Under the pieces are notes generated by a model. The model worked only from the letters and a program-made list of their open reading frames with translations. It did no database searches and had not been told where the DNA came from. The position numbers and the translations under genes were made by a program. This document shows, piece by piece, positions 1 to 40,578 of a DNA stretch of 40,578 nt (its first letter is position 1; the number at the start of each line of letters is the position of its first letter). This DNA comes from an uncultured Candidatus Saccharibacteria bacterium. GTDB taxonomy: Bacteria > Patescibacteriota > Minisyncoccia > Phycocordibacterales > PALSA-1337. The DNA lies in NCBI GenBank assembly GCA_964555555.1, contig CAZKSQ010000001.1:1-40578 (forward strand). Reading direction: 5' to 3'.

Positions 1-24
1 TTTTCTCGGCATTTTTTGTGTCGT

Positions 25-47
25 TGGCGGACCCGAGAGGAATCGAA
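25..47 (-). other. Orphan tRNA 3'-end-like fragment (T-loop half, T-stem 3' strand, acceptor 3' strand, CCA) with no cognate 5' half
   Basis: Minus strand reads TTCGATTCCTCTCGGGTCCGCCA. The bases just 5' of it (CCGGCC) cannot form the T stem, and no GGACCCG acceptor partner is present. The first 16 nt are identical to the T-loop/T-stem of tRNA-Arg(TCT) at 8397-8412. Confidence 0.35.
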
Positions 48-150
48 GGCCGGAGCGAGCGCAGGCGATACACCAGAATCGCCTACTGGGCGAGCGAGGC
101 GGGGTCGCGGACCGAGCCAGCAGGCGAGGATCCGTGACCGATTCCCAATC

Positions 151-176
151 AAAAAAAGCACACCCCTCGTGTGCTT
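151..176 (-). terminator. Rho-independent terminator downstream of the 197..1096 ORF
   Basis: Minus strand reads AGCACAC-GAGGG-GTGTGCT followed by a T run, about 20 nt after the stop codon. Confidence 0.6.
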
Positions 177-196
177 TATCGCTTTGTTTTCATCAG

Positions 197-1096
197 TTAG
201 AACTGGTAGTTGTACGAGAGCGTGATGCTCTGGTATGGATAGACTGCGCCGCCGAAGCCGAGAAATCCATTGCCGAAGTGGCCGTAGATCCCGAGCGTTT
301 CCGCGACAAGGACTTTTTGGTAATAGGGATTGTCGCTCTCGAAGTAATCGCGAGGGTACATCTTGGCGCCTAACCCCAAGCCCCAGTTGCGGCTAAGGGG
401 CACTTCGCCGATGAGCTCCGCTACGCCATGACGCCAATCGTCATAGTAGTAGCGCAAGTTAAGCGCGAAGATCTGGTCGGCACTAGCGTCCCGAAAGCCG
501 TAGCTCATGAAGGCGTATGGCGAGGAAGTGCTCCAAGGCCTGACGCCCCACTTGAAGCCCGTTTCTTTACGGATGCCGTCTTGGCCAGGCAGGCCTTCCT
601 GCGGATGGAAAGGGCTGGCGAGGTTCAGGTGTTCCTCGTAACCAGAAAAAGAGTCTTCGAAGACGCTCTCTAATGTTTCGAACCTGTCCATGGCTCCTGG
701 GAAGATCTTGAGGGCAAGTTCCCGGATCGTCAGCCTCGCGGCAGCGGTTACGGCGTTCTTGCCGGCGCTGGTGTAGTACTGGTCGAAGGTCACGCCTTGG
801 GCGCGAAGGGAAGCCTCGTTCTGGAGATATGTGATATCCCAAGTCGGCGCGAAGGTATTAGTGACCTCGTGCAGGATCCTGTTCTCGAACAAGCCTTCTA
901 TGGCTGCTGGAGTCGTATTCTCCAGTTCGCGATCGCCATATTCGTGGCTGAAGGGAATCTTCGCTTGCGGCGAAGGTTGGATCAAGACGGCATTATTTGT
1001 GTTGTCGGCGCTCGAATTGATTTGTATAAGAACTGATGCAATAAGACAAGAGAAGCGTCTGGTCGGACCTCTAATTTTATTTGGCAAATGATTCAC
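197..1096 (-). CDS. Hypothetical secreted protein, possibly a beta-barrel (C-terminal ...LSYNYQF)
   Basis: 299-aa ORF with a short N-terminal hydrophobic segment (FSCLIASVLIQINSSA), an aromatic/Gly-rich alternating C-terminal half and a terminal Phe. Visibly more GC-rich than the rest of the window. No recognised catalytic motif. Confidence 0.6.
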   Translation of the reverse strand: MNHLPNKIRGPTRRFSCLIASVLIQINSSADNTNNAVLIQPSPQAKIPFSHEYGDRELENTTPAAIEGLFENRILHEVTNTFAPTWDITYLQNEASLRAQGVTFDQYYTSAGKNAVTAAARLTIRELALKIFPGAMDRFETLESVFEDSFSGYEEHLNLASPFHPQEGLPGQDGIRKETGFKWGVRPWSTSSPYAFMSYGFRDASADQIFALNLRYYYDDWRHGVAELIGEVPLSRNWGLGLGAKMYPRDYFESDNPYYQKVLVAETLGIYGHFGNGFLGFGGAVYPYQSITLSYNYQF

Positions 1097-1160
1097 ATAA
1101 CCTCCTTTGTTAGTGATTTCCAGTATAAAATGCTACTCCTATATGGCGAAAATGCAATGT

Positions 1161-1625
1161 TCAGAATCCGAGCCTTTCCAAGAGATGCTTCAATAGCGGC
1201 TCATGATGCTCTTTTTCTGCTATATATTTCAACAATACAGCCCTGACTTCTTCTGGGTCTACTTCATCTATATATATCTCGATGAGAGGCATCAGGGTCT
1301 TGTGCGACTTCAAGAGCAGTTTGGGAGGCAAATGGTCGTGCGGTATCCAAAACGATTCCAAAGTAAGGAAAGGGTACAGAGTGGTGCCGATCAATATCCC
1401 GCGGTCATTGACTTCATAGCGCAAAAGCCGAGGTTCCGTGGAGGCATGCAAAACCAAAGCGCTGGCTGCGACCAATACGAATATTCCAGGGATTATCAAT
1501 CCGAAAATGAAGCAGACGACGACCAATGCCAGGGAAATGATGCCGACAGCCCAATACCAGTCGGACTTTTTGGGCCCGTTAAGGTGCTCGCGTGCTTGCC
1601 AAGAGATGATTTCGACTGTAGCCAT
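1161..1625 (-). CDS. Small membrane protein (two TM helices plus a C-terminal soluble domain)
   Basis: 154-aa ORF. It has a DWYWAVGIISLALVVVCFIFGLIIPGIFVLVAASALVL hydrophobic hairpin. No competing ORF is better supported. Confidence 0.65.
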   Translation of the reverse strand: MATVEIISWQAREHLNGPKKSDWYWAVGIISLALVVVCFIFGLIIPGIFVLVAASALVLHASTEPRLLRYEVNDRGILIGTTLYPFLTLESFWIPHDHLPPKLLLKSHKTLMPLIEIYIDEVDPEEVRAVLLKYIAEKEHHEPLLKHLLERLGF

Positions 1626-1719
1626 GGGAACATTTTATCATTTTATTTGTTCTTGTGTTGTGCACAAAGCAAAGCGCTCAATTGCGCTTATGAGATTTTT
1701 TCATTATCATGGCAGCTAT

Positions 1720-1804
1720 GGATGGGTGGCTGAGTGGTCTAAAGCACCAGTCTTGAAAACTGGCGTCCCTCACGGGACCGTGAGTTCGAATCTCACCCCA
1801 TCCG
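1720..1804 (+). tRNA. tRNA-Ser (anticodon TGA), class II with long variable arm
   Basis: Hand-folded cloverleaf. Acceptor GGATGGG/CCCATCC; anticodon stem CCAGT/ACTGG with loop CTTGAAA; variable arm GTCCC..GGGAC; T arm GTGAG-TTCGAAT-CTCAC. CCA is not encoded. Confidence 0.9.
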
Positions 1805-1847
1805 CCTTAGTTTTCGAAAGTTTGCTAAAATACTAATGCTGAATTAA

Positions 1848-2342
1848 ATGAAAAAGAAGAATTCGACAGTAAAATCCCAAAAGAAAACCATCGTCGCGGT
1901 GAGCGGCGGCTTTGACCCAGTCCACATCGGCCATGTGCGCATGTTCAATGAAGCCAAGAAGCTGGGGGAAAAGCTCGTCGTGATATTGAACAATGACAAC
2001 TGGCTGACCAAAAAGAAGGGCTATGTTTTCATGCACCAAGACGAAAGGAAAGAGATCATCGAAGCTTTTGGGGCAGTAGACGAAGTAATGCTGACTTTCC
2101 ACAAGGAAAATCCGGAAGATATGAGCGTGTGTGCGGAATTGAAAGCCTTGAAGCCGCAAATCTTCGCCAATGGCGGCGATCGCACGGTCAAGAATGTTCC
2201 GGAGATACCGGTCTGCGAAGAGCTTGGCTGCAATATGGTCTACAATGTCGGCTCTGGCGGCAAGGTGCAGTCGAGCTCTTGGCTGGTAGCGAAAGTGAAG
2301 GATGTGGCCAAAACAAGAGAAACGCAGAAAAGAAATAAATGA
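1848..2342 (+). CDS. Cytidylyltransferase-like nucleotidyltransferase (HxGH family)
   Basis: N-terminal VSGGFDPVHIGHVRMF matches the (H/T)xGH nucleotidyltransferase signature of the glycerol-3-phosphate cytidylyltransferase / heptose-1-P adenylyltransferase / FAD synthase superfamily. Its stop overlaps the next gene's ATG. Confidence 0.75.
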   Translation: MKKKNSTVKSQKKTIVAVSGGFDPVHIGHVRMFNEAKKLGEKLVVILNNDNWLTKKKGYVFMHQDERKEIIEAFGAVDEVMLTFHKENPEDMSVCAELKALKPQIFANGGDRTVKNVPEIPVCEELGCNMVYNVGSGGKVQSSSWLVAKVKDVAKTRETQKRNK

Positions 2343-3706
2343 AGCGCTATTACATCCTCATCCTGATCCTTTTGTCCGGTATAACCCACTTCATATATTT
2401 TGGCTATCCGAGAAATGTTGTTTTCGATGAAGTCCACTTCGGCAATTTTGCCAGCGCCTATACGGCCGGCAATTATTTCTTCGACATTCATCCACCTTTG
2501 GGGAAGCTCCTCATCAGCGCCGCCGGCTACATCGGCGGCTATCCGGCGGAATCTACGAACTACGGCCAGATCGGCAATGTATTCGGCGATCCGCGCTATA
2601 TGTGGTACAGGATTTTGCCGATGCTCGCCGGATTCGCTTTGCCGCTCGTTATCTTTTTCCTTTGCCTTGAATTGGGCCTCTCGCCAAGATTCTCTTTTCT
2701 GGCTGGCCTTTTGATCATCTTTGAGAACTCGCTTCTGGTTCAATCGCGATTTATCTTGCTCGACAGCTTACTGCTCCTGTTCGGCTTCTCGTCATGTCTG
2801 CTCTATGCATATTCATTGAGATCGACCAGCAATCGGAAAAGGCTTTGGCTGATTCTCGCCGCTGCATTGCTGGCTACTCTTTCCTATAGCGTAAAATGGA
2901 CGGGCATTTCATTCCTGGCCGTGATATTAGTCGTGGAATTATTCCGCGTTATAAAAGCAGTCTCTTGGCGTGAGGAATTGCGAGTTTCTTTGAAGAAGGC
3001 GGCTATATTCTTTGGCGTCGGAATAATAATTTACTTTCTTATATTCGCTATACACTTTGCTTTATTGCCAAAGTCTGGCCCTGGCGATGCTTTCATGTCC
3101 ATAGGTTTCCAAAAAACTTTGATCGGCAGCAACTACCAGAATAGCGCGAATGCCAAGCCGCTGAATCTCGTTCAAAAATTCCTGGAGCTGAATGTGGAAA
3201 TGTACAAAGCCAATTCCACGCTTACCGCCACGCACCAATATGGCAGCAAATGGTGGCAGTGGCCGCTCATGATGCGCCCAGTCTATTATTGGTACAATAG
3301 CTCTCTCGATGGCGGTCCTGCCAGCGCGATGATATATCTTTTGGGAAATCCATTCGTCTATTGGCTGGCGTTTGCCGCGGTCGTTGCTTTGATAATCAAG
3401 AATTTCTTTGACAGAAATAAAAAAGAGCTGCTGATGATCTTCGCATATCTCTTGAATCTCCTGCCATTCATTTTCATAAGCCGCGTGGCATTCCTCTATC
3501 ATTACGAAACGGCGCTCGTCATAGCAATAATAACTTTGGCATATCTTATCGATCACTATTTCAAAGGAAAGACAAAGCAGATAACTTTCTATTCTCTGAT
3601 CGTCATCTGTTTGGCTGGCTTCCTCTATTTTAGCCCCCTCACTTACGGCTTTCCTATGAATTCAAAAGCGCTCATGACGCGCTTTTGGTTCTCTTCCTGG
3701 CGCTGA
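2339..3706 (+). CDS. GT39/PMT-family polyprenol-phosphate-mannose protein mannosyltransferase
   Basis: 455-aa polytopic membrane ORF. N-terminal loop FDEVHFGNFASAY...DIHPPLGKLL matches the conserved DE-motif loop of PMT/GT-C enzymes. Confidence 0.8.
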   Translation: MKRYYILILILLSGITHFIYFGYPRNVVFDEVHFGNFASAYTAGNYFFDIHPPLGKLLISAAGYIGGYPAESTNYGQIGNVFGDPRYMWYRILPMLAGFALPLVIFFLCLELGLSPRFSFLAGLLIIFENSLLVQSRFILLDSLLLLFGFSSCLLYAYSLRSTSNRKRLWLILAAALLATLSYSVKWTGISFLAVILVVELFRVIKAVSWREELRVSLKKAAIFFGVGIIIYFLIFAIHFALLPKSGPGDAFMSIGFQKTLIGSNYQNSANAKPLNLVQKFLELNVEMYKANSTLTATHQYGSKWWQWPLMMRPVYYWYNSSLDGGPASAMIYLLGNPFVYWLAFAAVVALIIKNFFDRNKKELLMIFAYLLNLLPFIFISRVAFLYHYETALVIAIITLAYLIDHYFKGKTKQITFYSLIVICLAGFLYFSPLTYGFPMNSKALMTRFWFSSWR

Positions 3707-3765
3707 GCCTTTGTCGCTGAATAATAAGCCTGGAACTGCGTCGCCTGTCTTGCTACAGTATCAGC

Positions 3766-4500
3766 ATGAAAATATCCATAGTCATCCCTGCCTATAACGA
3801 GGAGGGCAGAATCCTTGCGACGATTTCCAAGATCCAGGAATACACGGACAAATTTTATCCTGACTATGAAGTCGTTGTGGTGAATGACGGCTCGATCGAT
3901 GGAACTGCGCAGAAAATTCAAGAAATGATGAAGGATAATAAAAAGATTTCCTTGATCGATAATAAGATCAATCGCGGAAAAGGCTTTGCCGTTAAAGATG
4001 GAATATTAAAATCAATCGGCGATGTTATCCTTTTCATGGATGCTGATGGCTCTACGCCTATAGAGTCATTGTCGGCACTTCTTCCTTTTATTGATCAGGG
4101 TGCCGACGTGGTGATAAGCTCACGCAGGATCAGGGGAGCCAAGATTCTGGATGACCAGCCCATACAAAGAATATTCCTCGGCTGGATATTCCGAAAAATA
4201 ACGCAGTCCTTGACGCATTTGGAAATAGTAGATACACAGAATGGCTTCAAACTTTTCAAGGCTGGCGCCGCCAAAGATATTTTTTCCAAAGTGACTATAG
4301 ACGGCTGGGCATTCGACGTCGAAGCGCTAGTTATAGCAAATCGCTTCGGTTACAAATGCACTGAAGTTCCGATCGTTTGGCGAAATGACAGGAGGAGCAA
4401 GGTAAGCATCATTAGCATGATAATGATGCTTATGGACCTTATAAAGATAGGTTTTCGGATGAGCCGTGGAGAATATGGCGGCACTCGTGCTAAGCTTTAG
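3766..4500 (+). CDS. GT2 glycosyltransferase (polyprenol-phosphate mannose/glucose synthase-like)
   Basis: Contains MKISIVIPAYNEE..., VVNDGSIDGT and FMDADGST (DxD) motifs typical of GT-A family 2 DPM1/Ppm1-like enzymes. Adjacent to the PMT gene. Confidence 0.8.
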   Translation: MKISIVIPAYNEEGRILATISKIQEYTDKFYPDYEVVVVNDGSIDGTAQKIQEMMKDNKKISLIDNKINRGKGFAVKDGILKSIGDVILFMDADGSTPIESLSALLPFIDQGADVVISSRRIRGAKILDDQPIQRIFLGWIFRKITQSLTHLEIVDTQNGFKLFKAGAAKDIFSKVTIDGWAFDVEALVIANRFGYKCTEVPIVWRNDRRSKVSIISMIMMLMDLIKIGFRMSRGEYGGTRAKL

Positions 4501-4502
4501 GC

Positions 4503-4904
4503 GTGAACAAGCAAAAGATATTGGGCATAGACTTCGGCGAGAAGCGCATAGGCATAGCTGTTTCTGATGAAAGCGGATCGATGGCATTTCCAGTTTCGGT
4601 TATTGCGAACACTTCTCATTTGGCCGAAAAAATAGAGAAGATCGCCAAAGAAAAAGGCGCCAAGGAGATAGTGGTCGGCGAATCCAGAGATTACAAGGGC
4701 GAAGCGAATAAGACTCTAAAAAAAGCCCAAGAATTGGCGGACACTCTAAAGAAGAAAGGATTTGTTGTGATCTTTGAGCCGGAATTCATGACTAGCGTCC
4801 AAGCCGAACGCCTTCAAGGCAAGAATGATATGATAGATGCTTCTGCGGCGGCGCTTATTTTGCAATCATATTTGGACAAACAGAGATTAGAGATTAGAGA
4901 TTAG
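4503..4904 (+). CDS. ruvX: Putative pre-16S rRNA nuclease / Holliday junction resolvase-like YqgF
   Basis: GTG start 2 nt after the upstream stop. N-terminus ILGIDFGEKRIGIAVSD is the YqgF/RuvX signature. 133 aa. Confidence 0.85.
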   Translation: MNKQKILGIDFGEKRIGIAVSDESGSMAFPVSVIANTSHLAEKIEKIAKEKGAKEIVVGESRDYKGEANKTLKKAQELADTLKKKGFVVIFEPEFMTSVQAERLQGKNDMIDASAAALILQSYLDKQRLEIRD

Positions 4905-4920
4905 AAAAAACACAATAAAA

Positions 4921-5526
4921 ATGATTTCATACTTACTAAATCCACAGGCTATTATTACCACAGTCGGCTTGTTCGGAGTGATCGGCATCATTTTTGCGGA
5001 GACGGGACTTTTCTTCGGTTTTTTCTTTCCGGGGGATTCGCTTTTATTCACCGCTGGCTTCCTGGCTTCTCAAGGCTATATCTGGTTTCCAGGGCTTCTC
5101 ATTGGCACCTTCATCGCCGCAGTCCTAGGCGATAGCGTCGGATACGCTTTTGGCAAGAAGGTGGGTCCGGCGCTTTTTTCGAAGGAAGATTCGTTATTTT
5201 TTGATAAGCAGCACATAGCTCGCGCCCAGCATTTTTATGAAAAATATGGAAAAAAGACTGTTCTCTTGGCGCGCTTCATTCCTGTTGTGAGGACATTCGC
5301 ACCTATTGTTGCTGGCATCGGGTCCATGCCATACCGCATTTTCATCGCATATAATATTGCCGGCGGTTTTTTGTGGACTTGGGCGATGCTTTGGCTTGGC
5401 TTTGGCTTGGGCAGGCTCATTCCGAACCCAGATAGGTATGTTTTGCCGATAGTGGTAATAATTATCGTTATCTCCGCGATTCCGCCACTGCGCGAATACT
5501 TGAAGATGAGGAAACAGCGGCAATAG
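4921..5526 (+). CDS. DedA/SNARE-associated family membrane protein
   Basis: 201 aa. Contains FFFPGDSLLFTAGFLA, GKKTVLLARFIPVVRTFAPIVAG and YRIFIAYNIAGG, typical DedA motifs. Confidence 0.85.
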   Translation: MISYLLNPQAIITTVGLFGVIGIIFAETGLFFGFFFPGDSLLFTAGFLASQGYIWFPGLLIGTFIAAVLGDSVGYAFGKKVGPALFSKEDSLFFDKQHIARAQHFYEKYGKKTVLLARFIPVVRTFAPIVAGIGSMPYRIFIAYNIAGGFLWTWAMLWLGFGLGRLIPNPDRYVLPIVVIIIVISAIPPLREYLKMRKQRQ

Positions 5527-5565
5527 AGGCTTCATTCGAAGCGCCTAATGGTGTAAAATAAAGGC

Positions 5566-6549
5566 ATGCGACACCAGTCCCTTTTTTACTCGCTCTTTCC
5601 GCCTCCAAAATTCCTCACTATGCCGCATGCCGGACTAGAAATTTCCGACGATGCCCTGCGCTGTATCGAGTATCGCTCGACTCCTCACGGCTTGGTTGTT
5701 TCCAAATTTGCCAAGGCTGAACTTCCGCCGAACCTTATAGATGGGGGAAACATAAGCGACGAAAAGCAGTTCATCGAATTGCTAAAAGCTTTTGTGCGCG
5801 TCAACAAGCTTTCTTATGTCAAAGTCTCTTTGCCGGAAGAAAAAGTCTATCTTTTCCAGCTCGATATTCCCAGCACAGAAGTCAAAGCCATCACCCAGCA
5901 TGTCGAATTCAAGCTGGAAGAAAACGTGCCCTTGCCGGCTTCCGAGGCGGTATTTTATTTCGATATCTTGCCGGCATCGGTCACTGGCGGCGTGCTTCGT
6001 GCCAGTGTATCTGTCGTGCCCAAAACATATGTAGAAAAGATGCTCTCTATACTGCATGGTATGAAATTGACACCCATGGCATTCGAGGTTGCGCCAAAAT
6101 CCATTGCCAAAGCTGTTATCCCCAACAGTTCCGACAATACCTATCTCATCGTCCATGTCATGAATAAAAAGATCGGCACATACATCGTCTCTGGCGGGGT
6201 AGTCTGCTTTTCATCCACCATTGCTTGGGGTGGCATCCTGAATATCCCGTCTGATCCCGAGCAGGTTTCATTGGCTATTGATCCAGTCATGAGAGAGATA
6301 CAGCGCGTCTATACATACTGGGCGACTCGACCGGATGCACATTCCAAGATTGCCGAGATTCTTGTGGTCGGGAAGGGCGCTGCAACTTTGGAGACGATGT
6401 TCCATACAAACGCCACAGCTGGCTTGCCGCCCTTGGCGACAGAAGACATATGGCGCAATGCCTTCGACATTCACAAGTACATTCCCGCTATTTCCCGCGA
6501 AGATTCGCTGGAGTACGCAGTCGCCGCGGGTTTGGCATTGCCTTCATAA
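5566..6549 (+). CDS. pilM: Type IV pilus assembly protein PilM-like (actin-like ATPase fold)
   Basis: 327 aa. N-terminal GLEISDDALRCIEY... and the overall PilM-like pattern, followed by two single-TM PilN/PilO-like ORFs. Confidence 0.65.
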   Translation: MRHQSLFYSLFPPPKFLTMPHAGLEISDDALRCIEYRSTPHGLVVSKFAKAELPPNLIDGGNISDEKQFIELLKAFVRVNKLSYVKVSLPEEKVYLFQLDIPSTEVKAITQHVEFKLEENVPLPASEAVFYFDILPASVTGGVLRASVSVVPKTYVEKMLSILHGMKLTPMAFEVAPKSIAKAVIPNSSDNTYLIVHVMNKKIGTYIVSGGVVCFSSTIAWGGILNIPSDPEQVSLAIDPVMREIQRVYTYWATRPDAHSKIAEILVVGKGAATLETMFHTNATAGLPPLATEDIWRNAFDIHKYIPAISREDSLEYAVAAGLALPS

Positions 6550-6550
6550 T

Positions 6551-7093
6551 ATGAGACACACGCTTTTACCATCGAATGAAAGAAAGTCTTTGCGCCGGGA
6601 TTATTTTGTCCGGCTGCTCATCGTGCTCTGCTTTCTGCTGTCATTGTCCGCCCTCATAGGTGCTGCGGCATTATTCCCGGCATATCTTTCCGCCAGAAAT
6701 CTGGAACAATCCGAGCAGGGCACCGTCTCGGAAATCAATTCTTCCAAAGAGGCTCAAAATCGAGCTGCTATTGATGCCAAGTTGCGCTCGGATCAAGCCG
6801 TGGTTACGAGACTCCTTGGGAATGCAAACAATTATCGCGCTTCCGGCGCCGTACAAACGATAGTTGGCGAACGAGGCGCAGTGACCTTGACTTCCTTTGC
6901 CTTCACGGCCTTGGGCACTTCGACAGCGATAGCGGTGTTACAAGGACAAGCTCTCACGCGCGATGAATTGCTCGCCTTCAAGGCTCGTCTTTTGACCGCT
7001 TTCCCGCAATCTACGGTCGATCTCCCGCTTTCGGAGCTGGCGAAGCAAAAAGACATAGAATTCTCCATGAAAATAACCTACAAAACACGATGA
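6551..7093 (+). CDS. PilN-like bitopic pilus assembly protein
   Basis: ATG at 6551, 1 nt after the pilM stop. The longer 6335 start would overlap pilM. A basic N-terminus, one TM helix (LLIVLCFLLSLSALIGAAALF) and a periplasmic-type domain. Call rests on context. Confidence 0.5.
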   Translation: MRHTLLPSNERKSLRRDYFVRLLIVLCFLLSLSALIGAAALFPAYLSARNLEQSEQGTVSEINSSKEAQNRAAIDAKLRSDQAVVTRLLGNANNYRASGAVQTIVGERGAVTLTSFAFTALGTSTAIAVLQGQALTRDELLAFKARLLTAFPQSTVDLPLSELAKQKDIEFSMKITYKTR

Positions 7094-7662
7094 AGCCTCT
7101 CTATGCAAATATCCCCATGCTTTTGCTCGGAATTGCAGTCACGTTCTGCGGTATTTCTTTGTATGCTTATATGTACAACGCGGTCAGCGCTTCCTATTCT
7201 CGCGCAGTGCTCGCTCGGAGCGTCGTTGATTCGCAAAAACAGGATACAGTCGACGAAACGGCTACGCAGTTGCTTTACGATGACACTGCGGCAGACCGTG
7301 CGCGCCTAGCCTCATTCTTCTTGAATGAGGGCCAGGCCGTTTCCTTCATCGAAAATCTGGAGCAGATCGGGAGCCAAGTCGGCAGCGCGGTTAACCTTTC
7401 CTCTGTATCCGCAGATGACACCAGCAGTCTGAAGCCTGGTTCATTCGCTAGCATACGCGCTACTGTGAGCGTGAGCGGCTCTTGGCAGTCAGTCATGCGC
7501 ACGCTGGAGCTTTCGGAGATATTGCCCTATCAGGCTTCTATAGACAATGTCGGCCTCAACGAAACCACTAGCGGCACAGGCAAGGCGGCGAAGCAGATTT
7601 GGCAAGCGTCGTACAATGTCACCGCTGCCGTCCTGGTCGGCGCTTCATCTACAAAGCAATGA
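7090..7662 (+). CDS. PilO-like bitopic membrane protein
   Basis: Start overlaps the upstream stop (ATGA). One N-terminal TM helix plus a soluble domain of about 150 aa. Assignment is by gene order only. Confidence 0.4.
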   Translation: MKPLYANIPMLLLGIAVTFCGISLYAYMYNAVSASYSRAVLARSVVDSQKQDTVDETATQLLYDDTAADRARLASFFLNEGQAVSFIENLEQIGSQVGSAVNLSSVSADDTSSLKPGSFASIRATVSVSGSWQSVMRTLELSEILPYQASIDNVGLNETTSGTGKAAKQIWQASYNVTAAVLVGASSTKQ

Positions 7663-7994
7663 TAAAAATCAATACAAAAAATCGCAAAGGCAGGAAAGCA
7701 ACGCAAGCTTTTTCCTCATTTATTCATAGGATCGGCCGTGACGCTAACCTCGACTGGGCACTTTCGGTGGGATTTGCATTCATCTTGGCATTGGCGCTTG
7801 TTGGCGTCGCCTACACTACATTTGTCAGGACTTCGCATTTGAATGTTACAGCCTTAACTGCTCCGGTTGCGCCGAAGAAAGCGATCTTCAGCCGATCCGA
7901 CCTGCAAAATGTGCTACAGGCCTATGATGATCGCGTGGTCCAAAGTGCCCAGCTCCAAAAAGGCTATGCGGGACCGGCGGATCCGTCGATTTAG
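7659..7994 (+). CDS. Small bitopic membrane protein (pilus cluster-associated)
   Basis: ATG at 7659 overlaps the upstream stop (ATGA). A basic N-terminus followed by one TM helix (ALSVGFAFILALALVGVAY). Confidence 0.45.
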   Translation: MIKINTKNRKGRKATQAFSSFIHRIGRDANLDWALSVGFAFILALALVGVAYTTFVRTSHLNVTALTAPVAPKKAIFSRSDLQNVLQAYDDRVVQSAQLQKGYAGPADPSI

Positions 7995-8045
7995 TAATTA
8001 TCATAGAGAGGTGATAGGGTTATGGTGTTGTGGTAGAATCCCTGT

Positions 8046-8354
8046 GTGCCGTACAAAAATAGGGAAGATCTTTATAAAGCTCAAAAAATGTTTCGTCAAA
8101 AGATAAGGTCGAATCTGCTGGATTATTTGTCGAATCAGTCATGTGTTGACTGTGGAGAAAGTGATCCTATTGTCTTGGACTTTGACCACAAAAGTTCTGA
8201 TAATAAGTTCAAGACTGTAGCCAAGATGTTGTCAGGGCACTATTCTTGGAATTCTGTCATGAGCGAAATCGATAAATGTGACGTTCGTTGCGCAAATTGT
8301 CACAGAAGGAGAACATACAAGCAACTTAATTGTTGGGGAAAAACGCCCCTGTAG
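8046..8354 (+). CDS. Free-standing HNH endonuclease
   Basis: CVDCGESDPIVLDFDHK...N...CANCHRRRT is the HNH Cys-box/His-Asn-His pattern. The start is GTG, with an alternative internal ATG. The last 10 nt overlap tRNA-Arg(TCT). Confidence 0.7.
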   Translation: MPYKNREDLYKAQKMFRQKIRSNLLDYLSNQSCVDCGESDPIVLDFDHKSSDNKFKTVAKMLSGHYSWNSVMSEIDKCDVRCANCHRRRTYKQLNCWGKTPL

Positions 8355-8419
8355 TTTAATGGATAAAACAGTGGACTTCTAAGCCATTGATAGAGGTTCG
8401 ATTCCTCTCGGGGGCACCA
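8345..8419 (+). tRNA. tRNA-Arg (anticodon TCT), CCA encoded
   Basis: Acceptor GCCCCTG/CGGGGGC (one G-U pair). Anticodon loop CTTCTAA. T arm AGAGG-TTCGATT-CCTCT. Discriminator A followed by CCA. Confidence 0.85.
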
Positions 8420-8459
8420 CAGGGTGTGGATAGCTCAAAATGCCGCTCTTTCTCATTCC

Positions 8460-8468
8460 TGCTATAAT
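8460..8468 (+). promoter_or_regulatory. Extended -10 promoter element (TGcTATAAT) upstream of the DUF378 gene
   Basis: TGCTATAAT lies 39 nt upstream of the ATG at 8507. No good -35 hexamer. Confidence 0.4.
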
Positions 8469-8506
8469 GACGTTGGTCCTTATTAACTAAATAACATTGA
8501 ATTAAC

Positions 8507-8737
8507 ATGAAAGCTTTACACTCGATTGCGTTCATTCTTGTGATTATTGGCGGCTTGAATTGGGGTTTGGTCGGCATCAATCCGGGCTGGAATCTGGTCC
8601 ACCTCGTGCTCGGTTCGTGGGGCTGGCTCGAAGCCACCGTCTACATCCTAGTCGGCCTTTCAGCGCTCCTGCTCATCTTCACCCACAAAGCATCATGCAA
8701 AATGTGCGTCAAGGAATCCTCTGCTCCTCAAATGTAA
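8507..8737 (+). CDS. DUF378-family small membrane protein
   Basis: 76 aa. IAFILVIIGGLNWGLVGI... is the characteristic DUF378 GGLNWGL motif. Two TM helices. Confidence 0.8.
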   Translation: MKALHSIAFILVIIGGLNWGLVGINPGWNLVHLVLGSWGWLEATVYILVGLSALLLIFTHKASCKMCVKESSAPQM

Positions 8738-8754
8738 AGGCGTGTGTGCATAAG

Positions 8755-8785
8755 CAAAAAAGCTCTGGCAACCCCAGAGCTTTTT
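8755..8785. terminator. Bidirectional rho-independent terminator between convergent genes
   Basis: AAAAAA-GCTCTGG-caacc-CCAGAGC-TTTTTT. The stem is flanked by an A run and a T run. Confidence 0.7.
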
Positions 8786-8803
8786 TGTTTGTCTTGGCAC
8801 GCT

Positions 8804-10588
8804 TTACCAAATAGGCTTTGGTGCAATGAAGTTGAGCTCGTTTATGACATTCGCCGCCGCGGCCGTGAACCAATTCTGGTCTGTCGAGAAAGCTTGCGGC
8901 GAAGGCGATGCTGTCGGCGTTGCTGAATTCGTCGGCGAAGGCGAAGCGGTAGCCGGGGCGTTTATTTTCACAGTGATAGCCGCAGAAGCAAATATGCCAG
9001 TCCTGCTATTAGTCGCCTTGTAGGTCACTGTCCAATAGCAAGCCGCCGCCGCTTGCGGCACTATCGAGCTCGATATGCCGCTTTGCGAGCCGTTTGCTAC
9101 CGACCATGTTCCGCCAGGCCCGCAAGCGACAGGGTTATTGGAGGTATATGTCGCCGTGAATGTATCCGCATCAGTCGCATTCCATTTATAAATTATATTG
9201 TCGCCTGGATTCAAGACTGCATGGTCGGAACCATTGACCGTAAATGTGACTGCGGGACTCGGCGTGTTGGTCGGAGCTGGGGTGTTCGAATTGGTCGGTG
9301 CAGGATTATTTGATGCAGTAGGTGATGGTGAATATGGATTTGTTGGGACTGGCGAATTTGAAATCGAAGGCGCTGGCGAATAAATCGGAGTAAGGCTTTG
9401 AATATAGGTCGGCGTCGGTGAGTATGTAGGCACAGGGCTTTGTGAATAAATAGGCATTGGCGTGCTTGTCTGTGTCGGAGAAGGCGAATAAGTTCCGGCC
9501 GGTGTCGCTGTCCGTATCGGTTGCTGGCTGTGCGACGGGCTTGCGGTAATAGTTGGTAATATTGAATTCGATGGCTCAATGGTATTCGAAACGTTTGGCG
9601 TTATCACAGGTGTCTGATTGCCAGAATTCGAAACAGGTTCCATTTGTTGCGGTTGGTTATCGATGCCTACAGCTGAATAGAAGGTATTGATGATATTAGA
9701 GTATACGTATTGTGTGCCAGATAATATCGAGTCAAAGAATTTGGGCAGTCCGGTTTTGGGTGTCGTCGGAGATTGTTGCTCTGGTAGATTGCTGACCGAA
9801 GGCAAAGGCGATCCATTCGGCATGTTTGAAATATTACCGATAGTTTGCACGGGCGATACCGCCTCCAAAGCCCCGCCTATGTTCGAGCGAACCTCATAAT
9901 AATATCCGCTGTTTTGAGAAACATTGTTTATAGTCAATGCATGGCTTGTGACATCAGTCTGGTCTTCCGCGTCATGCGGGAACGGGTATCGGTCGCTGTT
10001 ATATTCTGCCGGCGAGCCATATTCGACCAGGGAAGACGAAGGGATATCCGTAGTCCAGGTTACTTGCAAGGAAGAAGGACTGATGAATGAAGCCTTGGGG
10101 TTCGAAATTACTGGCGCGCCTTTTTTATTTTGCACGAATAGCCAGTCGGGCGTTCCGGAGTCCGGCTCGAATAGCATGAAGATTCCTGTGCTAGTATCAG
10201 GCTGTGAGCTTGAAGTAGCGGCTCGAGCCGGGTTCAGGCCGAATATTGGGGATAAGCTCAAAAAAGCCACTAAAACTGCAACAGCAGAGCCATATTTTAT
10301 GCCTTGACAAAAACGACTGTTTGGTATACAATTAATCCAGAAAGTGAGGGATTTATATGATGATACCTGATGCTCTTGCAAAACTGAATGGAATCGATAT
10401 GACAATGAATCTTCTTGCTGTTGCGGCAGTCCTGCTGACTGTCGGAATAATCGCATCGTGGTTCTATCGCCACAAAAAGCATGATCATTGACCATCTCGT
10501 CTCCCTTCGAAGCGCCACCAACAAATCGGTGGCGTTTTTTATTCGCGGTGACTGCCAATTCTGATAATTTTTCCATCCGGTTCTTCAT
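8804..10588 (-). CDS. Large secreted/surface protein with P/T/S-rich linker, Cys-containing C-terminal domain and sorting-signal-like tail
   Basis: ATG at 10588 overlaps the upstream TGA (ATGA coupling). A hydrophobic segment AVAVLVAFLSLSPIFG lies about 115 aa in, so the true start or signal peptide is uncertain. The linker is about 100 aa of P/T/S-rich sequence. The C-terminal domain is paralogous to that of the 18466..23766 protein. Confidence 0.7.
   Translation of the reverse strand: MKNRMEKLSELAVTANKKRHRFVGGASKGDEMVNDHAFCGDRTTMRLFRQSAGLPQQQEDSLSYRFHSVLQEHQVSSYKSLTFWINCIPNSRFCQGIKYGSAVAVLVAFLSLSPIFGLNPARAATSSSQPDTSTGIFMLFEPDSGTPDWLFVQNKKGAPVISNPKASFISPSSLQVTWTTDIPSSSLVEYGSPAEYNSDRYPFPHDAEDQTDVTSHALTINNVSQNSGYYYEVRSNIGGALEAVSPVQTIGNISNMPNGSPLPSVSNLPEQQSPTTPKTGLPKFFDSILSGTQYVYSNIINTFYSAVGIDNQPQQMEPVSNSGNQTPVITPNVSNTIEPSNSILPTITASPSHSQQPIRTATPAGTYSPSPTQTSTPMPIYSQSPVPTYSPTPTYIQSLTPIYSPAPSISNSPVPTNPYSPSPTASNNPAPTNSNTPAPTNTPSPAVTFTVNGSDHAVLNPGDNIIYKWNATDADTFTATYTSNNPVACGPGGTWSVANGSQSGISSSIVPQAAAACYWTVTYKATNSRTGIFASAAITVKINAPATASPSPTNSATPTASPSPQAFSTDQNWFTAAAANVINELNFIAPKPIW
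9255..9545 (-). repeat. Low-complexity Pro/Thr/Ser/Tyr-rich linker-coding region
   Basis: Translates to ...TYSPSPTQTSTPMPIYSQSPVPTYSPTPTYIQSLTPIYSPAPS.... It generates spurious ORFs in other frames. Confidence 0.7.
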
Positions 10589-11712
10589 TGGCAATTATAG
10601 TTATTCGCGATCAGCAACGCTTGTTGCGCTTGCAGGGCGATGAGCTGTGTTTGGTAACTAGCTTTCAGTTTGAGATACTGCGCCTTGTGTGTAGCGATAC
10701 TGCTCTCTAGCTGGTTCCAAATGTCCGCTTCCGGCAGCCAGCCGGTGACGGTATCGTTGTCGATAGTGAGCTGCATATGCGTGGCGGATTTTGGCACCTG
10801 CGCGATAGGCACATAGGTGTTTATGACCTTCATGATATCCTTCGGCAGGCTAGTCAGGTCCTTGAGCTCTCTTTTGTTGTTGAGCCAAGTCACGCTGGTA
10901 TAGATATACTGCTTGTTCACTAGCAGCGGCTGATAATTCTGTGCAAGATCTTGCAGAGTTATGGGTATCAAGTATTGCGTGGCGATGGCTTGGTTTGCCT
11001 GCGAAAGGCTCATCGTCTTGCCCATCAATGCGGCTTGCGCATCTATGGTCGCTCTGCCTGATGTCAGATATCCCCATGTTCCGCCGAGCGATATGCTGTT
11101 CAGCAAGTTTTTCATATTGGTGTTATTGTCGCGCAGCTTCTGCATGTTTTGAAGGGCGATGCTCGGAAGCGGGTTGAATATGTTCGCGCTATCGGAGGAT
11201 GCCGAGCCTACCGTTTCCAGATCATTCTTTATGCCTTGCCCTGCGTCATTGAGGCACATCATCGCGATATTGCTGGCGCTCGGATATGCATGAGGCTCAT
11301 CTATTCCGGCAGGGATCGCTTCCAGCGACAAGCCGTTCAGGTTATCGGCCGAAAAGCTTGAAAGATATATTTGGGTTCTGCCCAAGGAGGCTAGCAGGCC
11401 ATTCACCGAAGCTATGCTGCCTTGGATATCATTGATCTTTTCCGAAAGTATGGTGGACTGCAGATAGCCAGTAGTGCAGGTCGCGCTTTTGGCGAAGTCA
11501 GAAAAAGTGTTCGGGTAAGCCTTCAGCTCATTGGGCGTGACGCAGGCAGACGCTGGCGATACGGTTACTGTTTTTGATAATTGCACAATGCTTGCCGATT
11601 GCTGATTTTCGTCTGCGGTCACTTCCACCTGGCTAGTATCGGCTCTTGCAATCACAAAAAAAGAAAGCAAAACGGCAATCAAGGGAATGGCGATTTGGAG
11701 ACGCGATCTCAT
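10585..11712 (-). CDS. Hypothetical secreted protein (signal peptide, Gln/Asn/Leu-rich, C-terminal coiled-coil-like)
   Basis: ATG at 11712 gives MRSRLQIAIPLIAVLLSFFVIARA|DTS, a signal peptide. It is translationally coupled to the downstream surface protein gene. Confidence 0.65.
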   Translation of the reverse strand: MRSRLQIAIPLIAVLLSFFVIARADTSQVEVTADENQQSASIVQLSKTVTVSPASACVTPNELKAYPNTFSDFAKSATCTTGYLQSTILSEKINDIQGSIASVNGLLASLGRTQIYLSSFSADNLNGLSLEAIPAGIDEPHAYPSASNIAMMCLNDAGQGIKNDLETVGSASSDSANIFNPLPSIALQNMQKLRDNNTNMKNLLNSISLGGTWGYLTSGRATIDAQAALMGKTMSLSQANQAIATQYLIPITLQDLAQNYQPLLVNKQYIYTSVTWLNNKRELKDLTSLPKDIMKVINTYVPIAQVPKSATHMQLTIDNDTVTGWLPEADIWNQLESSIATHKAQYLKLKASYQTQLIALQAQQALLIANNYNCQ

Positions 11713-11757
11713 CGCTATAATAATAACACTGGCGGTTATCAATAAAAAGCGAAGCAG

Positions 11758-11830
11758 TGCGCGCTCAAGGGCTCGAACCTTGGACCTTCCCGGTGTAAAC
11801 GGGGCGCTCTACCAACTGAGCTAAGCGCGC
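11758..11830 (-). tRNA. tRNA-Val (anticodon TAC)
   Basis: Minus strand reads GCGCGCT-TA-GCTC-AGTTGGTA-GAGC...TTTACAC...CAAGG-TTCGAGC-CCTTG-AGCGCGC-A. The acceptor stem is perfect. CCA is not encoded. Confidence 0.9.
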
Positions 11831-11884
11831 GGATTCTGACAAGCGTTACTTCACCTTTTGACAAGATTAACGTATATTCAAGGC

Positions 11885-12646
11885 ATGAGCAATGCAGGCG
11901 ACATAGTGATACTCTATGAAGACGACGACATTATCGCCGTAAATAAGCCAGCGGGGCTTATGGTGCACGGCGATGGCCGCACCAAAGGGCCATTTTTGAC
12001 CGATTGGATATTGGCAAAGTATCCCGAAGCCATGAAGGTCGGCGAGCCAGCCAGGAACGAGAAAGGCGAGGAAATCCCAAGGCCTGGGATAGTGCATCGC
12101 TTGGACAGGGAAACTTCCGGGGTTTTGCTGATAGCGAAGACCGCTAAAGGCTTTGACAGCTTGAAGAAACAATTCCACGACCGGACCATCAAGAAGAAAT
12201 ATCTGGCTTTTGTTTGGGGCGAGATGGAGGAAGAATTCGGGACCATCAATAGGCCTATCGGCAGGAATGTATCTGACTTCCGCAGGTGGTCGGCACAGAG
12301 AGGGGCGAGGGGGGAGTTGAGGGAAGCTGAAACTTACTGGACCAAAATCGATAGCTTTGTCATTCCCGCGAAAGCGCGAATCCAGGATCGTGGCGATAAA
12401 TTTACTTTGGTCGAGGTGGAACCGAAGACTGGAAGGACTCATCAGATCCGCGTGCACTTCGCGGCCATACAGCATCCCGTGGTGGGGGATAGGCTTTATG
12501 CGCCAAAGAAGGAGATGGCGCTTGGATTCGAAAGAACGGCATTGCATGCAAAGTCGGTTGAGTTCGAAAATTGCCAGAGCATAAAAGTGAAAGTGGAAGC
12601 GCCGTTGCCGGAGGATTTCGAGCGGGCCAAAGGCTTGCTCTCCTAG
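11885..12646 (+). CDS. RluA-family pseudouridine synthase (RluD-like, no S4 domain)
   Basis: Contains IIAVNKPAGLMVH and the catalytic HRLDRETSGVLLIAKT motif, plus HQIRVH near the C-terminus. ATG at 11885 is preferred over TTG at 11858. Confidence 0.85.
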   Translation: MSNAGDIVILYEDDDIIAVNKPAGLMVHGDGRTKGPFLTDWILAKYPEAMKVGEPARNEKGEEIPRPGIVHRLDRETSGVLLIAKTAKGFDSLKKQFHDRTIKKKYLAFVWGEMEEEFGTINRPIGRNVSDFRRWSAQRGARGELREAETYWTKIDSFVIPAKARIQDRGDKFTLVEVEPKTGRTHQIRVHFAAIQHPVVGDRLYAPKKEMALGFERTALHAKSVEFENCQSIKVKVEAPLPEDFERAKGLLS

Positions 12647-12687
12647 CAGCCATTTGTTAGGGTGCTTATGGTCACCGAGATAATATC

Positions 12688-12714
12688 GCCACCTCACTTC
12701 TCGGTGGCTTTTTT
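12688..12714 (+). terminator. Rho-independent terminator after the pseudouridine synthase gene
   Basis: GCCACC-tcacttctc-GGTGGC followed by TTTTTT. Confidence 0.6.
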
Positions 12715-12715
12715 C

Positions 12716-12744
12716 TTGAATATTTATGAGCTGTGTGTTAATGT
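12716..12744 (+). promoter_or_regulatory. Candidate sigma70-type promoter for rplS (TTGAAT, 17-nt spacer, TGtTAATGT)
   Basis: -35 TTGAAT at 12716-12721, a 17-nt spacer, and an extended -10 at 12736-12744. The ATG at 12755 is only about 10 nt downstream, so the leader would be very short or absent. Confidence 0.35.
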
Positions 12745-12754
12745 ACCTTTCACT

Positions 12755-13183
12755 ATGGCAGCCAAGATAATTTCACCTGCAAACGTCGAGCATAGGAAGA
12801 AAGTCGACATCCGACCCGGCGATACCGTGCGCGTTTGGCAGAAGATTGAGGAAGACAAGGGCAAGTTCCGCCTTCAGGCTTTCGAGGGCCTTGTGTTGGC
12901 TAGGAAGCATGGCAAGGAAGCCGGTGCCACCTTTACTGTCCGCAAAGTTATTGACGGTGTCGGGGTGGAAAGGATTTTCCCGCTGTATTCTCCTATGATA
13001 GACGAGGTCGAAATGGTTCGCCGCTCCAAGGTCCGCCGCGCCAAGCTCTATTTCATCCGCAGGAAGGCATCCAAAGAGATCCGAAGGCAGATGAGAAGGA
13101 CGATGGATGCCAAGTACGAAGAAGAAGTAGTAGAAGCGCCTGCACCTGCTCCTGCTGCGGATGCACCTGTAACAGAAGCTTAA
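12755..13183 (+). CDS. rplS: 50S ribosomal protein L19 with a charged and Ala/Pro-rich C-terminal extension
   Basis: Contains [36 protein letters not shown]...FTVRK...[11 protein letters not shown] and [10 protein letters not shown], canonical L19 blocks. Confidence 0.9.
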
Positions 13184-13187
13184 CAAA

Positions 13188-13209
13188 GAGGAGGTCGAAC
13201 CTCCTTTTT
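13188..13209 (+). terminator. Rho-independent terminator after rplS
   Basis: GAGGAGG-tcgaa-CCTCC followed by TTTTT, immediately after the stop codon. Confidence 0.65.
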
Positions 13210-13291
13210 GTTTGATTGAAACTTGACCGATGTTTATGTATCATGAGGCTTCGAGATAATTCGAGTGCAAGGGTATTTTGAAGATAAAAAC

Positions 13292-13375
13292 GCGCGGGTG
13301 GCGAAATTAGAAGACGCACTACCTTGAGGTGGTAGCGCCCATTAGGGCATGCAGGTGCAAGTCCTGTCCCGCGCA
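13292..13375 (+). tRNA. tRNA-Leu (anticodon GAG), class II
   Basis: Acceptor GCGCGGG/CCCGCGC. Anticodon stem CTACC/GGTAG with loop TTGAGGT. Long variable arm. T arm GCAGG-TGCAAGT-CCTGT. Confidence 0.85.
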
Positions 13376-13498
13376 CTGCTTCGCTCGCTGTCGCGAGCTA
13401 CGCAGTGCAAGCACTGCGAAGAGCTTTGTTGCAAAAGGAAAACGATGTTTTGATCACTTGCGAAGCAGTTCTGCGAAGCTTTAGCGTAGCAGAACACA

Positions 13499-13570
13499 GC
13501 TCCTATAGTTTAATGGATAGAACGCGGGCCTCCGAAGCTCGCGATGCAGGTTCGATTCCTGCTGGGAGCA
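13499..13570 (+). tRNA. tRNA-Arg (anticodon CCG)
   Basis: Acceptor GCTCCTA/TGGGAGC. Anticodon stem CGGGC/GCTCG with loop CTCCGAA. T arm GCAGG-TTCGATT-CCTGC. Discriminator A. Confidence 0.9.
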
Positions 13571-13661
13571 CACTCAAGGTCGATGCGGAGAAGTGGCTAA
13601 ACTGAGCCATGTCACGTATCTGGCAACAGTCAAAAGTTGGTTCGATTCTCGCGGAGGTTAT

Positions 13662-14981
13662 TTATTCGAGAACTAATTTTTTGTCTTTCAGAAAAATCTT
13701 GCTTTTGATACAAGAAAGTACTTCACGTTTCTGTAACATCGTTCCATGTTGCAGCATATGCTTCGCAAATATCTTGATACTGATGTCCTTCTGCTTTTTC
13801 GCTTGGGAGAGATCAACCCCGAGTACTCCAGTTTGGAATAACGAATATCTCGCGACCTCCTCCTCAAGTTTTTGTTTCAATTCGCTTTTGTCTAGACTCA
13901 TTTTGTCGATAACTGGCAGCATCTCTGATATGAGAATATCTTCCTTAACCGATTCATTCGGACAGTCTCGATTTTTCACTTTGGTACAACGGTAGTAAAC
14001 ATGAGCATTGAAGCCCCCATCCTTCAATTCCTTGATTTTTTCTTCTGCCGTTATGCCGGATTCACAATAGGCACAATGAAGCATTCTCGTAAATACAAAT
14101 TCACGACCATACGCTTTCTTTTTCTCAACCTTTATTTTCTCCTGTACTGCATCAAATAACTCTTTGGTGATAATTGGAGCGTGTTTGCCTGTATACCATT
14201 CTCCGGTACCTTCGGGATATTCAAAAACTCCGTAATAAAATGTCATGCGTAGAATTCTATAGATGTTACCAAGAGTGACTTCTTTATCATTTTTGTTTCT
14301 GAATCTTGTCTCTTTTAACCATCGATATATTTTCCTGCCAGAATAATTCTCATATGCCACTTTCTCGAATATCTGTTTTATGACCGGTGCCCGTAATGGA
14401 TCAACAATGACCTCACATTTTCTATCAGTCCTTTTTTCATTCAAATAGCCTGTCGGTGCTATGGACGGTCTGAGACCCATTGCTGCTCTTGTTCTTAAAC
14501 CTCGTTTTACGTTGACGACCTTATTATCATTCTCTAGCTTCGCCTGACTCCCGAGAATCATCAGCATGAATTTGTCATTTGGCGTATTCATGAATTTTTG
14601 ACCGTACGTCCGTATTTCAAGGAGCTTCTTTTGATCCATGAGATCTACGATTCGTCCGAGGTCGCCAGCATTACGGGCGATACGATCCGGTGCCCATGTC
14701 AGGATGCCGTTAAATTTTCCTTGCTTTAGCTCCTCAACAATCTCATTGAAGACCGGACGCATACCAGCCTCTTTGGCTGAATGCGATTCTTTTTTCATTG
14801 TCACAACTTCCAGATTATCGGCAGTTGCTATTTTCTCCATTTCCTTTATCTGGGAGTCGATGGAGAGCACCTGCTTATCTTCTTGTTCTGTACTTTTTCT
14901 CGCGTAAAGGCAGTAGGTTAGCTTTACGGGGACTACTACTTTGGCCGCAGTGCCCACAGGCGCTTGTATTGCATATGTCAT
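13662..14981 (-). CDS. Large serine recombinase (resolvase catalytic domain, recombinase domain, zinc ribbon)
   Basis: N-terminus CLYARKSTEQEDKQVLSIDSQ carries the catalytic Ser context, followed by TWAPDRIARN. A later Cys cluster reads CAYCES...YYRCTKVKNRDC. Start is ATG at 14981 (MTYAIQ...), but the ORF stays open to 15086. Confidence 0.85.
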   Translation of the reverse strand: MTYAIQAPVGTAAKVVVPVKLTYCLYARKSTEQEDKQVLSIDSQIKEMEKIATADNLEVVTMKKESHSAKEAGMRPVFNEIVEELKQGKFNGILTWAPDRIARNAGDLGRIVDLMDQKKLLEIRTYGQKFMNTPNDKFMLMILGSQAKLENDNKVVNVKRGLRTRAAMGLRPSIAPTGYLNEKRTDRKCEVIVDPLRAPVIKQIFEKVAYENYSGRKIYRWLKETRFRNKNDKEVTLGNIYRILRMTFYYGVFEYPEGTGEWYTGKHAPIITKELFDAVQEKIKVEKKKAYGREFVFTRMLHCAYCESGITAEEKIKELKDGGFNAHVYYRCTKVKNRDCPNESVKEDILISEMLPVIDKMSLDKSELKQKLEEEVARYSLFQTGVLGVDLSQAKKQKDISIKIFAKHMLQHGTMLQKREVLSCIKSKIFLKDKKLVLE

Positions 14982-15353
14982 ATACCTAAGGGATGACGCA
15001 ACCCCTCCGAGGAGTCCAGGAGGGGTGGAGTTGATAACTTTTAACCTAAAACTTAAACAAATTGACGACATTTGATCGGTGGACAACTAAAATGACTATC
15101 ACACAACATTATGATATTGTACTTACACAACTGAATATGTGCCTAAACCTGCGAAAGCAGGCATGGCAAATAGTCCGGTAAAGATTAGAAAACCCATCAT
15201 GTGGTTCTTGTCTTTACCGGCCATATCAGGAAACTGGTATGGGGAGCTTTGGCTCTCACCCATGTGGTGGGCTTTCTCATGCCACTATTATATGGGTAAA
15301 AGAGGTATAATTTGTTTATTAGAATTATTAAAGGTCAGTTATTATAAAATAAA

Positions 15354-17078
15354 ATGAAAAAATATATTGCGTCCATAGTGATTCCACTGACAATAATGTC
15401 ATTGGCGATTGTATTTTTTGCGTCTACGCCGGAGGTACATGCGCAAGTTAGTTGTCCGGCCGGATATACCTGCACGCCTATCTCCTCCGGCTTTAATTGC
15501 CCAAGTGGTTTTGTTTGTCAGCCGACATTCTTACCATCACCATCTCCAACGCCGACTGCTTGTTATACATTTTCGCGTAATCTTGGGATTGGGGCAACGG
15601 GTGACGATGTGGTTAGGTTGATAAATATTCTATCGAGTGAGGGAGTTCTACCTTTCCGAGCCAGTACATATAACGGTGGTTATGACGAATCAATAGCTTC
15701 GGCAGTTTCTGCTTTCCAGCAGAAGTATGCTTCTCAGATTTTAACTCCAAGCGGTTTAACAAGTGGAACGGGATATGTAGGAAAGGCAACGAGAGCCAAA
15801 TTGAATCAAATGTGTGCTACTCCGATGAATAGCACTGGAGATGTGTCTACATCAAACAATCAGAATACTGCTTATATATCAAGCGTTGGTTCACCTGCTA
15901 ATCCGGCTAGCTCTTTTTATCCAGGTGACAGGGTAACTATTGTTGGGTCTGGTTTCCCACAAAATAGTACTGTAGAACTCGATCAAGTTGGAACAGTCAG
16001 TCATACGATCATAAGTGCTTTAGCAAACGCAAGTGGCCAAGATCAAAATGTAACATTTATGGCACCAACAAATCTGTACCCGACCAGTTACAGATTATAT
16101 TTGATCAGCTCTCCGAACGGTGGTTCACAAATTAGTAACGCAGTCTATGTGACAGTGATGGCAAAGGGTTCGTCAAATAATACTCCCAATCTTGCGGTTT
16201 CTTGCTCCGGCACACCGTTTCCTTCTGGAGTACCCGGTGCCTCATGGTCAGCACAGGCAAATGGTTCTAATCCTCCCTACCAATACTCATGGAGCGTTTA
16301 CAACGATGTTTCGAGCTATGGTGAAGGCAGTACCCAATCCTCCGCTTTTATGGTTAATTACCAATCTGGTGGAACCAAGCAAGCAGTGGTAAGGGTCACA
16401 GATGCCTCTGGCATGTCAATTTCATCAACATGTTCTGTAACTGTAGGAAGCAACACGACTAATTCAAATCAGCCGTACATAACCTCAGTAAACCCGACGT
16501 ATGCGACAGCCAACTCCGTAGTCTCTGTTTATGGAACTAATTTAACAGGCGCAACTGAAGTTGATCTCGCAAACACTAGTGGTCAAATCTTCGGAACCAT
16601 AAATAATAGTGTTCAAAACAATATCACTGTTTCAGCAGGCGGATCGCCCTTGCAGTTCGTTGTGTCTCCGGTCATGGCGTACAATGTAAATAATACGACG
16701 CAATTGCGCGTCGTAACTCCTTCTGGAGCAAGTAACTACTATCGATTTGGAATTATTACACCGAATTCAAGTCAACCGAATATAACAAATATTTCACCGT
16801 CTCAAGGCACTGTTAATTCTACAGTTACGGTCTACGGTTCAAATCTGAACGGTGCTACAGAAGTTGACTTCTACAACTCAAGTAATCAGTTAATGGGCAG
16901 TATAAACAATAGTGTGCAAAATAATATAACTGTATCATCTAGCGGATCACCTTTGCAGTTTGTATTAAGTGGGGCATTTGCGGCTAACGTCACTGGTGCT
17001 TTACAGGTTCGTGTAGTTACGCCATCCGGCACGAGTAACTCGTTGCCGTTCACAATCACTGCGCCGAATTCCTATTAA
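15354..17078 (+). CDS. Secreted multidomain protein: Cys-rich N-terminus, PG_binding_1-like domain, PKD-like domain, two tandem IPT/TIG-like repeats
   Basis: Signal peptide MKKYIASIVIPLTIMSLAIVFFASTPEVHA|Q. LGIGATGDDVVRL...SAVSAFQQKY...GKATRAKL resembles a peptidoglycan-binding domain. PYQYSWSV...VVRVTDASG is PKD-like. Two 101-aa repeats end in RVVTPSG.SN. Confidence 0.75.
   Translation: MKKYIASIVIPLTIMSLAIVFFASTPEVHAQVSCPAGYTCTPISSGFNCPSGFVCQPTFLPSPSPTPTACYTFSRNLGIGATGDDVVRLINILSSEGVLPFRASTYNGGYDESIASAVSAFQQKYASQILTPSGLTSGTGYVGKATRAKLNQMCATPMNSTGDVSTSNNQNTAYISSVGSPANPASSFYPGDRVTIVGSGFPQNSTVELDQVGTVSHTIISALANASGQDQNVTFMAPTNLYPTSYRLYLISSPNGGSQISNAVYVTVMAKGSSNNTPNLAVSCSGTPFPSGVPGASWSAQANGSNPPYQYSWSVYNDVSSYGEGSTQSSAFMVNYQSGGTKQAVVRVTDASGMSISSTCSVTVGSNTTNSNQPYITSVNPTYATANSVVSVYGTNLTGATEVDLANTSGQIFGTINNSVQNNITVSAGGSPLQFVVSPVMAYNVNNTTQLRVVTPSGASNYYRFGIITPNSSQPNITNISPSQGTVNSTVTVYGSNLNGATEVDFYNSSNQLMGSINNSVQNNITVSSSGSPLQFVLSGAFAANVTGALQVRVVTPSGTSNSLPFTITAPNSY
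16467..17066 (+). repeat. Tandem duplication of about 303 nt encoding two IPT/TIG-like repeats
   Basis: Compare PYITSVNP...VSVYGTNLTGATEVDL...INNSVQNNITVSAGGSPLQFV...LRVVTPSGASN with PNITNISP...VTVYGSNLNGATEVDF...INNSVQNNITVSSSGSPLQFV...VRVVTPSGTSN. Confidence 0.65.
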
Positions 17079-17144
17079 ATATGAATTAGTTAGTTAACTG
17101 CTTATCTTCGCACTAGTGTGACCGCTAGGCATTATCTTCACAAT

Positions 17145-18410
17145 ATGAAAAATTTGCAAAAAGGTTTTATTGTCCCATTATTAATTGGCATTATAATTAT
17201 AGTGGTATTACTGATTAGTGGTGGCGCTTATATTTATCAGATTAAGAAAACGGTACAGTCAGAATCTCAAAATACCCAAACACAAATATCGAATCATACG
17301 ATGACGATTAGCGATATAAATATCAGCACAAAAGCAGATATTAAATCAGCATCACCAAAAACTGTTGTGGTCAATCAGGAACTTAGTGTTACTGGTATGG
17401 AAAAATATACTGATTCAGTATTCGGCTACTCCTTTTGGTATCCGTCTTCTTGGGTAGTCAATGAAAATACCAATGTAAATTTAGGAAATATCTACACAGA
17501 TGGTGTCATAACAAAAGAAACAACGATTGCTTCACCGCGATATCCTCGTGATGGCATAGCAATAGATGAGTTCTATTCAAACAACAAAAGCATTACTGAT
17601 AACTCAGTCTGTGGTCCTGCGGACGGATGCCCATCATCTGTACGTTATTACTTTGACAGCAATGCACATACTTGGATGAAAGATTCAAATATGGGCTATG
17701 GACAAGGTCAGTATTCGCTATCCAACATTATGACTGTCGCAACAAACGTATCTACTAATTCTATGGGCGGTCTTCATATTCTTAATGGCAATGCTCGATT
17801 CGGTGATGATGTAATTGTCCCATTGAGTGCCAGCAATTTTCTCATTGTCAGAAATATGAGTGCTGGAACAAATAAGGTCTTTTATCTGGCCAACACGATT
17901 GTTGCTCTTGATCCGGCTGTTGCTACACCACTATCACTATCGCATCAAATTGATGCCATTAGAGCCGAGAAGAATGAGTACAATTTCTCTGCGACTTCTT
18001 GGTCGACGTATAATTTCGGTAATAATAAAATTGATTATCCGAGTGACCTCACTATTCAAAATAGTCCAGGAGGTTGGAATGGAGATTCACCGATCTTCTC
18101 ATTCCCAAGTTCTTACCTTGTCGGATCCAATCTATATGAAGCCAAAATTAATATTATGAGCAGTGTTGGAAATGATCCACCGACAGGAACACAGGTTAAT
18201 ATCAACGGCACAAATTGGACAATGAGTGATTTGCAGAGTTGCAGCGATAGAACGGGTAATTGCAATCGGGTCATAATTTACGGAATATATGGGGCTGGAA
18301 ATACATCGTGGAATTTAAGTCTAATGGCTTCGGATAAGAATAGTCTGAATAGTTTGGCTGCTCAAAATATAATATCAATCTTTACGAAGATGGTCGGTAC
18401 TTATATATAA
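17145..18410 (+). CDS. Hypothetical membrane-anchored/secreted protein
   Basis: ATG at 17145 gives MKNLQKGFIVPLLIGIIIIVVLLISGGAYIY, a signal anchor. The extracytoplasmic part is about 390 aa and Asn/Ser/Thr-rich. No recognised motif. Confidence 0.65.
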   Translation: MKNLQKGFIVPLLIGIIIIVVLLISGGAYIYQIKKTVQSESQNTQTQISNHTMTISDINISTKADIKSASPKTVVVNQELSVTGMEKYTDSVFGYSFWYPSSWVVNENTNVNLGNIYTDGVITKETTIASPRYPRDGIAIDEFYSNNKSITDNSVCGPADGCPSSVRYYFDSNAHTWMKDSNMGYGQGQYSLSNIMTVATNVSTNSMGGLHILNGNARFGDDVIVPLSASNFLIVRNMSAGTNKVFYLANTIVALDPAVATPLSLSHQIDAIRAEKNEYNFSATSWSTYNFGNNKIDYPSDLTIQNSPGGWNGDSPIFSFPSSYLVGSNLYEAKINIMSSVGNDPPTGTQVNINGTNWTMSDLQSCSDRTGNCNRVIIYGIYGAGNTSWNLSLMASDKNSLNSLAAQNIISIFTKMVGTYI

Positions 18411-18465
18411 ATGAGTTAAATATAGATGATAGGTTTGTTTCAGAATTAATATAGGTATAACTAAT

Positions 18466-21400
18466 ATGCTTTTACTAAAATCGAGAAAATATATTGGTAT
18501 ATTAACTCCATTCGTAATCGTTTTATTTTTTGTATTTATCTTTGCAAATTCAGTTCTGTCTGCATCGGGCACCACAGTAAATTTGAGTTCGGATATTGAT
18601 ATCTCTAGATCGGGATTAATATCATCGGTTCCTATAAAACAACTAAATTCGAGTGATAATCCAAAGAATGCATCATCAGCCATCGTTCTAAACCGATATA
18701 TTGTCGAACTTTCAGAACAGCCGGTTTCAGTGACTTATGCCGAAATAGAATCGACAAGACCTGCTCCCAGACCTTCTCCCGGACCAAGATCGATGTCAAT
18801 TGATCAAGATACACAGGACGCATTAAATAATCAAAAATCAAAAGTCATCAATCAACAAAAGTCGTTCTTTGCGAATTTACCTTTGTCTGTTAAGAATAAA
18901 AACTCTGCTGTCATTTCTTCTATATCTTCTGGGGACGGACTGAAATCATTTGATTCAGTGATTAACGCAGTTGTTCTCAGTATGAGTTCATCCGAAGCAG
19001 GTGTGGTCAAAAGACTTGCTTCGGTCAAAAATATCGAGCCAGTAAAATCTGTTCAAACAGACTTGATGGATTCAGTTCCTCTAATACATGCTCCTGATGT
19101 TTGGGGTGGAAATTACTCGGGGGGATCTAGTGACGATCCGATAGCAGGTAAAGGCATAAGAATTGCTATTATCGATACTGGTGTGGACTATAAACATCCT
19201 GATCTCGGTGGTTGTTTGGGACCGGACTGTAAGGTGTTTGGGGGTTACGATTTTGTAAATAAAGATAATGATCCGATGGATGATATGGGTCATGGCACGC
19301 ATGTTGCCGACATCTCAGCTGGTAATGGAACTCCGAAGGGCGTAGCTCCGGATGCAACGATTTATGCTTATAAGGTTTTGGATAAAAATGGACGTGGCAC
19401 GACAGACAATATCCTTGCCGGTATAGAAAGGACAATAGATCCGAACCAAGACGGTAATCTTTCGGAACATCTTGATGTGGCTAATATGAGCCTCGGTGGA
19501 TCAGGCGATCCAGACGATTTAATGTCGCAGGCAGTTGACAATGCTGTAAAAGCCGGAGTTGTCTTCGTGGTTGCGGCAGGAAATGCTGGGCCGAGTGCGA
19601 GCACAGTTCTGTCTCCTGGAACTGCAAGAAATGCAATTACAGTGGCAGCAACTGACAAGCATGACGTCATGGCTTCTTTCAGCTCAAGGGGTCCGGTCGT
19701 ATGGACAAGAAATGATGGTACAACTGGTTATTTAGATAAGCCAGATGTTGCCGCTCCAGGCGTAGATATTTGTGCAGCAAGATTGGATACATTTTCTGGA
19801 GGAAATACAAACTGTAACAATGATTCAAATCATATCGCTATATCTGGTACCTCTATGGCAACTCCACATGTCGCAGGGGAGGTTGCACTTTTATTACAAA
19901 TACATCCAGATTGGTCTCCAGCAGAAGTTAAGGCAGCTGTGAAAAATTCTACTGTTAATCAATCTTCTTGTTTGATCGGTTCCGTATTATGTAGCTCTAA
20001 TAAATATAACAAGTATGATGCAGGGACGGGAAGAATAGATGCGAAAAAACTTGCAGAATCATCAAGGCTTCCAATAGCTCAAATTGATCCCGCGGGTGAT
20101 GTCCGTGGAGTTATAAATTTCACAGGCTCTGCTTATTCTCAGAGGAGTAATATCAAATATTCATTGTCATATGGAATAGGTGACAATCCAAATTCTTTTA
20201 CAGACATAACATCGACAGATCAGCCTGTAAAAAATAATGTTTTATATGCGAATTTCGATACAACAAGTTTAAGTGACGGAAAATATACTGTTCGACTCAC
20301 TGTAACCGATGATGACGGTAATATAAGTGAAGATAGTCAGGTAATGGAAGTAAATGATGCTGAAATTACTTCTGTGGGAAATAATTTAAATTATGTGAAT
20401 GGGGGTACCTATCAAATTCATGGCAAGATTTGGCTAAGAGGCGTATCGAGCTTAAAGGTTTATGCGGATTCTACAAACGGTCCCGCCCTATGTTCAGTAG
20501 ATTATACTCAGAGTGACAGTTTGTGCTCCGCTGGTTTCGGAAACTTATCAGACGGTATTCATCAGCTTTTTCTAAGTGTTCAGATGCCTGGTGGAAGCTG
20601 GAAAACAGGTTTAGGTTTTAAGATCGCCGTTGTAAAAGAAATGTTGGACGGCTGGCCTAAAGAAATCAATTCATTGCCACGAGGTACGCAGTCTACTATA
20701 CAATTTTCTGATAATGAAAATCCCACATTAGTTGTTCCGACATGGGGAGATTGTGTAGTTGATACCTCACAGTGCGGAATGCCAGGACTAAATTTATATC
20801 AAAGCAATGGTTCTTTCAGTCAGTTCAAACTTAGCGACGGATCACAAATGCCGTTTACCCCTGGTGACAATCTAGCCTTACTTAAAAATGATTCTGGAAA
20901 AAAGTATTTAGTAATGCTTAATGATTGCTCATCTCCAAATCCCCCTGAAAATTGGAATTGTGGTCCGATGATAAATAGAGTTGTTGATAAGAGTGGAAAT
21001 ATTTTAGGTTCATGGTTTGAATCGGGGTCGATTACGACGCAACCACCCGCAACAGTTATTGATAATAATGGTAAACCCGAAATCTACACACTAGGTTTGG
21101 ATCTATTCTCTAAAAAGATATGGATAACTGGCCACGATAGTAAGGGAGAAGCCTTAAATAATTTTCCTATAGTATTGCCGCAAGGGGATGGACCTGAAAT
21201 TATGTTTTCAACACACATAGGTCTGTTGAAAAATGGATATCAAAGTACTCTTGCGGCAATAGCGGGGAATTTTACAAATGATTCTGGATATATGAAAGAT
21301 TTCAAGGTGTATTTCTACTTATATTCCAAAGACGGACAGTTGATATCAAAGACTAATTTATTTGATGGCACAGGAAGATCATCTTTTCAACCAACTATAC

Positions 21401-23766
21401 CGTCATTCGCCTCCGCAGATTTTTACGGAGATGGGCGAACTGAGGCCGTCGTCGGGTTAAGTGTCTGGGACAAAGATACAAGTACCGATACGGCTCATCT
21501 TTACATTATTGACGCAACTGGAAAAATCTTATCATCGGCATCATTTGATAACTATGATCCGGCCCGTTTCGCAATCGGCAATCTTATGGGTAGCAAGCCT
21601 AACATTGTTGTTGCGGCTCAGGGTGCATATGTAAAGAGCTTGAATAGTGCCGTACCAGACAAAATACTTGTTTTTGATGAATCGTTAAATAAATTGTTAG
21701 AAATAAGTGAACAATCATATAATAACGATAATCTAATACAAGGTGTATCCGTTGGTGACGTCGATAATGACGGTAAGTCAGATATTGTTTTAGATTACAG
21801 ACCACGTTGGTACAACGGGTCAAATTTCGGTGTTCAAATTTTTGACAATAAAGGTGGTCTAAAACAGGAAATTAAAATACCAACTATGGGAACGGTTGAC
21901 GATCTATGGGGAAGTCCGGCAATCATTGATGATTTTAATGGTGATGGAAATACAGATATTATTTTACAATCTCTGTATTTGAAAAATGGTTCTGAACCAA
22001 TAACTGAGTGGAAAACGCGTCTATACGTTTTGGATTTAGGTACCAAGCTTAATACGTCAAAAATAGATTGGAAAACTGTTCTACATGATGACCAACATAC
22101 AGGATGTTTTAATTGCACGACATCCGCTTCGACGACGCAAGGCTTAGCTTCAACAAGTCCAGTAATAACTAATGTTGCTGATACTGCTTCAAAATGTGGT
22201 GATTTGATTACTATTAAGGGGGCTGCGTTTAGTTCTTATAATAATTCTGTGATATTGACCGAGGTTCCAAATGCCTCATCTACGCAGTATCTTGTTAAGA
22301 CATTTCCCTCAGTTTCGTCTCAAAGTAAAAATTCGACTATAAGCATAGTGTCTTCTCGGAATGGGAATATAAAGTCTGGAGATTATACGATTATTGTAGT
22401 AAACAATGATCTAGAAAAAACAAATAATATCAGTAATTCTCTTCCGGTAACGATTACAAATGTCGTTGGGTCCGCTAATTGTCCGTCTCCGACACCATCG
22501 TCTTCACCCGGTATATCGATAACATTAAAATATATTTCTATATCTCCCGAAAAAGCGGCTCAGCCGAAAATCAGGTCGACTAGCATCCTAAATCAGATTG
22601 TGGATGGGGTAGTTAACGCTATTGGTAATACTGTAAATACAATTGTAAATAATTTGACTGGACAAAATTCTTATACGAGTTCGTCTGCAACGCCGACTCC
22701 GACTCAAAGATCGAGTTCCAGTACCTCTCCAAGTCCGACCTCTCAATCACCAACTGGTGCAAGGTTACCATCACCATCCAGTTCGTCGACTGTATTACCT
22801 ACCGCATCACCATCAACCTATTCTAAAAATTATTCTACACAGTCTTCTGTATCACCTAATCCGAGTAAATCGGCTTCACCAACCCCAACCAAGTCTGCAA
22901 GTCCAACACCTGCTCAAAGTCCAACTCCGGCACCTACAAAATCTTCTTCACCTACACCTAGCCCTAGTTCTACTAGTTATTCGACGCCGACTCCTACAGG
23001 GACATCCTCACCAACCCCAACTCGTTCGGCAACTCCAACTCCCACTCCAAGCTCATCATCCACGGTAACCCCAACACCTACAGCGACCTTTTCAACTACG
23101 CCTGCCCCAACATCAACGGTAACCCCAACCCCTACACCAAAATCATCTTCTACTCCAAGTCCAACCCCAATTTCCACCCCAACTCCGACACAATCGAATA
23201 CTCCGAGTCAGACCCAAACGCCATCTTCAAGCCCTACCCCCACCGCAACCCCTACACCCCCAGTTCAATCATCTACACCAACTCCGACTCCAACTAGTAC
23301 TTATGTGCCTTCTCCCACAGCTTTACTTACGGTGAATGGTGCACATAATGTCACCTTGAATGTCAGTGATCCAATAAATTACTATTGGAATGGCACAAAC
23401 GGCACATCCTATTCATCTACTTACACCTCAAATATCGCTTGGAAATGTGGCTCTGGGGGATCGTGGATCGCAAATACCTTGAACGGTAATTCAAATTCTA
23501 CCGTGCCGAGCGCTGCTGCTGGTTGTTATTGGACAGCAACATATACTGTGTATAACAGCTCAACCGGAAGATCGGCTTCAGATTACATCACGATTAACAT
23601 AAATCCCTTACCAACAACGTCCCCCACTCCTTCTTCATCGAGTTCGCCGTCTCCATCATCGTCGCCAAATGCATATAGAAATTCAAACTACGATCTGAGT
23701 ACAATATTATTGTCTCTTTTCCAGCCGTGGGCTAATTTAGCAAACGTGATTGGTAATTTGAAATAA
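18466..23766 (+). CDS. Giant secreted S8 subtilisin-like serine protease with FG-GAP/VCBS-like repeats, P/T/S linker, Cys domain and C-terminal tail
   Basis: Catalytic triad contexts are IAIIDTGVD (Asp codon 19174-19176), HGTHVA (His 19291-19293) and SGTSMATPHVAG (Ser 19852-19854). It carries an N-terminal signal anchor. FG-GAP-like repeats include ADFYGDGRTEAVVG, VGDVDNDGKSDIVLD and IDDFNGDGNTDIILQ. The P/T/S linker is about 210 aa. Confidence 0.9.
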   Translation: MLLLKSRKYIGILTPFVIVLFFVFIFANSVLSASGTTVNLSSDIDISRSGLISSVPIKQLNSSDNPKNASSAIVLNRYIVELSEQPVSVTYAEIESTRPAPRPSPGPRSMSIDQDTQDALNNQKSKVINQQKSFFANLPLSVKNKNSAVISSISSGDGLKSFDSVINAVVLSMSSSEAGVVKRLASVKNIEPVKSVQTDLMDSVPLIHAPDVWGGNYSGGSSDDPIAGKGIRIAIIDTGVDYKHPDLGGCLGPDCKVFGGYDFVNKDNDPMDDMGHGTHVADISAGNGTPKGVAPDATIYAYKVLDKNGRGTTDNILAGIERTIDPNQDGNLSEHLDVANMSLGGSGDPDDLMSQAVDNAVKAGVVFVVAAGNAGPSASTVLSPGTARNAITVAATDKHDVMASFSSRGPVVWTRNDGTTGYLDKPDVAAPGVDICAARLDTFSGGNTNCNNDSNHIAISGTSMATPHVAGEVALLLQIHPDWSPAEVKAAVKNSTVNQSSCLIGSVLCSSNKYNKYDAGTGRIDAKKLAESSRLPIAQIDPAGDVRGVINFTGSAYSQRSNIKYSLSYGIGDNPNSFTDITSTDQPVKNNVLYANFDTTSLSDGKYTVRLTVTDDDGNISEDSQVMEVNDAEITSVGNNLNYVNGGTYQIHGKIWLRGVSSLKVYADSTNGPALCSVDYTQSDSLCSAGFGNLSDGIHQLFLSVQMPGGSWKTGLGFKIAVVKEMLDGWPKEINSLPRGTQSTIQFSDNENPTLVVPTWGDCVVDTSQCGMPGLNLYQSNGSFSQFKLSDGSQMPFTPGDNLALLKNDSGKKYLVMLNDCSSPNPPENWNCGPMINRVVDKSGNILGSWFESGSITTQPPATVIDNNGKPEIYTLGLDLFSKKIWITGHDSKGEALNNFPIVLPQGDGPEIMFSTHIGLLKNGYQSTLAAIAGNFTNDSGYMKDFKVYFYLYSKDGQLISKTNLFDGTGRSSFQPTIPSFASADFYGDGRTEAVVGLSVWDKDTSTDTAHLYIIDATGKILSSASFDNYDPARFAIGNLMGSKPNIVVAAQGAYVKSLNSAVPDKILVFDESLNKLLEISEQSYNNDNLIQGVSVGDVDNDGKSDIVLDYRPRWYNGSNFGVQIFDNKGGLKQEIKIPTMGTVDDLWGSPAIIDDFNGDGNTDIILQSLYLKNGSEPITEWKTRLYVLDLGTKLNTSKIDWKTVLHDDQHTGCFNCTTSASTTQGLASTSPVITNVADTASKCGDLITIKGAAFSSYNNSVILTEVPNASSTQYLVKTFPSVSSQSKNSTISIVSSRNGNIKSGDYTIIVVNNDLEKTNNISNSLPVTITNVVGSANCPSPTPSSSPGISITLKYISISPEKAAQPKIRSTSILNQIVDGVVNAIGNTVNTIVNNLTGQNSYTSSSATPTPTQRSSSSTSPSPTSQSPTGARLPSPSSSSTVLPTASPSTYSKNYSTQSSVSPNPSKSASPTPTKSASPTPAQSPTPAPTKSSSPTPSPSSTSYSTPTPTGTSSPTPTRSATPTPTPSSSSTVTPTPTATFSTTPAPTSTVTPTPTPKSSSTPSPTPISTPTPTQSNTPSQTQTPSSSPTPTATPTPPVQSSTPTPTPTSTYVPSPTALLTVNGAHNVTLNVSDPINYYWNGTNGTSYSSTYTSNIAWKCGSGGSWIANTLNGNSNSTVPSAAAGCYWTATYTVYNSSTGRSASDYITININPLPTTSPTPSSSSSPSPSSSPNAYRNSNYDLSTILLSLFQPWANLANVIGNLK
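22681..23320 (+). repeat. Low-complexity Pro/Thr/Ser-rich linker-coding region (subtilase)
   Basis: Translates to SSSATPTPTQRSSSSTSPSPTSQSPT...TPTPTPTSTYVPSPTA. It shares blocks of about 55 nt of near-identity with 26040-26095. Confidence 0.75.
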
Positions 23767-23897
23767 TTCTTTATAATAAACACTTTCTTTAATGAATTGT
23801 AAAATCAATTTCCACTTCCATATATTGTTACCCAAATGTTTTATACGCGACAAAATAATGTTAAAATTGTAGCAGGCTTCTTTAAATCGATAATGTT

Positions 23898-26381
23898 ATG
23901 ACTTACAAGATTCGCAAATTATATGTAGTATTTATTCTTTTATTTTTCTTTTTAAAAGTTCCCATAGTATCTGCCCAGTATGTTAATCAGCGCTATTGTC
24001 ACTCTCCAAACGATACAAGAATTTTTACAGGTATCGCCTATAATGAAAGCGGTACCCCACAGATCACAATTGGTGTCGATCCAACCTTTAAGAAAGCTAT
24101 GGAAGGTGAACAAAAAATAGCTAGCTTGTCTATATCAGTTACACCTATATATGATCTAGTGGTTACCGTCATACCGACTTACAATCACTACTGTCTCCCA
24201 ATATGGGATTCGCATGGAATGCAAATCGCACCAGAAAATCTACCAGACTCATTGCCATTCAGTGCCGACATTGTACTTTCGGGCGGTCAAAAGAAAGACG
24301 AGACAATTACCTCTGGATCGTTTGAAAATGGTCACAAAAATGAAGATGGTGCATGGGAATATGACTGGAAAATAAAAGGTTGGCCAGACGGTATTACTTC
24401 GGGTTCAAAAATGGAAGATTTGATTGACGCTCTCCAAAATGGAACTCGCCAAATTAAGATTATAGTCCATGTTCCAGAAATAGATGGTACATTTACTGAC
24501 TCTGAATCAGATGTGAATATGAGTTTGTGCGCACCAGTTTACGGATCGGGCGAATTTAAAGTAGTCACCATGAGGGGAAAGAGTGCAAATGAGTCGTTAA
24601 GCAATTTAATTTTATTCGGTTATAGCACAGTCAAATCAGGATTTGAAGAGATTCAACCATTTGCTAAATACAGTTCTCATTTCTCGCAATACATAGATTT
24701 AGGAAATTATGATGATTATCAATATGGAACTCGACAGGTAAATGTATTTGACGGTAAATCTCCTCACACTTATTACATTAATCCGTATATACCCGAAATG
24801 ACGAGCGCTTGTCCAAGCTCACGTTTGTATTATTTTTTGAATAATAGGAGCTATTTTGCCTATACACAAGCAAATAGTAAAGATATATTTATAAACCCCA
24901 AAGAAGTAGACAGTGCCACTGTGATGCATGAAGCAGGACACGCATTTGCTGGATTGGAGGACGAATACATAGTAACGGATAACATCAGCGATCTTACGGC
25001 TTCAACTATACTATCAAGATTTGGTGAAAACTGTACTCTGAGTCCACCTGAGGCATATACATACAATAAAAAATACTATGGCAACCAACACAAACTCGGT
25101 TGTTTTACGTACGCGAATCAAAAGTATTCTGTCTTCAGACCATCCAACAACAGTATTATGAATACAGGCAATAAATTTAACATGATTTCTTGCGCTTACG
25201 TAATATCGGCTATTCTGGGTGATTCAACATCTAAATTGCATCTTCCAGAATGTTTTAAACTTGATGGTTTGGAAGATTCTGGAAAGTATTATGATCCCAG
25301 TCAGGCCTTAAATTATTATCTGCCTTTCGTTTTAAATAAAGCTGAATATGACCCAAATATCGCTGCTGTAGGCGTTTCTGGTCAAGAATATAATTCTGAG
25401 AACATATTCTGGTTAGTTGATAATTTTGATTCAAAAAATCGGTCAGGTGCAATCATGGAAGTTAATACAGGCGGCAGACTCGTTAATTCTTTTAAGCCTA
25501 AACCTTCAAATTCACCGTCACCCATTCAAAATGATTCCTCATTGCGCTCACTAACAGATACATCCACAGGAAAAGATACTTCCAGTAAGAGTGTCCTACT
25601 GAAATCTATTGGCATCATGATTTCAGGCACAGAAGAAGTCTTTTCAAACATGGTTAGGATAGTCAGTGCGGTGTTTACTGGGAATCAGACATCACCTGTT
25701 TTAAAATCAGATTCTAACAATTCACCGAACTCAGCGATTTCTCCCAGTCATAGTCCCACTCGGTCTATATCAGTAAGTCCAGCTTACTCAAGTGCGCCTA
25801 GTCCATCTTCAGCACAGACCAAAAGTCCCGGCTCTTTACCTACTACTTATTCAAACCTCTTACCTAGATCTTCCCCTACTCAGAGCTCGAGTCCTACTCC
25901 AATTGGTTCATATCAGTCCGTAAGTCCCACACCAAGCACTTCTCCTGGTCCTACACATAACCCAACATCCACGTATTCATCTTCACCATCTTCTAGCCCT
26001 TCAACAACCCCAACACTTTTGGCAACCCCAACCCCAACACCAAGCTCCTCATCCACAGTAACCCCAACGCCTACAGCAACCTTTTCAGCTACGCCAACAC
26101 CTTCACCTAAATCGTCGTCCACCCCCACTCCAGCACCAACACAGTCTACTACCCCGAGTCCGACACCATATTCAAGCTTTAGCCCCACACCAACCCCTAC
26201 ACATCCAATTCAATCATCCACACCAACCCCCACTCCTTCTTCATCGAGTTCGCCATCCCCGTCATCATCGCCAAGTGCTTTTAATACAAATCCAAATCAA
26301 TCGGTACTAGGCTTAATGGTTTCATCATTCATCAGTCCATGGATGAATATGGCCAGTGCATTTATGAGTATAATAAAATGA
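23898..26381 (+). CDS. Secreted M64-like zinc metallopeptidase with P/T/S linker and C-terminal tail
   Basis: Signal peptide (LYVVFILLFFFLKVPIVSA|Q). HEAGHAFAGLEDEY (HExxH at 24927-24941) matches the HExxH...L.DEY signature I recall for peptidase family M64. The C-terminal 220 aa are P/T/S-rich. Confidence 0.7.
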   Translation: MTYKIRKLYVVFILLFFFLKVPIVSAQYVNQRYCHSPNDTRIFTGIAYNESGTPQITIGVDPTFKKAMEGEQKIASLSISVTPIYDLVVTVIPTYNHYCLPIWDSHGMQIAPENLPDSLPFSADIVLSGGQKKDETITSGSFENGHKNEDGAWEYDWKIKGWPDGITSGSKMEDLIDALQNGTRQIKIIVHVPEIDGTFTDSESDVNMSLCAPVYGSGEFKVVTMRGKSANESLSNLILFGYSTVKSGFEEIQPFAKYSSHFSQYIDLGNYDDYQYGTRQVNVFDGKSPHTYYINPYIPEMTSACPSSRLYYFLNNRSYFAYTQANSKDIFINPKEVDSATVMHEAGHAFAGLEDEYIVTDNISDLTASTILSRFGENCTLSPPEAYTYNKKYYGNQHKLGCFTYANQKYSVFRPSNNSIMNTGNKFNMISCAYVISAILGDSTSKLHLPECFKLDGLEDSGKYYDPSQALNYYLPFVLNKAEYDPNIAAVGVSGQEYNSENIFWLVDNFDSKNRSGAIMEVNTGGRLVNSFKPKPSNSPSPIQNDSSLRSLTDTSTGKDTSSKSVLLKSIGIMISGTEEVFSNMVRIVSAVFTGNQTSPVLKSDSNNSPNSAISPSHSPTRSISVSPAYSSAPSPSSAQTKSPGSLPTTYSNLLPRSSPTQSSSPTPIGSYQSVSPTPSTSPGPTHNPTSTYSSSPSSSPSTTPTLLATPTPTPSSSSTVTPTPTATFSATPTPSPKSSSTPTPAPTQSTTPSPTPYSSFSPTPTPTHPIQSSTPTPTPSSSSSPSPSSSPSAFNTNPNQSVLGLMVSSFISPWMNMASAFMSIIK
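25719..26283 (+). repeat. Low-complexity Pro/Thr/Ser-rich linker-coding region (M64-like protein)
   Basis: Translates to NSPNSAISPSHSPTRS...TPTPTPSSSSSPSPSSSPSAF. Segments are near-identical at DNA level to the subtilase linker and tail. Confidence 0.75.
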
Positions 26382-27148
26382 AGATGAATTTTTCAAGCGT
26401 AAACTGGTCAAAATTTTTTTTGGTTCAACTATTTGCTTTTCTGATTGCGGGCTACGCCTTTGTATATAACATTTCTACATCTTTTCTATTTAATCAATAT
26501 ATTGATTCTGATGATTTATATTTTCTATTTGCACCTAGAGGTGTTGCCTGGCTCCATTATCCCTTTGTCACACTTATCGTTTTTATAATCATTTCCTTTT
26601 TATTATCTATGATAATAAATCGAGAAACAAGAAAAGCTGGTTATACTATCGGATGGTCGTTTACGGTATTGGGTCTCATGATTCTATTTCTCGTAAATAT
26701 GGGGGATCACTCTGATACTGCCCAGTTTGTCTTCTTTAGTATGGTCGGCCAGACTAGTGTTTTTGTTCTGTTACCTTTGCTTGTAGTACTGCCGATAGTA
26801 TTTTTTATCAGCGAAAAGTTGAAGGTAAATGAGATCGGAGTTGTTTTTGTTCTTGCCGTTATAGCACTGGCAATAAATATTGCATACATCAATACTTGCG
26901 GCTTTGGAAACAATGCAAAATGTGAATTACGGCAGCGGATTATCAAATTTGACGCCTCTGCATGTGAAGTTCCGGGATTGGCCACTTTTGAGAAAAATAA
27001 TTGCTATACCCTGATAGCAGCATATTCTGGAGATACAAACTTGTGCTCAAGTGTGGTTACATATGACAAACATAGCGGATTTACATGGCCAAAAGAGGAT
27101 TGTCTGAATAGAAAGAAATTTGATGACAGACTTCTTTACCATTTCTAG
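26378..27148 (+). CDS. Polytopic membrane protein with a Cys-rich C-terminal extracytoplasmic domain
   Basis: ATG at 26378 overlaps the upstream TGA (ATGA coupling). About 5-6 TM helices, then a tail of about 85 aa with 6 Cys. No recognised family. Confidence 0.65.
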   Translation: MKMNFSSVNWSKFFLVQLFAFLIAGYAFVYNISTSFLFNQYIDSDDLYFLFAPRGVAWLHYPFVTLIVFIIISFLLSMIINRETRKAGYTIGWSFTVLGLMILFLVNMGDHSDTAQFVFFSMVGQTSVFVLLPLLVVLPIVFFISEKLKVNEIGVVFVLAVIALAINIAYINTCGFGNNAKCELRQRIIKFDASACEVPGLATFEKNNCYTLIAAYSGDTNLCSSVVTYDKHSGFTWPKEDCLNRKKFDDRLLYHF

Positions 27149-27204
27149 TTTTCTTGTTTTACATCACCTCATTTGATAATGTACAAAAAGAAAGGAGATA
27201 CGAT

Positions 27205-27417
27205 ATGCAAGTGAAAATCGGCTCTGGAATTGCAAACAAGGATCCGGATAATCGCGACTTTACTGTGACACTCATTCCGGAAACAGCAGAGGAAAATGAA
27301 GCACTGGAGATTATGAGATCTTTTTCCAGTATATCAAAGACCTTCCACGGCTTCTTGCGTTCTGCCTATGAGGTTAGTGTGCACGGAGTTGGTGTTACCG
27401 TATCCTTGTTCCCGTAA
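27205..27417 (+). CDS. Small hypothetical protein (70 aa)
   Basis: ATG at 27205 is preceded by AAAGGAG at 27190-27196 with 8-nt spacing, and followed by a terminator. No homology recognised. Confidence 0.5.
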   Translation: MQVKIGSGIANKDPDNRDFTVTLIPETAEENEALEIMRSFSSISKTFHGFLRSAYEVSVHGVGVTVSLFP

Positions 27418-27423
27418 GACTGT

Positions 27424-27452
27424 AGAGAGTATCCAGCTGGGTACTCTCTTTT
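27424..27452. terminator. Bidirectional terminator hairpin between the two convergent island operons
   Basis: AGAGAGTA-(10-nt loop)-TACTCTCT followed by TTTT. It lies between the stop at 27417 (+) and the stop at 27460 (-). Confidence 0.6.
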
Positions 27453-27459
27453 CATATAA

Positions 27460-29295
27460 TTAAAACTCTGCTCCGAAGATTTCCTTAAATTTTGTCGTAT
27501 GTTCGGTAACAGTTTTTTCATTCTGCTCTATTGCGTCCAAATCTATAATGAGATCATGCTGAAATCTCAGCTCCTTTCGGCTGAACATTATTTCGGACTT
27601 ACTCTTTTTGCTCTTCTCATGAGTATTTATCGCTACTTGTATGGCTTCATTATTTTGTTCAATATGTTCCTTGATAATTTTCAATCTCTCCGTTACGTGT
27701 TCAGCCATATCTACGTCATATATTTTTGAGATTTTATCCAAAACGCTTTTAAAGGCTAGAAGTTGGGAATAGCTGTTAATAAGATCATCTCGTCTTGCCA
27801 TAAAAGCGACCCCCAATGCCGCATCTTTGAACTTTAAAACTTCCTTACTATCCTCTACGATTTCCTCGAAAAAAGCGTTTCCTCTTGTAAGAGCAGAAAT
27901 TTTTGAAACAGTCATGCCAAACATACTGAATATATCCGCCTCACCCTCATCATTCATGCTGCAGACCAAAAGCTCCTGATCAAGGTGTTCGCTTTTGTGA
28001 TCGGGGTCATTTTCGTCATAAACCAGACCCAAATTTGGATCATATCTGTCTACTTGTTCCTTGAATTTTATGACAAAATCGTAATCTTCAGTAAAAGCGC
28101 ACAAGCTTTCGCCGCTGATAACACTTCCTTCGAATGGCTCAAACGCGACTTTTTCTTCAATTTCGCCTTTTTCTGTTATTTCAATGCCAATATTTTCTAA
28201 TACTTTTCTGGCTGTTTCCAGTTCGCCGTTATACAGGCCTTTGCTGTAAAGCATATCTTTTCTGGTTTCTTCTTCAGTTCGCTCGCGCAACACAAGCTCA
28301 CCAGAAATGACATGACCTTGTAGAATATTTCTGGCCTCGACTTTCGTCGAAAGCCATCTGTCTAACAGCTCCGAGGAATTACTTACTGAAAGCGGCCGAT
28401 AATCATTAAGGATTCCTGCTTCTATTCCTATACGGAGACCTTCCTTGAGCATTTCCTCAACTGATATTTTGTGTTCCGCGGCGTATGACACAACTGATGC
28501 AGTCACATCATTGCAGGTGACGCTGTCTTCGTCGTCACATTCCTGATTTTTAGATAACGGTTTGCCGTTAATTTTAATACCCTTACTCCTCAAAAAGTAT
28601 TTAGCGACCTCGACCAAAGGGATGCAGGCAAAATAATGAAAAAGCTGGTATTCCTTGGCGAATTTATTATAGCTTTTTTCTGCTACGAGTTCCGCCAGTC
28701 TTTCTTTGGCTGTGTCCGAGAGTTCAGATTTTCCGTTGTATAGATTTGCCAAGATTTCTTCTTGATCAAGATATTGGTGGTCAGTTTCAATATCGGGGTA
28801 GAGTTCATTCATTTTCTCTTTGTCTTCTGAGCTAAGCATCTGAAATGCGAGGTTATATACGGCATGTTCTAAGTCAACACCTTCTCGTATTTTTACTGCT
28901 CTTTGCTTAGTTGCAATCTCTGTTGCTTCTTCTACAGTCACTTTCTTTATTTGCTTCAAGGTATTAATGCATCCCGCCATCTCTCTGTGACCGGGATACG
29001 AAAGGAGCTTCATGATTATCGGCAGTTGTGATAGGTACGCTATTTTTGCATCCTTGTAAATGAGTTCTGCTTCGATTTCCATCCTGCCGGAATATTTCCA
29101 ACCGTCGTTTAAACGATTCCATTCTCGCGCCTCAGTGCTATTGTTTGAGTGCCAATTTTCTAGAGCATCCTTGTCTGCCGGAGTAAGTATTTCTTTGCCA
29201 GTCTTCATTTTGTGCACGTCATTTTTTATGAGCAGCAGGAATCTCTCCCGTGCCGTAAGATTTCCTCGATGAAGCATATTTGTGAGATTTTGCAT
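27460..29295 (-). CDS. Hypothetical 611-aa acidic, predicted helical protein (no recognisable domain)
   Basis: Long uninterrupted ORF, last gene of the minus-strand island operon. Its start is 1 nt after the upstream stop. Glu/Asp/Lys-rich, with no TM segment and no catalytic motif I can name. Confidence 0.7.
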   Translation of the reverse strand: MQNLTNMLHRGNLTARERFLLLIKNDVHKMKTGKEILTPADKDALENWHSNNSTEAREWNRLNDGWKYSGRMEIEAELIYKDAKIAYLSQLPIIMKLLSYPGHREMAGCINTLKQIKKVTVEEATEIATKQRAVKIREGVDLEHAVYNLAFQMLSSEDKEKMNELYPDIETDHQYLDQEEILANLYNGKSELSDTAKERLAELVAEKSYNKFAKEYQLFHYFACIPLVEVAKYFLRSKGIKINGKPLSKNQECDDEDSVTCNDVTASVVSYAAEHKISVEEMLKEGLRIGIEAGILNDYRPLSVSNSSELLDRWLSTKVEARNILQGHVISGELVLRERTEEETRKDMLYSKGLYNGELETARKVLENIGIEITEKGEIEEKVAFEPFEGSVISGESLCAFTEDYDFVIKFKEQVDRYDPNLGLVYDENDPDHKSEHLDQELLVCSMNDEGEADIFSMFGMTVSKISALTRGNAFFEEIVEDSKEVLKFKDAALGVAFMARRDDLINSYSQLLAFKSVLDKISKIYDVDMAEHVTERLKIIKEHIEQNNEAIQVAINTHEKSKKSKSEIMFSRKELRFQHDLIIDLDAIEQNEKTVTEHTTKFKEIFGAEF

Positions 29296-29296
29296 G

Positions 29297-29515
29297 TTAT
29301 TTTCTCTTTTTTAGCGTCTGCTCAAGAAATTCAATCCTCTCTTTCAGGTTCGAGACCTCGATCATCTTTGAAAAGGCAAGAGCCAGGCGCGATACGACCA
29401 CGGCGCGTCGAAGCGTGGTTTTTCTTTGGGCTACTTCCTCCAGTGTTTCAGAGACGATTGTGGCCGCATCTTCTAAGCTCATGCATTTCTTTTCATTTTT
29501 GTCTGGTGTATTCAT
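29297..29515 (-). CDS. Small coiled-coil-like protein (72 aa)
   Basis: ATG at 29515 lies 11 nt after the upstream stop. The longer 29554 start would overlap the upstream gene. Contains a heptad-like LKERIEFLEQTLKKRK. Confidence 0.5.
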   Translation of the reverse strand: MNTPDKNEKKCMSLEDAATIVSETLEEVAQRKTTLRRAVVVSRLALAFSKMIEVSNLKERIEFLEQTLKKRK

Positions 29516-29526
29516 AATATTGTCGG

Positions 29527-29916
29527 TTACATTCCTTCCACGATCTCCATCCAAGCCCTCACTTCTGCCGCTTTGCCTGTTTTGGTTGCTTCGCGGTAGA
29601 GTGCGGATAGCACGTTTGGAGTCAATTTCTTAGCCCACGAGGAAATATTTTTCATGAGCCCGCCTGATTCCTCGATTTTCTTGTTCCACGCGGAAAGTGT
29701 TCCTAAATCTTTTATGCCGAATCGTTTGGCAAAATCGGTCTGATTCTTGATATCAAGAAGTGCCATAGCCATTTCGTCATCGATGCCAAGCTTCTCGATT
29801 ACATGTCTTGGCTGTCCGCGGAGAATCGAAGGCATTGATCGCCAAAGCACATAGGATTCGAATTCCTGCTTTTTGTATATGTTCAAGGATTCGCCATCTT
29901 TCGCATCGTTTTCCAT
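29527..29916 (-). CDS. Small phage/plasmid-type HTH DNA-binding protein (weak resemblance to terminase small subunit)
   Basis: 129 aa. NQTDFAKRFGIKDLGTLSAWNKK looks like an HTH, and the C-terminal ALYREATKTGKAAEVRAWMEIVEG resembles phage small HTH proteins. The resemblance is weak. Confidence 0.5.
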   Translation of the reverse strand: MENDAKDGESLNIYKKQEFESYVLWRSMPSILRGQPRHVIEKLGIDDEMAMALLDIKNQTDFAKRFGIKDLGTLSAWNKKIEESGGLMKNISSWAKKLTPNVLSALYREATKTGKAAEVRAWMEIVEGM

Positions 29917-29921
29917 ATGTT

Positions 29922-30689
29922 TTAAACATGCTGTATGAGTTCAGCTTTTCTATTTGTTAATTTCTCCCATCGCTCGACTATGGTGGAGCAGTACGATTCT
30001 TCATATTCGATGGCAAGGCATCTTCTACTCAATTGTTTGCAGGCAATGAGAGTTGATCCTGATCCGGCGAATGGGTCATAGACTATGTCTCCTGGCTTCG
30101 TACTGTGATATATGAGGCGACGCAGTAGTGCGGGCGGTTTCATGGTCGGGTGGAGCCTGCTTTTATTCGGCTTCGGGTAAAAGAGAGCGGTTTTGTCCTT
30201 ATTGCCGAAGTAAGGATGTGTGCCGTACCAGCCATAAAGTATGAGCTCATGTTGAGGGTGAAAGTCCTTACGCCCCATGACAAGGTGATTCTTTAGCCAG
30301 ATCAAAAGAGCTGATTTTGTGAAATTACTATCGTGCAGGGCGTTCAAAAGCTCTCGCAGTTTTGCGTCGCTATTGAATATGTAAAAAGCATTCTTCTCGT
30401 ACAAATGAGGTTTTATAACCCAAAGCCAATTCTTTGAAAAACTATAATAATCTGTTCCAATATTATCACCTTTGATGGGGATAAATTCTTTCCCGTTTAC
30501 TCCTTTGTGAATAGTTTGCAGGAATTCCTGTTTGTTTTCGACATACCCGACTCCATAGGGTGGATCGGTCAAAATAAGCGTCACCTTGTCATTTATGATT
30601 AATTTGTCGACATTTTCTTTCTTGGTTGCATCTCCTAGAAGGAGACGGTGATTGCCTAGCTTCCACATTTTAATTAATTTTTTGTGCAT
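29922..30689 (-). CDS. DNA methyltransferase, beta-class N6A/N4C (DPPY, then FxGSG)
   Basis: Contains LGNHRLLLGDAT, LILTDPPYGVGY, HPTMKPPALL and YDPFAGSGSTLIACKQL. Start is ATG at 30689 or 30668; the longest ORF runs to 30746. Confidence 0.85.
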   Translation of the reverse strand: MHKKLIKMWKLGNHRLLLGDATKKENVDKLIINDKVTLILTDPPYGVGYVENKQEFLQTIHKGVNGKEFIPIKGDNIGTDYYSFSKNWLWVIKPHLYEKNAFYIFNSDAKLRELLNALHDSNFTKSALLIWLKNHLVMGRKDFHPQHELILYGWYGTHPYFGNKDKTALFYPKPNKSRLHPTMKPPALLRRLIYHSTKPGDIVYDPFAGSGSTLIACKQLSRRCLAIEYEESYCSTIVERWEKLTNRKAELIQHV

Positions 30690-31932
30690 GGTCTCCGGTG
30701 AAATGCTCATAACGGCGAACGATGAGGTCGCAGAATGTCGGGTCAAGTTCGACTAAAAATGCCCGACGCTTCAGTTGCTCTGCGGCGATGAGTGTTGAAC
30801 CGCTACCGCCAAAGAGGTCGAGTATAATCTCACCCGGTGCGCTACAGCGTTTCATTGGCTTTTCGTTCAGTGTGATCGGTTTCTGGGTTGGATGTTCGTA
30901 GTCGGCAGTGTTGTCGCGCTTAACGAGCCATAGCTGGACGATTGACATAATGTCGTCATATGAGCCGATCGAATTTACCTCTTTGTTCAATACCTCGGAA
31001 AGATTCTTAACACTCGGGTTCAGTGCTGGACTGCCTCTCGTGCCATATACGCAAGGCTCGATAACTTTATTGAATGCCACCTGTGGTGTTGGATCAAAGT
31101 TATTTTTTACCCAGAAGCAAATACGACGGTTGACCATGCTATTTTTCTCATACAGGTTCTGTAGTAACCAGACATATTTTTCGTCACACCAATAGAAGAC
31201 ATGGACATTGGGATTGCTGGCGGCTAAAGCATTTCTTAGCGATTGTTCAATAAATGATTCATACTCCCTCGTGCCTTTATTGTCGTTCACCATATTATCC
31301 GGCGTATATTTGCCCTTGGTGCCAATACCTTTACGGTAGTCGAGGCCTATATTGTATGGAGGATCGCAGTAAATCATATCAGCCTTTTCTTTACCCATGA
31401 GCTTTGTGACAATGTTTGGATCCAGTGCGTCCCCACAAATGAGACGGTGTTTGCCAAGTTCATAGATATCGCCAACTTTCGTTTCCGGCGTGGTTATCTT
31501 CGCCAATTCTTGCGGAACGTTAAATCCATCATCAGAAATATCAAGCACATCGTCAAAGAAATTATTGAGATCATCCGGTGTAAAGCCGACATCAAGAAGC
31601 ATGTTTGTATCAAAAAGCTTCAGAAGCTCCTCATCCCAATTTCCCAGATTTTTGTTTAGCCGTAGGTTCAGCTCTTTTTCGCGCTCGATTTCCGGAATGT
31701 CGAGATATACTACGGGTACTTCAGTGAAGCCTAGCGTAGTCGCAACCTTAAAACGCAAGTGTCCACCGATTAAAATATTCTTTCTAGCAGGTGCACCATT
31801 AACGATGAGGGGATCGCATAGTCCGAAGCGCTTGATGCTCTCGGTCATGTCAGAGATAATTTTGTCGTCCCATTTTCTGGGATTGTAGGCGGTCGGCTTC
31901 AATTCTTTGATTTGTACTTGCTCTATTTTCAT
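30670..31932 (-). CDS. ParB-like nuclease domain fused to a beta-class DNA methyltransferase
   Basis: The N-terminus (IKELKPTAYNPRKW...SIKRFGLCDPLIVNG) is ParB/Srx-like. This is followed by GKHRLICGDA, IYCDPPYNIGLDY, HPTQKPITL and LDLFGGSGSTLIAAEQL. Confidence 0.85.
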   Translation of the reverse strand: MKIEQVQIKELKPTAYNPRKWDDKIISDMTESIKRFGLCDPLIVNGAPARKNILIGGHLRFKVATTLGFTEVPVVYLDIPEIEREKELNLRLNKNLGNWDEELLKLFDTNMLLDVGFTPDDLNNFFDDVLDISDDGFNVPQELAKITTPETKVGDIYELGKHRLICGDALDPNIVTKLMGKEKADMIYCDPPYNIGLDYRKGIGTKGKYTPDNMVNDNKGTREYESFIEQSLRNALAASNPNVHVFYWCDEKYVWLLQNLYEKNSMVNRRICFWVKNNFDPTPQVAFNKVIEPCVYGTRGSPALNPSVKNLSEVLNKEVNSIGSYDDIMSIVQLWLVKRDNTADYEHPTQKPITLNEKPMKRCSAPGEIILDLFGGSGSTLIAAEQLKRRAFLVELDPTFCDLIVRRYEHFTGDHAQKIN

Positions 31933-32001
31933 GATAGTTGTTTATGTATTACTGATAAGTGAAGTATAGTAACTATTTAAGGCAAAAAAATATGTTGATA
32001 A

Positions 32002-32544
32002 TCAAAATCCGCCGAGTTTTGGCACTTTCACGGCGAAAGAAAGACCAAGCTTTTTCAACTGGATTTTGGCCACATCAAGACTAACTTTGAAGATTTTTGC
32101 GATATCTTCGATATATACGGCTGGTGTTGTTTTGTATATCTCACGAATCACTACTTCTGGCATCAGAATATTGCCGGAAAACTCATCACAAAGCCTTTCA
32201 TCCCAAGTTTTGCTGTTTGCCGAACAGTAGACTGTCTTCGGTTGATTCGGGAACAAAACCATGTGTGCTAGTTCATGCCCGGCCGAAAAGCGCTGACGTT
32301 CGATGACCTCTCTCTCATTTATAGCAACGATCCATCCCGCATGCATGTCTTTTGTTGAAAAAGCTGACGTGCTTTCGGGGAAAGGAATATCTAATCTTTG
32401 GGCGATCTGGACATCACCGACGTATGACTCGATGATGTCGGTTATAGGGATAGGAATCTTAAATAGACCGCAGTCAGCGGCTTCCTTTAGGATTTCATTT
32501 ACTTTGTTATTGGCTTTGATCCGCCATTCGGGAGGAATTAACAT
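32002..32544 (-). CDS. ImmA/IrrE-family zinc metallopeptidase
   Basis: HELAHMVLF supplies the HExxH motif in a DUF955-like context. ATG at 32544 lies 7 nt after the XRE gene stop. This is the typical ImmR/ImmA pairing. Confidence 0.8.
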   Translation of the reverse strand: MLIPPEWRIKANNKVNEILKEAADCGLFKIPIPITDIIESYVGDVQIAQRLDIPFPESTSAFSTKDMHAGWIVAINEREVIERQRFSAGHELAHMVLFPNQPKTVYCSANSKTWDERLCDEFSGNILMPEVVIREIYKTTPAVYIEDIAKIFKVSLDVAKIQLKKLGLSFAVKVPKLGGF

Positions 32545-32551
32545 GGTAAGA

Positions 32552-32890
32552 TTAATTATTAAATTGTTTCTTGATAAGCTCAATGAAAGCTTCGACTGCC
32601 TTGCTCTGTGTATCGTCAAGATTATATTTAGCTCGAAGAAAGGTCGGGGTGCTTGCTTTGGCGATGTAGTCTTCTTGGGTTATACCTGCCTTAGTTAATA
32701 TTAGCTCGACAGGTTCTTTGAGGCCGTTAGCGATTTGTCGAAGTGTTCTAATTGACGGGGAATCTTCGGCGTACTCTCCCTGCTCCAATCGTGAAATATA
32801 TCCGCGGGTAAGCTTGGCATCCTGAGCGAGCTTTTCCTGCGTCATATTTTTATCCTCACGCAAAGACTTTATGACATCGTGCAGTTTCAT
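32552..32890 (-). CDS. XRE-family helix-turn-helix transcriptional regulator
   Basis: IKSLREDKNMTQEKLAQDAKLTRGYISRLEQGE is a canonical Cro/C1-type HTH. Confidence 0.85.
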   Translation of the reverse strand: MKLHDVIKSLREDKNMTQEKLAQDAKLTRGYISRLEQGEYAEDSPSIRTLRQIANGLKEPVELILTKAGITQEDYIAKASTPTFLRAKYNLDDTQSKAVEAFIELIKKQFNN

Positions 32891-33297
32891 AGCTTCAGTT
32901 CAACTTATACTTCTAATGCTTCGACTGCATGAAGTATACCAAGCATGGCTACAAGGTTACAATAGTGTACATCTGTGGATATTGTACTATAGCACTAAAT
33001 ATTATTCTTGTCTATTTATTTACGAAGCCCAAATACTGTCGACTTACCTAAATGAGAATAGTTAATATATCTTTATATTAGGCCATTATTTGGCAAAACG
33101 GACCATCAAACAAGTGCTTAGGATTTGGCTTTGTTTGGGTTTTGCACCATCATTAAAATGCCTGATTTGCTGAAATATGACCCCTATGCGGAGGGGTAAA
33201 GGTTCTACTTGATGTGATGCTCAGGAACCCTTACACTGCCTAACATCACTCCGTCCGAGACGCGGATGGAGCACAAAAACGAGTGCAGCGAGTTTTT

Positions 33298-33432
33298 GTG
33301 CTCCAAAGCGACGCGCCTTCGCGCGTTGCGCGCAGGAATCGAAAAGGTCGAACATATTTTTGAGGGGGCATCCTCCCTCAAAAATGTGAGACCTGTATAG
33401 GTCCTGTAAGGACAGATTCCTGCTGGGAGCAC
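33298..33432 (+). ncRNA. Structured element copy A (about 135 nt), ending in the tRNA-Arg(CCG) 3'-end duplicate
   Basis: Four helices: GTGCTCC/GGAGCAC (closing); hairpin 33308-33329; GCAGGAATC/GATTCCTGC (33332-40 / 33415-23); hairpin 33356-33385 with loop GGCATCCT. It is homologous to 36535-36670, with compensatory changes. Transcription is not demonstrated. Confidence 0.45.
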
Positions 33433-33470
33433 TGTGTTTAGATATGTTCTATCGTATTTGATTATTGGAT

Positions 33471-33479
33471 GCTATAATT
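33471..33479 (+). promoter_or_regulatory. Extended -10 element TGcTATAAT, 6 nt upstream of the BI-1 ATG (candidate leaderless transcript)
   Basis: TGCTATAAT at 33471-33479 and ATG at 33486. No Shine-Dalgarno sequence can fit between them. Confidence 0.35.
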
Positions 33480-33485
33480 TTTGCC

Positions 33486-34325
33486 ATGACAACGCCAGAA
33501 ATGTTGAACTTCATTCGCTTGCAGATCCAGGGTGGCCATAATGCTGAAAGCATTTCAAGCATGCTTATATCTCAAGGCTGGACAACCGATGATGTAAATG
33601 AAGGAATCGTGGCGGCAAAAAGTCTTCAGCCAAAGGAACAAATTATCACAGTCGAATATGCTCGCGCGGAAATAAACAATTTTATTCATAGAGTCTATGC
33701 ATGGATGACTGGCGGCCTTGCTATCACTGGTGCTATTGCTTACCTCGTATCGAACAATGACAATCTTACCCAATTAATTTTAGGAAATCTTTTCATATTT
33801 TTTGGATTGCTTATTGCAGAACTTGTCTGTGTCGTATATCTTGCTCGCGCTGTCCAGAGCATGAATTCTATTCAGGCGGCTGTCATCTTTTTGCTCTACG
33901 CCGCATTAAACGGCCTTACTATCTCGGTTATTTTTCTTGTCTATACAATTTCTTCGATCGGTTCAGTTTTTATTATAACCGCTGGCACATTCGGTTTGAC
34001 GAGTCTTTACGGTTTCTTCACAAAGAAAGATCTGACCACAGTCGGAAATTTTGCTGTAATGGCCCTTATTGGCATAGTGCTCGCTTCTGTAGTTAACCTT
34101 TTCTTTTACAATGACACCACTTCTCTCATAATTTCCTATATTGCCGTTCTGGTGTTTGTGTTGCTTACGGCTTGGGATACGCAGAAAATCAAAAACCTTA
34201 ATGCCATAGTCAAGATAGGGACCGAGATCGAAAGGAAAGAATCAATAGTTGGGGCGCTTACATTATATCTTGATTTCATCAATCTATTTTTGAACCTTCT
34301 GCGTATCATGGGTAGACGCAGGTAA
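33486..34325 (+). CDS. BAX inhibitor-1/YccA-family membrane protein with an N-terminal extension of about 45 aa
   Basis: Seven predicted TM helices. RVYAWMTGGLAITGAIAY and the C-terminal GALTLYLDFINLFLNLLRI are typical of the BI-1 family. Confidence 0.8.
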   Translation: MTTPEMLNFIRLQIQGGHNAESISSMLISQGWTTDDVNEGIVAAKSLQPKEQIITVEYARAEINNFIHRVYAWMTGGLAITGAIAYLVSNNDNLTQLILGNLFIFFGLLIAELVCVVYLARAVQSMNSIQAAVIFLLYAALNGLTISVIFLVYTISSIGSVFIITAGTFGLTSLYGFFTKKDLTTVGNFAVMALIGIVLASVVNLFFYNDTTSLIISYIAVLVFVLLTAWDTQKIKNLNAIVKIGTEIERKESIVGALTLYLDFINLFLNLLRIMGRRR

Positions 34326-34327
34326 TC

Positions 34328-34882
34328 ATGCTTTACACCCGCAAAGGCGACTCCGGCACCACAAAAGCATTCGATTCGCGCCCTGGCGAGCGAATGTCAA
34401 AAGGCTCCTGCCAAACCGAAGCCTTGGGCGCTCTGGACGAGCTCAATTCATTCCTGGGGCTCGTTAAGGTCAAGGATACTGTCAGATGGACTGTAGATTG
34501 GAAACAGCTCGCTGATATCATCCTTTGGGCCCAGAATTGCCTGTTCATCATCCAGGCAGAAGTTGCTGGCGCGGACAAGAAAATAGCCAAAGATAGAGTA
34601 GGCGAGCTCGAAAAGTTGACGGATCTTATCGAAAAAGAAATGCCGCCTATAAAAAACTTTTTCATTTCTGGCGGCACGGAATTGGCGGCACTGTTGGATA
34701 TTGCAAGAACGATGGCACGCAGGGCAGAGAGGGAAGTTGTGAGGGCGGCAGAGAACAAAGAGATCAAGGTCGGAACAGATACGCTGGCTTTTTTGAATAG
34801 GCTCTCATCTTTGCTCTATGTCTTGGCGCGCTATGCCAACTATAAGGCAGGTGTCGGAGAAAAAGCGCCGTGGTATAATTGA
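34328..34882 (+). CDS. ATP:cob(I)alamin adenosyltransferase, PduO type
   Basis: The N-terminus MLYTRKGDSGTT, then LGALDELNS...IQ....A and LAFLNRLSSLLYVLAR, match the PduO/MMAB family pattern. Confidence 0.85.
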   Translation: MLYTRKGDSGTTKAFDSRPGERMSKGSCQTEALGALDELNSFLGLVKVKDTVRWTVDWKQLADIILWAQNCLFIIQAEVAGADKKIAKDRVGELEKLTDLIEKEMPPIKNFFISGGTELAALLDIARTMARRAEREVVRAAENKEIKVGTDTLAFLNRLSSLLYVLARYANYKAGVGEKAPWYN

Positions 34883-34912
34883 GCCAGTTTTTTATCAATT
34901 ATTTCAATATTA

Positions 34913-36358
34913 ATGGACCCTCAACAAAATTCGGGTGATCCCAATGCCCCAGCTCAAGGCTCGCAGTTCGTAGATTATTCGCAGAAAACTGCGCCAGTTA
35001 ATATCATAGATACTCCTCCGCCTGTAGAGGTTCCGAGCACTCCGCCGAGTGAACCCGCCATGCCTCCTCCTAGGGATATGTCGGGCTTCTCCAATACTTC
35101 GCCCGTGCAAAGCCATCATGGTTCTCGCAAATTATTTGCAGTAATCGCCATCATAATCGTTGTGCTGGCAGTCGGCGCATATGGCGTATATGCCTTCATG
35201 GTCTCACCCAGTGCCGCAGTGCCTATGGCTCTGCGCGGCTTTGATAGTGCGAAAAAGATCACCTCTACTTTCAATATCCAAGTTAGCTCCAGCAACAAGC
35301 AGATTGATGGCGCTAGCCTTTCGGTCACGAACGAGCTCGATCGTACCAATGCGAGCACTGTTGCTGGCCAGTCTGACCTCACGGCGAGCGCCAGCGGCTA
35401 TAGCGTAGGCGCCGAAATGCGAGTCGTGAACAATGTGCTCTACGGCGAGCTTACAAGCGCGCCGGCGGCATATGACGCTATGCTTGCAGCCTACAAAAAT
35501 AAGTGGTTTTCCATCTCTCTTGATGCCCTAAAATCTTATGCGAGCTCAACTGTGGGAAGCTATAACGTAGATCCGATGGGAATGCATGCTTCCGTTGCTG
35601 ATCTTTATAGCAAGCTTCTGGATGCCGGAGTCATCACTGCTCCGGCCCTGCAAGGCGTCGGCTTTTCTGGCGGCAGTCTGGTCAAGACCTACACATTCAG
35701 CATCAACAAAGATTCTCTGGCAAAATACATCGCAGATACGATGAGCGCCCAAATGGGATCCTCGACGGAATCTTCGGTCATGACTCGCGCATACGTGGTT
35801 GGTGCTCTTAGCACCGTAGATTTTTCGCCGATCACTGTGACTGCCGATTTTTGGTCAGGGTCTCTGCGCAGTTTTGCGGTAGATGTGAATGTTTCTGCAC
35901 CCGCGACTTCCTATACGCCCGCGACATCGGCGACTACGCATGTTAATGGCACTTACGATCCGAGCGCGACCAGCTTTACGATAACTGCTCCTTCAGGCGC
36001 TACTTCGCTGGACAGCTACTTCACATCTTTGGAAAGCTCTGTGCAGGGCGCCCAAAATAATTCGAAGAACACTCATATCATCAGCGATCTTAACCAGATG
36101 AGGCTTTCGTTCGAATCAAGCTGGAAAAATGGCGCATACACCAGCACTTGCCAATCTCCAAGCCTGGCTTCATACAAAGCAGATATCCAATCCTACGGAT
36201 CCGTGTTTTATTGCCATGCCAATAGCCAAGCTTATTCGCTGACTGCAAATCTTCTGACGGGTTATCCTCCTGATCCAAAGAAGGCATATTACTGCTTCGA
36301 TTCCAACAGCATAGCCTTGTATTTGTCCAAGCCGCCCGCTGGCTATGCGTGCAAATAG
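34913..36358 (+). CDS. Hypothetical membrane-anchored protein (Pro-rich N-terminus, one TM helix, large extracytoplasmic domain with a Cys-containing C-terminus)
   Basis: 481-aa ORF with the TM helix LFAVIAIIIVVLAVGAYGVYAF. No recognised catalytic motif. Confidence 0.65.
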   Translation: MDPQQNSGDPNAPAQGSQFVDYSQKTAPVNIIDTPPPVEVPSTPPSEPAMPPPRDMSGFSNTSPVQSHHGSRKLFAVIAIIIVVLAVGAYGVYAFMVSPSAAVPMALRGFDSAKKITSTFNIQVSSSNKQIDGASLSVTNELDRTNASTVAGQSDLTASASGYSVGAEMRVVNNVLYGELTSAPAAYDAMLAAYKNKWFSISLDALKSYASSTVGSYNVDPMGMHASVADLYSKLLDAGVITAPALQGVGFSGGSLVKTYTFSINKDSLAKYIADTMSAQMGSSTESSVMTRAYVVGALSTVDFSPITVTADFWSGSLRSFAVDVNVSAPATSYTPATSATTHVNGTYDPSATSFTITAPSGATSLDSYFTSLESSVQGAQNNSKNTHIISDLNQMRLSFESSWKNGAYTSTCQSPSLASYKADIQSYGSVFYCHANSQAYSLTANLLTGYPPDPKKAYYCFDSNSIALYLSKPPAGYACK

Positions 36359-36428
36359 TGCGCGACATCAAAATTCGTGATATAAGTATGATGCATATTT
36401 GAGCAGCTTTTTCGCTCGTATGCGACAT

Positions 36429-36501
36429 GGTGCCTATGGTGTAATGGTTAGCACTAGAGCTTGTGGAGCTTTCAGTTCGGGTTCGAATCCCGATAGGCAC
36501 C
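36429..36501 (+). tRNA. tRNA-His (anticodon GTG) with encoded G-1
   Basis: G-1 pairs with C73. Acceptor GTGCCTA/TAGGCAC. Anticodon loop TTGTGGA. T arm TCGGG-TTCGAAT-CCCGA. Confidence 0.9.
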
Positions 36502-36506
36502 CCGAT

Positions 36507-36532
36507 AAAAATCCGCGATAAGCGGATTTTTT
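36507..36532 (+). terminator. Terminator-like hairpin immediately after tRNA-His
   Basis: AAAAATCCGC-gataa-GCGGATTTTT followed by T. Confidence 0.55.
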
Positions 36533-36534
36533 GA

Positions 36535-36670
36535 GGGGTGCCTAAGCAAAGCGCCTGCGCGCTTTGCGGTCGGGATTCGAAGACCTTGAGCATATTTTCG
36601 GTGGGGCATCCTCCACCGAAAATGCGAAAGGTGTACAGAGTCTGTAAGACTCGAATCCCGATAGGCACCC
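36535..36670 (+). ncRNA. Structured element copy B (about 136 nt), ending in a 20-nt duplicate of the tRNA-His 3' end
   Basis: Helices: GGGTGCCTA/TAGGCACCC (closing); hairpin 36546-36567; CGGGATTCGA/TCGAATCCCG (36571-80 / 36651-60); hairpin 36594-36623 with loop GGCATCCT; small hairpin AGTC-TGTAA-GACT. Same architecture as 33298-33432. Confidence 0.45.
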
Positions 36671-36782
36671 ATTGATATCGCATTCCTGTAATAAAAAACA
36701 AAATGCGGCGGCTACTCTGGGAGAGTCATGCGTCGACATGATTTTTGGAGTGTATCGACAAAATTAAACAAAAAGAAAAATT

Positions 36783-36938
36783 ATGAATGACGACAAAGTT
36801 CAAAGAGCCGAAGAAAAAGCAGATAAGTCCGAAGCGAATGCAAAACAAGATCGGGCTGATAGTGACAAGGCAGTAGCAGTTGAATCAAAAGAAAAGGCCG
36901 AGGCTTCCCAAAAAGAAGCAGACAAAGCCAAATCTTAA
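36783..36938 (+). CDS. Possible small Lys/Glu/Ala-rich protein (51 aa)
   Basis: ATG..TAA ORF, below the ORF-track size cutoff: MNDDKVQRAEEKADKSEANAKQDRADSDKAVAVESKEKAEASQKEADKAKS. No clear RBS. The low-complexity sequence makes it uncertain. Confidence 0.3.
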   Translation: MNDDKVQRAEEKADKSEANAKQDRADSDKAVAVESKEKAEASQKEADKAKS

Positions 36939-37040
36939 GAACTCACTTTGAGGATTCTGCTTTAGAGCAACCCCTGCAATCTGAAATATGGTTACGGGGT
37001 TTCATTTCCATATAGTGAATCACAGGGTAGGGTAAAACGC

Positions 37041-37094
37041 AGGAATATAGATTGTTGCATCATCCATCCTCTCAAACTTCCTCTACGACAGCAC
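37041..37094. repeat. Dispersed repeat copy 1 (flanks the lipoprotein gene)
   Basis: GGAATATAGATTGTTGCATCATCCATCCTCTCAAACTTCCTCTACGACAGCAC resembles 37811-37875. Confidence 0.45.
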
Positions 37095-37167
37095 TCTAGC
37101 AGGAATAAAATTAAAATATCTTTTATTTAGATTGTAAAACCAGTTCGGTTTTTAGTATAATTGCGTT

Positions 37168-37779
37168 ATGAAAATCTCTTATAAAATCTATGTGGCGTTT
37201 TCGCTCATTTTAGTCATTCTAATATCGCTTTCACTTTCCAGTTGCGTTGTGCATGCAACTGCTCCAGCACCAGCGAGCGCTTCTTGTCCATTTCATGCTA
37301 CTGTTATTTCATATAAGCAAACTTTTCACCAAGCTGCCGGTGCTATATATCGTGGAAACACTAAGATAGATGTTCCTGAATTTGATATATATGATGTTGT
37401 TTTGAAAATAAACAGCTCGACTTCAAAGGATAATTTATGTCCCACAAAGGGTGAAGAGATAACATCGTCACTTATTGCCACGAATCCAGATTCGTATGTA
37501 CAGCCCACGATGACAGGAAAGGATATATTAGTAAACGGAATCATAATAGAAGGTACACTTCTGGCTATGGATTCTTCTAACATTGGGTTGAGCAAGACTT
37601 TTACTTTAAATCAAATAAGTATTGTCACTAAAGTTCTAAACTCTGCCACCAACACCCCAATAATCATATCAACATCGACATCGCTTATGGCTACCTCAAC
37701 GTCCGATGTGCAAGTTATTTCACAGCCAATACCAAAAAGATTCGTTTGGTGGAATCCGTTTACGTGGTTTGGTTACTGA
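37168..37779 (+). CDS. Putative lipoprotein/secreted protein
   Basis: Signal peptide with the lipobox-like ISLSLSSC. 203 aa, Ser/Thr/Ile-rich. Confidence 0.6.
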   Translation: MKISYKIYVAFSLILVILISLSLSSCVVHATAPAPASASCPFHATVISYKQTFHQAAGAIYRGNTKIDVPEFDIYDVVLKINSSTSKDNLCPTKGEEITSSLIATNPDSYVQPTMTGKDILVNGIIIEGTLLAMDSSNIGLSKTFTLNQISIVTKVLNSATNTPIIISTSTSLMATSTSDVQVISQPIPKRFVWWNPFTWFGY

Positions 37780-37810
37780 TTAAGATATAGTGAACTCTGG
37801 GGTCGAATGT

Positions 37811-37875
37811 GGGAATGTAAATTGTCGCATCACTTCTCCTCTCAAACACAGTTCTAACATCCTCTACGACGGCAC
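37811..37875. repeat. Dispersed repeat copy 2
   Basis: GGAATGTAAATTGTCGCATCACTTCTCCTCTCAAACACAGTTCTAACATCCTCTACGACGGCAC. On the minus strand both copies translate to ...AVVE(E/D)V...DATIYIP(A/T)F..., with copy 1 interrupted. Confidence 0.45.
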
Positions 37876-37972
37876 CCATCGTTATTTTCTGGCAAGATAG
37901 CCTCGTTTCAGTTGGTATTTTCAGTTCTGACCTGATAGACTTTTGTACGGATATGAGACTCAAAATTATTTT

Positions 37973-38326
37973 ATGAATAAAGCAAAAAATGTAGACGAAT
38001 ACATCACGAAAGCCCCAAACGAAATTCGGGGTAAACTGAAAGAGCTTCGTACGCTGATCAAAAAGCTTGCCCCAGATGCAAAAGAACGCATCAGTTACGG
38101 CATGCCGTTTTATGATTACAAAGGACGACTTGTCTATTTTTCCAATGCTAACGGATACATCGGCCTTTATATCCCACCACCCATAATTGTCGAACATGCA
38201 GTCGACCTGAAGGCTTACATAACAACCAAGTCCGCAATACACCTACCTGTCAAAAAACTGCCCATATCGCTTATCAGGAAATTAATCAAAGCACGGATGA
38301 AATATAATGTATCTAAGCTTAATTAA
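37973..38326 (+). CDS. DUF1801 (YdhG-like) domain protein
   Basis: NVDEYITKAPNEIRGKLKELRTLIKKLAPDAKERISYGMPFYDYKGRLVYF matches the DUF1801 pattern. ATG at 37973. Confidence 0.7.
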   Translation: MNKAKNVDEYITKAPNEIRGKLKELRTLIKKLAPDAKERISYGMPFYDYKGRLVYFSNANGYIGLYIPPPIIVEHAVDLKAYITTKSAIHLPVKKLPISLIRKLIKARMKYNVSKLN

Positions 38327-38440
38327 GCCATATCCATCTCTTGGTGCCTTTTCACTTTTATATTTTATTCAAAATAGCTTTTAAAATAGGCTATTTGTGT
38401 GATAAAAGTCTCTGTATCATTAGGGCAATATAGTAAAAGA

Positions 38441-38479
38441 TTAGTGAATTAGTACCATAATAAGCTAGTAATTCACTAA
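38441..38479. promoter_or_regulatory. 11-bp perfect inverted repeat (candidate operator) just upstream of the fic promoter
   Basis: TTAGTGAATTA (38441-38451) and TAATTCACTAA (38469-38479), separated by 17 nt. The repeat ends 3 nt before the -35 hexamer. Confidence 0.4.
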
Positions 38480-38482
38480 AGT

Positions 38483-38511
38483 TTGACAATAAGGAGTGAA
38501 AAGACTATTAT
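38483..38511 (+). promoter_or_regulatory. Sigma70-type promoter for the fic gene
   Basis: TTGACA (38483-38488), a 17-nt spacer, TATTAT (38506-38511). The ATG is 26 nt downstream. Confidence 0.5.
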
Positions 38512-38536
38512 ATTAAAAGTTAATTAACCAAATATC

Positions 38537-39439
38537 ATGGCTATCACCAAACCAATCATAACTAGACTACAAAATCTAAAGACAGAGTACGAGACTCTTA
38601 AAAAAGGAAAAGAGTCACTTTTGGTAATGGTTAATGATGCTGAAGTTGCTGAGGCGGTTTATAACTCGAATGCGATTGAGAACTCAACACTCACTCTTAT
38701 TGAAACAGAAAAGATTCTTCTGGAAATGGCAGTCGCTAGAGAGGTGTCGGTCCGAGAAGTGTTCGAAGCAAAGAATCTTGCTCGAGTTGTTGCTTATATA
38801 AGAAATAAATCTCAAGAAACAGAAATAAATAAAGAAATTATTCTCTTTCTGCACCAGATGCTCATTAGCGGAATAAAAGACGATATTGCTGGTCGTTTCA
38901 GAAAAGTTGGTGAATATGTACGAGTGGGGACCCATATTGCACCAGCCCCAGAACATGTTGAGCGAATGATTGATGCATTGCTCTCTGAATATACCGGAGA
39001 CATTGCAAGTTTTTTTGTAGATAAGATTGCGAAATTCCATCTCGAATTTGAAACGATCCACCCATTCAACGACGGGAATGGTCGTATTGGTCGTGTCCTA
39101 ATAAACTATCAATTTCAGAGGCTAGGTTTTCCTGGAATAATCATTCGTGATAAAGAAAAGAAAGACTATTACAGTACATTTGCTGAATATCGAGAAAAGA
39201 AGACGGCAAAGAAAATGGAAAAGATTATCGCACTCGCACTCATGGAATCACTCCATAAGAGAATTACTTATTTGAAGGGTGAAAAGATTATTACTTTAGC
39301 TGATTATGTTAAACAGAACAATAAATCTGCACCAGCCCTAGCAAATGCCGCACGTCGACAGAATATCCCAGCCTTCAGAGAGAGGGGAGTATGGAAGATT
39401 GCCGAGAATTCTGTATACGAAGGGGCTAAAGAAAAATAA
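38537..39439 (+). CDS. Fic-family protein (class II, intramolecular inhibitory motif) with a C-terminal DNA-binding-like tail
   Basis: The Fic motif HPFNDGNGRIGR lies at 39059-39094. The N-terminal SNAIEN fits the [ST]xxxE[GN] inhibitory helix. Confidence 0.9.
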   Translation: MAITKPIITRLQNLKTEYETLKKGKESLLVMVNDAEVAEAVYNSNAIENSTLTLIETEKILLEMAVAREVSVREVFEAKNLARVVAYIRNKSQETEINKEIILFLHQMLISGIKDDIAGRFRKVGEYVRVGTHIAPAPEHVERMIDALLSEYTGDIASFFVDKIAKFHLEFETIHPFNDGNGRIGRVLINYQFQRLGFPGIIIRDKEKKDYYSTFAEYREKKTAKKMEKIIALALMESLHKRITYLKGEKIITLADYVKQNNKSAPALANAARRQNIPAFRERGVWKIAENSVYEGAKEK

Positions 39440-39537
39440 TTATATGGCAATACTCGATGAATTAAAATCTACTCTAACCGACAGGCTTCGGCCTAATGTT
39501 CTTGTAATAGAACCCGAAACGCAACGTCATCTGTTGT

Positions 39538-39747
39538 ATGCAGATTTCAGGATGGGATTGGACTTTTTTGTGGATTATTCTATGGGTATTCATTTGGCCC
39601 GTCTTTTTGGTTTTCATGCAAAGGATGCGAGGGAGAAGGGACAAACACAGCGAAAATGATAAATCTGCGCTCGATATCCTCAAGGAGCGCTATGCTAAAG
39701 GCGAGATTGATAAGGTAAAATTTGATGAAATGAAGAAGGATTTGTAA
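39538..39747 (+). CDS. SHOCT-domain small membrane protein
   Basis: An N-terminal TM helix (WTFLWIILWVFIWPVFLVF) plus the C-terminal ALDILKERYAKGEIDKVKFDEMKKDL, which is the SHOCT signature. Confidence 0.7.
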   Translation: MQISGWDWTFLWIILWVFIWPVFLVFMQRMRGRRDKHSENDKSALDILKERYAKGEIDKVKFDEMKKDL

Positions 39748-39791
39748 TTGAACAAAAAAATCGTTCGGCTTTTGCGATATAATGCCATATC

Positions 39792-40578
39792 ATGTGGCAA
39801 CAAGCTACCGACCCTCTCCAAAGCATCGCCTTGTCGGCAACTGTAGCCGTCATACCCATCATTTTTTTGTTCGCGCTCCTTATCAGCCGGAAAGTCGCTG
39901 GGCATATAGCCACGGTAATGACGCTAATAGTTGGGTTTATTATTGCTGTAGTAGTCTTCGGCATGCCGGCTGGCTTGGCGGGAATGTCTGCTTTGTATGG
40001 AATGATTTCAGGCCTGTTTCCCATCGGCTGGATCGTCTTGAATGCGGTTTTTCTTTATAATATCAGCGTCGAGAGCGGCAGTTTTGCCATCGTTAGGGAC
40101 AGCATTGAATCAGTTACTTCCGATAGGCGCATACAGGCATTGCTTATCGCATTCTGCTTTGGTGCTTTCCTCGAAGGCGCGGCTGGCTTCGGCGCCCCAG
40201 TCGCCATCACTGCCGGAATGTTGGTGGGCTTGGGCTTCGAAGCGTTCTATGCTGCGGGCGTTTGCCTCATAGCCAACACTGCGCCTGTCGCATTTGGCGG
40301 CATAGGAATAGCTATCATCACAGCTGGGCACCTCACCAATATCGATCCTGATATTTTGAGCAAGATGATAGCTCATCAGTTGCCATTCATCGCTTTTATC
40401 ATCCCGCTCTGGCTGGTGCTCATCATTTCCGGCTGGAAGGGCGCCAAGGCCGCCTGGCCGGCAATACTGGTAACTGGTGCATCTTATGCTCTCACTATGT
40501 TCCTTACGGCGAGCTTCTTGGGACCGACTCTGCCTGACGTGCTCTCGGCTATCGTCTCAATACTTTGTCTCATTGGGC
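39792..40578 (+). CDS. L-lactate permease (LctP family), 3'-truncated by the window end
   Basis: Open frame from ATG 39792 to the window end; it is absent from the ORF track because it has no stop. MWQQ...IPIIFLF...LFPIGWIVLNAVFLYN...IQALLIAFCFGAFLEGAAGFGAPVAITAGMLVGLGF...CLIANTAPVAFGGIG are canonical LctP blocks. Confidence 0.9.
   Translation, partial: MWQQATDPLQSIALSATVAVIPIIFLFALLISRKVAGHIATVMTLIVGFIIAVVVFGMPAGLAGMSALYGMISGLFPIGWIVLNAVFLYNISVESGSFAIVRDSIESVTSDRRIQALLIAFCFGAFLEGAAGFGAPVAITAGMLVGLGFEAFYAAGVCLIANTAPVAFGGIGIAIITAGHLTNIDPDILSKMIAHQLPFIAFIIPLWLVLIISGWKGAKAAWPAILVTGASYALTMFLTASFLGPTLPDVLSAIVSILCLIG

Follow-up and report, generated by a model that had tools for sequence, protein, structure and literature searches.

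A probable serine-integrase island at a tRNA-Arg gene of Candidatus Saccharibacteria and a separate structured element beside it

In an uncultured Candidatus Saccharibacteria bacterium, the DNA at the 3' end of a tRNA-Arg gene is very probably a serine-integrase integrative island. It would comprise positions 13572-33267 plus one 8-bp copy of GGAGCACA, and would be separate from, and younger than, a folded element (X) just beyond its right end. The window that we analyzed is 40,578 nt long (positions 1-40,578, forward strand, of contig CAZKSQ010000001.1 from assembly GCA_964555555.1). The island belongs to a family of integrative islands that is widespread in the Patescibacteria. This family has only three constant parts: the gene for a large serine recombinase (LSR), a ~20-bp left end (P'), and a ~110-bp right end (P).

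The left side of the island is marked by a tRNA-Arg(CCG) gene at 13499-13571 on the + strand (found with ARAGORN; 65.4 bits for the Rfam tRNA model). The original prediction was that the 3' end of this tRNA recurs at 33415-33432 and that the two copies delimit an island of about 19.9 kb. The second copy is indeed exact: GATTCCTGCTGGGAGCAC occurs exactly twice in the window, at 13554-13571 (+ strand) and 33415-33432, and 0 of 100 shuffles gave two or more matches. Allowing up to 3 mismatches, we found no further copies. The first copy spans the 3' half of the T-loop, the 3' strands of the T-stem and the acceptor stem, the discriminator, and one further base. The second copy is the 3' end of X(Arg), the X element at this locus, and lies 157 bp outside the conserved end of the island. 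The comparison of attL with attR, which we made in the window and in the related loci L010 and L009, gave an 8-bp junction repeat in the window, GGAGCACA, at 13565-13572 (attL) and 33268-33275 (attR). The latter is the true right boundary, and the island is 19,703 bp long (13565/13572 to 33268/33275) rather than 19.9 kb. The tRNA gene, whose 3' end serves as the chromosomal attachment site (B arm), is left intact. An identity of just 8 bp removes the conflict with the serine-integrase mechanism, and the 18-nt repeat appears not to be the recombination core.

The interior had been judged by eye to be more AT-rich than the flanks, and this holds: its GC content is 0.409, versus 0.489 in the left flank and 0.470 in the right flank. 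The tetranucleotide profile shifts at the same positions as the GC content, and these two changes reflect the foreign origin of the island. A syntenic relative (L262) has the same order of tRNAs with only about 1 kb between L19/tRNA-Leu and the Cob_adeno_trans gene, and lacks the block.

The LSR gene lies at 13662-14981 on the - strand and encodes 439 amino acids from the ATG at 14981. It is intact, and its 3' end points toward the 3' end of tRNA-Arg. The assignment as a large serine recombinase, which had been made without database searches, is supported by matches from Pfam, NCBIfam, and PDB, with all three LSR domains and the catalytic motifs found. The protein matches Resolvase (PF00239, 4.2e-22), Recombinase (PF07508, 4e-17), and, marginally, Zn_ribbon_recom (PF13408, 25.4 bits versus a cut-off of 25.3); the CxxC...C...C pattern is visible in the sequence. 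The motifs YARKSTEQ and DRIAR fit the patterns Y-x-R-x-S-T-x-x-Q and D-R-x-x-R. The top match in NCBIfam is CcrB, at 126.5 bits versus a cut-off of 900 (CcrA: 52 versus 700), and the structure of the SPbeta integrase (PDB 9dxd) is homologous as well (1.5e-9). Among the island ORFs that were scanned, none matched the tyrosine recombinase family (PF00589).

Relatives of this LSR form over 100 protein clusters at 72-86% identity, and a relative is present in at least 577 species genomes of GTDB. More distant relatives (40-58% identity) are encoded by 33 viral contigs from IMG/VR. A convergent tRNA is present within 1.8 kb downstream of the LSR gene in 39 of 87 loci, and a tRNA within 1.8 kb upstream in just 1 of 105. 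One locus (L001) has two recombinases in tandem.

Both ends of the island are conserved in relatives. The P' motif, ACTCAAGGTCGATGCGGAG (13572-13590, + strand), begins at the first base after the tRNA. P' is directly behind a tRNA in all 12 of the loci whose LSR is at least 77% identical; its consensus is AAyCAAGGyCGAyGCGGAGG, which starts right after the ...(G/T)CAC of the tRNA. The target tRNAs of these 12 loci are of seven species (Arg-CCG, Arg-TCT, Arg-CCT, Lys-TTT, Glu-CTC, Gly-TCC, and Gly-CCC). Since at least seven tRNA species serve as targets for recombinases of 77-86% identity, these enzymes may read a common feature of tRNA 3' ends (T-loop, ...CAC-A) and not a unique sequence.

At the right end, the P arm (TGACCCCTATGCGGAGGGG ... 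CTTACACTG ... CACTCCGTCCGAGACGCGGAT; 33165-33267, + strand) has homologs in five other LSR elements (L009, L010, L246, L247, and L257). These right ends, including 33165-33275 of the window, share the ending ...CGTCCGAGACsCGrnTGG(A/G)GCAC|A, and the DNA beyond differs for each element. It had been proposed that TGGAGCAC at 33267-33274 marks the inner junction. This sequence is present, and the homology of the P arms ends there, at ...GCAC|A. Also, ATGCGGAG is found at both ends of the island in direct orientation.

L009 is particularly informative about the crossover: it is sited at the orthologous tRNA-Leu/tRNA-Arg(CCG) location, and its P arm ends with GGGGCAC while the tRNA ends with GGAGCAC. 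Due to this mismatch, the junction identity is only 6 bp (GCACAA), versus 8 bp in both the window and L010, which confines the crossover. The position of the crossover rests on these three attL/attR pairs. Neither L010 nor L009 has a long repeat or an X element after attR. L010 is a tandem or composite array of elements, and it is also one of the minimal relatives (with L246 and L257), which are a few kb in size and contain little beyond the recombinase.

These junctions suggest how the island would have integrated. In the circular copy, the two ends would be joined as attP (P-CACA-P'). The recombinase would pair attP with the extreme 3' end of the tRNA gene (the 3' strand of the T-arm and acceptor stem, the discriminator, and the first bases of the trailer) and would catalyze the exchange with a 2-bp stagger inside GCACA, so that the tRNA would stay intact. 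The products would be attL, with P' right behind the tRNA, and attR, with P joined to the earlier trailer of the tRNA. Just 5-8 bp would be duplicated, as expected of a serine integrase. In the window, the earlier trailer would already have been X, and X's own 18-nt copy of tRNA-Arg, not the integrase, would account for the long direct repeat. Under the 8-bp core, the predicted junction of the empty site is ...GATTCCTGCTGGGAGCACAAAAACGAGTGCAGCG... and the predicted junction of the circle is ...CCGAGACGCGGATGGAGCACACTCAAGGTCGATGCGGAG..., and the island may be mobile today.

The original prediction also suggested looking for imperfect inverted repeats between the two ends, and we were unable to demonstrate any: the best local inverted match is equal to the shuffle mean. 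Similarly, the reconstructed attP has no dyad symmetry above chance (10 of 22 positions at the best centre), and we could not point to clear serine-integrase half-sites in it.

X(Arg) is a structured, tRNA-linked element of 158 nt at 33275-33432 (+ strand), outside the island. It aligns with the 167 nt right behind tRNA-His, which we call X(His) (36504-36670, + strand). The homology begins just after GGAGCAC, exactly at the junction, which agrees with the suggestion that the 18-nt repeat is part of a structured element linked to the tRNA, as at tRNA-His. X(His) ends in a 20-nt copy of the 3' end of tRNA-His (36651-36670 matches 36483-36502). The fold z-scores are -8.8 for X(Arg) and -10.9 for X(His). 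X(Arg) has a hairpin at 33275-33297 and five further helices: P1 (33298-33304 with 33426-33432), P2 (33308-33329), P3 (33332-33340 with 33415-33423), P4 (33345-33393), and P5 (33401-33413). The architecture is kept in 12 copies, with compensatory changes, and each element makes two of its helices from direct and inverted copies of the 3' half of its own tRNA.

More broadly, X units of about 135-170 nt are found behind many different tRNAs in Patescibacteria. Within the related loci, X-like elements are behind 8 of 158 tRNAs (about 5%), with no island there. X is an undescribed folded element that mimics the acceptor and T arms of tRNA. It has no match in Rfam at the gathering thresholds, or at E up to 5. 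We also considered whether X might be a remnant of a group II intron, a site like integron attC, a guide of the IS200/IS605 or IS110 type, a tRNA mimic like YrlA or tmRNA, or a mini-element with only the attP of a tyrosine integrase; none of these had supporting evidence. Downstream of E. coli tyrT (the rtT region) are tRNA-linked repeats, in which the final ~19 nt of the tRNA recur at a short distance from the gene. X is similar in that a copy of the tRNA's 3' end recurs shortly downstream. Unlike rtT, X is a single unit of ~135-170 nt with a conserved multi-helix fold, is located behind many tRNAs, and has no Rfam family.

The P3 helix of X(Arg) uses GATTCCTGC, which is in the tRNA and not in the right end of the island, so X probably formed beside the tRNA and predates the island. 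Judging from these sequence comparisons, X(Arg) is independent of the island and appears to be older than it. Of the two arrangements that had been proposed, the insertion of the island between the tRNA and X is supported by the junctions of the five relatives, and tandem accretion is not needed.

Alternatively, the 18-nt repeats could be the true att cores. The island would then be 13572-33432, including X, and exchange in the T-loop would give the tRNA a replacement 3' end from the element, as with tyrosine integrases; the empty site would have tRNA-Arg joined directly to TGTGTTTAGATATG. This was the first explanation that we considered. In favor of this reading, the repeat is exact and would hardly arise by chance, and in the window, L076, and L023, it starts at the same T-loop position, C56/G57, which is the dyad centre of the T-arm. 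However, these are the only related islands with long tRNA repeats; in each of them, the repeat belongs to an X-like element, and in L076 and L023 as well, the conserved end of the element precedes the X-like element. Furthermore, X is directly behind tRNAs that have no island or recombinase (tRNA-His here and 8 other loci), the homology to the five LSR right ends already breaks off at 33275, which is 157 bp earlier, and L010 and L009 do without any long repeat. Finally, P' starts immediately behind the tRNA, at a distance from the T-loop that is too great for a serine-integrase half-site. Given the distribution of X and the evidence from the right ends, we dropped the T-loop crossover, which seems very unlikely. 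Instead, it appears that a long tRNA-derived direct repeat can act as a false island boundary.

We searched for an empty site or a circular junction of this island and found none in the contigs that we scanned. Scanning JGI metagenome contigs for exact matches to the start of X(Arg) yielded 0. The right-end pattern gave 19 stretches from metagenomes, which reduced to four true right-end loci (L246, L247 and its duplicate L253, and L257); none of these is a circular junction, and all are of the attR type, that is, integrated. Scans of IMG/VR for the right-end 14-mer and the P' motif gave chance matches only. The only other sample with the right-end junction of this island (L006), reached through a look-up of the flanking protein P0121 that gave just one contig (1.8 kb), has the same occupied attR. 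Look-ups of Cob_adeno_trans and L19 gave short contigs that end before the site.

The lack of an empty site or circle would also fit with there being no insertion at all. The block would be ancestral and AT-rich, and the recombinase, which is unusually conserved (with identities of up to 86% in many genomes), would be domesticated and vertically inherited, with a different function, for example in inversion or resolution. We consider this the least plausible of the alternatives, and scarcely credible. Near-identical recombinases are found at seven tRNA species with differing neighbors and cargo, both ends are discrete conserved blocks that stop at the end of the tRNA, the block is absent from L262, and its composition is foreign.

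The cargo of the island is arranged much as had been described from the open reading frames: domain searches gave two convergent gene blocks, one for secreted proteases and adhesin-like proteins and one for XRE, ImmA, methyltransferases, and unknowns. On the + strand, these are a secreted repeat protein with a weak peptidoglycan-binding-like segment (15354-17078), a protein without a family match (17118-18410), an S8 subtilase of 1766 amino acids (18466-23766; Peptidase_S8, 4e-58) with FG-GAP/PKD-like repeats and a Pro/Thr/Ser-rich tail, an 827-residue protein with a weak M64-like match and a Pro/Thr-rich tail in common with the subtilase (23898-26381), and another protein without a family match (26339-27148). 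On the - strand are a 611-residue protein without a family match (27460-29295), an N6/N4 DNA methyltransferase (29922-30746; N6_N4_Mtase, 1.7e-31), a fusion of a ParB-N domain to a DNA methyltransferase (30670-31932; the same two domains occur in a protein of the L009 island), an ImmA/IrrE-type M78 metallopeptidase (32002-32619; Peptidase_M78, 2e-14), and an XRE-family HTH regulator (32552-32890; HTH_3, 1e-12). Between the start of the LSR gene and the first cargo gene, at the head of the operon for secreted proteins, is a LOOT RNA (RF03000; 15140-15257, + strand; 84.1 bits versus a gathering threshold of 46.4, covering model positions 1-121 of 121). The L009 island has a LOOT RNA in the same place (90.6 bits). 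LOOT is present in just 2 of the 12 close LSR loci, so we rejected the idea that it is a general partner of the recombinase.

In the large ORFs of the island, searches against Pfam, PHROGs, and NCBIfam found no capsid, portal, terminase, tail, replication, or relaxase/type IV secretion families, and several ORFs had no match at all. A further ORF, at 29527-29916, is likewise unannotated. For capsid, portal, terminase, and conjugation genes, this agrees with the original prediction, as does the absence of housekeeping families from the matches within the island. We did not recognize a recombination directionality factor, and scans for promoters and terminators were uninformative. Without transfer or virion genes, transfer between cells would require outside help.

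Temperate phages commonly carry XRE/ImmA pairs and ParB-methyltransferases. The island contains both, along with a weak PHROG match to an endolysin (3.5e-5) in the peptidoglycan-binding segment, and relatives of its recombinase are found in the viral contigs mentioned above. It could be a decayed prophage, or a satellite of a Patescibacteria phage that uses this integrase family, with virion genes that were lost or are borrowed. We think this is unlikely, as the large ORFs have no virion or replication family, the P' and P-arm motifs of this subgroup are absent from the IMG/VR scans, the closest relatives include the elements of a few kb with little beyond the recombinase, and the cargo is mostly secreted proteases and adhesin-like proteins.

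As a serine-integrase island, it most resembles several known systems in part. Like SCC elements (SCCmec, with the LSRs CcrAB or CcrC), it is a cassette with variable cargo and an LSR as its sole mobility gene, it sits at the very 3' end of a conserved housekeeping gene and does not inactivate that gene, and it has no transfer or virion genes; also, the family forms tandem or composite arrays (L010), and CcrB is the top named family. In contrast to SCC, the target is tRNA-Arg(CCG) instead of rlmH/orfX, the host is from the Patescibacteria, and a single recombinase takes the place of the CcrA/CcrB pair (L001 has two), with a CcrB score far below the cut-off. As in serine-integrase prophages (phiC31, Bxb1, A118/LI, SPbeta SprA, and TP901-1), the enzyme has three domains, its gene is beside one end, and the short junction identity fits a 2-bp crossover. 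However, the characterized prophages enter protein-coding genes or intergenic sites, whereas this lineage enters tRNA 3' ends, of several species at 77-86% protein identity; and the island has no phage genes and no detectable dyad symmetry in its reconstructed attP. Tyrosine-integrase islands at tRNA or tmRNA genes (Islander/TIGER type) also have a preserved tRNA landmark, foreign cargo, and a tRNA 3' fragment at the far side, but here there is no tyrosine recombinase, and the fragment belongs to X and was not made by the island. Among the tycheposons of Prochlorococcus, 27 of 937 carry an LSR in place of the tyrosine recombinase (bioRxiv 10.1101/2020.12.28.424599). Tycheposons in general are also islands that bring cargo to the tRNA genes of a streamlined genome, but the lineages are unrelated, and we saw no replication module in this island.

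Taken jointly, the recombinases might be a serine-integrase lineage that is specialized on tRNA genes, and X might be either a miniature mobile element or a novel class of structured RNA linked to tRNAs; we offer this combination tentatively and think it somewhat doubtful as a whole. If it is true, this lineage would consist of naturally multi-target integrases for organisms that currently have no genetic tools, and the closing helices of X would be remade from the 3' half of any tRNA that it follows. Islands in tRNA genes have traditionally been tied to tyrosine integrases. Software for finding islands has relied on the rule that pairs tyrosine integrases with tRNAs (PMC4383910). Islands that a serine integrase places at tRNAs, with a junction identity of only 5-8 bp, could therefore be missed or given the wrong bounds. 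X is worth studying independently of the island, and the defined end sequences are candidate attP and attB sites for genetic tools in Patescibacteria.

Element-derived DNA begins at the very end of tRNA-Arg(CCG) (13499–13571, from ARAGORN and Rfam). Among the loci compared, 12 have a recombinase with at least 77% identity to the large serine recombinase (LSR) in the window. In all 12, the tRNA ends in (G/T)CAC and the motif AAyCAAGGyCGAyGCGGAGG follows from the very next base (in the window, ACTCAAGGTCGATGCGGAG at 13572–13590). This holds across Arg-CCG, Arg-TCT, Arg-CCT, Lys-TTT, Glu-CTC, Gly-TCC, and Gly-CCC tRNAs, and remoter LSR subclades have different motifs at the same position. The presence of these motifs directly behind the tRNA is what places the start of the element there.

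To delimit the far end, we collected homologous right ends by searching right-end pieces in the fetched loci (L010), by a pattern scan of metagenome contigs (L246, L247, and L257), and by blastn (L009, a syntenic relative whose island occupies the orthologous tRNA-Leu/tRNA-Arg(CCG) site). All six right ends, including the window's (33165–33275), share TGACCCCTATGCGG...CTTAyrsTG...CTyCGTCCGAGACsCGrnTGG(A/G)GCAC, and past the A that follows GCAC, all six run into unrelated DNA. The two ends of the window's island are identical over GGAGCACA (13565–13572 and 33268–33275); the corresponding identity is GGGGCACA in L010 and just GCACAA in L009. Because the right arm of L009 ends in GGGGCAC while the tRNA ends in GGAGCAC, the exchange seems to be confined to the last bases, GCACA. 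By these junctions, which are conserved and can be read directly from the alignments, the island is 19,703 bp with a putative core of 5–8 bp, as expected from a serine integrase.

All the features that the original prediction listed for an island beside this tRNA are present. The 18-nt tRNA 3' end (GATTCCTGCTGGGAGCAC) occurs exactly twice in the window, at 13554–13571 and 33415–33432, with no third match at up to 3 mismatches; no shuffled control reached two matches. The interior was thought to be more AT-rich than the flanks, and its GC content is indeed 0.409, versus 0.489 and 0.470 outside, with shifts in the tetranucleotide profile at the same points. Past tRNA-His and the 167 nt behind it, 36671–39600 also has low GC content (0.381), and its tetranucleotide profile is island-like. 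Its genes are one for a Fic/DOC protein (38537–39439) and small unknown ORFs. This stretch may be another foreign block, one that has no integrase within the window.

The second 18-mer is the end of a structured, tRNA-linked element, which we call X. X(Arg) (33275–33432) aligns with the 167 nt directly behind tRNA-His (X(His), 36504–36670). The homology starts exactly after GGAGCAC in the Arg copy and GGCACCC(C) in the His copy, and the terminal 20 nt of X(His) (36651–36670) are a copy of the tRNA-His 3' end. Most of the 12 X copies examined have a common fold. The first part is a hairpin that resembles a two-way terminator. Helix P1 is formed by a direct copy of the acceptor 3' strand and its reverse complement, and helix P3 is built in the same way from the T-arm 3' half. 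P2 is a 9-bp hairpin, frequently with a CUGC loop, P4 is a long hairpin, and P5 is a hairpin of 4–6 bp, with a UGUAA loop in five copies. Fold z-scores are -8.8 for X(Arg) and -10.9 for X(His), and RNAalifold on eight copies found compensatory changes in 19 of 26 pairs. The tRNA-sense strand folds better in 10 of 12 copies, a weak hint that it may be the transcribed strand. Rfam had no match to X.

In sampled Patescibacteria loci, X-like elements without an island lie behind 8 of the 158 tRNAs with enough downstream sequence; in the window, L076, and L023, a recombinase island separates the tRNA from an X-like element. X occurs sporadically, being missing behind tRNA-His in the syntenic relative L262 and behind tRNA-Arg(CCG) in L009. 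In X(Arg), helix P3 is made with GATTCCTGC, which is present in the tRNA and absent from the island's right end; X therefore arose beside the tRNA, and the island came later, between the two. L019 (13328–13470) has a simpler kind of tRNA-end repeat, different from X: behind tRNA-Ser(GCT), the final 26 nt of the tRNA recur in a plain 40-nt tandem duplication.

The best-supported explanation for the island is ordinary serine-integrase chemistry on an unusual target. The joined ends, attP (right arm–CACA–left arm), would recombine with the tRNA 3' end by a 2-bp exchange at the discriminator/trailer boundary, which would leave the tRNA intact. We infer an active enzyme, the exact dinucleotide, and a circular form. 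Two points weaken this picture. First, the original prediction had proposed comparing the ends for inverted repeats, and the reconstructed attP is no more dyad-symmetric than expected by chance; ATGCGGAG instead occurs in direct orientation near both ends (13583–13590 on the left, GGTCGATGCGGAG, and 33185–33192 on the right, CCCCTATGCGGAGGGG), and both copies are conserved in related elements. Second, scans of metagenome contigs and IMG/VR turned up neither the empty site nor the circular junction that the original prediction had proposed to look for. Insertion has indirect support from L262, in which five tRNAs and the flanking genes are arranged as in the window, with only ~1 kb where the window has 21 kb. 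A 1836-nt contig from a second sample (L006, ENA ERZ27245395) has the same attR, X, and Bax1-I junction; its first base corresponds to window position 33094, ~170 nt inward from the right end of the island. The assembly could have broken there because the island is variable.

The cargo forms the two opposed blocks that were predicted: secreted proteins on the plus strand, including a 1766-aa S8 subtilase, and an XRE protein, an ImmA-type peptidase, two DNA methyltransferases, and unknowns on the minus strand. As also predicted, Pfam, PHROGs, and NCBIfam identified no virion, conjugation, or housekeeping families among the island's ORFs. With several ORFs unannotated, a decayed prophage or satellite retains a small probability. 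The closest likeness is to SCC cassettes, which combine a constant integrase and ends with variable cargo and no transfer genes. The island family also resembles them in inserting at the 3' end of a conserved gene and in forming tandem copies, as in L010; the window's island falls outside SCC by recombinase score and target gene. Its closest relatives span a wide range of sizes, up to the window's 19.7 kb. L010, L246, and L257 are minimal elements of a few kb with little except the recombinase and subterminal repeats, and the 9.3-kb island of L009 has a LOOT RNA, a trypsin-like peptidase, and a ParB-methyltransferase.

The LOOT RNA (RF03000) is at 15140–15257 (plus strand) in the window, where it separates the recombinase start from the first cargo gene, and at 9725–9844 (minus strand) in L009. 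In both islands it has the same position and points away from the recombinase; ten other close loci lack it. It resembles a leader or an sRNA for the cargo operon. In L010 (9560–10040), L246, and L257, several imperfect repeats of ~70 nt (TGTAAATGAGACAG...TGTCTCATCTGTAACATTTACA and GTGAATGGCA...GCCATTCATGCCATTTACA) lie upstream of the right arm, on the side of the recombinase start. They may be sites for a regulator or accessory factor, and are not evident in the window. In L010 (14086–14134, minus strand, and 17517–17608), a tRNA 3'-end fragment that has diverged, GGTTAGATTCCAAGCGAGCGCAC, and a second left-end motif behind it lie 3.4 kb away from tRNA-Arg(TCT) with its own left-end motif, a pattern that suggests tandem or accreted elements sharing one tRNA. 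L001 (also L002, L003, and L017) has two tandem LSR genes beside tRNA-Lys (7754–10499), 86% and 47% identical to the window's LSR, and its island also has a diversity-generating retroelement (bAvd and reverse transcriptase) and a Pif1 helicase. In L004 (also L005 and L011), a related island at tRNA-Glu includes a gene-free 3.3 kb (~900–3950) with ~30 copies of a 44–46-nt hairpin repeat, irregularly spaced by 86–350 nt, of the form TAATTGTCAG-variable stem-TTTCGA-stem-CTGACC..CAGT. Rfam had no match to this repeat at gathering.

According to a 2026 survey, the cores of tyrosine integrases are longer than those of serine integrases or transposases, and tyrosine integrases prefer RNA loci as targets (PMC13626063). 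Among Prochlorococcus tycheposons, a minority encode large serine recombinases (bioRxiv 10.1101/2020.12.28.424599). We found no description of the Patescibacteria LSR lineage or of X in the literature that we covered, which was incomplete; X is the likelier of the two to be truly new.

The LSR predicted beside the tRNA is encoded at 13662–14981 (minus strand; 439 amino acids from the ATG at 14981). It has all three LSR domains (Resolvase, Recombinase, and Zn_ribbon_recom) and the catalytic motifs YARKSTEQ and DRIAR, and it matches the solved structure of SPbeta integrase. The top named family is CcrB, with a score far under the cut-off. More than 100 protein clusters hold homologs at 72–86% identity, and the named ones are from Candidatus Paceibacterota or Taylorbacteria. 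Relatives are also encoded on 33 IMG/VR contigs and in at least 577 GTDB species genomes, almost all of them from Patescibacteria. We scanned 119 fetched LSR loci for tRNAs. In 39 of the 87 loci with enough flank, a tRNA whose 3' end points toward the LSR gene lies within 1.8 kb downstream of it; on the upstream side, only 1 of 105 loci has a tRNA within that distance. This indicates that association with tRNAs is a trait of the family and not a peculiarity of the window.

Follow-up and report, generated by a model that had tools for sequence, protein, structure and literature searches.

Three large secreted proteins encoded in one stretch of DNA from the Patescibacteria (CPR) end in a similar way, and the question is what this shared end does. 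Patescibacteria make up a large part of bacterial diversity, and many are attached to host cells. To our knowledge, how they retain enzymes and adhesins at the cell surface is largely unknown. The window, which is the whole stretch of DNA analyzed here (40,578 nucleotides), encodes a subtilase, an M64-like protease and a 596-aa protein of this type. The original prediction was that their common end follows the logic of sortase and exosortase substrates.

A shared C-terminal end

The layout common to the three proteins is a Pro/Thr/Ser linker, then SP-x-A-[FY], then a tail of 27-32 residues that reaches the stop codon (Table 1). The C-termini given in the original prediction match the translation exactly; for example, SSSSSPSPSSSPNAYRNSNYDLSTILLSLFQPWANLANVIGNLK, followed by the stop codon, is the translation of 23632..23766. 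The pattern SP.A[FY] occurs only four times when the window is translated in all six frames, and three of these occurrences are 34-37 codons upstream of the stops of these ORFs. All three proteins have hydrophobic, signal-peptide-like N-terminal segments and long linkers rich in Pro, Thr and Ser. The translation, the motif positions and the N-termini thus confirm that three secreted proteins share the same C-terminal layout.

Table 1. Features of the three tail-bearing genes and of the adjacent membrane-protein gene in the window
Feature	Coordinates	Strand	Remarks
Subtilase gene, 1766 aa	18466..23766	+	Signal peptide, S8 domain, PKD-like and FG-GAP regions, linker, Cys domain, tail
Subtilase internal tail-like amphipathic segment, RSTSILNQIVDGVVNAIGNTVNTIVNNLTGQ	22573..22665	+	Adjoins long linker; muH15 0.55, within-protein rank 0.993
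Subtilase long Pro/Thr/Ser linker	22666..23313	+	PTS fraction >0.6; repeat families in common with M64 linker
Subtilase Cys domain, two conserved Cys	23314..23613	+	Ig-like beta-sandwich; directly precedes tail
Subtilase tail, SPNAYRNSNYDLSTILLSLFQPWANLANVIGNLK	23662..23763	+	SPxA[FY] junction and polar spacer, followed by a weakly hydrophobic segment, P-W and an amphipathic end closing with Lys
M64-like metalloprotease gene, 827 aa	23898..26381	+	HEAGH motif; weak Pfam M64 match
M64-like protease internal tail-like amphipathic segment, KSVLLKSIGIMISGTEEVFSNMVRIVSAVFTGNQ	25587..25688	+	muH15 0.56, within-protein rank 0.994
M64-like protease long Pro/Thr/Ser linker	25719..26267	+	Final ~55 nt ~92% identical to subtilase linker/tail junction
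M64-like protease tail, SPSAFNTNPNQSVLGLMVSSFISPWMNMASAFMSIIK	26268..26378	+	From translation; no Cys domain ahead
256-aa polytopic membrane protein gene	26378..27148	+	Cys-rich C-terminal part
596-aa secreted protein gene	8804..10594	-	Weak match to purple-acid-phosphatase N-terminal (FN3-like) domain
596-aa protein internal tail-like amphipathic segment, LPKFFDSILSGTQYVYSNIINTFYSAVGIDNQ	9653..9748	-	muH15 0.51, rank 0.988; conserved in P0012
596-aa protein long Pro/Thr/Ser linker	9257..9547	-	PTS composition
596-aa protein Cys domain	8957..9256	-	50% identical to subtilase Cys domain
596-aa protein tail, SPSPQAFSTDQNWFTAAAANVINELNFIAPKPIW	8807..8908	-	From translation and orthologue conservation

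Similarity between pairs of tails was scored over the last 30 residues only, against 1000 shuffles. The subtilase and M64 tails score 39, versus 17.8 +/- 4.1 for the shuffles (z ~5), and only 1 of the 1000 shuffles reaches this score. Over the same residues, similarity to the 596-aa protein tail is not significant for either the subtilase (77 of 1000 shuffles) or the M64 tail (364 of 1000). Despite this weak tail-only score, the third tail can be assigned to the same group because the 596-aa protein and the subtilase share a C-terminal module at 50% identity. This similarity extends over ~147 aa, comprising a ~95-aa domain, a short linker and SPxA[FY], and continues into the tail. Judged from sequence, all three tails are therefore homologous, that of the 596-aa protein by context.

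The 596-aa protein also has an orthologue, P0012, that is 43% identical to it and keeps the tail, with the elements SPSPQA, [DN]WFTA, N.IN.LNF and K..W, whereas the linker is not conserved. An HMM of SPxA tails built without P0012 gives the 596-aa protein tail 7.2 bits (rank 11 of 243). Scans of related genomes by using RluD revealed neither the 596-aa protein nor its 385-aa neighbor at the syntenic loci, and no tail-bearing orthologues. The other two tail genes are carried by one mobile element. The M64 and subtilase proteins have no exact-sequence database record, and viral contigs scanned with the M64 protein, a 611-aa protein and the recombinase gave no match.

A new Ig-like domain leads to a wider family

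The AF2 model of the subtilase Cys domain has seven strands (pLDDT ~98). Foldseek comparison with the PDB returns only generic Ig/PKD-like matches, and Pfam contains no match to the domain, which is a new Ig-like domain. In an exhaustive profile search with the C-terminal module, the Cys domain was found in 200 of 1.84 billion cluster representatives (E<=1e-3). Every family member was found via this domain and none by a tail-only search: alignments of 2 and of 10 tails, which are short, low-complexity queries, gave no match at E<=10. The C-terminal 148 aa of the subtilase, used as a protein-homologue query, gave nothing at E<=1, and a metagenome scan with a 6-sequence alignment yielded 2 loci only. 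A 13-kb metagenomic contig, L081, encodes two tail-bearing proteins, one of which lacks the Cys domain.

Many family members end 20-60 aa past their last domain, with tails such as GFWNWLKSLFGL, NAFNWLFNSVKNIFK, GFTDFFKSLFGR and ASIWDAVRQYFDSMAR. Five cluster representatives from outside the window have [ST]PxA at 27-36 residues from the end, and the majority of family tails are without the SPxA motif. Passenger domains are diverse (PG_binding_1, TIG, Kre9_KNH, PKD, dockerin and lectin), and P0032 is the NCBI entry 'peptidoglycan-binding protein [Patescibacteria group bacterium]'. Signal-peptide-like N-termini are present in 33 of 46 tail proteins, as judged crudely from hydropathy.

The 43%-identical orthologue, the five [ST]PxA representatives and dozens of related amphipathic tails show that the family reaches beyond recent paralogues, which supports the original prediction on this point. 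The prediction had held that the motif fits no known sorting signal, and indeed neither the three window tails nor 10 family tails match a curated NCBIfam or Pfam model at E<=10. Literature searches brought up no account of CPR tails of this kind. These observations support the view of a conserved module that is strictly C-terminal and follows unrelated passenger domains in proteins with signal peptides.

Amphipathic character of the tails

Hydrophobic moments above the 95th percentile of control segments are found at 45 of 150 family C-termini, versus 7.5 expected (~6-fold). In the last 18 residues of the 148 family members outside the window, the moment peaks at 90-100 degrees, at 0.25-0.26 compared with 0.165 for internal windows. 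The tails end 0-3 residues from the C-terminus, and their composition favors L (2.9x), R (2.2x), F (2.0x), W (1.85x) and K (1.5x); Pro is rare (0.1x), and Cys is absent. R or K is the final residue in 28 of 46 tails, and the mean net charge is +0.87. Across the family, tail sequences are highly diverse, and their conservation is physico-chemical only. An HMM built from one half of the tails has its best match within the last 30 aa in 115 of 138 held-out proteins (~7 expected), a cross-validation that is partly circular because the 46 tail proteins were picked partly by eye and partly by moment.

The window tails show this character modestly, with moments at the 97th (subtilase), 92nd (M64) and 87th (596-aa protein) percentiles of the controls. 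Each includes one or two Trp residues and only one Lys. Two of them, the subtilase and M64 tails, are atypical, with a Pro-Trp in mid-tail, a single charged residue and many Asn and Ser residues, and neither receives a positive score from the general tail HMM or the HMM of the SPxA subfamily. It is by module homology and position that these two tails are linked to the family. For the subtilase tail, which is not packed against the preceding domain, the AF2 model contains no confident helix (pLDDT ~50).

Each window protein also has an internal amphipathic segment (Table 1). These segments were considered as sequence repeats of the tails, but local alignments are not significant and the idea was dropped; their amphipathic character and position alone stand.

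The tail as a possible in-plane membrane anchor

We tentatively favor the reading, at a little under an even chance, in which the tail closes a modular display cassette at its C-terminal end and serves as an enzyme-independent amphipathic membrane anchor for surface proteins of Patescibacteria. A tail that stays on the mature protein and anchors it in the membrane had been named in the original prediction as a contrary outcome. The cassette would begin with a Sec signal peptide and passenger domains, followed by a long, probably O-glycosylated Pro/Thr/Ser spacer. Next would come, often, one or more Ig-like Cys domains, and a short spacer ending in SP-x-A-[FYV]. The cassette would then close with 6-12 polar residues and a helix-forming segment of 12-25 residues that is amphipathic and not membrane-spanning. 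After export by Sec, the terminal segment may fold into an in-plane amphipathic helix on the outer leaflet of the cytoplasmic membrane, with aromatic and Leu residues toward the lipid and the terminal Lys or Arg at the head groups. The extended linker would then tether the enzyme to its own cell, and neither cleavage nor a dedicated sorting enzyme would be needed.

The window tails are short terminal segments of Sec-exported proteins that are too polar to span a bilayer. A precedent is PBP5 of E. coli, an enzyme that is exported by Sec and kept at the outer face of the inner membrane by an 18-residue C-terminal amphipathic helix (PMC2909392). The family tails resemble those of PBP5, PBP6 and DacD in length, helical periodicity, aromatic and Leu enrichment and basic ends. 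However, there is no sequence homology, and the tails described here follow long PTS linkers and Ig-like domains, are borne by a wide variety of passengers in a CPR lineage of the monoderm type, and have a semi-conserved SP-x-A junction. The subtilase and M64 tails, with their central Pro-Trp, are also less amphipathic, and membrane binding is putative.

The membrane-targeting sequences of MinD and FtsA also form amphipathic helices that are short and terminal, and their endings are of the ...F(L)KRLFGG type. The family tails GFTDFFKSLFGR and GFANFFKNLFGY resemble such endings, physico-chemically only, whereas the MinD and FtsA sequences serve non-secreted proteins at the cytoplasmic face.

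The anchor reading leaves room for other targets: nothing singles out the membrane, and a wall, an S-layer, a partner protein or a host cell may be compatible with the tails too. Also, an SP-x-A junction that recurs at a fixed distance from the end is superfluous in a pure lipid-binding model, and could be a recognition or cleavage site.

Alternative explanations

An alternative that we consider unlikely is that the tail is a docking or oligomerization helix that binds protein instead of lipid, such as an S-layer, a pilus, the 256-aa membrane protein or the protein's own internal tail-like helix, or that forms coiled coils. Heptad-like spacing and the two-helix tails of some members (for example, P0021, P0033, P0051, P0056 and P0148) are suggestive of such contacts, as is the second amphipathic segment that precedes the long linker in each window protein and is conserved in P0012. 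The poorly charged window tails also would suit contacts with protein. The only candidate for a partner or receptor nearby is the 256-aa membrane protein; the ATG of its gene overlaps the M64 stop codon (ATGA). This protein matches no Pfam or NCBIfam model, and its AF2 model (pLDDT 55) is unusable. However, diverse sequences with purely physico-chemical conservation fit lipid binding better than a specific partner, and enrichment in W and F with terminal R or K is typical of interfacial membrane helices. Moreover, no conserved neighbor gene was seen, and AF2 did not pack the tail on the adjacent domain.

The sorting signal that was originally proposed is improbable. By this explanation, a membrane enzyme recognizes SP-x-A-[FYV], cuts off the tail and links the protein to wall, lipid or glycan; because no known model matches the tails, the signal would be new. 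Tripartite sorting signals are located at the C-terminus, occur several times per genome, and comprise a strongly hydrophobic segment of TM length and a terminal cluster of 2-5 basic residues, mostly Arg (10.1101/2023.06.07.544157). The tails share several features with the LPXTG/sortase, PEP-CTERM/exosortase, PGF-CTERM/archaeosortase, GlyGly-CTERM/rhombosortase and MYXO-CTERM/CPBP-type myxosortase systems: a strict C-terminal position, signal peptides, varied passengers, and several carriers (three in the 40.6-kb contig and two on L081). They may also resemble these signals in having a short motif past a glycosylatable linker. Such a linker also precedes archaeal PGF-CTERM. The motif is constrained to 27-37 residues from the end in the three window tails and the five unrelated representatives, and a polytopic membrane protein is translationally coupled to the M64 gene.

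However, two defining elements are lacking in the window tails. Their KD19 maxima (subtilase 1.23, M64 1.21, 596-aa protein 0.61) compare with 2.4-3.1 for TM and signal segments in the window, and their summed Hessa ΔG values (+6.8, +6.0 and +11.8 kcal/mol, respectively) with -3.2 to +0.65. The description of a moderately hydrophobic segment of about 20 aa consequently holds for the subtilase and M64 tails only, because the 596-aa protein tail is missing the ~12-residue hydrophobic stretch before Trp. Instead of a basic cluster, each window tail has one Lys in its last 8 residues. The signature itself is weak, since S-P is merely the end of the linker and reflects its composition, and SPxA is missing from most family tails. 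Domain searches of all ORFs in the 40.6-kb contig bear out the earlier statement that no sorting enzyme gene is present: no sortase, exosortase, rhomboid or CPBP domain was found. The window and L081 also have no membrane protein in common. The logic of sortase and exosortase substrates is therefore not upheld. With ΔG values of +6 to +12 kcal/mol, a weak TM anchor is rejected too. T9SS CTD and T1SS signals are rejected on the grounds of insufficient tail length, Sec signal peptides on the carriers and the lack of a model match.

A further reading, also improbable, is that the tails and the SP-x-A junction form a targeting device used throughout the Patescibacteria. The tails might be the substrate signal of an unknown processing or attachment system, with the coupled 256-aa membrane protein as a lead. 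Alternately, they might resemble antimicrobial peptides that insert into host membranes, as cationic, Trp/Phe-rich helices on long glycosylated tethers that would help epibionts to attach to or permeabilize their hosts.

Finally, it is very doubtful that the shared ends have no specific function and are drifting by-products of cassette shuffling among PT-linker genes: the near-identical linker/tail junction of the subtilase and M64 genes amid flanks of ~50% nucleotide identity, their shared linker repeats, their common mobile element and internal segments that could be former C-termini with cassettes appended would fit, but the tail outlasts the linker between the 596-aa protein and P0012, P-W-x-N-[LM]-A and the terminal Lys survive ~50% nucleotide divergence between subtilase and M64 tails, and amphipathic periodicity and compositional bias are found at the C-terminus family-wide.

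Conclusions

Shared C-terminal tails should not all be taken for sortase-like signals, and the criteria of hydrophobicity and a basic cluster separate the readings cheaply. Proteases of a mobile element and chromosomal proteins use the same putative tether. The recurrent, uncurated end-piece, consisting of a PTS linker, an Ig-like Cys domain and an amphipathic tail, provides a testable handle for defining the displayed surface proteome of these bacteria from sequence.

C-termini of three secreted proteins

The window encodes three proteins with signal-peptide-like hydrophobic N-terminal segments, long Pro/Thr/Ser-rich linkers and similar C-terminal tails, which the original prediction interpreted as a candidate new protein-sorting signal resembling those of sortases or exosortases. 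Translation established that the C-termini on which that proposal was based are the exact ends of the three ORFs. Six-frame translation of the window gives four occurrences of the pattern SP.A[FY], three of which are situated in the tail-protein genes, 34-37 codons ahead of the stop.

The subtilase and M64-like protease tails both keep P-W-x-N-[LM]-A and a terminal Lys, and their last 30 residues align with a score of 39 (versus 17.8 +/- 4.1; 1 of 1000 shuffles reaches 39). In the 596-aa protein, the hydrophobic stretch of 12 residues ahead of Trp is missing. The last 30 residues of this protein alone have no significant similarity to those of the subtilase (77 of 1000 shuffles) or the M64-like protease (364 of 1000). 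Nonetheless, the 596-aa protein and the subtilase are 50% identical across about 147 residues, in an alignment that spans a domain of ~95 residues with two conserved Cys (the Cys domain), a short linker and SPxA[FY], and that continues into the tail (W..A.ANVI..L). This shared C-terminal context establishes that the two tails are related. P0012, an orthologue that is 43% identical to the 596-aa protein, retains SPSPQA, [DN]WFTA, N.IN.LNF and K..W in its tail, unlike the linker, which is not conserved.

The subtilase and M64 genes also share a block of ~55 nucleotides that is about 92% identical and encodes PTPSSSSSPSPSSSP[NS]A, whereas identity between the two 3' ends falls to only ~50% on both sides of this block, the tail proper included. 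At the nucleotide level, this pattern looks like recent gene conversion or homogenisation at the linker/tail junction, with the tails themselves being old, diverged homologues.

Genomic setting

The window is a complete NCBI contig of 40,578 bp. Its RluD protein is 64-67% identical to those of Paceibacteria/Parcubacteria-type Patescibacteria MAGs, which assigns the organism to this type. An integrated mobile element of ~19.9 kb is bounded by an exact 18-nucleotide direct repeat, GATTCCTGCTGGGAGCAC, one copy of which is the 3' end of tRNA-Arg(CCG). The GC content of the element is about 0.40, compared with about 0.49 in the surrounding DNA, and its genes include a ParB-methylase, a second DNA methylase and an M78/HTH pair. 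The subtilase and M64 genes are located within the element, so that these two tail proteins are mobile cargo. The 596-aa gene is chromosomal and overlaps the gene of a 385-aa secreted protein, between tRNA-Arg(TCT) and tRNA-Val. Both genes are missing from the PilM-RluD interval of related MAGs (L003 and L004), which is syntenic in other respects, and the pair is therefore a lineage-specific insertion.

Other repeats were observed in this DNA. The 3' 20 nucleotides of tRNA-His are repeated exactly, and 125 nucleotides beside the attR-side repeat of the element are 71% identical to a stretch in the same region. A Fic protein is encoded downstream of this tRNA-His repeat region, in DNA of low GC content (about 0.37); the region is possibly a second site of integration, or else a remnant. 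In a related Patescibacteria MAG (L002, 4015-5691, minus strand), a serine recombinase 32% identical to that of the window is found a few kb downstream of rplS, which suggests a recurrent integration hotspot.

The GT2 gene that adjoins the O-mannosyltransferase gene could encode a polyprenyl-phosphate-mannose synthase, and the pair is a plausible route for O-mannosylating the Pro/Thr/Ser linkers. The start codon of a 256-aa membrane protein gene overlaps the M64 stop codon, an arrangement that suggests translational coupling. Neither Pfam nor NCBIfam matches this membrane protein, and AF2 run on the single sequence gave an unusable model (pLDDT 55).

Features of the window that are relevant to the tail proteins and their surroundings
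Feature	Position	Strand	Remarks
Protein O-mannosyltransferase	2339-3706	+	PMT and PMT_4TMC, E 1e-42 and 1e-38
GT2	3766-4500	+	adjoins O-mannosyltransferase gene
596-aa protein ORF	8804..10594	-	Pfam: weak FN3-like match
596-aa and 385-aa genes	8804-11742	-	overlapping
Cys domain, 596-aa protein	8957-9256	-	~95 aa, Ig-like
Internal amphipathic tail-like segment, 596-aa protein	9653-9748	-	directly before long Pro/Thr/Ser linker
Integrated mobile element	13554-33432		~19.9 kb
Direct repeat copies	13554-13571; 33415-33432		first copy in tRNA-Arg(CCG)
Serine recombinase	13662-15086	-	inside ~19.9-kb element
Subtilase ORF	18466..23766	+	1766 aa; Pfam: S8 subtilase with FG-GAP and PKD-like parts
Internal amphipathic tail-like segment, subtilase	22573-22665	+	directly before long Pro/Thr/Ser linker
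Cys domain, subtilase	23314-23613	+	~95 aa, Ig-like
~55-nt block	23621-23675; 26227-26281		subtilase; M64
M64-like protease ORF	23898..26381	+	827 aa; Pfam: weak M64 match around HEAGH
Internal amphipathic tail-like segment, M64	25587-25688	+	directly before long Pro/Thr/Ser linker
256-aa polytopic membrane protein	26378-27148	+	Cys-rich C-terminal part; ATG overlaps M64 stop codon (ATGA)
125 nt beside attR-side repeat	33303-33427		71% identical to 36541-36665
tRNA-His repeat region	36430-36670		
tRNA-His 3' 20 nt and its repeat	36483-36502; 36651-36670		exact

The Cys domain and a wider family of tails

Word-indexed protein searches had no matches when the query was the C-terminal module or an alignment of tails. 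An exhaustive HMM search, in which a profile of the two-sequence C-terminal module was compared with 1.84 billion representatives, matched 200 cluster representatives at E<=1e-3, including 88 at E<=1e-10. The element common to these matches is the Cys domain (consensus TLTVNG..Y.WSSTNAD.FSS.YT....CG.G.W.AN..G......AGC.WT.TYTA.NS.TG.SASD.V.V.V), often in 2-9 tandem copies. Its AF2 model is a 7-strand beta-sandwich (pLDDT about 98), for which Foldseek against the PDB returned only generic Ig/PKD-like matches, none at E<=1e-3. No Pfam model covers the domain, and one protein that contains it carries an NCBI annotation, as a Patescibacteria peptidoglycan-binding protein.

In many Cys-domain proteins, the last domain is followed by a short C-terminal tail. 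Examples are the canonical tails GFWNWLKSLFGL and NAFNWLFNSVKNIFK, as well as SPSAVNYRNYTANVLGNIWNWLNSLFGW, SSSPQAVQSDNGDQTAAGANSGGFWSNLFKALGF, SNSPQANATQSSLNASIWDAVRQYFDSMAR, SSSPSAYVDQDALTASIWASIKAYYEENI and GFTDFFKSLFGR. The motif [ST]P-x-A-[FYVANI] is found in the window proteins and 27-36 residues before the end of the cluster representatives P0012, P0024, P0032, P0049 and P0052. A 13-kb metagenomic contig (L081) encodes two large secreted proteins with amphipathic tails, …SISVFNAFEGVYNFFGSLFK (2121-6536) and …SAQMASTLESIRVLLEEMRAALRQ (9744-13031). The latter protein lacks a Cys domain and has a tail similar to those of cluster representatives P0057 and P0062. Another independent tail is present in metagenomic locus L082. 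Passenger domains of tail proteins vary (PG_binding_1 in 9, TIG in 6, Kre9_KNH in 6, PKD_4 in 4, and others), and 33 of 46 tail-bearing proteins have signal-peptide-like N-termini. In the literature searched, tails of this kind are not described for Patescibacteria (CPR).

Amphipathic character of the tails

The hydrophobic moment exceeds the 95th percentile of control segments in 45 of 150 family C-termini (7.5 expected) and the 99th percentile in 14 of 150; a few of the high-moment C-termini are the last helix of PG_binding_1. Among the 148 non-window matches, taken without selection, the moment of the last 18 residues peaks at 90-100 degrees, with values of 0.25-0.26 versus 0.165 for internal windows. 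The composition of 46 tails is enriched in L (2.9x), R (2.2x), F (2.0x), W (1.85x) and K (1.5x), with Pro at 0.1x and no Cys. Their mean net charge is +0.87, and 28 of them terminate in R or K.

A tail HMM trained on half of the tail set had its best match in the C-terminal 30 residues of the held-out proteins in 115 of 138 trials (about 7 expected), a result that is supportive and not independent, because the training set was partly chosen by moment. The general tail HMM gave no positive score for the subtilase or M64 tail. An HMM of the SPxA subfamily, built without the orthologue, detected the 596-aa tail (7.2 bits, rank 11 of 243 domain hits) and missed the other two. Since both HMMs miss the subtilase and M64 tails, it is the homology of the module and the position, and not the tail sequence, that assign these two to the family. 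Their amphipathicity is lower than that of typical members (97th and 92nd percentiles of moment, respectively), and AF2 produced no helix in the subtilase tail (pLDDT about 50).

Possible functions of the tails

The best-supported reading of this analysis, which we hold tentatively, is that the tail serves as an enzyme-independent amphipathic membrane anchor lying in the membrane plane. The tail would then sit at the tip of a long tether that is probably O-glycosylated. Such an anchor would be functionally like that of PBP5, a Sec-exported protein whose 18-residue C-terminal helix holds the enzyme on the outer face of the E. coli inner membrane (PMC2909392).

Alternatively, the tail might be a docking or oligomerisation helix, which we consider unlikely. 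This idea is favored by the fact that each window protein has a second, internal and strongly amphipathic segment just before its long linker. These segments rank at 0.988-0.994 within their own proteins, and that of the 596-aa protein is kept in its orthologue and looks like true C-terminal tails elsewhere. The internal segments may be earlier C-termini to which a linker-tail cassette was added, or they may act as a second anchor.

It is rather improbable that the tail is a true processed sorting signal that uses the SP-x-A junction. By published criteria (10.1101/2023.06.07.544157), tripartite signals have a C-terminal position, occur several times per genome and belong to proteins with a signal peptide; they combine a signature of 3 or more invariant residues with a TM-grade hydrophobic segment and a basic cluster. 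The tails are like these signals in position, multiplicity and the signal peptides of their carriers, and are ambiguous in signature. In contrast, hydropathy over 19 residues is at most 1.23 in the window tails, their summed ΔG (Hessa scale) is +6.8, +6.0 and +11.8 kcal/mol, versus -3.2 to +0.65 for real TM/signal segments of the window, and they have one Lys in the last 8 residues where a basic cluster would be expected. These ΔG values and the single Lys speak against a sortase-like tripartite signal. No ORF of the window contains a sortase, exosortase, rhomboid or CPBP domain, and neither the 3 window tails nor 10 family tails have an NCBIfam or Pfam match at E<=10. What survives of the sorting-signal interpretation is a real, wider and uncurated C-terminal targeting or anchoring module. 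Finally, there is very little likelihood that the tail is a functionless by-product of cassette recombination.

Amphipathic-helix anchors are already known, and the tails described here occur in a lineage whose surface display is poorly understood. Their significance would rise if processing or host-membrane activity of the tails were shown.

Follow-up and report, generated by a model that had tools for sequence, protein, structure and literature searches.

What is the folded element of ~135 bases that occurs twice in this DNA, and why does each copy end in the 3' end of a tRNA? The window (the whole stretch analysed, 40,578 nucleotides of a contig from an uncultured Candidatus Saccharibacteria bacterium) contains copies A and B, and two further copies, C and D, were found elsewhere (Table 1). 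The copies follow a common order, i.e., tRNA[X] - short spacer - X'a - H2 - X'b - H4a/H4 - H5 - X, where X is a tRNA segment that starts in the T-loop and extends 1-4 nt past the gene, X' is the antisense of X, and H denotes a helix. The whole module measures ~125-170 bp. The preliminary description, based on A and B, regarded the tRNA-derived end as part of a tRNA minihelix mimic; what it missed is that the duplicated segment coincides exactly in extent with the attachment-site repeat of a tRNA gene. The well-supported conclusion from the work below is that this is an apparently undescribed structured element tied to tRNA-gene attachment sites.

Table 1. Coordinates of the element copies, their helices and neighbouring features (window positions unless a contig is named).
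Feature	Position	Strand	Remarks
Element copy A	33298-33432	+	Fold z -9.84; covariance model R1 147.3 bits, E 2.6e-32
Copy A, H1 5' strand	33298-33304
Copy A, H1 3' strand	33426-33432
Copy A, H2	33308-33316/33321-33329
Copy A, H3 5' strand	33332-33340		Antisense X'b
Copy A, H3 3' strand	33415-33423
Copy A, H4a	33345-33349/33390-33394
Copy A, H4	33353-33368/33373-33388		Loop CAUC
Copy A, H5	33401-33405/33409-33413		Loop within CUGUAAG
Copy A, downstream repeat X	33415-33432	+	GATTCCTGCTGGGAGCAC, 18 nt identical to tRNA-Arg(CCG) 13554-13571
Leftover tRNA tail upstream of copy A	33268-33274	+	GGAGCAC, the last 7 nt of tRNA-Arg
Spacer of unit A	33275-33297	+	AAAAACGAGTGCAGCGAGTTTTT
Element copy B	36536-36670	+	Fold z -9.67; R1 148.7 bits, E 1.2e-32
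Copy B, H1	36536-36543/36663-36670		Same helices as copy A
Copy B, H2	36546-36554/36559-36567
Copy B, H3	36569-36578/36653-36662
Copy B, H5	36638-36643/36647-36652
Copy B, downstream repeat X	36651-36670	+	20 nt identical to tRNA-His 36483-36502
Spacer of unit B	36504-36535	+	A5 - TCCGC GATAA GCGGA - T6 hairpin
Element copy C	L002:557-691		16 nt past tRNA-Val(CAC); MAG labelled Saccharibacteria (Patescibacteria)
Element copy D	L075:2243-2108	-	Directly after tRNA-Leu(TAG); metagenome 3300031240
tRNA-Arg(CCG)	13499-13571	+	ARAGORN; Rfam tRNA 65.4 bits
tRNA-His(GTG)	36430-36503	+	ARAGORN, Rfam; 32 nt upstream of copy B
Inserted low-GC island, outside element	13572-33267	.	Between tRNA-Arg(CCG) and unit A, 19.7 kb
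Large serine recombinase, 474 aa	13662-15086	-	90 bp from tRNA-Arg(CCG), opposite strand; Pfam

Folded alone, A and B adopted one common five-helix architecture, with minimum free energies of -75.9 and -79.4 kcal/mol, and none of 200 shuffles folded as well (z-scores in Table 1); the fold z-scores were -8.4 for copy C and -6.5 to -6.9 for copy D. The RNAalifold consensus of the four copies consists of H2 (9 bp with a variable tetraloop), H3 (7-12 bp), H4a (5 bp), H4 (14-16 bp with a CAUC loop and an invariant G.U pair) and H5 (5-6 bp around CUGUAAG), and all four copies have a tandem G.A/A.G internal loop between H4a and H4. The sequence features listed for A and B in the preliminary description are all in place, and the shared architecture that it proposed was reproduced, although two of its hairpins had been drawn too short. 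The one reported as an 11-bp hairpin with the loop GGCATCCT folds as the 14-16 bp of H4, closed by CAUC and including the invariant G.U pair, and is extended by the 5 bp of H4a across the tandem G.A/A.G loop, while the TGTAA hairpin, given 4 bp, has five.

Standard pairs occupied 99.4% of the 168 pair cells in copies A-D. Both sides had changed in 21 of the 42 pairs, compared with 7.4 +/- 2.0 in shuffled alignments (none of 500 shuffles reached 21), and when the 3' partners were slid by 1-3 columns the number of pairs with changes on both sides fell to 1-4. The covariation previously listed between A and B is correct and extends to all four copies. Stems vary freely, while loops and junctions, the H2 tetraloop excepted, are nearly invariant, i.e., GGGGCAUCCUCC, CUGUAAG, UGUA and the tandem G.A loop. 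This compensatory variation, with double changes far above those in shuffles, supports the earlier view that the fold is under selection for structure. There is also a marked strand preference: read on the tRNA-sense strand, the alignment shows G.U in six cells and A.C in none, with an invariant G.U pair in H4, and a covariance model built from the four copies scored 145-153 bits on that strand but 23-34 bits on the other. The tandem G.A loop, the G.U asymmetry and the conserved loops are typical of RNA, and a single-stranded DNA fold would also be compatible with them.

We then compared the duplicated segments with the tRNA genes from which they derive. The repeat in copy A corresponds to positions 57-74 of tRNA-Arg(CCG), from G57 in the T-loop to 1 nt past the discriminator, and that in copy B spans T55 to position 74 of tRNA-His. 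In general X begins at T-loop position 54-57 and ends 1-4 nt beyond the discriminator; because trailer bases are present and CCA is absent, the source of the copy was the gene rather than a mature tRNA. A repeat of this span is the mark classically left when DNA integrates site-specifically into a tRNA gene. In the ssrA islands of Dehalococcoides, for example, insertion is in the T-loop, the 3' end is repeated over 20 bp, and a serine recombinase is encoded beside attL (PMC3146451). The direct repeats are 18 nt long in A, 20 nt in B and 24 nt in D, and have decayed to 8+6 nt in C; the perfect repeats of 18-24 nt in A, B and D suggest younger insertions or selection. The preliminary description had suggested checking whether further copies always follow a tRNA and end in the 3' sequence of that same tRNA, which held for both C and D. 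It had also allowed that att flanks might account for the conservation as DNA-level recombination sites only: the att-like repeat does explain the tRNA 3' end, but leaves the compensatory changes in the stems unexplained.

Four different tRNAs (His, Val-CAC, Leu-TAG and Arg-CCG) are involved, and X and X' are particular to each. The 3' strand of H3 always consists of the T-loop/T-stem 3' sequence of the tRNA in question, and the 5' strand, X'b, is its antisense; the two strands are GCAGGAATC/GATTCCTGC in A, TCGGGATTCGAA/TTCGAATCCCGA in B, GGAGGGTTCGA/CGAGCCCT in C (with one G.U pair) and AGGACTCGA/TCGAGTCCT in D. In A and D, X'b is a true complement and was not copied from the 5' strand of the tRNA T-stem. 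X' as a whole covers 16 of the 18 nt of the repeat in A and 19-20 of the 20 nt in B.

The closing helix H1, described previously as a general feature, proved to be restricted. Pairing of X'a with the acceptor part of X is confined to A and B; in D there is no X'a, the antisense of the acceptor strand being absent, and in C the downstream acceptor copy that would provide the 3' partner has decayed, with X'a still matching the tRNA itself. Even in A the helix formed when the element was folded alone but not in its genomic context: with 36 nt of upstream sequence, the lowest-energy fold contained a 14-bp hairpin with the GGAGCAC tail in place of H1. X'a can pair with the upstream tRNA tail as well, and the spacer lengthens that hairpin (GGAGCACAAAAAC/GTTTTTGTGCTCC in A; AGGGTGCACAC/GTGTGCACCCT in C). 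When tRNA and element were folded together for B and C, the near X paired with X' and the far X completed the cloverleaf; the two possible arrangements of these transcripts use identical pairs, so that thermodynamics cannot choose between them. The acceptor-like H1 is therefore not a conserved part of the element. The idea of a tRNA minihelix mimic, in which an acceptor helix would stack on a T-like helix, was only partly right: H1 is not general, and the T-loop bases lie in a duplex of 9-12 bp.

Each of the four copies has the tRNA-sense orientation and comes immediately after a tRNA gene, A being counted by its reconstructed original position. In B, C and D the insert measures 125-170 bp and has no open reading frame. 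The spacer of unit B resembles a bidirectional terminator, as read from the sequence, and folds as a hairpin in the context of tRNA plus element. It was absent from the list returned by a consensus terminator scan, most likely because its A and T runs pair with each other and use up the T tail.

Copy A is now ~20 kb from tRNA-Arg(CCG) because a recombinase island has inserted between them. The island has a GC content of 0.37-0.44, compared with 0.47-0.51 in its flanks, and GGAGCAC is present at both of its junctions. Besides the large serine recombinase it carries a LOOT RNA, a subtilase, DNA methylases (including a ParB-methylase fusion) and an HTH/ImmA-like pair. Immediately upstream of A the layout of tRNA tail, spacer and X'a seen in B and C recurs, and the core of the spacer (CGAGTGCAGCGAG) shares homology with its counterpart in copy C (CGAGTCCGCGAG). 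The most economical history has unit A first adjoining tRNA-Arg and the recombinase island inserting later at GGAGCAC. On the island side of the 33267/33268 junction, the sequence TCCGAGACGCGGATGGAGCAC agrees with the tRNA 3' end in 13 of 21 positions, plausibly as a half-site of the serine recombinase. The dyad symmetry of the reconstructed attP was not above that of shuffles, and so gives no position for the crossover; no relatives of the recombinase were found among the viral contigs searched.

At least four intact copies of the element are known. A strict DNA motif scan over 185,579 species-representative genomes gave one true match (copy C, in a single genome) and three chance matches, and in a metagenome scan with a looser pattern, which matched at least 120 times, copy D was the one true match among those listed. 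The metagenome that yielded copy D also holds contigs identical to the window. (In a separate observation, a contig overlapping the first open reading frame of the window ends inside the window. Near the left end of the window, positions 32-47 are antisense to tRNA-Arg(TCT) and may be part of a second class of modules of this type.) The four-copy covariance model recovered only A-D, and searching the window with filters off added none. Two DNA motif patterns had no matches in viral contigs, and blastn of the element against phage and plasmid records found none. Concatenated six-frame translations of the element were also searched against a protein database, for spurious open reading frames over other copies, with nothing at E <= 10. 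The neighbourhoods of Bax1-I homologues showed neither synteny nor copies of the element, and there were no copies at the loci of more distant orthologues of the histidine kinase that adjoins copy C.

The genes neighbouring copy C have their closest relatives in Paceibacteria/Taylorbacteria-like Patescibacteria, and the histidine kinase beside it has orthologues with conserved synteny, so that one site, tRNA-Val(CAC), could be compared between genomes for presence and absence. The element is intact there in L002. In L131, whose kinase is 70% identical, the same tRNA array ends in tRNA-Val(CAC) and is followed by only the 3' half of the element (the 3' strand of H4, H5 and CGAGCCC; 22.7 bits, E 7e-4), and the place of the 5' half is taken by a 55-nt sequence that recurs in the window after tRNA-Leu(GAG); the sample from which L131 came also contains the window organism. 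In L132, whose kinase is 56% identical, a plain terminator follows tRNA-Val(CAC) and there is no element. Because intact, decayed and absent states occur at orthologous positions, the element is dispensable, old at tRNA-Val(CAC), and able to decay.

In line with the preliminary description, which recognized no named RNA family, the element belongs to no Rfam family: scans with Rfam 15 gave nothing overlapping A or B, either over the whole window at the gathering threshold or over 33000-36900 at E <= 10, the only matches in these scans being tRNAs and LOOT. ARAGORN reported six tRNAs in the window, none overlapping the element, and no tmRNA, and no covariance-model match linked the element to tRNA, tmRNA or YrlA. 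Two hallmarks of an att-flanked island were observed, i.e., a direct repeat of the 3' part of the tRNA around the insert, and presence or absence at one orthologous site. No integrase or recombinase lay inside the inserts or beside B or C, whose scanned neighbours are housekeeping genes, and no tyrosine recombinase was detected; these scans covered a set of open reading frames from the window and six from L002. The core boxes of attC (RYYYAAC/GTTRRRY) were not found, since the paired boxes are tRNA sequence, although the topology is analogous; nor was there a tandem cassette array, all copies being single and located after tRNA genes. No gene for an IS110-type DEDD recombinase adjoins the element, in which the complementary bases lie in helices and not in loops, and the only DEDD-like match in the window was the housekeeping RuvX (4503-4904). 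No scanned open reading frame contained a reverse transcriptase domain, and there was no Rfam match to an intron or retron. A scan of sigma-70 consensus sites revealed no promoter-like site directly upstream of A or B.

Several other identities were considered and rejected. An intron-containing or permuted tRNA would need the D and anticodon arms, which are missing; a riboswitch does not fit, the downstream genes being unrelated and copy C facing a convergent gene; and there was no model match to a hammerhead or any other known ribozyme. The insert ends lack the terminal inverted repeats of a REP or MITE, and a target-site duplication made by a transposase does not accord with a repeat of 18-24 nt that always starts in the T-loop.

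The interpretation that we favour, if only tentatively, is that the element is a small non-autonomous module that inserts into tRNA genes and encodes a new structured RNA tailored to its tRNA. The case for such an insertion module comes from its discrete units, homologous spacers, att-type repeats, four matched X/X' pairs and sporadic presence. RNA is favoured because the element lies on the tRNA-sense strand, has RNA-like motifs and conserved loops, and is positioned for co-transcription with the tRNA. The two copies of X are direct repeats of the type left by site-specific integration into a tRNA gene. The module would be moved by a recombinase encoded elsewhere, and would supply a replacement 3' end so that the tRNA stays intact. 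Its cargo would be a structured RNA of ~115-135 nt, transcribed with the tRNA or just after it. Once the tRNA was cut off, X'b (with X'a where present) would pair with the displaced tRNA 3' segment, closing the RNA, hiding the fragment and giving defined, protected ends. The invariant H4/H5 domain would most likely be the functional part and bind protein. Several observations count against this interpretation. There is no recombinase beside B or C, and the only one in the window lies in a separate island; matched X and X' at four tRNAs are not explained by it; the known intact copies are few, three of them perhaps belonging to a single organism or to closely related ones; and copy C is common to its genome and the one with a 70%-identical kinase, which points to long vertical residence rather than frequent movement. 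Transcription is called into question by the lack of a promoter-like site upstream of A and B and by the terminator-like hairpin before B, and sequence alone does not separate an RNA fold from a fold of single-stranded DNA. With no recombinase found beside B or C, our confidence in any mechanism is at most moderate.

The position of the element, on the same strand as the tRNA and directly after it in four of four copies, would also be expected of a resident chromosomal gene for a non-coding RNA (a tRNA-like or 3'-trailer RNA) that does not move, with the tRNA 3' copy arising by local duplication and kept because the RNA mimics, or competes with, the top half of its tRNA. Such an RNA might be a decoy or substrate for RNase P, RNase Z, the CCA-adding enzyme or a tRNA-directed toxin, or might control maturation of the neighbouring tRNA. 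In A and B the three-way junction of H1, H2 and H3 falls at the T-stem/acceptor junction (65|66), with H2 replacing the D and anticodon arms, and a transcript of tRNA plus element swaps partners, so that each could influence the folding of the other; copy C has also been inherited vertically between genomes in which the adjoining kinase is 70% identical. We nevertheless consider it doubtful. Two of the four copies lack H1 or have it only in decayed form, the T-loop bases are taken up by pairing in H3, and the copied trailer bases without CCA indicate a copy of the gene and not of a mature tRNA; only two of the six tRNAs in the window carry the element, which was lost without replacement in L131 and L132; and four independent duplications that each acquired the same foreign core are hard to envisage without a mobile step. 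The element might instead be no more than the right-hand attachment arm (the attR side of attP) of serine-recombinase islands, acting as double-stranded, protein-binding DNA, with A the end of a 20-kb island and B, C and D leftovers of deleted ones. The recombinase beside tRNA-Arg(CCG) and the 18-nt repeat at the end of A, 19.9 kb away, fit that arrangement, and the Dehalococcoides ssrA islands share its geometry, including a conserved motif just upstream of the right repeat (PMC3146451). However, GGAGCAC and the C-like spacer upstream of A place the junction at 33267/33268 and A outside the island, and B, C and D, with no recombinase found beside B or C, share discrete boundaries, which random deletions would not produce. 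Palindromic protein sites would not call for the 28 double compensatory changes observed, nor for 99.4% pairing, the G.U pairs and the tandem G.A show a preference for one strand, and no relatives of the recombinase were found in viral contigs; this explanation is very improbable.

The pairing between X' and X takes on a mechanistic role if the element serves, in the manner of attC or the attP(+) of phage CTX, as a recombination site made of folded single-stranded DNA, with no need for an RNA function. X' and X would rebuild the duplex of the tRNA-gene target (H3 + H1), with H2 branching at the T-stem/acceptor junction and H4/H5 forming a variable terminal part; a tyrosine recombinase encoded elsewhere would exchange one strand with the tRNA gene, and replication would fix the insert. 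The order tRNA[X] - spacer - X' - core - X is the expected product of integrating such a folded circle, and X' spans the repeat from end to end in A and B, as expected if the repeat is the recombination site. The negative promoter scan upstream of A and B is in keeping with this proposal, and the type IV pilus genes (PilM) in the window would be compatible with uptake of single-stranded DNA. On the other side of the balance, no integrase was found near the copies in the window or among the six L002 open reading frames, and there is neither a cassette array nor a GTTRRRY-type core; loops and junctions are far more conserved than stems; the tandem G.A loop, the T-loop-like UGUAA pentaloop and the three-way junction are typical of RNA; copy D lacks X'a yet keeps the rest of the fold; and a gene-free circle of ~150 nt has no known source. 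We therefore judge a single-stranded DNA site unlikely. One more proposal, which we rate as quite unlikely, is sustained by the matched X and X' at four tRNAs and by the exact agreement in extent between X' and the repeat in A and B: that the element is a miniature mobile element whose X'a/X'b antisense specifies the tRNA-gene target by base pairing. It might do so either as a folded single strand presenting the target duplex to a trans-acting recombinase, the target being set by the sequence, or by acting as an RNA guide.

If the insertion module does encode an RNA, it would represent a new class of structured RNA from the poorly explored Patescibacteria, with an undescribed design in which the fold is built partly from a displaced piece of a tRNA gene and partly from made-to-measure antisense. 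If instead the antisense directs insertion, this would be a very small element without genes, for which base pairing sets the target; it would bear on how integrative elements choose and change their tRNA targets, and could serve as a programmable integration site. Patescibacteria would then possess nucleic-acid-programmed integration specific for tRNA genes, carried out by a gene-free element of ~150 nt. Either way, tRNA 3' fragments beside tRNA genes are not always inert scars, and a concrete covariance model can now be used for metagenome searches.

Among known systems, the tRNA and tmRNA islands (P4-type, or the Dehalococcoides ssrA islands; PMC3146451) resemble the element in having an 18-24-nt repeat that runs from the T-loop to just past the gene and in leaving the tRNA intact. 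A CcrB-like serine recombinase mobilizes the ssrA islands (PMC3146451). Such islands stack up at a single tRNA by successive insertion, just as the recombinase island here has inserted upstream of unit A. The element differs in being only ~125-170 bp long, with no integrase or other gene, and in carrying an antisense copy of the repeat and a covarying five-helix fold, neither of which has been described for att regions. CIMEs and other integrase-less integrative derivatives, which are mobilized in trans, are likewise small, retain both att repeats, lack a recombinase and occur at several sites; known CIMEs, however, are kilobases long, derive from a single integrative conjugative element (ICE) at a single site, and do not have a structured RNA as their defining feature.

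In integron cassettes the order is core site ... inverse core - attC - core site, and the site used by CTX phage is likewise a folded strand. The element shares with both the succession of site copy, short body, inverse copy, structured middle and site copy, and, as in these sites, compensatory change keeps the structure and one strand is favoured. Unlike them, it targets a tRNA gene and not attI or dif, has no GTTRRRY or Xer-type core, no cassette array and no nearby integrase, and its middle is conserved in sequence and multi-branched, with RNA-like motifs. The structured single-stranded DNA form of attC has been discussed elsewhere (PMC5737381).

Compared with tRNA-like RNAs (the tRNA domain of tmRNA, YrlA and other Y RNAs, viral tRNA-like structures and mascRNA), the ends of A and B pair into a tRNA-specific acceptor stem that runs into a T-stem-derived helix, with a single arm replacing the D and anticodon arms. 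The element nevertheless lacks a T-loop, whose bases are paired, as well as CCA and a free discriminator; its H1 is not conserved; and it copies the neighbouring gene exactly, trailer bases included. The guide-bearing RNAs, i.e., the bridge or seek RNA of IS110, the EBS-IBS of group II introns and the omega RNA of TnpB, are set apart by their genes, no DEDD recombinase, reverse transcriptase or TnpB gene being near the element and no family model matching it, and by the exposure of their complementary segments in loops, those of the element being paired intramolecularly. What the element has in common with them is a target-complementary segment that differs from copy to copy.

In L002, a Patescibacteria MAG that carries copy C of the ~135-nt, five-helix element, this copy follows tRNA-Val(CAC) and is directly adjacent to the stop codon of a histidine kinase gene in convergent orientation. 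At two orthologous loci (L131 and L132), by contrast, the kinase is separated from tRNA-Val(CAC) by genes for UppS and acylphosphatase, so a rearrangement or deletion occurred next to element C. The L002 MAG is labeled as Saccharibacteria, and its proteins are closest to those of Paceibacteria/Taylorbacteria.

At L131, which retains the 3' half of the element, the 5' half is replaced by a second, shorter sequence that trails a tRNA, i.e., tRNA-Val(CAC); in the window, this sequence lies 3' of tRNA-Leu(GAG). It reads CACTGCTTCGCTC...CGCAGTGCA(A/G)GCACTGCGA(A/G)GA and contains a hairpin, CGCAGTGC/GCACTGCG. Its folds beat those of shuffled sequences only weakly (z about -2).

Coordinates of additional features in the window and at L131
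Feature	Location	Strand	Remarks
tRNA-Arg(TCT) antisense, CCCGAGAGGAATCGAA	32-47 (context 1-180)		perfect 16-nt reverse complement
Second tRNA-trailing sequence	13374-13425		
Second tRNA-trailing sequence	L131:6640-6722	-	
Integrated low-GC island	13572-33267		~19.7 kb
tRNA-3'-like stretch, GGTTCGATTCTCGCGGAGG	13636-13662		at stop codon of recombinase gene
LOOT RNA	15140-15257	+	Rfam RF03000, 84.1 bits
Low-GC block	36700-40578		GC 0.38-0.42; starts directly after copy B

The left end of the window contains CCCGAGAGGAATCGAA, which is complementary to tRNA-Arg(TCT) from the T-loop to the start of the acceptor; the tRNA gene itself (8345-8419) is on the other strand, 8.3 kb away. Read on the minus strand, the left-end stretch is ~100 nt long and immediately follows a terminator (149-178). 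Its opening bases, GGGAATCG, are paired with CGATTCC, and its end reads ...TTCGATTCCTCTCGGGtccgcca; it is incomplete, being cut through by the start of the window. The logic of an antisense and a copy of a tRNA 3' part is common to this stretch and to copies A and B of the element (3' of tRNA-Arg(CCG) and tRNA-His, respectively), whereas its core differs from theirs and folds weakly.

A Fic/DOC gene (38537-39439) lies in the low-GC block beyond copy B, along with several ORFs that gave no family match. The block may represent a further island that abuts B's own downstream repeat; no far boundary is reached within the window.

The island between tRNA-Arg(CCG) and copy A carries a large serine recombinase gene that adjoins the tRNA. 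The stretch GGTTCGATTCTCGCGGAGG resembles the 3' part of a tRNA from the T-loop on, the tRNA in question being absent from the window, and it may be a relic of an older attachment site. The recombinase gene lies on one side of the LOOT RNA; on the other is a gene of 574 aa whose peptidoglycan-binding match is weak. The island also encodes a subtilase of 1766 aa, which has FG-GAP/PKD repeats, and a pair of N6/N4 DNA methylases, of which one is fused to ParB-N; an HTH/ImmA (IrrE-like) pair lies at the far end. In part, this gene content is like that of the integration module found in Dehalococcoides ssrA islands.

Follow-up and report, generated by a model that had tools for sequence, protein, structure and literature searches.

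Duplicated tRNA-His 3' end flanks a folded, non-coding module

What does it signify when a short copy of a tRNA gene's own 3' end appears just downstream, with a strongly folded sequence and no gene in between? The question is raised by the tRNA-His(GTG) locus in the DNA analyzed here, a 40,578-nt stretch of an uncultured Candidatus Saccharibacteria genome (the window). The initial annotation had pointed to a 20-nt repeat, TCGAATCCCGATAGGCACCC, at positions 36483 to 36502 and 36651 to 36670, and had weighed two readings, a decayed remnant of a tRNA-targeting integrative element and a functional tRNA-linked RNA or switch. The two copies are identical, and in shuffled sequence no match turned up at tolerances of up to 3 mismatches. 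The first copy forms the 3' end of tRNA-His (ARAGORN, 36430 to 36503; Rfam, 60.6 bits), a gene that ends in ...CACCCCG without an encoded CCA. The interval between the copies was found to contain the terminator-type hairpin and the strongly folded element B that had been described there, and no credible ORF. This locus, hereafter module B, consists of the following parts:

36429 to 36503, + strand: tRNA-His(GTG) (ARAGORN; Rfam tRNA, 60.6 bits), with G-1 encoded at 36429
36483 to 36502, + strand: X1, first 20-nt repeat copy, from the tRNA-His T-loop to C74; exact repeat, 0 expected by chance
36507 to 36532, + strand: linker with terminator-type hairpin AAAAATCCGC-GATAA-GCGGATTTTTT (sequence and folds)
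36535 to 36544, + strand: X'a, GGGGTGCCTA, the 5' strand of P1; antisense to the tRNA-His acceptor 3' strand, discriminator, and C74-C75
36546 to 36567, + strand: P2, a 9-bp G+C-rich hairpin with a variable tetraloop (fold; pairing across 5 copies)
36570 to 36580, + strand: X'b, TCGGGATTCGA, the 5' strand of P3; antisense to the T-loop 3' half and the T-stem 3' strand
36583 to 36632, + strand: P4, a long hairpin interrupted by a GA/GA internal loop and an AU bulge; its apex GGGGCAUCCUCC (36603 to 36614) is invariant
36638 to 36652, + strand: P5, a short hairpin with an invariant CUGUAAG loop region
36651 to 36670, + strand: X2, second 20-nt repeat copy; exact repeat, its counterpart decaying in copies C and E

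The hairpin at 36507 to 36532 is of the bidirectional terminator type and sits at the tip of the hairpin formed by X1 and the antisense segment X', which P2 splits into X'a and X'b at the acceptor/T-stem boundary. The P5 loop and an upstream (C/G)TGTA form a direct repeat, 11 nt apart, that adjoins the junction. Element B folds at -80.8 kcal/mol (z = -9.3), and positions 36483 to 36650, folded as an excised unit, reach -63.5 kcal/mol (z = -12.8). A promoter-like site was looked for in module B and none was seen; the DNA downstream is low in GC and island-like. Rfam 15 scans (gathering thresholds and E ≤ 5) detected only the tRNA and weak hits that overlap it, and left 36533 to 36672 and 33295 to 33434, the equivalent region of the tRNA-Arg locus described below, unmatched; ARAGORN made no tRNA or tmRNA call on the module, and no description of such an element was found in the literature.

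Five modules share one layout behind five different tRNAs

The window contains a second module (module A), the one in which the initial annotation had recognized a parallel layout at the Arg locus. That layout is borne out: TGGAGCAC lies at 33267 to 33274, a 13- to 14-bp hairpin at 33268 to 33304, and element A at 33298 to 33432. What had been overlooked is that the 3'-terminal 18 nt of element A (33415 to 33432) match exactly the last 18 nt of tRNA-Arg(CCG) (13554 to 13571), located 20 kb upstream. The parts of module A and its tRNA are:

13499 to 13571, + strand: tRNA-Arg(CCG), the last 18 nt of which (13554 to 13571) are the X1 partner of module A
33267 to 33304, + strand: left part of module A, with TGGAGCAC (33267 to 33274), a linker loop, and X'a GTGCTCC (33298 to 33304)
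33308 to 33413, + strand: core of module A, with P2 (33308 to 33329), X'b GCAGGAATC (33332 to 33340), P4 (33345 to 33394; apex 33365 to 33376), and P5 (33401 to 33413)
33415 to 33432, + strand: X2 of module A, GATTCCTGCTGGGAGCAC, identical to the tRNA-Arg(CCG) end; 2 matches, 0.01 expected

The 13- to 14-bp hairpin is made up of TGGAGCAC, the linker loop, and X'a together, and TGGAGCAC is read as the remainder of the original tRNA-Arg 3' end. Elements A and B are ~80% identical overall, and of the 50 base pairs that they share, 17 differ on both sides.

Scanning public collections of genomes and metagenomes for the pattern brought up three further modules, directly 3' of tRNA-Val (copy C, locus L005), tRNA-Leu (copy D, L006), and tRNA-Tyr (copy E, L007), so that the module recurs as a family and is not peculiar to one locus. 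All five lie directly 3' of a tRNA in one orientation and share the same order: the tRNA, a short linker, P2, a segment antisense to the T-loop and T-stem, P4, P5, and a copy of the tRNA 3' end. Each module is non-coding, spans ~150 to 170 bp, and is flanked by direct repeats of the local tRNA, from T-loop to trailer, of 18, 20, ~20, 24, and 23 nt (A to E, respectively). The linkers vary: the terminator hairpin is confined to copy B, and the linker of module A, GAGTGCAGCGA, resembles that of copy C, GAGTCCGCGA. Since every copy carries a repeat of the final ~20 bases of its own tRNA, the family resembles a new miniature mobile element and not simple debris.

The copies were all obtained from a single sample series and belong to CPR bacteria, namely a Paceibacteria-like organism and a Saccharibacteria metagenome-assembled genome; with probably two organisms represented, they are not five independent lineages. 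The samples concerned are ENA ERZ27245395-408 and their runs, SRR8543846, and JGI 3300031240, 3300028573, and 3300028800. A, B, D, and E were found together in the same samples and may share one genome, and contigs, including those of independent assemblies, break inside the modules, as is expected of a repeat. C and E are surrounded by housekeeping genes, and no recombinase lies close to either; a Bro-N gene is located downstream of D. Searches of phage and plasmid collections by blastn with the module produced no match, and scans of IMG/VR with three patterns gave only chance matches that were rejected by the covariance model. A candidate degenerate module after tRNA-Leu(GAG) was discarded because its fold z was -0.9 and the covariance model gave no hit.

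A recombinase island separates module A from tRNA-Arg

The 20 kb between tRNA-Arg and module A are occupied by a genomic island with a large serine recombinase (LSR):

13572 to 33266: lower-GC island, ~19.7 kb, between tRNA-Arg and module A; GC falls from 49% to 40%
13572 to 13591: proposed LSR P' arm
13662 to 15086, - strand: LSR gene (Pfam), within the island
15140 to 15257: LOOT RNA, within the island
33249 to 33266: proposed LSR P arm

Other genes in the island, annotated with Pfam, encode a subtilase, two N4/N6 methyltransferases, and an HTH and M78 peptidase pair. Given this arrangement, the module might be the recombinase-distal arm (the attP P arm or the attR-proximal region) of islands that integrate into tRNA genes, and copies B to E would then be CIME-like leftovers of deletions in which the interior was lost between the tRNA-end copy of attL and an internal partial copy (TGGAGCAC in A). 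On this view, the hairpins would serve the island as binding sites or as a regulatory RNA. Module A does lie at the exact far end of a 19.9-kb stretch that has an LSR gene beside tRNA-Arg and is bounded by the identical 18-nt repeat, and the internal partial tRNA-end copy that precedes it offers a simple deletion route to a layout of the B type. The island-like, low-GC DNA after B and the Bro-N gene after D also fit this explanation.

It nonetheless appears unlikely. LSR attP sites span ~50 bp, with imperfect dyad symmetry around the crossover, and are common to islands of the same family. In all four related islands, the P' motif CAAGG..GA.GCGGAG begins directly after the tRNA end, which places the crossover between ...GCAC and A and not in the T-loop. 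On the other side, the sequence that precedes 33267, CTCCGTCCGAGACGCGGA, is a mirror image of the P' arm (..GCGGAG) at equal distance, as an LSR attP should be, whereas the 3' part of the module is not; judging by inspection of the short motifs CTCCG/CGGAG, the mirror, CTCCG..CGA at 33249 to 33266, thus lies outside the module. Three other LSR islands showed no module within the fetched flanks, and their far ends were either beyond those flanks or not recognizable; blastn-short of the window's P arm against the other island loci gave no informative match, and no LSR relatives were found in IMG/VR. Moreover, LSR homologs number in the thousands, compared with only three other loci that match the module pattern in all collections. 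The stand-alone copies B, C, D, and E carry neither the P' motif nor gene fragments, five identical compact layouts are not expected from independent deletions, and C and E have housekeeping genes on either side. Weak similarity led us to reject the idea that the linkers of D and E are degenerate LSR P' arms.

Judging from these sequence features, the LSR island is most likely a later, unrelated insertion at the extreme 3' end of tRNA-Arg(CCG) that split the tRNA from an already existing module A. The choice between a later insertion and an island arm is based on short motif symmetry and on rarity, no second island having been seen with both ends. If it is correct, one locus can stack independent events, with an LSR island between a tRNA and its module.

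The fold is conserved by compensatory change

The initial annotation had taken covariation as a sign of constraint beyond decay, and the five copies bear this out. In their alignment, pairing extends to 95.5% of the cells, and both partners have changed in 25 of 50 pairs; none of 500 shuffles reached this level, and slid controls gave at most 5 such pairs, in a set of only five sequences of which D and E are 92% alike. P2, P4, and P5 are 100% paired in the five copies even though core identity is 66 to 79% (92% for D and E), with both sides changed in 6 of the 9 pairs of P2 and in 9 of the 20 pairs of P4. Variable columns are also more frequent at paired positions (41/77) than at unpaired ones (9/32). 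The module is therefore a conserved structured nucleic acid with compensatory change beyond that due to relatedness, and the compensatory changes speak against small ORFs within it. The four G·U sites in P2, P4, and P5, and the lack of any A·C, identify the tRNA-sense strand, to which the G·U pairs are confined, as the folded one; a G·U at the P4 apex is present in all five copies. These data fit RNA and single-stranded DNA equally.

The arms are antisense to the end of their own tRNA, including 1 to 4 nt past the discriminator, and so are not copies of the tRNA 5' strand. X1 and X' can form 20 to 22 bp in A, B, and C and 9 to 10 bp in D and E, where the acceptor-antisense X'a, and with it the P1 arm, is absent. 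The long target duplex is thus not essential; X'b, conversely, is kept in all five copies. X2 has degenerated in C and has been mutated in E, and X' still matches X1 in both. For example, X' of copy C pairs with X1 over 11+11 bp, compared with 6+8 bp for X2.

A switch between mutually exclusive helices had been proposed for the tRNA-His locus. As proposed, GGGGTGCCT(A) at 36535 to 36544 can pair with either partner (10 bp for X1 and 9 bp for X2), and the minimum-energy fold of the whole stretch takes the upstream one. The five copies do not support the switch as it was described: copy C has a degenerate downstream partner and copy E a mutated one, and P1 is missing from D and E. The two-way pairing is therefore not conserved and is a by-product of the duplication. 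In copy B, moreover, the module is set apart from its tRNA by a terminator.

The conserved fold also bears on a reading of the module as a structured, tRNA-linked non-coding RNA, made as a tRNA 3' trailer or from a promoter of its own. In such an RNA the closing helices would imitate acceptor and T stems, and either tRNA-processing enzymes would set its ends or the folding and maturation of the upstream tRNA would be modulated. The strand-specific fold with its G·U pairs, conserved loops, and covarying stems agrees with this explanation, as do the P1 and P3 helices, which together resemble stacked acceptor and T stems (with G-1:C73 in the case of His), and the antisense arms, which still match their own tRNA end as those of a cis-acting regulator would. 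There is also no terminator between tRNA and module in C, D, and E, where a read-through RNA should include the module. In B, however, a strong terminator intervenes and there is no promoter-like site. Neither the tRNA-like stack nor the two-state pairing is conserved, given the missing P1 in D and E and the decayed partner in C, and P1 extends past the discriminator, unlike in a processing substrate. Neither an Rfam family nor a tmRNA or tRNA-like call was obtained, and the 18- to 24-nt tRNA repeats and the spread to five tRNAs in two phylum-level lineages are left unaccounted for. We regard an RNA of this kind as improbable.

That repeat and fold arose by chance or by misassembly is extremely improbable: short-read metagenome contigs can be chimeric at repeats, and several do end inside the module, but the same tRNA-module junctions occur in independent assemblies from several samples and pipelines, no such repeat is expected by chance, fold z-scores are -9 to -13, and the covariation controls are clean.

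A possible miniature insertion element with a replacement tRNA 3' end

tRNA genes are classic landing sites of genomic islands; to our knowledge, the known occupants of these sites are kilobase-sized and encode their own recombinase. The modules would represent a different kind of occupant. We tentatively propose, with a probability of about 45%, that A to E are miniature, non-coding, fold-dependent insertion elements that enter the T-loop region of tRNA genes and carry a replacement tRNA 3' end. The insertion point would be in the T-loop, around position 56/57, after GGTTC. X1, the first part of the element, would be an element-borne tRNA 3' end that leaves the tRNA gene intact; it would be followed by the short variable linker, by the X1-antisense segment in which P2 divides X'a from X'b, and by the conserved hairpins P4 and P5 as the closing part. 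X2 would be the displaced original 3' end, remaining just downstream as an 18- to 24-nt direct repeat and free to decay. In a single strand of DNA or RNA, pairing of X1 with X' could, by analogy with folded recombination sites, rebuild the target duplex beside the conserved hairpins, where an enzyme supplied in trans may recognize it. The repeats vary in length from 18 to 24 nt, which is at odds both with a staggered cut of fixed width and with any simple rule.

We infer mobility from layout and distribution only, because no empty site, excised form, or autonomous relative was found. An empty site or an orthologous locus was sought through neighboring genes: the 481-aa neighbor of tRNA-His has no close homolog, and homologs of Bax1-I (≤64% identity) show no synteny. 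Exact-protein look-ups returned only the same loci from other samples, with the module present and no empty site, and neither the loci of LSR homologs nor the pattern scans contained a full-length, recombinase-bearing relative of the module.

A further reading, which we consider quite unlikely, is a self-contained, nucleic acid-guided homing element: X'a-P2-X'b would be a reprogrammable guide that picks a tRNA end by 18 to 22 bp, and P4 and P5 would recruit a host or trans-encoded enzyme. It would be the smallest known guide-bearing mobile element and would repair the very tRNA that it interrupts.

If elements do enter the same spot in different tRNAs with a replacement end and its antisense, and if their fold is under selection, they would add a new, minimal type to the known kinds of site-specific mobile DNA; if the antisense arms help to choose the target, they would be a natural case of programmable targeting. 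Small "att duplications" behind CPR tRNA genes need not be scars. Even under the competing explanations, the module remains a structured element absent from catalogs, and its covariation is unusually clean.

Comparison with known systems

Elements that integrate in tRNA genes classically have an identity block that extends from the T-loop to just beyond the gene. The modules share such attL/attR-type repeats, 18 to 24 nt at all five loci and reaching from the T-loop to just past the gene, with CIMEs and other recombinase-less, att-flanked remnants, along with the lack of a recombinase and the intact tRNA. To this extent the remnant proposed initially was aptly described. That it is decayed and retains only an att-proximal part is unsupported, given the same compact layout at five tRNAs, the fully paired stems, and the lack of a full-length relative; within the limited sampling, pattern scans returned only stand-alone copies. 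Unlike CIMEs, the module is only ~150 bp long, contains no gene fragments, has three compensatorily conserved hairpins and a repeat-antisense segment, and has no known parent element.

A structural parallel is offered by the forked-hairpin attP of CTXphi and IMEX and by the attC site of integrons. There too, direct and inverted copies of the target fold on one strand into an imitation of the duplex with extra-helical branches, in a strand-specific manner and with structure kept more than sequence, and integration of such a strand would yield the order X ... X' ... X seen in the modules. The module differs in that its target is a tRNA 3' end and not dif or attI: the junction lies between GGTTC and GA in the tRNA T-loop, and XerC/D boxes, R/L boxes, and a GTTRRRY core are all absent. 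Neither in the window nor at the other module loci was an Xer or IntI gene found. Moreover, the inverted copy is reduced to half in D and E.

MITEs and IS200/IS605-derived PATEs are likewise small, non-coding, and rich in hairpins, break assemblies, and are presumed to be mobilized in trans; they occur in several copies per genome or population, as the modules may. The modules are, by contrast, strictly tRNA-targeted and oriented, with long variable direct repeats in place of short fixed duplications or none; they have no terminal inverted repeats at their true ends (X and X' are not at both termini), show compensatory and not random change, and have no transposase partner in sight.

The bridge and seek RNAs of IS110/IS1111 elements and the EBS-IBS pairings of group II introns are comparable in being structured (~140 to 170 nt) and complementary to their own target over ~18 to 22 nt, and the antisense segments of the module differ by target (His, Arg, Val) as guides would. 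The module, however, has no ORF, reverse transcriptase, intron core, or two-loop bridge architecture, its fold being multi-branched and closed by the arms, and no DEDD/RuvC-like recombinase domain was found in the window. Its "guide" pairs with a target copy inside the same element, and D and E lack a matching acceptor guide.

Finally, tRNA-like RNAs (tmRNA, viral TLS, and mascRNA-type processing signals) resemble the module in closing helices that mimic a specific acceptor and T stem, including G-1:C73 of tRNA-His. They differ from it in that the module has no T-loop, D-arm analog, or free NCCA end and pairs past the discriminator, and the mimicry is absent from D and E.

Several other candidates were rejected. 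The arms match gene-encoded trailers and not CCA, as a primer-binding site for a mature tRNA would; the module is too small for a group I or group II intron, lacks an intron core, and has no Rfam hit; and a casposon-like target duplication is contradicted by the lack of terminal inverted repeats and by the varying repeat length. In a template and variable repeat pair of a DGR, differences should be adenine-specific, and those observed are not.

A folded module between two copies of a tRNA end

The window contains two copies of the 20-nt sequence TCGAATCCCGATAGGCACCC and no more. The first (36483-36502) forms the 3' end of tRNA-His(GTG), and the second lies at 36651-36670; chance alone would yield no match, even if three mismatches are permitted. 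The stretch between the copies contains no credible ORF and has a very strong fold (-80.8 kcal/mol, z = -9.3). Thus, the initial annotation was right to describe an exact duplicate of the tRNA end and a gene-less interval holding a terminator and a folded element. The parallel layout that it reported at the tRNA-Arg locus was also recovered in all its parts. The features of the two modules, B (His) and A (Arg), are as follows.

36430-36503, tRNA-His(GTG) (ARAGORN; Rfam, 60.6 bits), with G-1 encoded at 36429
36507-36532, textbook bidirectional terminator hairpin, between both copies of TCGAATCCCGATAGGCACCC
36535-36544, GGGGTGCCTA, able to pair with either copy of the tRNA-His end
33267-33274, TGGAGCAC, left part of module A
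33268-33304, 13-14-bp hairpin of module A
33432, end of element A
33415-33432, terminal 18 nt of A, an exact match to the tRNA-Arg(CCG) 3' end (13554-13571)

Modules A and B are ∼80% identical overall and adopt similar folds, with 17 of 50 shared base pairs changed on both sides. No Rfam family matches the module, whose structured core is uncatalogued. Scanning public genome and metagenome collections with a pattern derived from the conserved loops yielded three further copies.

Copy C, L005:554-693, directly 3' of tRNA-Val(CAC), in a Saccharibacteria MAG
Copy D, L006, 3' of tRNA-Leu(TAG)
Copy E, L007, 3' of tRNA-Tyr(GTA)

The metagenome that yielded D and E also contains a contig identical to the window, and the B, D, and E loci are found together in one ENA sample, which makes a single Paceibacteria-like organism or population the probable source of A, B, D, and E. 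The best matches of Bax1-I and of the large serine recombinase (LSR) encoded in the window are from Paceibacterota and Taylorbacteria, and the host of C was found in the same sample series as the other copies. Several assemblies stop inside the module, as assemblies do at repeats, which is consistent with a multicopy repeat in that population. At the tRNA-His, tRNA-Tyr, and tRNA-Leu loci, independent assemblies end within the module near the start of hairpin P4 (L014 2470-2527; contig ends of L018, L019, and L022).

Shared anatomy and covariation

Along the tRNA strand, the five copies share one order of parts: tRNA/X1, linker, (X'a), P2, X'b, P4, P5, X2.

X1, the last 18-24 nt of the tRNA
Linker, short and variable, 10-31 nt, with a terminator in B only
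X'a, only in A, B, and C, antisense segment covering the acceptor 3' strand and discriminator plus 1-4 trailer bases
P2, hairpin between X'a and X'b
X'b, antisense to the 3' half of the T-loop and the 3' strand of the T-stem
P4, long hairpin interrupted by a GA/GA internal loop and an AU bulge and capped by the invariant apex GGGGCAUCCUCC
P5, short hairpin with a CUGUAAG loop
X2, second copy of the tRNA end, after P5

The arms run past the discriminator and are thus genuine reverse complements of the gene's 3' end rather than copies of the tRNA 5' strands. Copies D and E lack X'a; their linkers (L006 2236-2249 and L007 2010-2022, minus strand) carry short palindromes (CGTACG; GATC) in place of the acceptor-antisense arm of A, B, and C, and that of D has an alternative pairing with the sequence just 3' of X2 (9 bp, one bulge).

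In an alignment of the five sequences, a small and partly nonindependent set, 95.5% of the cells are paired and 25 of 50 pairs carry changes in both partners, bearing out the covariation claimed in the initial annotation. None of 500 shuffled controls matched this pairing and covariation, and controls with the partner slid by 1-3 columns had at most 5 pairs changed on both sides. P2, P4, and P5 are 100% paired despite core identities of only 66-79% between copies (92% for D and E), and variable columns account for 41/77 paired versus 9/32 unpaired positions. G·U occurs at four sites of these three hairpins and A·C at none, which identifies the tRNA-sense strand as the folded one and places the constraint on a single-stranded nucleic acid. 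RNA and single-stranded DNA fit the data alike.

The two tRNA-end copies have fared differently. X2 is degenerate in C (14/22 positions match ungapped) and carries one substitution in E, while the antisense arms still fit their own tRNA end, pairing in C over 11+11 bp with X1 versus 6+8 bp with X2. This decay of X2 argues that the conserved interaction is that of X1 with X', and in the minimum-energy fold of the entire tRNA-His region, GGGGTGCCTA pairs with the upstream copy. Of the two mutually exclusive folds proposed earlier, both can form, but the pairing with X2 is a by-product of the duplication. The inserted unit would then run from X1 through P5 (36483-36650 in B); this segment alone forms an X1:X' hairpin with a P2 branch, followed by P4 and P5, and as DNA reaches -63.5 kcal/mol (z = -12.8).

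An LSR island between tRNA-Arg and module A

The 19.9 kb between the tRNA-Arg end and the repeat of A has a GC content of ∼40% versus ∼49%. The lower-GC segment 13572-33274 (∼19.7 kb) is an island that the LSR integrated at the very 3' terminus of tRNA-Arg(CCG); it also encodes a subtilase.

13662-15086, minus, LSR gene (Resolvase, Recombinase, and Zn-ribbon domains), first gene of the island
15140-15257, plus, full-length LOOT RNA (RF03000; 84 bits versus a gathering score of 46), just upstream of the LSR gene and divergent
29922-31932, minus, two neighboring N4/N6 DNA methyltransferase genes with a slight overlap, the second fused to a ParB N-terminal domain (ParB-N)
32002-32890, HTH regulator and M78 (ImmA/IrrE-like) peptidase pair, after the methyltransferases
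33249-33266, CTCCGTCCGAGACGCGGA, left of TGGAGCAC

At first sight, this layout fits a module that is an arm of the island or the leftover of a CIME, a recombinase-less, att-flanked remnant of an integrative element. Very close LSR homologues (70-86% identity) are plentiful in Paceibacterota and adjoin tRNA-Lys, tRNA-Gly, and tRNA-Glu in the related loci L002, L008, and L023. In these three islands, the arm motif CAAGG..GA.GCGGAG is conserved directly 3' of ...CAC/A, and the tRNA-end/motif junctions of the four islands read ...GAGCAC/ACTCAAGGTCGATGCGGAG (window), ...CCGCAC/AACCAAGGTCGACGCTGATG, ...GCGCAC/AAACAAGGCAGACGCGGAGG, and ...GGTCAC/AACTAAGGCCGATGCGGAGG. Since the motif begins right at the tRNA end in all four, the crossover is placed at the extreme tRNA 3' end. 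CTCCGTCCGAGACGCGGA mirrors the arm motif at the matching distance, and both arms joined give a ∼46-bp quasi-palindromic attP centered on GGAGCAC; the 3' part of module A has no such symmetry. Furthermore, the linker and X'a come after TGGAGCAC just as they come after the tRNA end in B and C, and the linkers of A and C are alike (GAGTGCAGCGA versus GAGTCCGCGA). No module was found near the other LSR loci within reach of the flanks examined, and LSR homologues are many whereas the module is very rare. Together, these features indicate that the island, the only one seen with both ends, probably arrived later, between tRNA-Arg and a preexisting module. They make an island arm or CIME leftover unlikely, as does the uniform compactness of the five copies.

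LOOT had no match near the LSR genes of L002, L008, and L023. The L002 island, near tRNA-Lys, carries two tandem LSR genes and a diversity-generating retroelement core consisting of a reverse transcriptase and a bAvd accessory gene (1030-2432 and 7754-10499).

A proposed miniature insertion element dependent on its own fold

The best-supported reading is that the module is a miniature noncoding insertion element that depends on its own fold. Such an element would occupy tRNA genes in their T-loop region, bringing a replacement 3' end (X1) and leaving the original end (X2) behind, and a folded site for attachment or recognition would be provided by the X1:X' hairpin beside the conserved hairpins. 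Integration of a single strand that carries a hairpin copy of its target would be expected to produce the order X ... X' ... X. CTXphi-type elements and integron attC sites follow such folded single-strand logic. We infer mobility, the crossover point, a single-stranded intermediate, and an enzyme alike. The window contains no recombinase gene beyond the LSR, and none adjoins C, D, or E. A full-length parent element, which the initial annotation had proposed to look for, was sought together with an empty site and a circle junction, and none of the three was found in the homologous loci and other-sample assemblies examined.

A tRNA-coupled RNA or switch would account for the strand-specific fold, and C, D, and E have no terminator between tRNA and module; however, B has one, no promoter-like site was found, P1 (the helix of X'a with the tRNA end) is lost in D and E, X2 has decayed in C, and duplication and spread are left unaccounted for. 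This reading is about as improbable as the CIME leftover. A role of the split antisense arm as a working, reprogrammable guide is more doubtful still. An artefact is ruled out by independent assemblies.

The proposed insertion element resembles CIMEs in its att-like repeats, CTXphi and attC in its folded-site logic, MITEs and PATEs in size and copy behavior, and guide-bearing element RNAs in its target-complementary arms, but lacks a defining feature of each. We file it among the recombinase-less elements at tRNA genes.

Other features near the tRNA genes

The spacer between tRNA-Leu(GAG) and tRNA-Arg(CCG) (13372-13498, plus) contains a nested hairpin drawing on the last bases of tRNA-Leu (GCACTGC...GCAGTGC) and repeated GCGAAGC/GCTTCGC motifs; it folds no better than shuffles (z = -0.9) and does not match the module model. 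Downstream of module B, GC content falls to 37-41% (36671-40578), and this segment, which abuts the second tRNA-His repeat and encodes small ORFs of no known kind and a Fic/DOC gene (38537-39439), may be another island; the window stops short of any far boundary. Finally, a T-arm-like fragment, GGTTCGATTCTCGCGGAGG (13625-13662, plus), lies ∼70-90 nt past tRNA-Arg, right after the LSR stop codon, and may be the remnant 3' piece of a different tRNA from an earlier integration.
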